DNA of 15,968 bases from the IMG/VR virus record IMGVR_UViG_3300045988_077461; one strand, given 5' to 3'. The stretch's first letter is position 1. The number at the start of each line of letters is the position of its first letter. Positions 1 through 15,968 of the stretch are shown here, in pieces. Under the pieces are notes generated by a model that was given only the letters and a program-made list of their open reading frames with translations, searched no databases and was not told the origin of the DNA. The DNA is from a virus. The position numbers and the translations under genes were made by a program.

Positions 1-66
1 AGAGGGCTTACGTTATTCCCGATGAGACCACGTCCCCCATTTGGTTAAAAAGCACGAAAAAAATAC

Positions 67-95
67 TTGACAAATAATACGGCTCGTGGTATTAT
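67..95 (+). promoter_or_regulatory. Terminal early promoter, sigma-A type (left copy)
   Basis: TTGACA (67-72), a 17-nt spacer ending in TGg (87-89, extended -10), then TATTAT (90-95, overlapping TATAAT at 93-98). It lies about 45 nt upstream of the first gene's GGAGG RBS. Confidence 0.7.
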
Positions 96-143
96 AATTA
101 TAGAAACAAGGAAACCTAGTAAAAATAAGGAGGAAGAAAATAA

Positions 144-599
144 ATGATTAAATACAGACTACATAACATCACAGATTTTGGAATACAACTCCATGACTTC
201 TATACTGAAAATTCACTAAACAATTACATAGCCTTATTTGTAGACCCGCCATATTGGGTTGAAAATTTAGAAACACATGAAAATGTGTATACAGACTTTG
301 ACGGTCATACAGAAACTCATTTATGTAACGAAAATATGGTAGTAGTTACATTAAATAAACTAGACGATTTAAATGTTTCACGTGAAACAGTACACGAATC
401 TGAAATAGACTGGATAAAAAGGCATATACAAGCAGAAGAAAAAGAACCATACACCAAATTAGAAAAAATATCCTCTTTCTTAGCAATCTTATCAGTCATA
501 ATAATGGCAACCTTTTTGCTATATCTTTTCTTATCTTCTGTATCATTTATAGCAGAACATTTTTCAGAGTTCACATGGAAAGTATTTAATATTTTATAA
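144..599 (+). CDS. Hypothetical early protein with a C-terminal transmembrane anchor (151 aa), ITR-L copy
   Basis: AAGGAGG RBS at about 128-134. The hydrophobic stretch SSFLAILSVIIMATFLLYLFLSSVSFI lies near the C-terminus. It is the first gene after the terminal promoter. I recognise no family. Confidence 0.6.
   Translation: MIKYRLHNITDFGIQLHDFYTENSLNNYIALFVDPPYWVENLETHENVYTDFDGHTETHLCNENMVVVTLNKLDDLNVSRETVHESEIDWIKRHIQAEEKEPYTKLEKISSFLAILSVIIMATFLLYLFLSSVSFIAEHFSEFTWKVFNIL
374..389. promoter_or_regulatory. 16-bp palindromic box TGTTTCACGTGAAACA inside the first ITR gene (left copy)
   Basis: Perfect copy of the palindrome that also occurs at 9091-9106, 10405-10420, 10586-10601 and 11665-11680. 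Here it encodes part of N-V-S-R-E-T-V. Confidence 0.6.
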
Positions 600-612
600 G
601 GAGGAAAAAAAC

Positions 613-807
613 ATGGCAAAATTAACAAATAAATTATTGCGCTATAAAGTAATGTTTACGAAAGGTGGCACAGGCGGCTACACCGCCCGCGTCATGATAC
701 CAAAAGAAGCAATTCGAGATTTAGACATTCATCCGGGTGATAGTATCGAATACACGCGCGTACCACATGGCTTGCTATTAAGAAAAGTGGAAAAGGATGT
801 GGATTAA
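613..807 (+). CDS. AbrB/SpoVT-like small DNA-binding protein (64 aa), ITR-L copy; putative transcriptional regulator
   Basis: RBS AAGGAGGA at 598-605. The segment ARVMIPKEAIRDLDIHPGDSIEY...GLLLRKV fits the SpoVT-AbrB swapped-hairpin pattern (xIPKexrexLgixpGdxvex...g.iil.k). It sits immediately upstream of the putative terminal protein, the position of regulator gene 4 in phi29. Confidence 0.55.
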   Translation: MAKLTNKLLRYKVMFTKGGTGGYTARVMIPKEAIRDLDIHPGDSIEYTRVPHGLLLRKVEKDVD

Positions 808-810
808 AAG

Positions 811-1521
811 ATGGCTAATAAACGTATAAAAAAGAAAAAAACAAAAGCTTTTCTTATACAGAAAGAATATTCTAAAGAATATAATAAATATTTATCTCGT
901 GTCAGAAATCAACAAAAACAAGGGGTACAGGTAAAGGCAATCAAGCGAGTAAAAAACCCTACGCAATCTTCTATTAATAGAATTAAAAAACAGAATGCAA
1001 AAGAAATACGAAAAAATGCGTCGGTTGTTGATATGCTTACAGGTGAGGTTATAAGCTCTAAAGAGTATGGACGTAAACATACACTTGAAAGAAACAGAGT
1101 TTTTATAAAACTGACACCACAGGAACAAGAATATGCTAGAATGCAAGGTTATACTGATATTAAGGAATTAAAAGCACTACAAAAGAACGGTATTAAAGTC
1201 AATATAGCAATACCTGTATTAGATTACGAAGCAATTATTGATTCGTGGTATGATTCTTTAGAGAGTTTTGTGCCAAAAACAACTGATTATTTAAGGCAAA
1301 AAACAGACGCTATATTATCTAATGCGTCGGAGAAAGAAAGGGCGTTATTTGCTTACACATACACAAAAGAAAGCGAAGCATTTCCAACAGAGCCATACAT
1401 GGACAAAGCTACGGTTGACGCTGTATTTTGGAACATTTTGCATAGAATGGGCGTTATTAGCACAACAGAAGATTTTCAAGAATTTTTGCAAGAGCAAGAT
1501 ATTGTTATTGAGAACGAATAA
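811..1521 (+). CDS. Putative terminal (DNA-priming) protein (236 aa), ITR-L copy
   Basis: In the right arm the identical gene sits directly upstream of the protein-primed DNA polymerase, matching the gene 3 to gene 2 order in phi29. The N-terminus is very basic (MANKRIKKKKTK...) and the C-terminus acidic. The size is close to known terminal proteins (230-266 aa). I see no clear sequence similarity to phi29 gp3. Confidence 0.45.
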   Translation: MANKRIKKKKTKAFLIQKEYSKEYNKYLSRVRNQQKQGVQVKAIKRVKNPTQSSINRIKKQNAKEIRKNASVVDMLTGEVISSKEYGRKHTLERNRVFIKLTPQEQEYARMQGYTDIKELKALQKNGIKVNIAIPVLDYEAIIDSWYDSLESFVPKTTDYLRQKTDAILSNASEKERALFAYTYTKESEAFPTEPYMDKATVDAVFWNILHRMGVISTTEDFQEFLQEQDIVIENE

Positions 1522-1537
1522 AAAGAGGTGAGAATAA

Positions 1538-1558
1538 ATGCCACGAAAAAATACTTGA
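1538..1558 (+). pseudogene. Six-codon stub of the DNA polymerase 5' end at the inner edge of ITR-L
   Basis: ATG CCA CGA AAA AAT ACT TGA. The RBS, ATG and the next 5 nt are identical to the real polymerase start (MPRK...), and the sequence then leaves the ITR and terminates. Confidence 0.8.
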
Positions 1559-1559
1559 C

Positions 1560-1591
1560 AAAATTAAGCCCCGCCTGTGATGGAGGGGCTC
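1560..1591 (-). terminator. Rho-independent terminator closing the late operon; possibly bidirectional, also stopping ITR-L transcription
   Basis: Stem 1567-1575 (AGCCCCGCC) pairs with 1582-1590 (GGAGGGGCT): 9 bp with one mismatch and a 6-nt loop. On the minus strand it is followed by TAATTTTGT, on the plus strand by CTTTCATATTCTTC. It lies 25 nt downstream of the tail-fibre stop codon. Confidence 0.7.
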
Positions 1592-1615
1592 TTTCATATT
1601 CTTCTACACCAATTT

Positions 1616-2317
1616 CTATCTAGGAATTCCATAAACACCGATAACCGCTGTCGGGTTATTGCCTGGGTGCGTACTTGTATACGCGTGTTGCATAGCGCTT
1701 GAATTAATAGTGATATGCGTATCATCAACAACTGTAATTTTAATTGTGGTAGTAGTGATAGCGCCATCTCCATAAACTCCTTGCTGACAAGCGTCATAAT
1801 TCTGCTTGTCTGTTCTATATGCGAAAATCGGCCCTACTCCCTCAGCTGTCTCAATATATAAAAATCTATAATTTGTCAAACTGTCATTCAATGTAATAGT
1901 TGAATTTTTAATTGAACCCGTCCACAGTGTTGTATCCCTGTTCACGCGGTCAGCTTTTGCGCTTGCATTATTAGCGGTCAAAAGTGCGTTGTCTGCTGTG
2001 TTCTGTGCGCCAGTAGCATTTTGACTTGCGGTTGTTGCTGTGTCCTGTGCAGTTTTCACTTTCTCTTTCAGTCCTCCGACATCTGTCTGCAAGTCTGTAA
2101 TAGCAGTGGTATGCGCTTTTACAGTTTTTTCTACTTCGTCAACTCTAGCAATTGCGCTTCCTGCGTTCTGAGTGGCTGTGGTAGCCTTATCATCTGTGCT
2201 ATGAATAGCTGTATCGATTTTAGTCATATCAGAGTTATAATCTCCTAGATAAGTTGGCTTGTCAGTGCCAATATACTGACTTAAATTGTAATAAGTTGTT
2301 TTATTTGTTGAACTCAT
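1616..2317 (-). CDS. Tail fibre / receptor-binding protein (233 aa)
   Basis: RBS AAGGAGGAC. The N-terminal motif YYNLSQYIGTDKPTYLGDYNSDMTKID resembles the conserved N-terminus of many Bacillota phage fibre proteins. An Ala/Thr/Gln-rich coiled shaft follows, with two TAxQNAxxA repeats, then a globular C-terminal domain. It is the last late gene. Confidence 0.65.
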   Translation of the reverse strand: MSSTNKTTYYNLSQYIGTDKPTYLGDYNSDMTKIDTAIHSTDDKATTATQNAGSAIARVDEVEKTVKAHTTAITDLQTDVGGLKEKVKTAQDTATTASQNATGAQNTADNALLTANNASAKADRVNRDTTLWTGSIKNSTITLNDSLTNYRFLYIETAEGVGPIFAYRTDKQNYDACQQGVYGDGAITTTTIKITVVDDTHITINSSAMQHAYTSTHPGNNPTAVIGVYGIPR

Positions 2318-2338
2318 AATTTTTTGTCCTCCTTTAAT

Positions 2339-3178
2339 TTATAATTTTAACGCTGTTTTGGCGTTACTGTCAAATGTATAAGCACTTAGTGCTTTTGCTT
2401 CAAAAGCTGTGACAGTCAGTAATAATGCATCAAACTCTCTCGCTGTGATAGGGTTGTCAAAGTGTAACTCTGCAAGCTGATTGATAACATCTTGATAAAA
2501 TACATACTCCCCAGTAAACGGACTATGCATATATAAGTTGCTATCTACTCTGAATTTTTTTGCCCCGTATAAGTCAAACTCTGTACAATTAATTGATAAA
2601 CCATCAAACTCCGTACAAGTTAAATTCAACGAGTCAAATTCATTACAAGTCAAAGCATAATAACGTAGATTATCATACATATCTGCTAACGCTTGGTTCA
2701 AGCTTGTTCTATAACCTCTTACAGGGTTCAACACTTCCATATTATTTGGTACATAGTCATTGATATAATCATAGAGTTTTTTCACCTCTGTATCAATATG
2801 CGCTCTTGTCTCAGCGTTCAAGTCATATACCAAAATATTCAATGTACTAATTTTATCAAGTAATTGAGTTTGAACTCTATTGATTTTTTCATCAAGTTCC
2901 GTGTCTTTAGCGTTCATATCTTCACGGATATTTTTATCCACCTCTGTAATATGGTTATAGATATCAGTGTTAAGTCCATCGACATATGCTTTTAACTCTG
3001 CCACTTTTTCATCAGTGTACTGTTGATATGCATTTGTAAAACTGTTGATTGCGTCAATGCACTCATTTACTTTATAGCCGATATAACATAAACATTCATA
3101 ATAACTCTGTTTATTGCTATACACGCTTGGAACATCACAGCAAAGTAAAGGAAATAAAGGTTTTATATCTCCTGCCAT
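2339..3178 (-). CDS. Coiled-coil structural protein with (L/I)TxxEFD decapeptide repeats (279 aa); probable tail appendage or fibre component
   Basis: The ORF track starts at a GTG (3187) that abuts the RBS. The ATG at 3178 sits 6 nt after AAGGAGGTG and is the likelier start. The central segment is heptad-like. The C-terminal half carries six 10-aa repeats: ALTCNEFDSL, NLTCTEFDGL, SINCTEFDLY, then PITAREFDAL, LLTVTAFEAK, ALSAYTFDSN. Confidence 0.5.
   Translation of the reverse strand: MAGDIKPLFPLLCCDVPSVYSNKQSYYECLCYIGYKVNECIDAINSFTNAYQQYTDEKVAELKAYVDGLNTDIYNHITEVDKNIREDMNAKDTELDEKINRVQTQLLDKISTLNILVYDLNAETRAHIDTEVKKLYDYINDYVPNNMEVLNPVRGYRTSLNQALADMYDNLRYYALTCNEFDSLNLTCTEFDGLSINCTEFDLYGAKKFRVDSNLYMHSPFTGEYVFYQDVINQLAELHFDNPITAREFDALLLTVTAFEAKALSAYTFDSNAKTALKL
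2573..2656. repeat. Three diverged 30-bp tandem repeats inside the 279-aa gene
   Basis: Units GTCAAACTCTGTACAATTAATTGATAAACC (2573-2602), ATCAAACTCCGTACAAGTTAAATTCAACGA (2603-2632) and GTCAAATTCATTACAAGTCAAAGC (2633-2656). They encode the first cluster of xTCxEFDxL decapeptides. Confidence 0.75.
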
Positions 3179-3193
3179 ATATCTCACCTCCTT

Positions 3194-3940
3194 TCACCAA
3201 ACTTTTAGAAACAAATCTCGACAAGCTTCTACAAGTTCTCGATTGATATTCTGTATTTGCTCGCGATATTCTTCAATTGCTTCACTTGTTGATTTTCCTC
3301 TTAATCCTATCTCTTTCGTGTCTCTGTCTCTTTTGCTGTCTTTGTTGTCGTTACCTGTATGGTTATTGTTTGCGGTTGTTGTAGTGTTATTGACAGTCTC
3401 GCCCCTATTCATAGAGCTTGCATAGTCTTGCGTGGCTACGGTAACTTGCGGGTTGTCGCTGTCAATATTTTGATAGTTTTGGTTGTTTTTTACCTCGCTG
3501 TTTCCTGTATCTGTTGCTTTAGTCGTTGTTTTTTCGTTTCCTTTTTCTGCTTCTGTGATTGTTATATTTACATTTGTAAAAGGGTTGTCATTTTGAATTG
3601 CGTTATACAATTTTGTATAATACGGTGTCAATTCATGCATTTTTGCCATGAATGCAGTTTTCCACATACCCAATGTTTCAAAACCTATATAATTATTCCA
3701 GTATCTAAGTAAAAAATATGTTTTAAAAGTATACATATCTTTTCTATATTCTGAGTAAAAAGGAAAATCAAAGTCAAAAAATTTATCCTGTGTTTTATCA
3801 ATAATTATTTGCACAGATAAGTCCATGCTCCATAGTTCTTGGGGTATAATAAAGCTTTCACAAATTTCTTTAACAGTTGTTGTATATTTACTCAATTTCG
3901 TCACCCTCTTTCCCTTTTTGCATGTACTTGTCAGGTACAT
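3194..3940 (-). CDS. Putative lower collar protein (phi29 gp11 position), 233-248 aa
   Basis: Immediately downstream of the portal gene, as gp11 is in phi29. The start is uncertain. The ATG at 3940 overlaps the portal gene by 53 nt and has a weak RBS. A TTG at 3895 follows GAGGGTG (3901-3907) and overlaps the portal stop codon (ATTGAGTAA), which suggests translational coupling. The protein contains an Asn/Thr-rich low-complexity segment (NNTTTTANNNHTGNDNKDSKRDRD). Confidence 0.5.
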   Translation of the reverse strand: MYLTSTCKKGKRVTKLSKYTTTVKEICESFIIPQELWSMDLSVQIIIDKTQDKFFDFDFPFYSEYRKDMYTFKTYFLLRYWNNYIGFETLGMWKTAFMAKMHELTPYYTKLYNAIQNDNPFTNVNITITEAEKGNEKTTTKATDTGNSEVKNNQNYQNIDSDNPQVTVATQDYASSMNRGETVNNTTTTANNNHTGNDNKDSKRDRDTKEIGLRGKSTSEAIEEYREQIQNINRELVEACRDLFLKVW

Positions 3941-4787
3941 ATCCGTTCATCATGGTAGGCAACTCACTGTTGAAGTCAACGGTTACATTGAGACCCCATA
4001 ATTCATTTATAGTATCCGCACATCTTCTACGTAATGTCAGTCCAACGTTTCTATTTGCTTCAATCTGACCATTGTTACCAGCTGTCTCGCCAGTAACAAG
4101 GCGCTCACTTTTCTCTACAGGGTTGCTTTCATAGCCTAAAGATGTTAATACCTGTGACCATAAATCTCTTAATTCCTGCTCACATTTATCCACGATATAA
4201 GGTGCTCCCATGTTCAGTGCTTTGATGTCTTTCAAGTTCAATGAATCGGAAAGTTTTATAATGGGTAAATAGTTGTCGTACTCTTCACCTACTATTTCAA
4301 AGCTTAATTTTTCATTGTCAGAGGAAGAAAGTACAACAGGTGTACGTTGTGCATACATATTAATACCTTTTGTTTTCCAAGTGTTCGCCATAGCATCTGC
4401 ATACATTAAAGCTTTATAGTAATACGGCATACTTGAGTAGTTATTCCATAAGATACAACTATTTTCTTTACCATATTCTTCAATATATCCGTTAGGCGTG
4501 TAAGCGATTCTATCTTTAGGAATATTATAAATATCGGGTAAGCCGGATAATGAAACTTTCATGAATGCATATCCTGCAATTTTATCCTTGATGAATACGC
4601 CCAAACCATTCCAAAAAAGAGTTTGCTCAATATACATAGGTAAAATTTCTTCCGGTAGATTATTCCATGTATATCTATTTACAAATATATCGAAAATATC
4701 ATAAAAGAATATAGATTTAATTGTTTCAAAATCACTACATTTATTTTTGTTGATATTTCTCTCAAAAACCCTTAACGGATTCCTCAT
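3888..4787 (-). CDS. Portal / upper collar connector protein, phi29 gp10-like (299 aa)
   Basis: Blocks match phi29 gp10 as I recall it. [30 protein letters not shown] aligns with [48 protein letters not shown] aligns with [26 protein letters not shown]...[10 protein letters not shown]...[13 protein letters not shown] aligns with DAPYVVDK...EKKERMVTDE...INELYGLNVKVKF. RBS GGGAGG. Confidence 0.88.
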   Translation of the reverse strand: [299 protein letters not shown]

Positions 4788-4802
4788 TTATATCCACCTC
4801 CC

Positions 4803-6419
4803 TTATTCGTTGGATAAACTATAATTCCCGATGTCATCAGTATGCCACAAAGTCACTCCGTTATCAAATATATTTCTTAATTTTTTTAATTGGTCTAAGT
4901 CGATATTACCAGTAAAACCGCAATGTGATGTTTTTACATAATTCCAGTATGACCGAGAATGTAAGTATGGGGTTGTTATTTTATTAATAGGATAACCGAA
5001 CTGTTCAAAAAAACTATCAGCCATTTCTGCAAATTGTCTTTTGCATGACATTTCGTAGAAATCAACGCCACACTCTTTGATACCTGTCAGAACATTTTCT
5101 GATAACGCTTTACCATGCGTCACACCAGCGTTTCTCGCTCTGTCTGTCTGATTGGCTAACATACCAAGCGCGTCCCAAAAAGCATTTGTTGTTTTACCAA
5201 GTCCGTTAATACCTCCCTGTAAACTACCACCTGCCAATCCTGCTATAGCTGAACCTGTTCCTATGGTAGCATCAACAGCGGTATGAACTTGCGATAGAGC
5301 AATAGAGCTTTTGTTCTGTGCTAACCATGCTCGATAAGTGTCAGAAGAAAAGGAACACATCGGAAAAGAAGAGTTAATGAGTGCTTCGCTCATTAGTCCA
5401 TGTCCTAACACTTCACGAGTCTTATAATTTTTCGGTGCTGTCAAGACTTGCGGTAACGTTGCTATTGTTCCATAGCTATCGAACTCAAGGGACTTATCTC
5501 GGTTATAGCTATACTCATATCTATAGATATGAGTGTTGCCTTGATTATTGTCAGCCAAACAAAATAACCAAGGGTAAGAGTATAACTTTTTATTTTTCGG
5601 TTTGTACCCCTCGAAAACGTTGTCAGAAATTTGCATACTTGTTATTTTCGGTTTAATTTCTTTTCCACCTAAAGCAAGTGTGCATAATTTAGGCGACATA
5701 AATAACCCTATGACTGCATCTTGCGCGCCTTGGTTATTATAGTCTTCCAATAATGTGTTAATTCCTTTTAGTCCATCTTCTGTAGTAACATCATAATGCC
5801 CTATACTACCCCAGCAATAGACCCCATTTTCCACACGACCCTCAAACCAGCTTTGTTCAGATGTTCCTCGTGTTACAAAAGCGCAACACTCCGTTGGTGT
5901 CAAGTCCAATTTTTTGTGCCGTGATACGATTGTTTCGCCTGTTTCGATGTTTACAGGGGTTAGATTTACCCCTATTCCGTCATCACTTCTTGGAATATGA
6001 TGATACTCTACAAAGCAAGGTTTTATATTTGCATCGTAAAAGTTATTTTGAAAAACATCTAAAGAAAAATTAATCCTAGTTGTTTTTTCTGATAACCATT
6101 CGATGGAATCAATAAAGCAAAATACCCACTCATTAGATATGCCACTATTCTGAAAAGCTAAATAATTTAGATTAAGTGCTTTCATTTCTGTGAATGGTAC
6201 GCGGATATCATAATTTCCTACTTTAATTGGTGCAAGGTGTGACAAGTCAACTCCACTGATATGTTTTCGGTAAGTCTCTAAATGATTTAATAAGTTCTCT
6301 TTTGAGTTGTACAGTCTAACGTGTTCATATTCATCAGACCATGGCACTCCACTGTATAATCTCAATTTTGTTTCGGGGTTGCGTGGCGCAACCCCTCCTT
6401 GAGATGGTAAATTTATCAT
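4803..6419 (-). CDS. Tail knob / distal tail tube protein (phi29 gp9 position), 538 aa
   Basis: A large ORF between the capsid and portal genes, exactly where gp9 (599 aa) lies in phi29. RBS AGAGG. The assignment is by synteny and size only. Confidence 0.55.
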   Translation of the reverse strand: MINLPSQGGVAPRNPETKLRLYSGVPWSDEYEHVRLYNSKENLLNHLETYRKHISGVDLSHLAPIKVGNYDIRVPFTEMKALNLNYLAFQNSGISNEWVFCFIDSIEWLSEKTTRINFSLDVFQNNFYDANIKPCFVEYHHIPRSDDGIGVNLTPVNIETGETIVSRHKKLDLTPTECCAFVTRGTSEQSWFEGRVENGVYCWGSIGHYDVTTEDGLKGINTLLEDYNNQGAQDAVIGLFMSPKLCTLALGGKEIKPKITSMQISDNVFEGYKPKNKKLYSYPWLFCLADNNQGNTHIYRYEYSYNRDKSLEFDSYGTIATLPQVLTAPKNYKTREVLGHGLMSEALINSSFPMCSFSSDTYRAWLAQNKSSIALSQVHTAVDATIGTGSAIAGLAGGSLQGGINGLGKTTNAFWDALGMLANQTDRARNAGVTHGKALSENVLTGIKECGVDFYEMSCKRQFAEMADSFFEQFGYPINKITTPYLHSRSYWNYVKTSHCGFTGNIDLDQLKKLRNIFDNGVTLWHTDDIGNYSLSNE

Positions 6420-6441
6420 ATATAAATACCTCTATTAATTA

Positions 6442-7710
6442 TCATGCTTTTGTAAAATTTGCAGTTTTTGTGATAGTCTCGTTTGGTCTGTAAATTGCTT
6501 TTAGTACTACTGTCCCTGTCTCGTCAGCTCCTGTGTGTAACAAATGCGTACCGGGTATAACATATGTTTTAGCGGAAGTAGCACCACTATCGACTTCCAG
6601 TGATACTAAATTTGGGTGGTATGTCCCTGTTCCACCTGTAACCGTTATTTCGACTTCCTGTGTTTGTCCTGCTGTATAAGTTCCAGCTGTGACACTAAGT
6701 GTAGGCGTATCAACAACTTTATCAGTCGTAAATACTCGGATTGGATAGAACGGACTTGCACTTACCATTTCTACTTGCGTATACATGTAGTTCCAAGATA
6801 ATACATTCGGAAGTCGCTGGTCAGTCATCTCTTTGAACTGGTCGCGCACATTGAAGAATCGAACGTCACAGAGAACGCCCTGTATTGCATCATTAGCAAA
6901 TTTGTCTACAATTACTGTCTGCACAGATACGTCTGCTTTGTCCATATGGAACGCATACGCTAAAGCGTCTACGCTAATCTGAGCATTTACCTCCGGCGTT
7001 GTAATCCAAATAAGGTTAGTCGGCAAAGCGTGAGAGGTTGCCCCTGCTGGATTGTTTTCCGGCAACGGAAAACCAAACTCTCCGACCGCTCTTTTAACCT
7101 CAATCAATAATTTTTTCGCTGATGCTTCATCTACAATCGCGTCAATGGTTACTGCTGGAAGCACCTCTTTTTCATAACCCACATTAATCAAATCACGCAT
7201 AGCAAGGTATTCATCCCAGTTCGCACCCGTGATGGCACTCTCCATTTTTGCCATAATCATGTCACGGATTCCATACTCACTCGTAAAAGCTTTTCTGAGG
7301 TTGTCATATGTAATCGTGACAGGGTACTGGATTTCAAGATTGATATTATGGAATACGCTCATAATGTAAGACTGATACTGCTGGAATGCGAATTTAAAAT
7401 CTGCCTGAGAATCATAGACACGTCCTTTACACATATTCACGTATGTTTCTTCATGTGTTTCTCCATAACGCATAGGCTCTTTTTTGAACCTTGCTAACGG
7501 GTTTCTCCATGCGATACTATCTACGGTCTGCATTCCGATACGGTTAATCAGTGATGGAACGATTTCATTTCTAACAGGGGCAAAATTAAGAATGTTATCA
7601 TATACACCCTGTAAGTTGTCTGAGACTTCTACAGGCAAATGGTTCTGAACTTCAAAAGAAAGCTCCTGCTTTACAGCTTTTAATATATTTTTATTTGTTG
7701 CTTCTGCCAT
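6442..7710 (-). CDS. Major capsid protein, phi29 gp8-like, with a C-terminal Ig-like domain (422 aa)
   Basis: [38 protein letters not shown] aligns with phi29 gp8 [48 protein letters not shown]...[11 protein letters not shown] aligns with DSLKTAFVSW...VDEYEYMKLLV. The C-terminal ~90 aa are beta-rich and Thr/Gly-rich, like the BIG2 domain of gp8. Confidence 0.88.
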   Translation of the reverse strand: [422 protein letters not shown]

Positions 7711-7726
7711 TTATAATAGCACCCCC

Positions 7727-8008
7727 TTATTCTGTCTTACCGTTAAAGTCCAAATCTTCTACGGTAATTGTTTCTTCTTTTTCATCTTTCTTTTCTTCGT
7801 TACCTGCATTAGTGGATGATTCTTTCATGCGCTCTTTAAATCGTTTTTTGTACTCGCTTTCTAGTTTCATATACTTATCTTTCCATTCGCTGTCGGTTTC
7901 ACCGCTTCTTTCACTCGCATAATTCTGTAAGGTTTCAATAGCATCACCGTGTTCTTCGACGCCTGTAATTGCGTCTATTAATTCGTTTAAAGCTTCTTCA
8001 AAATCCAT
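7727..8008 (-). CDS. Putative scaffolding protein (phi29 gp7 position), 93 aa
   Basis: A small, very acidic, helix-prone protein encoded directly upstream of the capsid gene (phi29 gp7 is 98 aa in the same position). RBS AAGGAGGT. Confidence 0.6.
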   Translation of the reverse strand: MDFEEALNELIDAITGVEEHGDAIETLQNYASERSGETDSEWKDKYMKLESEYKKRFKERMKESSTNAGNEEKKDEKEETITVEDLDFNGKTE

Positions 8009-8055
8009 ATAATAGTTTACCTCCTTATATTTAGTGTCACCCTTTTACAGTTTTC

Positions 8056-8084
8056 ATTATATCACCACGGCATAAAAAAGTAAA
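8056..8084 (-). promoter_or_regulatory. Candidate internal promoter for the morphogenesis genes
   Basis: On the minus strand: TTTACT (8079-8084), 17 nt, TGa, then TATAAT (8056-8061). It overlaps the last codons of the upstream lysin gene and lies about 45 nt before the scaffold ATG. Confidence 0.4.
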
Positions 8085-9069
8085 GTGACATTTTTGTTTT
8101 TCTTGAATGAGGGTGAATTGGATATGGAGATAACATCTGTAAATATGCGTACCATTTTAATGCGTTCTTTTTACGCTCCTCTTCTTTTTCCACTCCTGCA
8201 CGCTCGAAATTTTTTAGAAATACTGACGCTAGATAATCGGGTTCTTTTGTGGACTTCCGAAACTCTTCCCATGATATCGGATATTTCGTTGTCTCAATCC
8301 ACTGTCCACTGCTAACGGTTTCTTCATCAAGCCAAACACATTGGTAGTACCCGTCTGTAATATCATACCCGTGAGCGTTCGCCCAGTCTGTGTAGACTGT
8401 TGCTGGTGTCCACTGAACTAACCCGTAACCACCGTTATAGTTTCCCTCTTTTAGCGACTGCCATAACTCGGGGTTAATATTGGACTCTATCTCCATGTTT
8501 CCTAACATTCCAGCTATTGAATTTAATGTGAAATCTTTGAAGAACATTGTGCTATAGAATACATAAGCGTTATTCTTCATTTCATCTTCTGTAAGATAAC
8601 GGTTTCCATGAACCCATTCAAGGGTCATTCCTGCACTATCGCCATAGCGATATATTTTAGTCCAAGCTGACGGTTTCGCTATATATGTATTAATGCTGAC
8701 CTGTTCGGTCAATGGATAACGCCCACTGTGTGCGCCCATTGTAATACCTCCGTTACCTGCTCCTGCCCCTTGATACACAAATTCAGTGTGACCGCTACGC
8801 CATACCACGTCCCCAGCTTGCCACGCTTCGTTAATATTTATTTCTTTGAACCCTGCCTGTAATAGATATCCCTCCTCTGTCCTTGTCGTAAACCATGGGT
8901 TCACTGAGAAAAATCCTGCTTCTGTCAATGCTTTTGAGATAAAAGAACTGCAATCATAATAAGTAATACCATTCACAGTCTGACCTCTTCTGTATTGCTG
9001 TGAATAACCAATATTAGGAGCATTGCACGCATTGACCGCCCACTGATACGCTACATTGATATTTGGCAT
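8062..9069 (-). CDS. Tail-associated cell-wall hydrolase, phi29 gp13-like: N-terminal NlpC/P60-type cysteine peptidase plus C-terminal phage tail lysozyme domain (335 aa)
   Basis: The C-terminal half [10 protein letters not shown]...[26 protein letters not shown]...[21 protein letters not shown]...[23 protein letters not shown] closely parallels the phi29 gp13 N-terminal domain ([26 protein letters not shown]...[21 protein letters not shown]...[23 protein letters not shown]). The N-terminal half has [11 protein letters not shown] ... GDVVW..GHTEFVY, typical of NlpC/P60 Cys/His peptidases. Confidence 0.82.
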   Translation of the reverse strand: [335 protein letters not shown]

Positions 9070-9086
9070 TTTTACAGACCTCCTTA

Positions 9087-9124
9087 AAAATGTTTCACGT
9101 GAAACATTTTTGTTCCACGTGAAT
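9087..9124. promoter_or_regulatory. Palindromic box pair between the endolysin and tail-lysin genes
   Basis: A perfect 24-bp palindrome AAAATGTTTCACGTGAAACATTTT (9087-9110) is followed by a degenerate copy TGTTCCACGTGAAT (9111-9124). The CACGTG centres are 20 bp apart. On the minus strand the perfect box ends one nt before the AAGGAGG RBS of the 335-aa gene. Confidence 0.6.
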
Positions 9125-9129
9125 AAAAA

Positions 9130-10119
9130 CTAAATCATGTATAACATATCTTTCGCGTAAACGAATTCAGTCCCACAAGCGCGTGCCAATCCTCTTCCAA
9201 ATGTTCCAGGGCATTCGACACCGTTCGGGTCTTTTCCCTGTAACAGGCATAAGATTTCAAGAGCTGTAACAAGATACTGCGTTTCTCCACGCTTTACATA
9301 ATGCTTTCCTGCTTTTGCTAAAGTCTTTCTCCCTACAATACCATCCTCCACAAGTGTTTTACCGTAGTCTGCGTTCATGGCTCTTTGTACTACGCGAACT
9401 GCCATTCTTTTCGTATTTCTGCCTGCAATACCATCAACTGCAATTTTAACGCCTGTGAAATTGATAGCGTGCTGTTGTCCTAGAGCGATTAATTCATTTC
9501 TGAGTTTTTCATGTGTAGTGGCAGTCTGTGGTGTAGTAGGTGTAGAACTTGAAACTGCATAGTCTTTGTATACATGATTCACATCACATCTACCGTTAAT
9601 ACCATCAACAGACCCATTGCTGGAATACTGCCATATGTCCACATTATCTACGCCTAACACATTAGAGTAACGAGCAATCCATAAATCATAGCCCCATGTT
9701 TCACCAATGTAATTCTCGAACCATGATTTACTAGCATATATCCCAGCCTTATATCCATTCGTTAACATAGCGTCACAAAACCGCTTTGCGTTGTGCTTTG
9801 CGACTCCTTGCGTTCCTTTTTCTTCACTGTCGAAAAATACAGGTAGATTAGGCGTGTGACCTTGTAACAATCTAAGACAGTGTCTAATTTCACCCTCAAT
9901 TTTTGAAGTTGTTTTTGCGTAGGAATAGAAATATACACCGTATGGAATACCCAATCTTTCACATTCACTTACATTTCGATTCCATTGTTTATCGTCCTGT
10001 GATGTCATATCCTGCCCATAACCGCAACGAATGATAACATAGTCCACGGCATTTTTTAACCGTTCAAAATCAATAACCCCGTTGTGATAAGAAATGTCTA
10101 CTGCTTTTTTTACTGTCAT
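9130..10119 (-). CDS. Endolysin: GH25 muramidase plus C-terminal peptidoglycan-binding (PG_binding_1-like) repeats (329 aa)
   Basis: GH25 landmarks are VDISYHNGVIDF, YVIIRCGYG, GVYFYSY, FFDSEE, GIYASKSW, LWIARY and IWQYSSNGSVDGINGRCDVN. The C-terminus has two DGIxGRxT motifs (VDGIAGRNTKRMAVRVVQRAM and EDGIVGRKTLAKA). Confidence 0.9.
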   Translation of the reverse strand: MTVKKAVDISYHNGVIDFERLKNAVDYVIIRCGYGQDMTSQDDKQWNRNVSECERLGIPYGVYFYSYAKTTSKIEGEIRHCLRLLQGHTPNLPVFFDSEEKGTQGVAKHNAKRFCDAMLTNGYKAGIYASKSWFENYIGETWGYDLWIARYSNVLGVDNVDIWQYSSNGSVDGINGRCDVNHVYKDYAVSSSTPTTPQTATTHEKLRNELIALGQQHAINFTGVKIAVDGIAGRNTKRMAVRVVQRAMNADYGKTLVEDGIVGRKTLAKAGKHYVKRGETQYLVTALEILCLLQGKDPNGVECPGTFGRGLARACGTEFVYAKDMLYMI

Positions 10120-10121
10120 GT

Positions 10122-10346
10122 TTAACCCTCTCTTTTCTGTTCAAATGTATCGCATATTCTTTGAAGTGCAAGCGTGTTGTTGTTCAAAGCTTCTGTGATA
10201 TCTTCCATTTCTTTTTTGTGTGCTTCATTTAGATTGTCTACGCGTACGTCGTTTTTATCATCTCTGTATTTAACATACCACATTGACGCAACCGCAACAA
10301 CTGTAGGTAGACCCAATGTGTTAATGGCTGTCATTACTTCCTGCAT
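10122..10346 (-). CDS. Holin-like protein, BhlA/UviB-type architecture (74 aa)
   Basis: A single N-terminal TM helix (LGLPTVVAVASMWYV) is followed by a charged coiled-coil tail. The gene lies immediately upstream of the endolysin, with stop and start 2 nt apart. RBS AAGGAGGTG. Confidence 0.6.
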   Translation of the reverse strand: MQEVMTAINTLGLPTVVAVASMWYVKYRDDKNDVRVDNLNEAHKKEMEDITEALNNNTLALQRICDTFEQKREG

Positions 10347-10367
10347 ATTATCACCTCCTTTTTATAT

Positions 10368-10396
10368 ATCATAGCACAAATAAAACTGCTTGTAAA
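10368..10396 (-). promoter_or_regulatory. Candidate late (lysis and morphogenesis) promoter
   Basis: On the minus strand: TTTACA (10391-10396), 17 nt ending in TGc, then TATGAT (10368-10373), about 20 nt before the holin RBS. Two palindromic boxes lie just upstream, centred near -50 and -66. Confidence 0.55.
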
Positions 10397-10551
10397 TAAA
10401 AAATGTTTCACGTGAAACATTATCCACGTGAAACATATTGTACGTTACAAAATAATCGAATCAAAGGGAACGCAACGCCAAAAATTGATATCAGACTACT
10501 TGTCTATGTGCGCGTATATCAATTACAATGCTCGTATTATTTTGGGTACAT
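10397..10551 (-). ncRNA. Candidate non-coding RNA (~150 nt); possible packaging RNA (pRNA)
   Basis: This is the only long ORF-free gap in the unique region (10375-10600). A consensus promoter fires into it. Positions 10532-10550 can pair with 10439-10459: a 12-bp helix with one bulged A, plus a 5-bp extension. That helix encloses about 72 nt containing a 9-bp hairpin (10483-10491 with 10516-10524). The 3' end would be the palindrome at 10402-10421 followed by TTTTTATTT. It is adjacent to the packaging ATPase gene. Confidence 0.45.
10402..10436. promoter_or_regulatory. Palindromic box pair upstream of the late promoter; it may also act as the hairpin terminator of the candidate ncRNA
   Basis: A perfect 20-bp palindrome AATGTTTCACGTGAAACATT (10402-10421) plus a half-degenerate copy CCACGTGAAACAT (10424-10436). 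The CACGTG centres are 16 bp apart. Confidence 0.6.
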
Positions 10552-10555
10552 TGTA

Positions 10556-10584
10556 ATTATAGCATGCATAATTTAAAATGTCAA
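10556..10584 (-). promoter_or_regulatory. Consensus sigma-A promoter driving the ORF-free region
   Basis: On the minus strand: TTGACA (10579-10584), an exact 17-nt spacer ending in TGc, then TATAAT (10556-10561). The -35 overlaps the end of the palindromic box 10583-10602 by 2 nt. Confidence 0.7.
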
Positions 10585-10602
10585 TGTTTCACGTGAAACA
10601 TT
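10583..10602. promoter_or_regulatory. Palindromic box overlapping the ATPase stop codon and the -35 of the ncRNA promoter
   Basis: AATGTTTCACGTGAAACATT, a perfect 20-bp palindrome. Confidence 0.6.
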
Positions 10603-11647
10603 AAAAAGATATGACATCAAATATCATATTCTTACATTCTAAATTTTCAAATAAAAGTAAACCTCTATTAAAATATTCTCGTAGCATCGTTACAATATAA
10701 TGAGTTGAATTTACACGGATAGCTGTGTTATCGATAACGTCAGTTTTTGTAAAGCATATCCTTACTGGAAAACTGTCGTCAGCACCAGTTGATATATACA
10801 TATAAGTATCGTATCTTCTCACGTTATACATTTTTTCATTAAATCTAATTGTACAAATATATCGCGATTGGCCACTAGGTTTACCTATTAAGCAATCATT
10901 GTCATTCAAATATTTATTTTCACTAGCGTATTCATTATAACTTGCACCTTGAAATGCCCTAGCTATACCACTTTCTTTATATGCTGTTGAAGCATTTTCA
11001 TTATAAGTTCGTTCAAATACCCAACCGTCACCGCGTAAAAATTTAGTGTTATGTTTTAACATTTTATTTATACCAAAAACGTTATAATAAGGGTTCAATA
11101 ATGACACGGTATTAGAAGCCATATACAGCATAACTCTTCTATGCTGCTTCCCATGACCTGCGCTAATAGTTGTGAGCAATGATAAAAGCTTATTTACTTC
11201 GTTTGGCAAATATACGTTATCTTCGTCTTGATATTCGTCAAAAAATACAGAACGAATATTTACAAATAATCCACGCATTTTTTTATATTTTCTTGCGACA
11301 GATAAAGATAAACAATATCCGCATGGTTCTTCATTCAGATATAATTGTATCAATGACCCATTCATCAAACTCTTTTCAGTCATTACATAACCATCAAATT
11401 TTTCAGATATATCTCCAAAATACGTGTCAGCACAGTTTTTCATATCAATAACATTTCGATATAAATATATAAATTGATTTTCGGGTCTATATTTATCTTT
11501 TAAAAAATCAGAAACTTGTCTACACTTAATGGAATAGCTTTTGCCTGCCGTTCTATTACCATCTACAATATAAATATCCGGGATTTTGCCGTTTTTATCT
11601 TTCAATGTTAATAATCTATCGCAATGATAATAACCATCATTTTCCAT
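10601..11647 (-). CDS. DNA encapsidation (packaging) ATPase, phi29 gp16-like (348 aa)
   Basis: Walker A is IVDGNRTAGKSYSIK (phi29 FVIGARGIGKSYAMK), followed by NQFIYLYRN (EQFIYVRRY). Walker B and downstream read VFFDEYQDEDNVYLPNEVNKLLSLL...MASNTVSLLNPYY (phi29 IVFDEFIREKDNSNYIPNEVSALLNLM...LSNAVSVVNPYF). RBS AAGGAGG. Confidence 0.92.
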   Translation of the reverse strand: MENDGYYHCDRLLTLKDKNGKIPDIYIVDGNRTAGKSYSIKCRQVSDFLKDKYRPENQFIYLYRNVIDMKNCADTYFGDISEKFDGYVMTEKSLMNGSLIQLYLNEEPCGYCLSLSVARKYKKMRGLFVNIRSVFFDEYQDEDNVYLPNEVNKLLSLLTTISAGHGKQHRRVMLYMASNTVSLLNPYYNVFGINKMLKHNTKFLRGDGWVFERTYNENASTAYKESGIARAFQGASYNEYASENKYLNDNDCLIGKPSGQSRYICTIRFNEKMYNVRRYDTYMYISTGADDSFPVRICFTKTDVIDNTAIRVNSTHYIVTMLREYFNRGLLLFENLECKNMIFDVISF

Positions 11648-11663
11648 TTTTAAAACCTCCTTA

Positions 11664-11681
11664 ATGTTTCACGTGAAACAT
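11664..11681. promoter_or_regulatory. Palindromic box between the early terminator and the ATPase RBS
   Basis: ATGTTTCACGTGAAACAT, a perfect 18-bp palindrome. On the minus strand it ends two nt before the AAGGAGG RBS of the ATPase gene. Confidence 0.6.
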
Positions 11682-11690
11682 GTATTTTTT

Positions 11691-11720
11691 AAAAAAAAGG
11701 AGTGGCGTATAGCCACCCCC
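11691..11720 (-). terminator. Rho-independent terminator ending the early (replication) operon
   Basis: On the minus strand GGGGTGGC-TATAC-GCCACTCC forms an 8-bp stem with one mismatch and is followed by a run of 8 T (11691-11698). It lies 44 nt downstream of the SSB-like gene. Confidence 0.75.
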
Positions 11721-11763
11721 TTTAGAAGAAGAGAACATAAAATGGTATTCTCACGGCATCATG

Positions 11764-12114
11764 TTATAAATTTGATACGTCTAAGGTGCAATTGATATAA
11801 TCGCGTCCTGCTTTTGTCTTTCCACTAATTTTAATGATAGAAAATTTTTCGCCCTCCATCACATTTTCAATGTCTTTCAAAGACTGTCTAAAAGTTGCAG
11901 ACTGTCCGGAATATACTTTCTTCTCCGGTGTAATAATGCTTAGAATTTCCTGTATGTCTCCATTATCTTTGATATCATTAAAAATGATATAGCCATCAAC
12001 TGGGATTGATTCTCCGTCATCGATATTTTTTAATGGCTCAATGTCTGGTGCTGTAGTCATAAGATATTTTTCCACCTTTGTGAACTCTCTACTCATTTCT
12101 TTAATTTCTATCAT
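11764..12114 (-). CDS. Putative single-stranded DNA-binding protein, phi29 p5-like (116 aa)
   Basis: The C-terminal half EILSIITPEKKVYSGQSATFRQSLKDIENVMEGEKFSIIKISGKTKAGRDYINCTLDV parallels phi29 p5 as I recall it ([31 protein letters not shown]...FKVKVVQGTSSKGNVFFSLQLSL). The size matches and the gene sits in the early operon. RBS AGGAGG. Confidence 0.45.
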   Translation of the reverse strand: MIEIKEMSREFTKVEKYLMTTAPDIEPLKNIDDGESIPVDGYIIFNDIKDNGDIQEILSIITPEKKVYSGQSATFRQSLKDIENVMEGEKFSIIKISGKTKAGRDYINCTLDVSNL

Positions 12115-12138
12115 AATAATTTCCTCCTATTTTTCCTG

Positions 12139-12438
12139 CTAATCTTCCTTTTTCATTTCCTGCAATTCTGCTTCAGTAACAATTTTTTCGCTCTTGACAT
12201 CTGAATTGAGTAAGAACTGTTCATCAGTCATGACACGTTTTTCCAGTTTAAATTTGATGTCTAAAATTGAAACAATGTCACCTTTATACTGCTTTTCAAT
12301 CAAGATTTCCGCTTTTTCTCTTGTCTTACAATTTGCGAGTTTATCGTCAAAGCAATCTTTCTTGATTTCACCTGTCTCCTTGTCTTTGTAGATTCTTTCC
12401 ACAGATACTTCTGCCGTTACTAATGTCCTTGTAAACAT
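12139..12438 (-). CDS. Putative dsDNA-binding, histone-like replication protein, phi29 p6-like (99 aa)
   Basis: The real start is probably the internal ATG at 12438, preceded by AAAAGGAGGAAAAAAG. The upstream 30 codons of the tracked ORF read through promoter and RBS sequence. The pattern RTLVTAEVSV...GEI...TREKAEILIEKQYKGDIVSILDI...MTDEQFL with an acidic tail resembles phi29 p6 (REITKTTVNV...GEV...TMEQAQWRMKRKYKGEPVQVVSV...LPVEKFL, acidic tail). This rests on memory only. Confidence 0.4.
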   Translation of the reverse strand: MFTRTLVTAEVSVERIYKDKETGEIKKDCFDDKLANCKTREKAEILIEKQYKGDIVSILDIKFKLEKRVMTDEQFLLNSDVKSEKIVTEAELQEMKKED

Positions 12439-12482
12439 CTTTTTTCCTCCTTTTTTCTGCTTTTTTTTGTTGGTGTGAATTG

Positions 12483-12511
12483 TAATGTAATATGTTTTAT
12501 TTATTACATTA
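12483..12511. promoter_or_regulatory. Inverted repeat over the predicted transcription start of the internal early promoter
   Basis: A 10-bp stem: 12483-12492 (TAATGTAATA) pairs with 12502-12511 (TATTACATTA), with a 9-nt loop. It lies 3 nt downstream of the -10, so it could be an operator or a 5' mRNA hairpin. It is AT-rich, so chance is not excluded. Confidence 0.3.
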
Positions 12512-12513
12512 TT

Positions 12514-12542
12514 ATAATAGCACAACAACTAAATATAGTCAA
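12514..12542 (-). promoter_or_regulatory. Internal early promoter for the p6-like and SSB-like genes
   Basis: On the minus strand: ATACTTGACT (-35 at 12537-12542), 17 nt ending in TGc, then TATTATAAT (-10 at 12514-12519). The architecture and flanks nearly match the terminal promoter (ATACTTGACA...TGgTATTATAAT). It starts 9 nt after the polymerase stop codon. Confidence 0.6.
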
Positions 12543-12550
12543 GTATTATA

Positions 12551-14431
12551 TTATAATTTTTTATCTTTTTGTTCGTGTATATTGAAGTCTTTATTTCTTA
12601 ATACAATACCGCCTTTTACTCGCTCTGCTTTTAAGTTACAAGTGTTCATACTAAGACCAGTGGATAACTCAGATATGTCTCGTCCATCTTCGATAAATTT
12701 TCTTTTAGCTTGACTACTCATTCCACAGGCTTTTATATCAAGATAAGGCTCGCATGGTATATGATTCTCTTCAATAATATGCTCTGCATAAGTTTTCTGT
12801 CTTTCATAATACGCAAAATCAAATGTACTTTCGCATTTCCAACAACAAAAATTAGTAGAATGCTCCACAACCTTTTCTGCTTTTTCTGTACCTATAATAT
12901 GTATCGAGTCCGTATCAGCGTAACAAAATCGGTCATAATTTGCCATAGCATGACGTATAGTAAAATTCATAGCATAAGAAGTAATAGCACTACCAATTGG
13001 AATATACCCGACTTTCTTTTCATGTTCCTCATGTAGTGTAAATCTTATAATACCATCATCATCAAGATAAGGCTCTTTGTAAGATGAGTTATCCGACATA
13101 GCAAATTTTCCATAGAGGTTATTTAAAAATAGTTTCGCTTTTTGTCTTTTAAAACCTTTTGATGTTCTTTTTTCTTCTCCGTATTTGTCTATATATTCAT
13201 CAAAAAATCCTTGTCTAGCATAGAACCATATGTAATCATAAATTACCAAATCATAAATATCATAAGTTTCTTGGAACAACGCCCAGTCAGTGCAAGTCAT
13301 AGTTAGAGTGACATTAGTATCATGCATTTGTCCGTCAATATCACGGTAATATCGATAATATTCGCCTTTATACCGTACATTAGAAGTATATAAATTTTCA
13401 TTTGATTTGTATAAAGCACTATTCCTAATATGTAACCATGGAAATGCCCCTGCTTTTAACTGAAATCTACAATTGAAACGAATAAAAAAATATTTATTAG
13501 TAGACCTTATCAATTCATCGGGTGGAGACCCTCTGTGATATTCTCCATGACCGAACGGGTATTTATTCCCACTAATGCTATGCATCATAGACGGGTACAA
13601 AGAGTTTACATCATATACTAATCCCTCCCCCACTACCATATGCGCGTAACGTGGATTGACGTAGCACCAGCCTCCGTGATATGATTTGTGAATATAGTCC
13701 CACTGATTCCATACACCTGTGATAGATTCGTCTATATAATCTTCTCTAATATCGGGAAATAACTTATCATATTGTTTAGCATCATAAAAACCTTTAAATT
13801 CTGATAGACAGCATGAACCTATTGTTAGTTTATCATGATTTTCATTGAACATCATTTCAAGTGCTTCTTTTAATACTAATACATCATTTTCAATATACTT
13901 TTTCTCATTTTCAGATATATCACAATAAGCGTATCTCTCGCCCTCATATTCCATGTCTAGCTTTTGGTGCTTTGTGCCAAATGATTTTCCGATATTTTTT
14001 AATGAAGAGGGCATAAGCTTTAAAGAGTTTCGGATTTCTAAAAAAGTCTTGTTCCATTTTAATTTAATCCAATACCAGGAACCCATATCAGATATACAAG
14101 TTTGAAATTCTTTTGATTTCATTTCTTTATCTTTACAATGTACCCATTCCCAACCCTCTTTTAATAGAAAATCTACTATAAAAGAACCGTCAAATGCAAG
14201 ATTATGAAAGTATAATATATTGTTACCTCTCATTGTCAAAAATCTATTTAAAAAATCTCTTATCGAATGAGTTATTGTTACTGTTTCGGTTTCGTCATAT
14301 AAGGCCACGTAAGCTCCACTCCACACTTCTGTACTATCTTGCTTTTTACCTTTTTCTTGCTCCACCTTTTCACCCCATACGGTAGTCTCAAAATCGCACG
14401 CCCAAAAAGTAATACTCTTTTTACGTGGCAT
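12551..14431 (-). CDS. Protein-primed family-B DNA polymerase, phi29 gp2-like (626 aa)
   Basis: All hallmark motifs can be read. ExoI is FWACDFETT. ExoII is YFHNLAFDGSFIV. ExoIII is YIENDVLVLKEAL. Motif A is VYDVNSLYPSMM. Motif B is KAKLFLNNLYGKFA. Motif C is CYADTDSIHI. The KxY motif is ERQKTYAEH. The RBS and start codon lie inside ITR-R. Confidence 0.96.
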   Translation of the reverse strand: MPRKKSITFWACDFETTVWGEKVEQEKGKKQDSTEVWSGAYVALYDETETVTITHSIRDFLNRFLTMRGNNILYFHNLAFDGSFIVDFLLKEGWEWVHCKDKEMKSKEFQTCISDMGSWYWIKLKWNKTFLEIRNSLKLMPSSLKNIGKSFGTKHQKLDMEYEGERYAYCDISENEKKYIENDVLVLKEALEMMFNENHDKLTIGSCCLSEFKGFYDAKQYDKLFPDIREDYIDESITGVWNQWDYIHKSYHGGWCYVNPRYAHMVVGEGLVYDVNSLYPSMMHSISGNKYPFGHGEYHRGSPPDELIRSTNKYFFIRFNCRFQLKAGAFPWLHIRNSALYKSNENLYTSNVRYKGEYYRYYRDIDGQMHDTNVTLTMTCTDWALFQETYDIYDLVIYDYIWFYARQGFFDEYIDKYGEEKRTSKGFKRQKAKLFLNNLYGKFAMSDNSSYKEPYLDDDGIIRFTLHEEHEKKVGYIPIGSAITSYAMNFTIRHAMANYDRFCYADTDSIHIIGTEKAEKVVEHSTNFCCWKCESTFDFAYYERQKTYAEHIIEENHIPCEPYLDIKACGMSSQAKRKFIEDGRDISELSTGLSMNTCNLKAERVKGGIVLRNKDFNIHEQKDKKL

Positions 14432-14447
14432 TTATTCTCACCTCTTT

Positions 14448-15158
14448 TTATTCGTTCTCAATAACAATATCTTGCTCTTGCAAAAATTCTTGAAAATCTT
14501 CTGTTGTGCTAATAACGCCCATTCTATGCAAAATGTTCCAAAATACAGCGTCAACCGTAGCTTTGTCCATGTATGGCTCTGTTGGAAATGCTTCGCTTTC
14601 TTTTGTGTATGTGTAAGCAAATAACGCCCTTTCTTTCTCCGACGCATTAGATAATATAGCGTCTGTTTTTTGCCTTAAATAATCAGTTGTTTTTGGCACA
14701 AAACTCTCTAAAGAATCATACCACGAATCAATAATTGCTTCGTAATCTAATACAGGTATTGCTATATTGACTTTAATACCGTTCTTTTGTAGTGCTTTTA
14801 ATTCCTTAATATCAGTATAACCTTGCATTCTAGCATATTCTTGTTCCTGTGGTGTCAGTTTTATAAAAACTCTGTTTCTTTCAAGTGTATGTTTACGTCC
14901 ATACTCTTTAGAGCTTATAACCTCACCTGTAAGCATATCAACAACCGACGCATTTTTTCGTATTTCTTTTGCATTCTGTTTTTTAATTCTATTAATAGAA
15001 GATTGCGTAGGGTTTTTTACTCGCTTGATTGCCTTTACCTGTACCCCTTGTTTTTGTTGATTTCTGACACGAGATAAATATTTATTATATTCTTTAGAAT
15101 ATTCTTTCTGTATAAGAAAAGCTTTTGTTTTTTTCTTTTTTATACGTTTATTAGCCAT
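14448..15158 (-). CDS. Putative terminal (DNA-priming) protein (236 aa), ITR-R copy, directly upstream of the polymerase
   Basis: Identical to 811..1521. Its stop codon lies 16 nt before the polymerase ATG, in the same operon. Confidence 0.45.
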   Translation of the reverse strand: MANKRIKKKKTKAFLIQKEYSKEYNKYLSRVRNQQKQGVQVKAIKRVKNPTQSSINRIKKQNAKEIRKNASVVDMLTGEVISSKEYGRKHTLERNRVFIKLTPQEQEYARMQGYTDIKELKALQKNGIKVNIAIPVLDYEAIIDSWYDSLESFVPKTTDYLRQKTDAILSNASEKERALFAYTYTKESEAFPTEPYMDKATVDAVFWNILHRMGVISTTEDFQEFLQEQDIVIENE

Positions 15159-15161
15159 CTT

Positions 15162-15356
15162 TTAATCCACATCCTTTTCCACTTTTCTTAATAGCAAGCC
15201 ATGTGGTACGCGCGTGTATTCGATACTATCACCCGGATGAATGTCTAAATCTCGAATTGCTTCTTTTGGTATCATGACGCGGGCGGTGTAGCCGCCTGTG
15301 CCACCTTTCGTAAACATTACTTTATAGCGCAATAATTTATTTGTTAATTTTGCCAT
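15162..15356 (-). CDS. AbrB/SpoVT-like small DNA-binding protein (64 aa), ITR-R copy
   Basis: Identical to 613..807. Confidence 0.55.
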   Translation of the reverse strand: MAKLTNKLLRYKVMFTKGGTGGYTARVMIPKEAIRDLDIHPGDSIEYTRVPHGLLLRKVEKDVD

Positions 15357-15369
15357 GTTTTTTTCCTCC

Positions 15370-15825
15370 TTATAAAATATTAAATACTTTCCATGTGAAC
15401 TCTGAAAAATGTTCTGCTATAAATGATACAGAAGATAAGAAAAGATATAGCAAAAAGGTTGCCATTATTATGACTGATAAGATTGCTAAGAAAGAGGATA
15501 TTTTTTCTAATTTGGTGTATGGTTCTTTTTCTTCTGCTTGTATATGCCTTTTTATCCAGTCTATTTCAGATTCGTGTACTGTTTCACGTGAAACATTTAA
15601 ATCGTCTAGTTTATTTAATGTAACTACTACCATATTTTCGTTACATAAATGAGTTTCTGTATGACCGTCAAAGTCTGTATACACATTTTCATGTGTTTCT
15701 AAATTTTCAACCCAATATGGCGGGTCTACAAATAAGGCTATGTAATTGTTTAGTGAATTTTCAGTATAGAAGTCATGGAGTTGTATTCCAAAATCTGTGA
15801 TGTTATGTAGTCTGTATTTAATCAT
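15370..15825 (-). CDS. Hypothetical tail-anchored membrane early protein (151 aa), ITR-R copy
   Basis: Identical to 144..599. Confidence 0.6.
   Translation of the reverse strand: MIKYRLHNITDFGIQLHDFYTENSLNNYIALFVDPPYWVENLETHENVYTDFDGHTETHLCNENMVVVTLNKLDDLNVSRETVHESEIDWIKRHIQAEEKEPYTKLEKISSFLAILSVIIMATFLLYLFLSSVSFIAEHFSEFTWKVFNIL
15580..15595. promoter_or_regulatory. 16-bp palindromic box inside the first ITR gene (right copy)
   Basis: Mirror of 374..389: TGTTTCACGTGAAACA. Confidence 0.6.
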
Positions 15826-15873
15826 TTATTTTCTTCCTCCTTATTTTTACTAGGTTTCCTTGTTTCTATAATT

Positions 15874-15902
15874 ATAATACCACGAGCCGTATTATTTGTC
15901 AA
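15874..15902 (-). promoter_or_regulatory. Terminal early promoter, sigma-A type (right copy), heading the operon that runs into the DNA polymerase gene
   Basis: Mirror image of 67..95: -35 at 15897-15902 and -10 at 15874-15879 on the minus strand. Confidence 0.7.
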
Positions 15903-15968
15903 GTATTTTTTTCGTGCTTTTTAACCAAATGGGGGACGTGGTCTCATCGGGAATAACGTAAGCCCTCT

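Follow-up and report, generated by a model that had tools for sequence, protein, structure and literature searches.

We consider it likely that the window, a stretch of viral DNA of 15,968 nucleotides that was analysed at its full length, is the complete linear genome of an uncultured human-gut phi29-like podophage, and that its long inverted terminal repeat (ITR) is the product of a replacement of one genome end by a copy of the opposite end, as has happened repeatedly in its clade. By base-by-base comparison, positions 1-1545 and 15968-14424 form a perfect inverted repeat of exactly 1545 nt, a length that rules out a chance origin; a repeat search extends it to 1551 nt if one mismatch is allowed. 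An earlier note on this DNA had described the same repeat and had counted only 12,878 bp of unique sequence, and both figures hold: the unique region (1546-14423, minus strand) is equal, with zero mismatches, to an independent ENA scaffold (L091) of exactly this segment. The right arm (ITR-R, 14424-15968, minus strand) would be the original early end, comprising the terminus, a promoter, three early genes and the first 8 nt of the DNA polymerase gene polB. The left arm (ITR-L, 1-1545, plus strand), its perfect reverse complement, would be the derived copy, now located at the late-gene end.

Both ends of the window read AGAG-GGCTT, a reiterated terminal sequence at the ends of a linear genome with ITRs. 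The terminus, AGAG-GGCTTACGTTATTCCC, occupies positions 1-20 (plus strand) and is mirrored at 15949-15968, where the window closes with AGAGGGCTTACG..., the terminus common to its relatives. Among relatives, 24 contig ends stop exactly at AGAG followed by GGCTT, and an Illumina adapter directly abuts the terminus in two relatives (L016 and L072). Because the relatives' contigs stop at the same terminus and adapters abut there, we conclude that the window reaches the true molecular ends. Identical inverted copies with intact genes extend to both of these physical termini, as in arm replacement. By analogy with phi29-type biology, the terminus is presumed to act as the replication origin, and the genome presumably replicates by protein priming from both ends.

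The gene content of the unique region was assigned by Pfam and PHROGs matches. The region comprises polB, two small ORFs, a gp16 ATPase, a non-coding RNA, a holin-like protein and a GH25 lysin, together with a tail lysozyme, a scaffold protein, the capsid protein, tail knob, connector, lower collar and two tail proteins. The polymerase (12551-14431, minus strand) is a protein-primed family B enzyme (PF03175 DNA_pol_B_2, E = 1e-50). The morphogenesis set of capsid protein, connector gp10, tail knob gp9, lower collar and gp16 packaging ATPase was found through matches to PF25622 (E = 2.6e-78), PF05352 (1.9e-49), PF20934 (2.2e-30), PF05894 (1e-32) and phrog_5472 (1.9e-24). A protein-primed polymerase and phi29-type morphogenesis proteins are features of the phi29-like podophages (Salasmaviridae-like, the former Picovirinae), and gene set, termini and independent junction contigs (see below) all agree with the claim of the earlier note that this is a complete phi29-like genome with gene-bearing ITRs of 1.5 kb. 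Judged by sequence, the phage does not appear to be closely akin to any classified isolate of the existing ICTV phi29-like genera or families; the whole window yielded no megablast match among 50,697 GenBank phage records, and its capsid protein shares at most 30% identity with that of any cultured phage. Beside the ATPase gene lies a promoter-driven structured RNA of ~110 nt with covariation support (11 compensatory pairs versus 2.4 in shuffles), and an Rfam scan for a pRNA gave nothing meaningful. The host is probably a member of the Clostridia; a scan of GTDB genomes returned only a phage contig (L092) in an 'uncultured Clostridia' MAG and a weak, irrelevant match.

Each ITR arm contains an early promoter (67-95, plus strand; mirrored at 15874-15902, minus strand) with the near-consensus sequence TTGACA-17-TATTAT (11 of 12 matches, extended TG). 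It is present in both arms, in line with the strong promoter described previously, and is conserved in relatives. Downstream, each arm carries three intact ORFs of 151, 64 and 236 amino acids. The first (144-599, plus strand; second copy 15370-15825, minus strand) encodes a protein whose C-terminal part contains a transmembrane segment (residues 112-130, where the 19-residue Kyte-Doolittle profile peaks at 2.7) and which has no family match in Pfam or PHROGs. The second (613-807, plus strand; 15162-15356, minus strand) encodes a SpoVT/AbrB-fold DNA-binding protein (PF04014, E = 7e-7, 29.5 bits with a cut-off of 24.7 bits). The third (811-1521, plus strand; 14448-15158, minus strand) is located immediately upstream of polB and encodes our candidate terminal protein. 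The translation start of the polymerase lies in ITR-R, as the earlier note had stated, with the ORF beginning 8 nt inside this arm, and the same 8 nt of the left copy open a stub of six codons (1538-1558, plus strand; ATG CCA CG|A AAA AAT ACT TGA, MPRKNT*). Promoter, membrane protein, AbrB-like regulator and terminal protein candidate thus occur in two copies, and transcription is expected to run inward from either end, so that the second gene copy may be expressed as well.

The earlier identification of the three ITR genes stands with respect to the intact ORFs, the membrane protein and the AbrB-like protein, whereas the name 'terminal protein' is taken solely from gene order, namely from the position upstream of polB. 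The candidate has 23 Lys/Arg among its first 70 residues, and its AlphaFold2 model is all-helical (pLDDT 92.9). In the cultured Clostridium phage CS229P1, the ORF that precedes polB is a homologue of the candidate (HHalign 99.2%) and the only one among the syntenic ORFs compared by HHalign that matched. The syntenic ORF of Hungatella phage CH17P1 was negative, and a comparison with the annotated asccphi28 terminal protein found no support. Searches of Pfam, of PHROGs and, with the single sequence as well as a profile, of PDB sequences returned no known terminal protein, and Foldseek searches with the AlphaFold2 model returned none from the PDB or BFVD.

The junctions at 1545/1546 and 14423/14424, to which the earlier note had pointed, are found in independent assemblies of bulk metagenome reads, and both are recovered from the same runs. 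Five contigs (L081-L083, L086 and L088) from several MetaHIT gut runs and three assemblers cross the inner junction of ITR-L, where the repeat meets the tail genes. The MEGAHIT k127 contigs with this repeat-to-tail junction (runs ERR321299, ERR321301 and ERR209294) contain exactly 127 nt of the repeat and end at window position 1419, and the SPAdes contig L086 and the Logan contig L088 cross the junction wholly. The junction between the repeat and polB is crossed by L084, L085, L087, L090 and L101-L103; the repeat portion at the start of L102 is exactly 127 nt long, and 1545 is the exact end of the Logan contig L089. Two strain variants (SNP 2177 A>C) share the same junction, with ATGCCACGAAAAAATACTTGAC as the junction-spanning sequence. 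The supporting runs may derive from only one or two MetaHIT individuals, and neither IMG/VR nor the scanned collection of metagenome contigs contained a match to the exact junction.

These contigs bear on the possibility of an assembly or scaffolding artefact, in which the true late-end ITR would be short and the assembler would have put the 1.5-kb early segment on both ends. Arms are identical by construction in short-read assemblies, and contigs of this clade do show artefacts, among them a permuted contig (L094), a chimeric one (L095) and adapter remnants. However, the joining k-mers exist, the repeat-to-tail junction comes from different runs and assemblers rather than from one contig, and on either side the MEGAHIT contigs break off after exactly k = 127 nt of the repeat, the pattern that a genuine repeat boundary leaves in an assembly graph. 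We regard such an artefact as highly improbable and conclude that the repeat is real. Two specific kinds of artefact were considered and rejected: a de Bruijn mis-join, as the junction shares only 4-9 nt, far less than any k used, and a fold-back or hairpin artefact, which would give adjacent palindromes, whereas the duplicated segment comes from the opposite genome end.

The origin of the repeat can be read from a junction scar (1542-1562, plus strand), which the earlier note had overlooked. Here, the left junction reads ...ATGCCACG, with a CACG microhomology at 1542-1545 followed by 17 nt (1546-1562) that match ITR positions 58-74. In relatives with ITRs of 62-66 nt, the late end reads ...GCACGAAAAAATA, with the terminator directly after. 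In the window, the corresponding element is a hairpin (1566-1591, minus strand) with a GCCCC-N12-GGGGC stem followed by UUAAUUUUGU on the minus strand, and the stem is present in the minimum-free-energy fold of both strands. This hairpin probably terminates the late (tail) operon. By sequence comparison, the 17-nt scar is the inner remnant of an older ITR of ~74 bp beside this terminator. Because the scar retains the interior of the old ITR, its outer 57 nt appear to have been replaced by the early-end copy. As in arm replacement, the junction in the window is illegitimate, shows microhomology and keeps part of the replaced end, and the relatives L056 and L075 carry analogous scars. No close relative was found that keeps a short late end together with the same tail gene and terminator (best segment matches at most 79% identical), so that the scar and more distant relatives served to reconstruct the ancestor.

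In this reconstruction, the ancestor would have resembled most of the relatives. Its early end would have carried the terminus, the strong promoter, the membrane protein, the AbrB-like protein, the terminal protein candidate, polB and the remaining genes on one strand. Its late end would have consisted of the ~74-bp ITR alone, directly followed by the late-operon terminator; the short end would read ...TTGTCAAGTATTTTTTCGTGCTTTTTAACC. A single illegitimate event would then have exchanged the outer 57 nt of the late-end ITR for the first 1545 nt of the early end, copied in inverted orientation and joined at the CACG shared by polB codons 2-3 and ITR positions 53-56. Two routes could lead to this product. 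A nascent strand primed at the early end may have switched template to the 3' end of the displaced strand, or a nibbled 3' end of the displaced strand may have annealed inside its own 5' region and been extended to the end, in a panhandle-type repair. The resulting genome would replicate normally, because the copy restores a perfect origin. Transcripts from ITR-L would run into the late-operon terminator, which may stop them.

The exact identity of the two arms had previously been taken to imply either recency or homogenisation. It carries little information, because short-read assemblers collapse both arms: de Bruijn assemblers build them from one collapsed edge, and only ~127 nt beside each junction are resolved separately. 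This weakens the proposal of a real but old long ITR whose arms stay identical because panhandle or gene-conversion repair continues to homogenise them. Displaced single strands of protein-primed replication could form panhandles, and the contig arms are indeed identical, but the scar of the old ITR is intact, which points to a recent event, and the junction of the window occurs in no other relative among ~120 loci. Homogenisation also appears to be weak in the clade, given that the arms of the relatives' short ITRs share 88-100% identity, that the long ITR of L118 contains a mismatch and that L036 carries a 59-nt deletion. We therefore judge an old, homogenised repeat to be quite unlikely.

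A real but non-heritable junction was also considered, that is, a replication by-product or defective genome generated by template switching, in cells or during library preparation, beside a phage with short ITRs. Phi29-type polymerases switch templates, and bulk metagenomes include intracellular replicating DNA. Moreover, the short parental end would form a 57-nt dead-end tip that assemblers prune, so that its absence from contigs proves nothing, and the phage may occur in a mixture with a short-ITR parent. Against this stands the recovery of one exact junction in several runs and in both SNP variants, while random switching at 4 nt of homology should yield many different junctions. The junction edge survives the low-coverage pruning of the assemblers, and low-depth runs recover either branch alone (L088 versus L085), which suggests a similar depth of the two. 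To our knowledge, the MetaHIT libraries were made without whole-genome amplification. Finally, the diverged or decayed long ITRs in L118 and L036 must be inherited structures. A by-product is thus quite improbable, and we favor the heritable replacement of the late end by a copy of the early end.

The long gene-bearing ITR is not unique to the window. ITRs measure 62-178 bp in relatives with canonical termini, but several others carry gene-bearing ITRs of independent origin. In L056, the ITR measures 1203 bp; its join lies at a 9-nt microhomology (TTACGTTAT), and positions 17-66 of the old ITR are kept. In L075, the join is at GAAAAAATAC, and the old promoter and terminator are kept. The ITR of L118/L034 spans at least 1089 nt and ends at a ribosome-binding site. 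In L036, the late-end copy of the membrane protein gene has decayed, the 59-nt deletion causing a frameshift. From their sequences, L056, L118/L034, L036 and L075 represent separate end-replacement events like that of the window. The order of membrane protein, AbrB-like protein and polB is the same in 16/16 complete genomes, the window included; the ORF caller missed the terminal protein candidate in L071. Accessory genes (clusters 20, 21 and 22) vary in location: some genomes have them at the early end, others at the late end, where they face inward. The packaged size in the clade ranges from 14.6 to 16.06 kb and includes the window, which is the third largest of 18 complete genomes, L056 being the second largest.

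A more far-reaching idea, which we hold to be rather doubtful, is that the ITR behaves as a movable boundary, copying the promoter-proximal early module to the other end time and again and decaying afterwards, with long ITRs as a selected, recurrent state. If so, the boundary would represent a built-in system for end repair and gene shuttling that moves early genes between the ends. The extended state would make the replication-start module of membrane anchor, regulator and terminal protein diploid and allow its expression from the end that is first to enter the cell. In that case, long ITRs may, for example, protect the ends from host nucleases instead of being neutral accidents. End replacement as such would explain why early accessory genes sit at either genome end, and ITR growth appears to be limited by a capsid capacity of ~16.06 kb. 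The clade is abundant in the human gut and has ITRs of ~62 bp to 1.5 kb, whose junction scars record end rebuilding and thus provide cases from nature in which a protein-primed replisome repaired an end or switched templates. Because short-read assemblers collapse long ITRs, contigs such as L034, L036, L046, L064, L075 and L091 look incomplete or ITR-less, and completeness tools will misjudge them.

We compared the window to other replicons with terminal repeats. Phi29-type phages are the textbook model of protein-primed replication, and their ITRs are taught to comprise a few to a few hundred non-coding bases, for example 236 bp in Cp-1. With phi29, Nf, GA-1, the Goe4 group and Cp-1, the window shares a linear genome, a terminal reiteration for sliding back, polB, gp16 ATPase, connector, tail knob and capsid protein, but classical phi29-group ITRs are only 6-16 bp long (PMC4974454, PMC6266182) and are non-coding. 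The terminus of the window repeats the dinucleotide AGAG, in contrast to AAA in the classical phi29 group. Lactococcus phage asccphi28 (NC_010363) is likewise a phi29-like podophage with a protein-primed polymerase and unusually long ITRs that carry promoters and terminators. Its annotated ITR of 577 bp, the longest we could verify in a described phi29-like phage, is about one third as long and contains no CDS, its terminal protein is unlike our candidate, and its genes form two divergent blocks rather than lying on one strand. The ITR of the window therefore far exceeds those described, as had been claimed before, and our literature searches found no gene-bearing ITR in phi29-like phages. Clostridium phage CS229P1 (OP172772), a cultured gut phi29-like phage, has the same ORF family directly upstream of polB, a phi29-type structural module, a genome of ~16 kb and a gut Clostridia host. 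Its capsid protein is only ~28% identical, and its record has no annotated ITR. Adenoviruses also have protein-primed linear genomes, in which a damaged or truncated end can be rebuilt from the other end, as in panhandle repair and with embedded ITRs, and ITR length can change, but their ITRs are non-coding and ~100-200 bp long, and regeneration has been seen in engineered mutants rather than as natural gene-bearing ITRs. In the linear chromosomes and plasmids of Streptomyces, which are capped by terminal proteins, arm replacement generates terminal inverted repeats that are long, carry genes, vary in length and have illegitimate junctions; these are cellular replicons with internal origins and end-patching, on a kb-Mb scale and with no capsid limit. 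Although poxviruses are eukaryotic viruses more than 10 times larger, with hairpin ends and another replication mode, their ITRs likewise hold diploid genes, and movements of the ITR boundary shuttle genes between unique and repeated regions (PMC9973261).

We compared the two ends of the genome base by base and found that positions 1-1545 and 15968-14424 form a perfect inverted repeat of 1545 nt, as claimed in the earlier note; a repeat search of the window extends it to 1551 nt if one mismatch is allowed. The promoter and three intact genes that the same note placed in each inverted terminal repeat (ITR) were also found in both arms. These are a near-consensus promoter (TTGACA-17-TATTAT with TG), a 151-amino-acid protein with a strongly hydrophobic C-terminal segment, a 64-amino-acid SpoVT/AbrB-domain protein (PF04014, above the curated cut-off) and a 236-amino-acid basic protein, the candidate terminal protein (TP), encoded directly upstream of polB. 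The repeat includes the polB start codon and five more bases, the left copy of which opens a 6-codon stub. All long ORFs across 1616-15825 lie on the minus strand, and the only plus-strand genes of the window are the three in the left arm, which is thus the right end copied in inverted orientation. Pfam and PHROGs searches recognized a phi29-type gene set comprising protein-primed polB (PF03175, 1e-50), gp16 ATPase, a GH25 lysin and tail lysozyme, scaffold protein, phi29-type capsid protein (2.6e-78), tail knob gp9, connector and lower collar.

Relatives were gathered by their capsid protein, 80 from IMG/VR (87-97% amino-acid identity) and 43 more from metagenome assemblies. The window has AGAG followed by GGCTT(A/T)CGTTATTCCC at both ends, and 24 contig ends of these relatives terminate precisely at this sequence. 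Two contigs (L016 and L072) have an Illumina adapter attached straight to the AGAG. The window therefore reaches its physical termini. Adapter remnants (...GTGTGCTCTTCCGATCT) abut the phage terminus at the ends of four public IMG/VR contigs (L016, L058, L061 and L072); they are contamination, yet useful as proof of a physical end. Termini in the clade read XYXY-GGCTT, where XY is AG in most cases and otherwise AT, AA or GT (the ATAT, AAAA and GTGT variants of AGAG). Whereas phi29 ends in AAA, the ends of this clade repeat a dinucleotide (window 1-4 and 15965-15968; ends of L004-L078), a reiteration which suggests that initiation uses an internal base of the template and that a backward slide or jump of 2 nt follows.

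We found the same phage in MetaHIT bulk gut metagenome assemblies through exact-protein look-ups. Three MEGAHIT k127 contigs (L081, L082 and L083; runs ERR321299, ERR321301 and ERR209294) run from the tail genes across the left junction and end at window position 1419, exactly 127 nt within the repeat, and another (L102) begins exactly 127 nt within the repeat and then runs into polB. A Logan contig (L089) terminates exactly at 1545, and a scaffold of a different assembly (L091) coincides exactly with the unique segment of 12,878 bp. Such breakpoints at the repeat edges are the de Bruijn graph pattern of a true repeat with two exits. The TP-to-tail junction is fully spanned by two contigs, L086 (SPAdes, window 327-1918) and L088 (Logan, 222-1695), and the TP-to-polB junction by four (L084, L085, L087 and L090). 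The only sequence common to both junction contexts is CACG plus an A-run, which is much shorter than any k, and the join must thus exist in the reads. A SNP (2177 A>C) is common to L082 and L083 and absent from L081, so at least two variants carry the junction; the supporting MetaHIT runs may represent few individuals. With assemblies of several runs spanning both inner junctions, the earlier reading of a long, gene-bearing ITR is largely supported.

The left unique region opens with AAAAAATACTTGACAAA right after the repeat, a 17-mer identical to repeat positions 58-74 and directly followed by the late-operon terminator hairpin. Seven relatives with canonical termini have ITRs of only 62-66 nt, and their late-end copy ends at ...GCACGAAAAAATA with the terminator immediately next to it. 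The 17-mer is thus the inner remnant of an older late-end ITR of about 74 bp. In the proposed mechanism, a 1545-nt copy of the early end would have taken the place of the outer 57 nt of this old ITR, with the join at CACG, present in both ATGCCACGT (polB) and AGCACGAAAAAA (ITR). The six A's at the junction correspond to the usual ITR of relatives, and hence no slippage need be assumed. The ancestral genome would have measured about 14,480 bp. A nascent strand primed at the early end may have switched template onto the 3' end of the displaced strand; alternatively, a resected 3' end may have annealed inside its own 5' region and been extended, as in panhandle-type repair. Both routes yield the observed product, and the present data fit either. 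The late end is the only one that can be overwritten without loss of essential genes, which accounts for the same polarity in all cases found. We consider it highly probable that the long ITR is real and was made by microhomology-mediated end replacement. A short-ITR form may be present alongside the long one: its unreplaced late end would read ...TTGTCAAGTATTTTTTCGTGCTTTTTAACCAAATGG, and assemblers would prune a 57-nt ancestral tip of this kind.

The exact identity of the arms had been taken to imply either recency or continuing homogenization. Identity as such is uninformative here: both arms derive from one collapsed graph edge in a short-read assembly, so their interiors are identical by construction, and only about 127 nt beside each junction, over which the arms are identical, are resolved independently. 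Elsewhere in the clade, short ITRs share 88-100% identity between arms and long ones carry a mismatch or a deletion; these imperfect arms give no sign of efficient homogenization. Recent origin is the part of the argument that is favored, by the intact scar. The same junction was found in no other relative when their loci were compared, and together with the scar this suggests a recent event.

Gene-bearing ITRs recur in the clade. One relative (L056, 16,031 bp) has a perfect ITR of 1203 bp, joined where the AbrB-like gene and positions 8-16 of the old ITR share a microhomology of 9 nt (TTACGTTAT); positions 17-66 of the old ITR are kept with mismatches. In L075, the join lies at GAAAAAATAC, and the old promoter and terminator are kept. 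L118 and L034 are a single lineage (99.99% identical) whose ITR spans at least 1089 nt, stops at a ribosome-binding site and differs between the arms by one mismatch near the junction. In L036, the copy of the membrane-protein gene at the late end has lost 59 nt (1-300 versus the 3' end), a frameshifting deletion that takes out the transmembrane segment; this is not what an artefact would produce, and it shows a duplicated copy decaying into a pseudogene. Two further contigs (L046 and L064) start within early genes and bear inverted ends of size k, the pattern that collapsed long ITRs leave. The 18 genomes with both canonical termini fall into ITR classes of about 62-66 bp without a promoter, about 109-178 bp with one (and an inward-facing gene in five: L004, L014, L033, L042 and L059), and more than 1.2 kb. 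Gene maps place three accessory clusters (20, 21 and 22) of small genes just inside the ITR promoter (L004, L033, L042, L059, L019 and others). Depending on the genome, they occupy either the early end or the late end, where they face inward, so terminal modules swap ends, as expected if an ITR expands and one copy is then lost. The complete genomes range from 14,605 to 16,058 bp, with L056 second and the window third in size, which suggests that capsid capacity limits ITR growth.

The 236-amino-acid protein is a candidate TP. It has 942 homologues in a large protein collection, none of them annotated, and known TPs were matched neither in Pfam or PHROGs, nor in sequence and profile searches of the PDB, nor by Foldseek of its confident AlphaFold2 model (pLDDT 92.9) against the PDB; the annotated TP of asccphi28 gave no match. 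BFVD returned uncharacterized podovirus proteins only. In the cultured Clostridium phage CS229P1, the ORF immediately preceding polB encodes a homologue of the 236-amino-acid protein (HHalign 99.2%). The TP assignment is thus based on the conserved gene order, the protein's size and its basic N terminus. In the lineage of L094-L097, polB itself is broken into two ORFs (331 and 251 amino acids) about 135 nt apart. One of these contigs (L094, ENA k119_59774, 15,692 nt) is permuted, its late end joined to the early end through the ITR region (~6285-6730), either an assembly join via the ITR or an end-to-end replicative form. In another (L095, ENA NODE_1842, 28,015 nt), the early half of a relative is fused to bacterial GDSL lipase, TrkH and TrkA genes; either this is an assembly chimera or it hints at the host.

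A perfect sigma-70 promoter (TTGACA-17-TATAAT, 10584-10556, minus strand) lies in the 255-nt gap that follows the gp16-like ATPase gene; it would drive a non-coding transcript of about 145-150 nt (10404-10584, minus strand; core of ~110 nt, about 10440-10549) ending in a hairpin and T-run (10404-10435). The region is about 94% conserved across 89 relatives, folds into a closing helix with internal hairpins, and has compensatory changes at 11 pairs, compared with 2.4 for shuffled and 0-2 for slid controls. It has no Rfam match and is a good candidate for the packaging RNA of the clade. A 16-nt palindrome, TGTTTCACGTGAAACA, occurs in six exact copies in the window versus 0.01 expected by chance (374-389, 9091-9106, 10404-10419, 10585-10600, 11665-11680 and 15580-15595). 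Four are intergenic and touch a promoter -35 box, ribosome-binding sites or terminators, and two lie within the membrane-protein ORF of the ITR. The palindrome may serve a dimeric regulator, possibly the AbrB-like protein, as its operator, or may form a terminator/attenuator hairpin.

We compared the window with GenBank phages and found no megablast match and capsid-protein identities of at most 30%; it thus has no close GenBank phage. Described phi29-like ITRs measure 6-16 bp (PMC4974454, PMC6266182), and long ITRs are not discussed in a 2024 review that covers over 2000 phi29-like sequences (PMC11476376). The longest verified one described is the 577-bp ITR of asccphi28, which contains promoters and terminators without a CDS, whereas that of the window carries three genes. 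A gene-bearing ITR in phi29-like phages was not found in the literature searched. What the present analysis adds is the junction scar, the case against an artefact and the recurrence of gene-bearing ITRs in this gut clade. Clear analogues of the process are the regeneration of adenovirus ITRs, arm replacement in Streptomyces linear replicons and the movement of ITR boundaries in poxviruses.

Follow-up and report, generated by a model that had tools for sequence, protein, structure and literature searches.

The 16-bp palindrome TGTTTCACGTGAAACA, which recurs along the 15,968-bp window (the whole stretch of viral DNA analysed here), is letter-for-letter identical to the consensus chromosomal parS, the site of ParB/Spo0J, and we consider it probable that its copies are host-type parS sites, i.e., a centromere sequence for the ParB/Spo0J of the host. 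The parS consensus was taken from the literature, including papers on ParB/parS that, among the matches listed, give the exact 16-mer; this 16-mer has been published as the parS consensus and served to locate parS in gut Clostridia, in which 1-10 parS sites and, in all those examined, ParABS homologues were reported. A parS site is a 16-bp inverted repeat fitting tGTTNCACGTGAAACa, and the window holds six exact TGTTTCACGTGAAACA matches to it. When all plausible ORFs were scanned with Pfam and PHROGs, neither a ParBc domain nor a partition gene was found in the window; therefore, the ~16-kb linear DNA would be bound by a host protein and, given that the 16-mer equals consensus parS, the phage most likely borrows host ParB/Spo0J. 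Both the binding of ParB and the function of the sites are what we infer from the sequence. The preliminary description of this DNA had taken the palindrome for a phage-specific operator, a view that does not fit a 16-mer which is the consensus bacterial parS and recurs in other phages.

The window represents a complete phi29-like genome from human gut metagenomes. It encodes a type B DNA polymerase, the gp16 ATPase, the Phi29 major capsid protein, the connector and the gp9 tail knob, with domain matches to DNA_pol_B_2, Podovirus_Gp16, Phi29_MCP, Phage_connector and phi29_gp9_C. The genome is linear, its ITR arms (1-1551 and 14418-15968; 1551 bp) being 100% complementary, and by gene content it is a protein-primed phi29-like phage. 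The whole window gave no match to GenBank phages in Megablast, and relatives were recovered via protein comparison; at 90% identity the capsid-protein cluster of the phage has more than 2000 members. The boxes and the elements around them are arranged as follows (no strand is assigned to the boxes):

374..389, exact parS-type site in the left ITR, within the 151-aa first gene, where it codes for NVSRET
9091..9106, exact parS-type site between the endolysin stop (9130) and the RBS of the tail-lysin gene
9094..9123, minus strand, terminator-like hairpin formed downstream of the lysis cassette by the box pair 9091-9106 and 9111-9126 (13 bp, with a T-rich tail)
9111..9126, degenerate box TGTTCCACGTGAATAA, 2 mismatches from TGTTNCACGTGAAACA
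10403..10436, minus strand, terminator-like hairpin of 14 bp followed by TTTTTATTTA, with a half-box and parS as its arms
10404..10419, exact parS-type site, doubling as the 3' arm of the small-RNA terminator
10420..10435, degenerate box TTATCCACGTGAAACA, partner of 10404..10419
10437..10549, minus strand, structured small RNA of ~113 nt, a candidate packaging RNA with a parS-type site on either side, itself outside the parS set
10556..10584, minus strand, sigma-70-type promoter, the top match in the genome (TTGACA, 17 nt, TATAAT, with TG)
10585..10600, exact parS-type site between the packaging-ATPase stop codon (10601-10603) and the -35 hexamer of the promoter, touching both
11665..11680, exact parS-type site between the GC-rich intrinsic terminator and the RBS of the ATPase gene
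11691..11724, minus strand, GC-rich intrinsic terminator at the end of the early operon (-18.1 kcal/mol, followed by T8)
15580..15595, exact parS-type site in the right ITR, second copy of site 374 from the ITR duplication

Pattern search of the window thus recovered the six exact copies described earlier; four of the original coordinates were right, while those given as 10405-10420 and 10586-10601 were one base too high. The expected degenerate partners are also present (9111-9126 and 10420-10435), each with 3 mismatches to the 16-mer and both 2 mismatches away from the N-containing parS consensus. Several sites extend, as had been noted, into longer palindromes of 20-25 bp, with AATGTTTCACGTGAAACATT found at 9089-9108, 10402-10421 and 10583-10602. 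Chance does not account for the copy number: with up to 3 mismatches allowed, 0.16 matches are expected and 8 observed, a number attained in none of 200 dinucleotide-preserving shuffles. All eight CACGTG hexamers of the window fall within the boxes. Copies 374 and 15580 should be regarded as one site, doubled because the ITR is perfect; as a result, one perfect site lies 374 nt from each genome end. The four perfect sites of the central region, like the two degenerate ones, are all intergenic, although non-coding DNA makes up only ~6.5% of the genome (a count from the ORF map), hence their placement is non-random. An origin of the motif in a mobile element was unsupported, as flank conservation ends with the palindrome, and so was an origin as a restriction site, since CACGTG is not significantly depleted elsewhere.

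The surroundings of individual sites largely agree with the preliminary description. Sites 11665 and 9091 lie directly 5' of AAGGAGG RBSs (those of the ATPase and tail-lysin genes, respectively), the ITR copies, which had been placed within the early transcripts, follow the ITR promoter (67-95) by ~270 nt, and a pair of sites is found upstream of the candidate late promoter. The site described as overlapping the -35 of a consensus promoter in fact adjoins it: this promoter, which scores 12/12 against the consensus, has its -35 hexamer at 10584..10579 on the minus strand, directly downstream of the site at 10585-10600. At one end, TTAT(C/T)CACG, the two degenerate boxes look like a DnaA box. 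Relatives do not keep this likeness (their spacer reads GACA, AAAA or AACA), and we therefore take it as chance.

The motif is under purifying selection as a DNA sequence. About 80 close relatives retain the sites at matching positions. Conservation over up to 79 relatives is 97-99.6% for the 16-bp core and 64-88% for its flanks. Core and flank values are 97.4% and 87.0% at site 9091 (68 relatives), 99.6% and 87.8% at site 10404 (78 relatives; nearly invariant in alignment A1), 99.2% and 87.7% at site 10585 (close relatives), and 97.2% and 81.1% at site 11665 (76 relatives). The difference is largest at site 374 (98.8% versus 63.9%; 49 relatives), where third codon positions are 99.3% conserved within the motif and 62.4% in its flanks. 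In CS229P1/P2, in phi29 and in all but two of 83 close relatives (81), a site likewise abuts the ATPase stop, and the number of exact sites per genome ranges from 2 to 6, with a mean of 4.3 (63 near-complete relatives plus the window). Moreover, the GC-rich terminator near 11665, an element of structure alone, varies among relatives, whereas the parS-type core is far better conserved. Conservation of the core above both its flanks and this terminator, together with that of synonymous positions, upholds the earlier suggestion of a sequence-specific element for a dimeric DNA-binding protein, beyond a mere hairpin.

These data bear directly on the possibility that the palindromes act purely at the RNA level, as hairpins (terminators, processing sites or 3' stabilisers) whose DNA sequence is read by no protein. 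The central sites are indeed all intergenic, each located between a stop codon and the RBS that follows it on the transcribed strand, and have a matching layout in phiCP7R, Voltaire and L085; the tandem pairs form 13-14-bp stems followed by T runs. However, structure tolerates compensatory change, yet the exact 16-mer is kept across motif-carrying phages whose DNA polymerases share just 24-47% identity; the parS arm is invariant, while the partner half-box varies uncompensated (in relatives, the 10420..10435 box consists of a conserved ATGTTTCACGTG half-box and a variable spacer of 3-6 nt), and in the ITR copy, which lies in a gene, synonymous positions are conserved. The single sites also fold weakly, with RNA hairpins of -3.9 to -9.4 kcal/mol compared with -18.1 for the true terminator, and sites 11665, 10585 and 374 have no proper U run. 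We therefore regard a purely RNA-level role as very improbable. The two tandem pairs alone qualify as intrinsic terminators (10436..10403 and 9123..9094), and the predicted folds suggest that 10403-10436 and 9094-9123 probably also act as such on the transcribed strand. Hence, the proposed terminator/roadblock function gains partial support from these two tandem sites with their 13-14-bp hairpin and T run, and an RNA-level role fits them as a second job, not as the sole explanation of the motif.

The 16-mer or its TGTTNCACGTGAAACA variant is found in phi29, B103, the C. perfringens phage phiCP7R and C. symbiosum phages, as well as in an Enterococcus phage and a Glutamicibacter phage. Eight of 17 surveyed phi29-like genomes carry at least one exact site, with ~3e-5 exact sites expected per genome by our own estimate, and at least 25 of 120 IMG/VR contigs from the motif scan are phi29-like. 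In a sister clade of similar gene content, 69 of 80 contigs carry neither the motif nor any other repeated palindrome; thus, the motif seems to be accessory and is unlikely to represent the core early/late switch. The preliminary description, which had proposed such a switch, had itself named absence from close relatives with unchanged regulation as grounds for abandoning it.

In its full form, that proposal was that a phage-encoded dimeric regulator, the 64-aa AbrB/MazE-like protein, binds the palindrome as a phage-specific operator and thereby switches early to late transcription. The 64-aa AbrB-like ITR protein has a true DNA-binding fold (PF04014, E 7e-7), its gene co-occurs with a high parS load in the clade and in the 59%-identity relatives L085 and L155, and the contact of one site with the -35 of the top promoter match, as well as the pair upstream of the candidate late promoter, would suit an operator. 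Nevertheless, AbrB-like homologues are absent from CS229P1/P2, MT835854, MT835904, phi29 and phiCP7R, all of which carry parS, and the motif is therefore not confined to genomes with the cognate phage regulator. Since motif-carrying phages exist without the AbrB-like gene, this protein was rejected as the reader of the boxes on co-occurrence. The identity of the sequence with consensus host parS, the sister-clade genomes without the motif and the two copies within a coding region, an awkward place for an operator, also argue against the operator, to which we give hardly any credence.

The phi29 p4 sites, to which the boxes had been likened, likewise recur near the promoters of a phi29-like phage and bind protein (as predicted for the boxes). 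Unlike the boxes, however, they have a phage protein as their reader, occur only in the A2c-A3 promoter region and are unrelated in sequence; domain scans detected no p4 homologue among the window proteins. The right counterpart in phi29 appears to be its parS/Spo0J sites. As described in PMC2731898, Meijer et al. (2005) reported five parS sites in phi29 and the involvement of Spo0J in moving the genome into the prespore, the parS sites of phi29 and Nf allowing host Spo0J to be used for spore entrapment. Like phi29, whose family it shares as judged from gene content, the window phage carries several host-consensus parS copies on a small, linear, protein-primed genome that lacks ParB, and one of the four exact TGTTCCACGTGAAACA sites of phi29 begins right after the gene 16 stop, as the 10585-10600 site directly follows the packaging-ATPase stop codon. 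The two phages also differ. The sites of the window are perfectly palindromic, in contrast to TGTTCCACGTGAAACA, and denser (8 in 16 kb compared with 4-5 in 19 kb); they are intergenic except for the ITR copies, whereas three of the four exact phi29 sites lie inside genes; two are part of terminator hairpins, and one is located in each 1.5-kb ITR. Moreover, no Spo0A boxes accompany them. TGTCGAA occurs twice in the window (1.9 expected), both times inside the endolysin gene, and relaxed TGNCGAA seven times (6.75 expected) with none at the main promoters, while in the same test phi29 shows boxes at 4992, 5024, 5131, 19164 and 19226, beside its promoters. Hence, of the features of phi29-type exploitation, the window displays multiple parS sites and lacks the other half of that strategy, Spo0A boxes at early/late promoters, by which the lytic cycle is suppressed.

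Compared with chromosomal parS/ParB centromeres, the 16-bp sequence is identical and the setting differs. On chromosomes, parS sites are grouped around the oriC of a closed circular replicon, with kilobases between them, whereas those of the window lie on a linear viral genome, partly in tandem 16-20 bp apart, and their ParB would come from another genome. Centromere sites allow plasmid-prophages such as P1, N15 and similar phages to be inherited without integration. Such phages supply ParA and ParB themselves, together with an unrelated parS of their own, while the window phage encodes neither protein and copies the site of its host.

If the boxes are host-type parS sites, a dimer of host ParB (Spo0J in Firmicutes) would nucleate on them and give the linear phage genome a centromere-like behaviour; six perfect and two half-degenerate sites would turn the whole genome into a ParB loading platform. 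An infecting or silenced genome could thereby be held and moved together with the chromosomal origin region and, as shown for phi29, reach the forespore, or else pass to daughter cells in a carrier state. Since parS is also present in phi29-like phages of non-spore-forming hosts (Enterococcus phage Athos and Glutamicibacter phage Voltaire), its role must go beyond spore entrapment. In vitro, ParB accumulates solely on closed DNA, thus a linear genome may retain it poorly; DNA-bound protein stops ParB sliding, and the terminal protein or other roadblocks capping the ends may offset such a loss.

Alternatively, ParB may read the sites for purposes other than segregation, either because the phage acts as a ParB sink or because bound ParB forms a transcription roadblock. 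In the former case, replicating phage genomes, present in hundreds and each bearing 8 sites, would titrate ParB/Spo0J from the host origin and thereby interfere with chromosome segregation, with the loading of SMC or with the onset of sporulation; in the latter, phage transcription would be tied to the state of the host cell. The site density, unusually high for a 16-kb genome, the location of sites at operon junctions and against a promoter, the parS of phages with non-sporulating hosts and the lack of Spo0A boxes are in line with this explanation, as are the arrest of ParB sliding by DNA-bound protein and the occupancy by ParB complexes of DNA flanking their sites. The sole experimental precedent, phi29, favours segregation, and we consider the non-segregation explanation rather unlikely.

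On a broader and distinctly speculative level, small protein-primed phages may have gained and lost copies of the host centromere repeatedly, as a lifestyle module widespread among the phages of gut Clostridia and of C. perfringens and present in some of those of Enterococcus and Actinobacteria. In the clade of the window phage, host ParB-CTP clamps loaded at the 8 sites of a terminal-protein-capped 16-kb genome might act beyond segregation, in that they might coat and silence all of its DNA or gate transcription at the operon junctions, and a formally 'virulent' phage without lysogeny genes could thus attain a ParB-dependent episomal carrier or spore-borne state. Should host ParB bind the sites, an abundant human-gut phage lineage would ride the host chromosome into spores or daughter cells, which would bear on the persistence of 'lytic' gut phages, their person-to-person passage with spore-forming Clostridia and their escape from prophage detection; a mechanism known from a single Bacillus model phage would then also apply to gut phages that are uncultured. 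The load of host-consensus parS could also serve as a simple genomic marker for predicting lifestyle and for narrowing the host to ParB-bearing bacteria, and the parS-rich clade and its parS-free sister clade offer a natural comparison for experiments.

While phi29 has a Bacillus host, that of the window phage is an uncultured gut bacterium, probably a member of the Clostridia. An ATPase scan of a genome collection yielded one binned contig in a Clostridia MAG, and relatives of the phage infect C. symbiosum; a weak hint, towards Lachnospiraceae/Blautia, comes from the nearest cellular endolysin homologues, which are prophage genes, one of them from Blautia. With regard to the candidate packaging RNA at 10437..10549, an Rfam search in E-value mode returned two chance-level hits and no match to a pRNA family; its fold has a z-score of -4.2, and compensatory changes occur at several pairs among 76 relatives.

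A pattern search of the window, a complete linear phi29-like genome of 15,968 bases, confirmed six perfect copies of the palindrome TGTTTCACGTGAAACA, at 374, 9091, 10404, 10585, 11665 and 15580 (two coordinates in the preliminary description were one base too high; the others hold). Two further copies, at 9111 and 10420, carry three mismatches to it; the chance expectation is 0.16 matches, and eight were reached in none of 200 shuffles. The copies at 374 and 15580 are one site doubled by the inverted terminal repeat (ITR), every CACGTG of the genome falls inside these boxes, and none of the four perfect central sites or the two degenerate ones lies within a gene, in a genome whose non-coding share is about 6.5% (counted from the ORF map). 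By sequence, the 16-mer is identical to the chromosomal parS consensus, the nucleation site of ParB (Spo0J in Firmicutes). Among papers containing this exact string, all those listed by a full-text search concern ParB/parS; a review lists it, or the variant tGTTNCACGTGAAACa, for parS in Firmicutes, Actinobacteria and Proteobacteria, and a Hi-C study of gut bacteria located parS with exactly this string, reporting ParABS homologues and 1-10 parS sites in 12 of 12 species studied, among them the Clostridia Enterocloster clostridioformis, Blautia coccoides, Flavonifractor plautii and Clostridium innocuum. Since the motif is a bacterial consensus, the earlier view of it as phage-specific fails.

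All genes except three in the left ITR lie on the minus strand, and they include those for a protein-priming type B DNA polymerase, a gp16-type packaging ATPase, a Phi29-type major capsid protein, a connector, a gp9 tail knob, a lower collar, a GH25 endolysin and a tail lysozyme. The ITRs are perfect, inverted and 1551 bp long (1-1551 and 14418-15968), whereas the repeats of phi29 and Cp-1 measure 6 and 236 bp. Each holds three whole genes, for a 151-aa protein with a hydrophobic segment at its C-terminal end, a 64-aa AbrB/MazE-like protein and a 236-aa protein which, judged only by its position directly upstream of the polymerase, is probably the terminal protein. No GenBank phage matched the window at the nucleotide level; judged by DNA polymerase, its nearest named relatives are phages CS229P1-3 of Clostridium symbiosum, with 46% amino-acid identity, alongside human faecal contigs that carry no annotation, and the phi29 polymerase is 33% identical. 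Human-gut metagenome contigs encode proteins identical to those of the window, and the 90% cluster of the capsid protein has 2055 members. Hints at the host come from the isolation of relatives on C. symbiosum, from a single contig of 13 kb that was binned with an uncultured Clostridia MAG, and from the nearest cellular endolysin homologues (45-50% identity), which belong to prophages on long contigs of gut bacteria, one bearing the name Blautia marasmi.

Pfam and PHROGs scans found no ParB or other partition domain in the window proteins. The AbrB-like protein, previously put forward as the reader of the boxes, has no homologue in CS229P1, CS229P2, MT835854, MT835904, phi29 or phiCP7R, six phages that all carry the motif. 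Together, these results make host ParB the simplest candidate reader.

A protein-guided IMG/VR scan yielded 80 relatives with an ATPase 86-99% identical to that of the window, plus one at 59%. In 63 genomes, namely the window and 62 relatives with near-complete contigs, exact sites number 2-6 per genome (4.3 on average) and fall at the same five positions; one ITR is collapsed in most of these metagenome assemblies. At every position the core is far better conserved than its surroundings:

Aligned identity with the window, site by site (16-bp core; 60-bp flanks)
ITR site: core 98.8%, flanks 63.9%
Site after the endolysin gene: core 97.4%, flanks 87.0%
Site at the small-RNA terminator: core 99.6%, flanks 87.8%
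Site after the ATPase gene: core 99.2%, flanks 87.7%
Site before the ATPase gene: core 97.2%, flanks 81.1%

The ITR copy lies within the fast-evolving 151-aa gene, where the six third-codon positions inside the motif are 99.3% conserved, compared with 62.4% in the flanks, and a GC-rich terminator (11691-11724) varies in the alignments where the cores are conserved. These patterns point to selection on the DNA sequence of the boxes and bear out the proposal that a dimeric DNA-binding protein recognises them by sequence.

Some boxes probably also take part in transcription signals. On the transcribed (minus) strand, box 10404 and an upstream half-box form a 14-bp stem followed by TTTTTATTTA, and the 9091/9111 pair yields a stem of 13 bp whose tail is T-rich; hence, two sites probably double as terminators. 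The first of these hairpins ends a small RNA directly downstream of the packaging-ATPase gene:

10437-10549, minus strand: structured RNA of about 113 nt (promoter 10584..10556, terminator 10403-10436)

Its promoter, the only one in the genome with a 12/12 consensus, follows the 10585-10600 parS without a gap. The RNA has a fold z-score of -4.2 and, among 76 relatives, compensatory changes, for instance at pairs 2-114 (UA to CG in 9) and 19-97 (GC to AU in 19); it has no Rfam match, and is a candidate packaging RNA (pRNA) of the clade. In the same 76 relatives the half-box of the 10404 hairpin varies uncompensated while the parS arm is invariant, which indicates that parS identity, and not the stem alone, is constrained. 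The folds of individual sites are weak (-3.9 to -9.4 kcal/mol, versus -18.1 for the GC-rich terminator), and structure alone cannot explain the family of sites. The ATPase gene is bracketed by parS on both sides. The gene lacks a recognisable promoter of its own: from the GC-rich terminator to the ATPase start codon (region 11648-11763) there is nothing but parS and a ribosome-binding site; given the strong terminator upstream, ATPase expression would depend on read-through.

The boxes are thus most likely host-type parS on a phi29-like gut phage, a kind already known from phi29. According to PMC2731898 (citing Meijer et al. 2005), phi29 has five parS sites, and there is evidence that host Spo0J brings the infecting genome into the prespore by means of them, phi29 promoters being meanwhile silenced via Spo0A boxes. 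Our scan of phi29 found four exact TGTTCCACGTGAAACA sites (10445, 15903, 17243 and 18760), of which 17243 directly follows the stop codon of gene 16 (packaging ATPase), ending at 17242. In the window, site 10585-10600 likewise follows directly on the stop codon of the ATPase gene (10601-10603), as does a parS in CS229P1, CS229P2 and 81 of 83 close relatives, and the sequence TAA-TGTTTCACGTG occurs in all three lineages (window clade, C. symbiosum phages and phi29).

Stop-abutting parS, TAATGTTTCACGTG
10585-10603: window
17240-17258: phi29 (L207)
5780-5798: retrieved genome L001
10525-10543: retrieved genome L005

The ATPases of these lineages are only 27-37% identical, and the shared arrangement is either ancestral or convergent. 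Unlike phi29, whose Spo0A boxes lie beside its promoters in the same test, the window shows no enrichment of Spo0A boxes and none at a promoter, by strict or relaxed pattern.

Exact parS sites recur in other phi29-like phages:

parS sites in 17 named phi29-like genomes
phi29: 4 exact consensus sites
B103: 2 exact
phiCP7R (C. perfringens): 4 exact and 3 one-mismatch, at 5096-5137, 8130-8170, 10233-10248 and 12108-12148
CI55P1: 1 exact
CS229P1, CS229P2: 1 exact each
Enterococcus phage Athos: 1 exact, at 4788
Glutamicibacter phage Voltaire: 2 exact in tandem, at 8742 and 8761
BeachBum, DK1, CI644P6: one-mismatch sites only
PumA2, CPD7, Reje, Cp-1, BadAztec4, RHph_N3_8: no site

The phiCP7R sites are all intergenic and mostly form tandem pairs at a distance of 25-26 bp, shortly before ribosome-binding sites; its genome paper (PMC3362512) does not mention them, and the literature searched contained no description of host-type parS on virulent phages beyond phi29 and Nf. 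An exact 16-mer scan of IMG/VR returned at least 120 contigs, at least 25 of them phi29-like. Among 80 IMG/VR relatives of the CS229P2 ATPase, chosen regardless of motif, 11 carry it (only those closest to CS229P2, with 1-2 sites each), and the other 69 (L235-L303) have neither a site at one mismatch or fewer nor another repeated palindrome. Their gene content is similar, which argues that parS is an accessory element whose load is lineage-specific, gained and lost among such phages. The same 69 genomes argue against the suggested early/late switch, against which absence of the motif from relatives was to count; both the protein reading the boxes and their purpose appear to have been misassigned, host-type parS being the better description.

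The analogy with phi29 has further limits. Athos and Voltaire, which carry exact parS as well, are phi29-like phages of non-sporulating hosts. ParB-CTP in vitro accumulates only on closed DNA or DNA with end roadblocks, so that on a linear genome its retention would depend on the covalent terminal protein or bound proteins; speculatively, the two sites lying 374 nt inside the genome ends may be relevant to this. Since, in addition, Spo0A boxes are not enriched, we consider three readings of function: spore entrapment, carrier-state partition, or a ParB sink/ParB-dependent transcriptional gating. That the boxes are ParB-binding sites under selection is, on sequence grounds, highly probable; the full explanation, including a role in segregation or entrapment, is at best reasonably likely. 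What sets these sites apart is their number, their perfect consensus and strict conservation across an abundant uncultured lineage, the way they are built into terminators and a promoter, and the fact that Spo0A boxes are absent.

Several minor observations complete the picture. Both degenerate boxes (9111-9126 and 10420-10435) end in TTAT(C/T)CACG, resembling a DnaA box (TTATCCACA); the stretch varies in relatives (GACA, AAAA or AACA), and the likeness is probably chance. The Athos site occupies the place expected for the -35 of a TGnTATAAT promoter, and the Voltaire pair is followed by TTTTT, as in a terminator. A 116-aa protein (11764-12114, minus strand) that matches no family exceeds the polymerase in conservation among distant relatives, with 43-62% identity in CS229P and the MT8358xx contigs, and recurs in other parS-rich phi29-like contigs (L091, L105, L191); by its position, it could be an SSB or p6-like DNA-binding protein. 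Dense exact-parS clusters are also present on two contigs that are not phi29-like, L146 (SU10-like portal and terminase; five copies in about 900 bp, 10535-11462) and L106 (five in about 800 bp, 2657-3444); host-type centromere arrays may exist in further types of phage.

Follow-up and report, generated by a model that had tools for sequence, protein, structure and literature searches.

To our knowledge, no RNA other than the pRNA has been found as a component of a viral DNA-packaging motor. Recent reviews continue to treat the pRNA as exclusive to phi29 and its relatives among the Bacillus phages (PMC11476376, PMC5066667). The Rfam model of the phi29 pRNA (RF00044, "Phage_pRNA") has a gathering threshold of 100 bits; the phi29 pRNA itself scores 145 bits, and at the gathering score the model also misses the annotated pRNA of phage GA-1 (NC_002649, 1719-1879). 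That a model of the phi29 pRNA misses the GA-1 pRNA argues that pRNA structure is kept while the sequence drifts, and we conclude that RF00044 defines the phi29 subgroup rather than pRNAs in general. Outside the Bacillus phages, the sole earlier pRNA proposal is a prediction, the putative pRNA of Streptococcus phage Cp-1, which is not reliably recovered by covariance models of Bacillus pRNAs (PMC6266182). The Cp-1 proposal apparently rests on a single sequence without covariation, whereas the RNA that we describe here is supported by about 100 homologues.

The window, i.e., the whole stretch of 15,968 nt that was analyzed, encodes a gp16-type ATPase, a gp10 connector (Phage_connector, E 1.9e-49), a phi29-type capsid protein (Phi29_MCP, E 2.6e-78), a gp9 tail knob, and a protein-primed PolB. 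Judged by its sequence, it is a small phi29-like phage, and it encodes both the gp16 ATPase and the gp10 connector by which a phi29-type packaging motor is recognized. The host is probably one of the gut Clostridia and not Bacillus. No match was found when phage records were searched by DNA similarity to the window. The original prediction placed a candidate pRNA gene in a 226-bp gap between the ATPase gene and the holin-like gene and regarded this gap as the only ORF-free one in the genome. The non-coding gap actually spans 254 bp (10347-10600), and it is indeed the largest in the genome; however, it is not strictly ORF-free because ORFs of 22-57 aa lie inside it. The longest of these, which is antisense, varies between 22 and 58 aa among close relatives and is, hence, unconserved. 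We rejected a coding potential of the gap because its ORFs vary in length and frame among the relatives.

The gap contains the signals of a separate transcription unit (Table 1). As originally predicted, a consensus promoter is located just past the ATPase stop codon on the minus strand; its -35 hexamer lies 16 nt from the end of the ATPase gene, and it is the sole 12/12 sigma-70 match in the window. The -35 hexamer is unchanged in 78 of 78 sequences, and the -10 hexamer varies as TATAAT, TATTAT, or TATCAT, each of which is still a -10. From these signals, we infer that the RNA starts with the first base of the closing helix (described below), 7 nt past the -10 hexamer, and ends at a T-run. 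The palindrome and T-run suggested to terminate the transcript were also recovered, with a stem from 10436 to 10403 followed by the T-run, so that the predicted unit would end at approximately 10400. In the relatives, the promoter, the helix from the predicted +1, and a terminator ∼150 nt downstream are all present and conserved. Because the holin-like gene has a promoter of its own, the RNA would represent a separate transcription unit; diverged lineages retain this arrangement, with their own promoter at an equal distance from the start of the closing helix, a terminator, and a second promoter. The terminator domain of the window is kept in group A of the relatives, and in other lineages the RNA ends in unrelated hairpins and U-runs. 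The core TTTCACGTGAAA of the palindrome that overlaps the ATPase stop codon has six exact copies in the window; with up to two mismatches allowed, nine matches were observed, a count reached in none of 200 shuffles. The site at the stop codon is 99.4% conserved in the relatives and probably represents a regulator-binding site outside the RNA. We rejected the idea that the palindrome is an intrinsic part of the RNA because the group B RNAs terminate in another hairpin and the palindromes of this group are found past the next promoter.

Table 1. Features of the RNA gene and its surroundings in the window
Feature	Positions	Strand	Description
Packaging ATPase gene (gp16 type)	10601-11647	-	PF05894 Podovirus_Gp16, E 1e-32, profile positions 19-325/331
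18-bp perfect palindrome ATGTTTCACGTGAAACAT	10584-10601	.	From last base of ATPase stop codon to first base of -35 hexamer
RNA promoter	10556-10584	-	TTGACA (10584-10579), 17-nt spacer ending in TGC (extended TG), TATAAT (10561-10556)
Predicted primary transcript, about 150 nt	10398-10549	-	110-nt core and 3' terminator-hairpin domain
Conserved core RNA, 110 nt	10440-10549	-	Three-way junction; R1 covariance model, conservation, covariation
A-type closing helix, 5' strand	10529-10549	-	GUAC-C-CAAAAUAAU-A-CGAG-CA; pairs with 10440-10463
C-type helix, 5' strand AUUGAUAU	10516-10523	-	Pairs with 10484-10491
9-nt one-sided bulge ACGCGCACA	10507-10515	-	CE-loop counterpart; 10509-10513 (GCGCA) complementary to D loop
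E-type hairpin	10492-10506	-	UAGAC-AAGUA-GUCUG; compensatory changes
C-type helix, 3' strand AUAUCAAU	10484-10491	-	Covariation
U-rich junction strand UUUU	10480-10483	-	Between C helix and D hairpin; 4-6 U in relatives
D-type hairpin	10466-10479	-	GG/CC stem, loop of ∼9 nt CGUUGCGUU; 10470-10474 (UGCGU) complementary to bulge
A-type closing helix, 3' strand	10440-10463	-	Holds asymmetric internal loop UAAC (10444-10447)
Terminator-like 3' domain	10398-10436	-	Two CACGTG palindrome copies; 14-bp stem, loop of 6, T-run
Second promoter	10368-10396	-	TTTACA, 17 nt with TG, TATGAT; serves holin-like gene; conserved in relatives
Holin-like gene	10122-10346	-	Same strand as RNA; part of holin-lysin-structural block

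The element is carried by about 100 metagenomic relatives. Among close relatives, the core RNA is 94.7% identical, whereas the ATPase, lysin, and holin genes reach 83.6%, 83.2%, and 76.7%, respectively; the core is also more conserved than the promoter spacer. This pattern indicates that purifying selection acts on the RNA itself. The original prediction named covariation among relatives as a check on the structure and raised the concern that the AT-rich pairings could be fortuitous. In the covariance-model alignment of 95 homologues, 89.7% of the structure cells are paired, compared with 38-45% in slid controls, and 27 pairs are changed on both sides. In an alignment that was not fitted to the structure, 91.4% of the cells are paired, compared with 35-44% in slid controls. 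The comparative evidence thus answers the concern about chance pairing, whereas little can be concluded from the folding energy by itself: its z is -4.45 for the 155-nt unit, but this value is driven by the palindromic terminator, and the 110-nt core alone has an unremarkable z of -1.1. On this basis, and with group B RNAs adopting other minimum free energy (MFE) structures, we rejected folding energy as evidence. Because many of the pairs are G-U pairs, the strand of the RNA is that of the ATPase gene.

A three-way junction with a closing helix, a bulged arm, a U-rich linker, and a short hairpin is supported by covariation in these alignments. The covariance model of the core (R1) has its sole match in the window at 10439-10551 (124.5 bits). 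The closing pairing between 10532-10550 and 10439-10459 noticed originally was recovered by MFE folding and is backed by compensatory changes (U-A in 65 and C-G in 9 sequences; G-C in 49, A-U in 19, and G-U in 7; A-U in 73, with G-C and U-G in 1 each). In its asymmetric internal loop, a UNAC loop, the U and the A are at least 90% conserved over all lineages, and distant relatives have UCAC, UUAC, UAA, UCA, or UUA at this position. The 9-bp hairpin that had been proposed between 10516-10524 and 10483-10491 stands as a helix; rather than closing a simple hairpin, however, it encloses the 9-nt bulge and a smaller hairpin. This C helix is unchanged in close relatives, and across lineages six of its eight pairs are changed on both sides with 93% of the cells paired. 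The E hairpin within it shows compensatory changes from AGAC/GUCU to GAAC/GUUC and from A-U to G-C. The D stem is only 2 bp long in the window lineage, and its GG/CC never varies and is, therefore, without covariation support; MFE folds of the RNAs of L107, L110, and phage HM2 contain a D hairpin of 3-5 bp, and those of L107 and L110 yield the three-way junction.

The bulge in the C/E arm and the loop of the D hairpin are complementary to each other in at least seven sequence versions, as would be expected of the CE and D loops of a pRNA; the original prediction had named such complementary loops as a further check. These include ACGCA/UGCGU, GCGUUA/UAACGC, GAAUCAA/UUGAUUC, CCCA/UGGG, UCCA/UGGA, GGAUA/UAUCC, and GUACA/UGUAC, and the pair in phage HM2 is GUAGUCU/AGACUAC. 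RNAalifold chose this pairing unprompted. In the unfitted alignment, all five bulge/loop pairs are changed on both sides and 98.7% of the cells are paired; in the R1 model, the bulge and loop columns were left unpaired, yet they are in register in every lineage. The match in the window itself consists of four Watson-Crick pairs and one G-U pair and is not significant alone (shuffle p about 0.4). Because shuffle tests of the complementarity in single lineages are individually weak (p 0.001-0.4), the argument rests on the in-register covariation across lineages. The complementarity fits an intramolecular pseudoknot as well as intermolecular pairing.

Compared with the phi29 pRNA, the window RNA has the same elements in the same order as the Rfam consensus, i.e., A helix, C/E arm with CE bulge, UUU, D hairpin, and CE/D pairing. 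Both occur in phi29-like phages that encode a gp16 ATPase together with a gp10 connector, have their own strong promoter (predicted in the window), and comprise a core of about 110-120 nt with a 3' extension. In both, pairing of the 5' and 3' ends yields a long A helix, which is interrupted by an asymmetric internal loop or bulge and leads into a three-way junction, the C/E arm has a 9-nt CE bulge in the 5' strand and a small capping hairpin, and a U-run precedes a D hairpin whose loop is complementary to the CE bulge. They differ in that the phi29 gene is located at the left genome end and that of the window RNA beside the ATPase gene; in that the D stem and loop are 6 bp and 5 nt in phi29 but 2 bp and 9 nt in the window; in that the loop pairing comprises 4 bp (AACC/GGUU) in phi29 and 5 bp in the window; and in that the junction strands are longer in the window RNA and the hosts are Bacillus and, probably, gut Clostridia, respectively. 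There is also no detectable similarity between the two RNAs in sequence or by covariance model. A search of the window with RF00044, which the original prediction put forward as a check, gave no match at the gathering score or at E <= 10. Rfam returned chance microRNA-type matches and no pRNA for the whole window at the gathering score and for the 800 nt around the gap at E <= 10, and it returned nothing for the RNAs of the relatives. Because RF00044 also misses the GA-1 pRNA, its negative result for the window says little. Like the window RNA, the GA-1 pRNA has its own promoter and terminator; it differs in its Bacillus host and in its location at a distance from gene 16, within the left early region. 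Conversely, R1 did not match the phi29 and GA-1 pRNAs even without filters and, therefore, common descent with the Bacillus pRNAs is unproven. We suggest that the RNA very likely represents a new sequence family of packaging RNAs.

The RNA gene is linked to the ATPase gene: the RNA directly follows this gene in groups A, B, and C and is one gene further away in L109, and the adjacency persists across rearranged genomes. In Clostridium phage CS229P1, the ATPase gene alone is inverted relative to all of its neighbors; it is followed by a 180-nt gap that shares end sequences with the RNA of MT835814, and the next gene is convergent. R1 gave a weak full-length match in MT835814 (E 1.4e-3) and, even without filters, did not detect HM2, CS229P1, MT835854, MT835904, and MT836152. 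Because R1 misses these distant genomes, the links to HM2, MT835904, CH17P1, and CI461P1 rest on fold and position rather than on detectable homology. No confident pRNA-like fold could be assigned to the "GGUAUC..." RNAs of CS229P1, MT835854, and MT835814. The RNA of MT836152 looks different and is shorter. A pattern search of viral_contigs gave mostly chance matches on large contigs, and the only new homologue was L204. Beside the ATPase gene of the C. perfringens phage CPS2 and that of the C. innocuum phage CI644P1, there is too little space for such an RNA.

In Hungatella phage CH17P1 and its relatives, the ATPase gene is immediately preceded by a second RNA, unrelated in sequence and with the same fold. 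Like the window RNA, it has its own promoter, adjoins the ATPase gene, and, with about 104 nt, has a closing helix, an arm with a 6-nt 5' bulge and a hairpin, and a second hairpin; 20 of its 36 pairs are compensatory. It differs from the window RNA, which lies downstream of the ATPase gene, in its position, and R1 detected no sequence similarity to it. Support for the bulge/loop complementarity is also weaker in this family, with 80% of the cells paired and two pairs changed on both sides.

The original prediction of a pRNA-type packaging RNA beside the ATPase gene is, therefore, supported by the covariation, the bulge/loop pairing, and the order of the elements, and we consider it likely that the gap encodes a small non-coding RNA in the role that the pRNA has in phi29 and its Bacillus relatives. 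By analogy to phi29, the bulge of one molecule would pair with the loop of the next, and a ring of five or six RNA copies would thereby form at the portal vertex of the empty head. Its junction arms would hold the head and the connector, its closing helices would point outward to dock the gp16-type ATPase, and the RNA would depart once the DNA has been packaged. Alternatively, the conserved structured RNA could have a job other than packaging, with the bulge and loop forming an intramolecular pseudoknot; e.g., it could bind the ATPase or some other protein of the phage or host as a regulator or decoy, or it could serve as an anti-defence RNA. The complementarity cannot separate pairing in cis from pairing in trans, a short D stem with a large loop would permit a pseudoknot in cis, and the sequence is unlike that of known pRNAs. 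However, the RNA agrees with the pRNA topology element by element, it occurs only in phi29-like genomes with gp16 and gp10, it stays adjacent to the ATPase gene in rearranged genomes, and another family of the same fold, unrelated in sequence, is found at this gene. All four observations are expected of a motor component and not predicted by a generic regulatory RNA, and we regard a job other than packaging as unlikely.

It has also been considered that the RNA is a cis-acting leader or attenuator, in which case the strong promoter would drive the lysis and structural genes and the RNA and terminator would control read-through. The RNA is indeed located upstream of the holin-lysin-structural block on the same strand with a terminator in between, and the RNA of the CH17P1 family sits between a promoter and the ribosome-binding site of the ATPase gene. 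Against this idea, a separate conserved promoter lies between the terminator and the holin-like gene; in CS229P1 and MT835854, a bidirectional terminator and a convergent gene follow the RNA, which leaves nothing to lead into; the downstream gene differs among lineages while the fold of the RNA is kept; and we found no alternative terminator/antiterminator pairing with covariation. A leader function is, thus, highly improbable. Finally, a small protein gene or a DNA-level element (a protein-binding array or a replication or packaging signal) instead of an RNA is scarcely credible: the gap does contain the small ORFs of 22-57 aa and flanking CACGTG palindromes that resemble protein-binding sites, but the ORFs are unconserved in length or frame, the substitutions are compensatory with many G-U pairs and workable on one RNA strand only, and lineage B retains the RNA but has its palindromes at another place, past the second promoter and before the holin-like gene.

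If the RNA is a packaging RNA, the cultured systems CS229P1, HM2, and CH17P1 would be open to direct testing, and annotators could mark an essential gene that is overlooked by current pipelines and Rfam. The lineages would also be a source of numerous natural bulge/loop pairs that are orthogonal to one another, and of junction variants, for RNA nanotechnology based on the pRNA three-way junction. The RNA gene moves together with the ATPase gene, and hence the idea of an RNA-ATPase module can be tested. We regard as evenly balanced the broader proposition that packaging RNAs are general, and probably ancestral, in phi29-type motors and that the phages of gut Clostridia have several sequence-unlike families of them (those of the window, HM2, and CH17P1), all with a junction and a complementary bulge and loop and all forming modules with the ATPase gene, just after or before it. 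Altogether, our findings, which come from sequence comparisons, suggest that the dependence of DNA-packaging motors on RNA extends beyond the Bacillus phages. If so, such a motor would be widespread in uncultured as well as cultured phages of gut Clostridia, and this would bear on the origin of the pRNA.

Comparative analysis establishes that the gap behind the packaging-ATPase gene holds a strongly conserved RNA gene with its own predicted promoter and a covarying complementarity between a bulge and a hairpin loop; the RNA is predicted to fold with the topology of the phi29 packaging RNA (pRNA). The window, 15,968 bp long, is the complete genome of a phi29-like podophage with no DNA-level similarity among phage records; the ATPases closest to its own (36-39% identity) come from human-faecal contigs and the Clostridium phages CS229P1-3 and HM2. 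Its ends form an inverted repeat, which is very long for the group (6 bp in phi29) and could be genuine or an assembly artefact; it duplicates the genes for a 151-aa membrane-like protein, a 64-aa AbrB/MazE-fold protein and a 236-aa basic protein, the last adjoining the polymerase gene. The gap, originally described as ORF-free and 226 bp long, is indeed the largest in the genome but spans 254 bp (10347-10600) and contains short ORFs, of which the longest is antisense and ranges from 22 to 58 aa across close relatives. The textbook promoter proposed after the ATPase stop codon was borne out, being the only 12/12 match in the whole window, as was the terminator of a palindrome plus T-run, which is the best terminator-like site.

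Features of the window and of the predicted RNA
Feature	Coordinates	Strand	Remarks
Inverted terminal repeat	1-1545 and 14424-15968		perfect, 1545 bp
Protein-primed PolB	12551-14431	minus	
gp16-type packaging ATPase	10601-11647	minus	Pfam Podovirus_Gp16, E 1e-32
Holin-like gene	10122-10346	minus	
gp10 connector	3888-4787	minus	
Two lysins, scaffold-like protein, phi29-type capsid protein, gp9 tail knob, lower collar		minus	
64-aa AbrB/MazE-like protein	15162-15356, 613-807		candidate palindrome binder
RNA promoter	10584-10556	minus	TTGACA, 17 nt with TGC at end, TATAAT
A helix	10549-10529 with 10463-10440	minus	includes conserved UAAC internal loop
A-C junction			5 nt
C helix	10523-10516 with 10491-10484	minus	
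5' bulge	10515-10507	minus	9 nt
E hairpin	10506-10492	minus	5 bp
UUUU	10483-10480	minus	between C helix return and D hairpin
D hairpin	10479-10466	minus	GG/CC stem, 9-nt loop; then short junction and A helix return strand
Terminator	10436-10403		stem, followed by T-run
Second promoter	10396-10368		ahead of holin-like gene
Palindrome, exact TTTCACGTGAAA	376, 9093, 10406, 10587, 11667, 15582		
Palindrome, degenerate	9113, 10422		

MFE folding of 10549-10395 recovered the closing helix and inner helix that had been proposed. The folding energy of this stretch (z = -4.45) is due to the palindromic terminator, and the 110-nt core alone gives z = -1.1; the original caveat of chance pairing between AT-rich stretches was justified, and comparison alone could decide. 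Close to where the closing helix ends, UAAC (10444-10447) faces C 10545 in an asymmetric internal loop. This loop is conserved in every lineage, as UAAC, UCAC or UUAC, with UAA, UCA or UUA taking its place in distant relatives; the CCA bulge of phi29 pRNA suggests, by analogy, that it may be a protein (ATPase) contact.

Scanning IMG/VR with the window ATPase, we found 122 stretches that encode a relative and kept the best 80 as loci, 79 of which form group A, the close relatives (ATPase protein identity 86-99%). The gap sequence is present in every group A locus with enough flank. Across 78 aligned sequences, the -35 hexamer never varies and the -10 remains a -10; drift is seen in the promoter spacer (83%) and in the bases from -10 to +1 (78%), and the core is conserved at 95% per column. 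Identity to the window is 94.7% for the core vs. 83.6% for the ATPase gene, 83.2% for the GH25 lysin gene and 76.7% for the holin-like gene, and the RNA core is therefore the most constrained DNA of the neighbourhood. For 75 distinct group A sequences, RNAalifold returned the closing helix, an invariant 8-bp helix and a 5-bp hairpin, with compensatory changes (UA65/CG9; GC49/AU19/GU7; AU73/GC1/UG1; CG73/UA1/UG1) that extend to the hairpin (AU71/GC3, GC72/AU3, AU69/GU5/GC1). The exact core also occurs in a 13.2-kb contig (CAKSDT010000047.1) binned in the MAG 'uncultured Clostridia bacterium', probably a phage contig mis-binned with its host or co-occurring with it. The hosts of these phages are probably gut Clostridia.

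A second scan, with the ATPase of locus L080 (59% identical to that of the window), added three diverged sets: group B (~25 contigs), L105 and group C (L107, L108, L110, L111). All carry, directly 3' of the ATPase stop, a promoter and a predicted RNA of 110-114 nt with its own terminator, followed by another promoter. These RNAs are very different in sequence (GC 0.45-0.57 vs. 0.35) and have in common the motifs CAAGUAGUC, CCCUU and GGU-N-AC-G near the 3' end. Single-sequence MFE folds of L107 and L110 give a three-way junction in which a closing helix meets a second hairpin and an arm, the arm having an 8-nt 5' bulge and a hairpin as its cap. When 94 distinct cores were aligned with MAFFT without fitting to structure and scored against the proposed structure, 91.4% of cells were paired vs. 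35-44% with slid partners, the covariation score was 0.397 vs. at most 0.098 for controls, and 25 pairs were altered on both sides. The covariance model built from this alignment found one site in the window (10439-10551, 124.5 bits) and located the RNA of the diverged contig L109 ~650 nt downstream of the ATPase gene, with an extra gene intervening. Aligned to the model, 95 sequences had 89.7% of cells paired vs. 38-45% in slid controls, with 27 pairs altered on both sides; the frequent G-U pairs show that the transcribed strand is that of the ATPase gene. The intervening gene of L109 (product beginning MLKKEIATQLFEHLCTHDWHGY; region L109:2527-3184, compared with L107) has a homologue after the RNA in L107, L108 and L110, so the surroundings of the RNA gene have been locally rearranged.

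On the MAFFT alignment, RNAalifold, unprompted, joined the bulge to the second hairpin's loop in a helix (98.7% paired; 5/5 pairs change on both sides). Both the covariation and the complementary CE/D-type loops sought on the basis of the original prediction were found, also in the model-based alignment, in which the bulge and loop columns are modelled as unpaired and are still in register in every lineage. The bulge/loop pairs are ACGCA/UGCGU in most of group A, GCGCA/UGCGU in the window (one G-U), GCGUUA/UAACGC in group B, GAAUCAA/UUGAUUC in L105, CCCA/UGGG in L107, UCCA/UGGA in L110, GGAUA/UAUCC in L111 and GUACA/UGUAC in L109. Composition-preserving shuffles within each lineage give only p = 0.001-0.4; the strength of the argument lies in the repeated in-register replacement seen when the lineages' sequences are compared.

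In these phi29-like phages, the RNA gene and the gp16 gene are genetically linked. In HM2 (ATPase 37% identity), a promoter and an RNA of ~100 nt lie 3' of the ATPase gene; folded by MFE, this RNA forms a three-way junction, and the 5' bulge (G)GUAGUCU has 7-nt complementarity to the second-hairpin loop AAGACUACA (GUAGUCU/AGACUAC). The RNA after the ATPase gene of MT835904 resembles that of HM2 (GGGA/UCCC). Neither pRNA-like RNA (HM2, L236:6095-6200) is in the GenBank annotation. In CS229P1, the ATPase gene (9493-10527) is the sole plus-strand gene and is followed by a 180-nt gap, a bidirectional terminator and a convergent gene; gene and non-coding gap look like an inverted two-part module. 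The gap has end sequences in common with the MT835814 RNA, to which the covariance model gives a weak full-length match (E 1.4e-3), and no fold was obtained with confidence for this subgroup. The Hungatella phage CH17P1 (L244:500-734) and >30 IMG/VR relatives (L248-L285, e.g., L248:477-580) have a promoter and a predicted RNA of ~104 nt immediately upstream of the ATPase gene. For 10 such sequences, RNAalifold returned the plan of the window family again: a closing helix, an arm that bears a 6-nt 5' bulge and a hairpin, and a further hairpin (20/36 pairs compensatory; 93.9% of cells paired vs. 30-47% in slid controls). Neither our model nor Rfam recognised this RNA; it is a second one, unrelated in sequence and supported by covariation, whose three-way junction is pRNA-like and whose bulge/loop pairing is less well supported than in the window family. 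More diverged loci (L266, L267-L273, L276, L280-L285) also have a promoter and a structured-looking gap at this place; among them, L283 resembles phi29 in its E-type loop UUGAGU and its ACCA/UGGU bulge/loop match. Beside the ATPase genes of the phages CPS2 (C. perfringens) and CI644P1 (C. innocuum) there is no gap of this kind.

The Rfam pRNA model RF00044, which scores phi29 at 145 bits, has a consensus in which an A helix with bulges is separated by 1 nt from a C helix; a 9-nt 5'-strand bulge and a 4-bp E hairpin come next, and the C helix return is followed by UUU, a D hairpin (6 bp, 5-nt loop) and the A helix return. The window RNA shares the element order, the 9-nt 5' bulge and the U-run before the D hairpin; it differs in the A-C junction (5 vs. 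1 nt), the E hairpin (5 vs. 4 bp) and the D hairpin (GG/CC stem and 9-nt loop vs. 6 bp and 5-nt loop). The proposed RF00044 search returned no match in the window. At the gathering score it also failed to report the annotated GA-1 pRNA (L242:1719-1879), so the miss in the window says little; the curated family covers the phi29 subgroup only. Conversely, our covariance model did not match the phi29 and GA-1 pRNAs, and the likeness to Bacillus pRNAs is one of architecture only.

A perfect 16-18-bp palindrome, (A)TGTTTCACGTGAAACA(T), recurs at intergenic and promoter-proximal sites of the window in a number matched by 0/200 shuffles, and relatives have it at conserved positions. In CS229P1 the palindrome follows the ATPase stop, and in MT835854 it lies within a terminator; group B has 2-3 copies ahead of the holin-like gene, and CPS2 has two between pol and the ATPase gene (L243:690-770). 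The palindrome looks like an operator, either for a regulator common to widely differing Clostridial phi29-like phages or for a host factor.

Two reviews describe pRNA as unique to phi29 and related Bacillus phages (2016, PMC5066667; 2024, PMC11476376), a paper on C. perfringens podophages names it solely as the ATPase partner (PMC3362512), and a covariance model from Bacillus pRNAs did not reliably recover the putative Cp-1 pRNA (PMC6266182). Our literature search turned up no other work on pRNA in phi29-like phages from the gut or from metagenomes. The main rival to a packaging RNA accepts the same RNA and has the bulge and loop pair in cis, as a pseudoknot with some other role. A leader or attenuator is contradicted by the data, because there is a separate promoter downstream of the RNA, ahead of the next gene, and the neighbouring gene in CS229P1 is convergent. 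Coding and DNA-level readings are likewise contradicted. The CE bulge of one phi29 pRNA pairs with the D loop on a neighbouring molecule (AACC/GGUU). We infer that the window RNA is the packaging RNA of these phages; by analogy, bulge/loop pairing in trans would assemble an RNA ring on the portal, and the closing helix would dock the ATPase.
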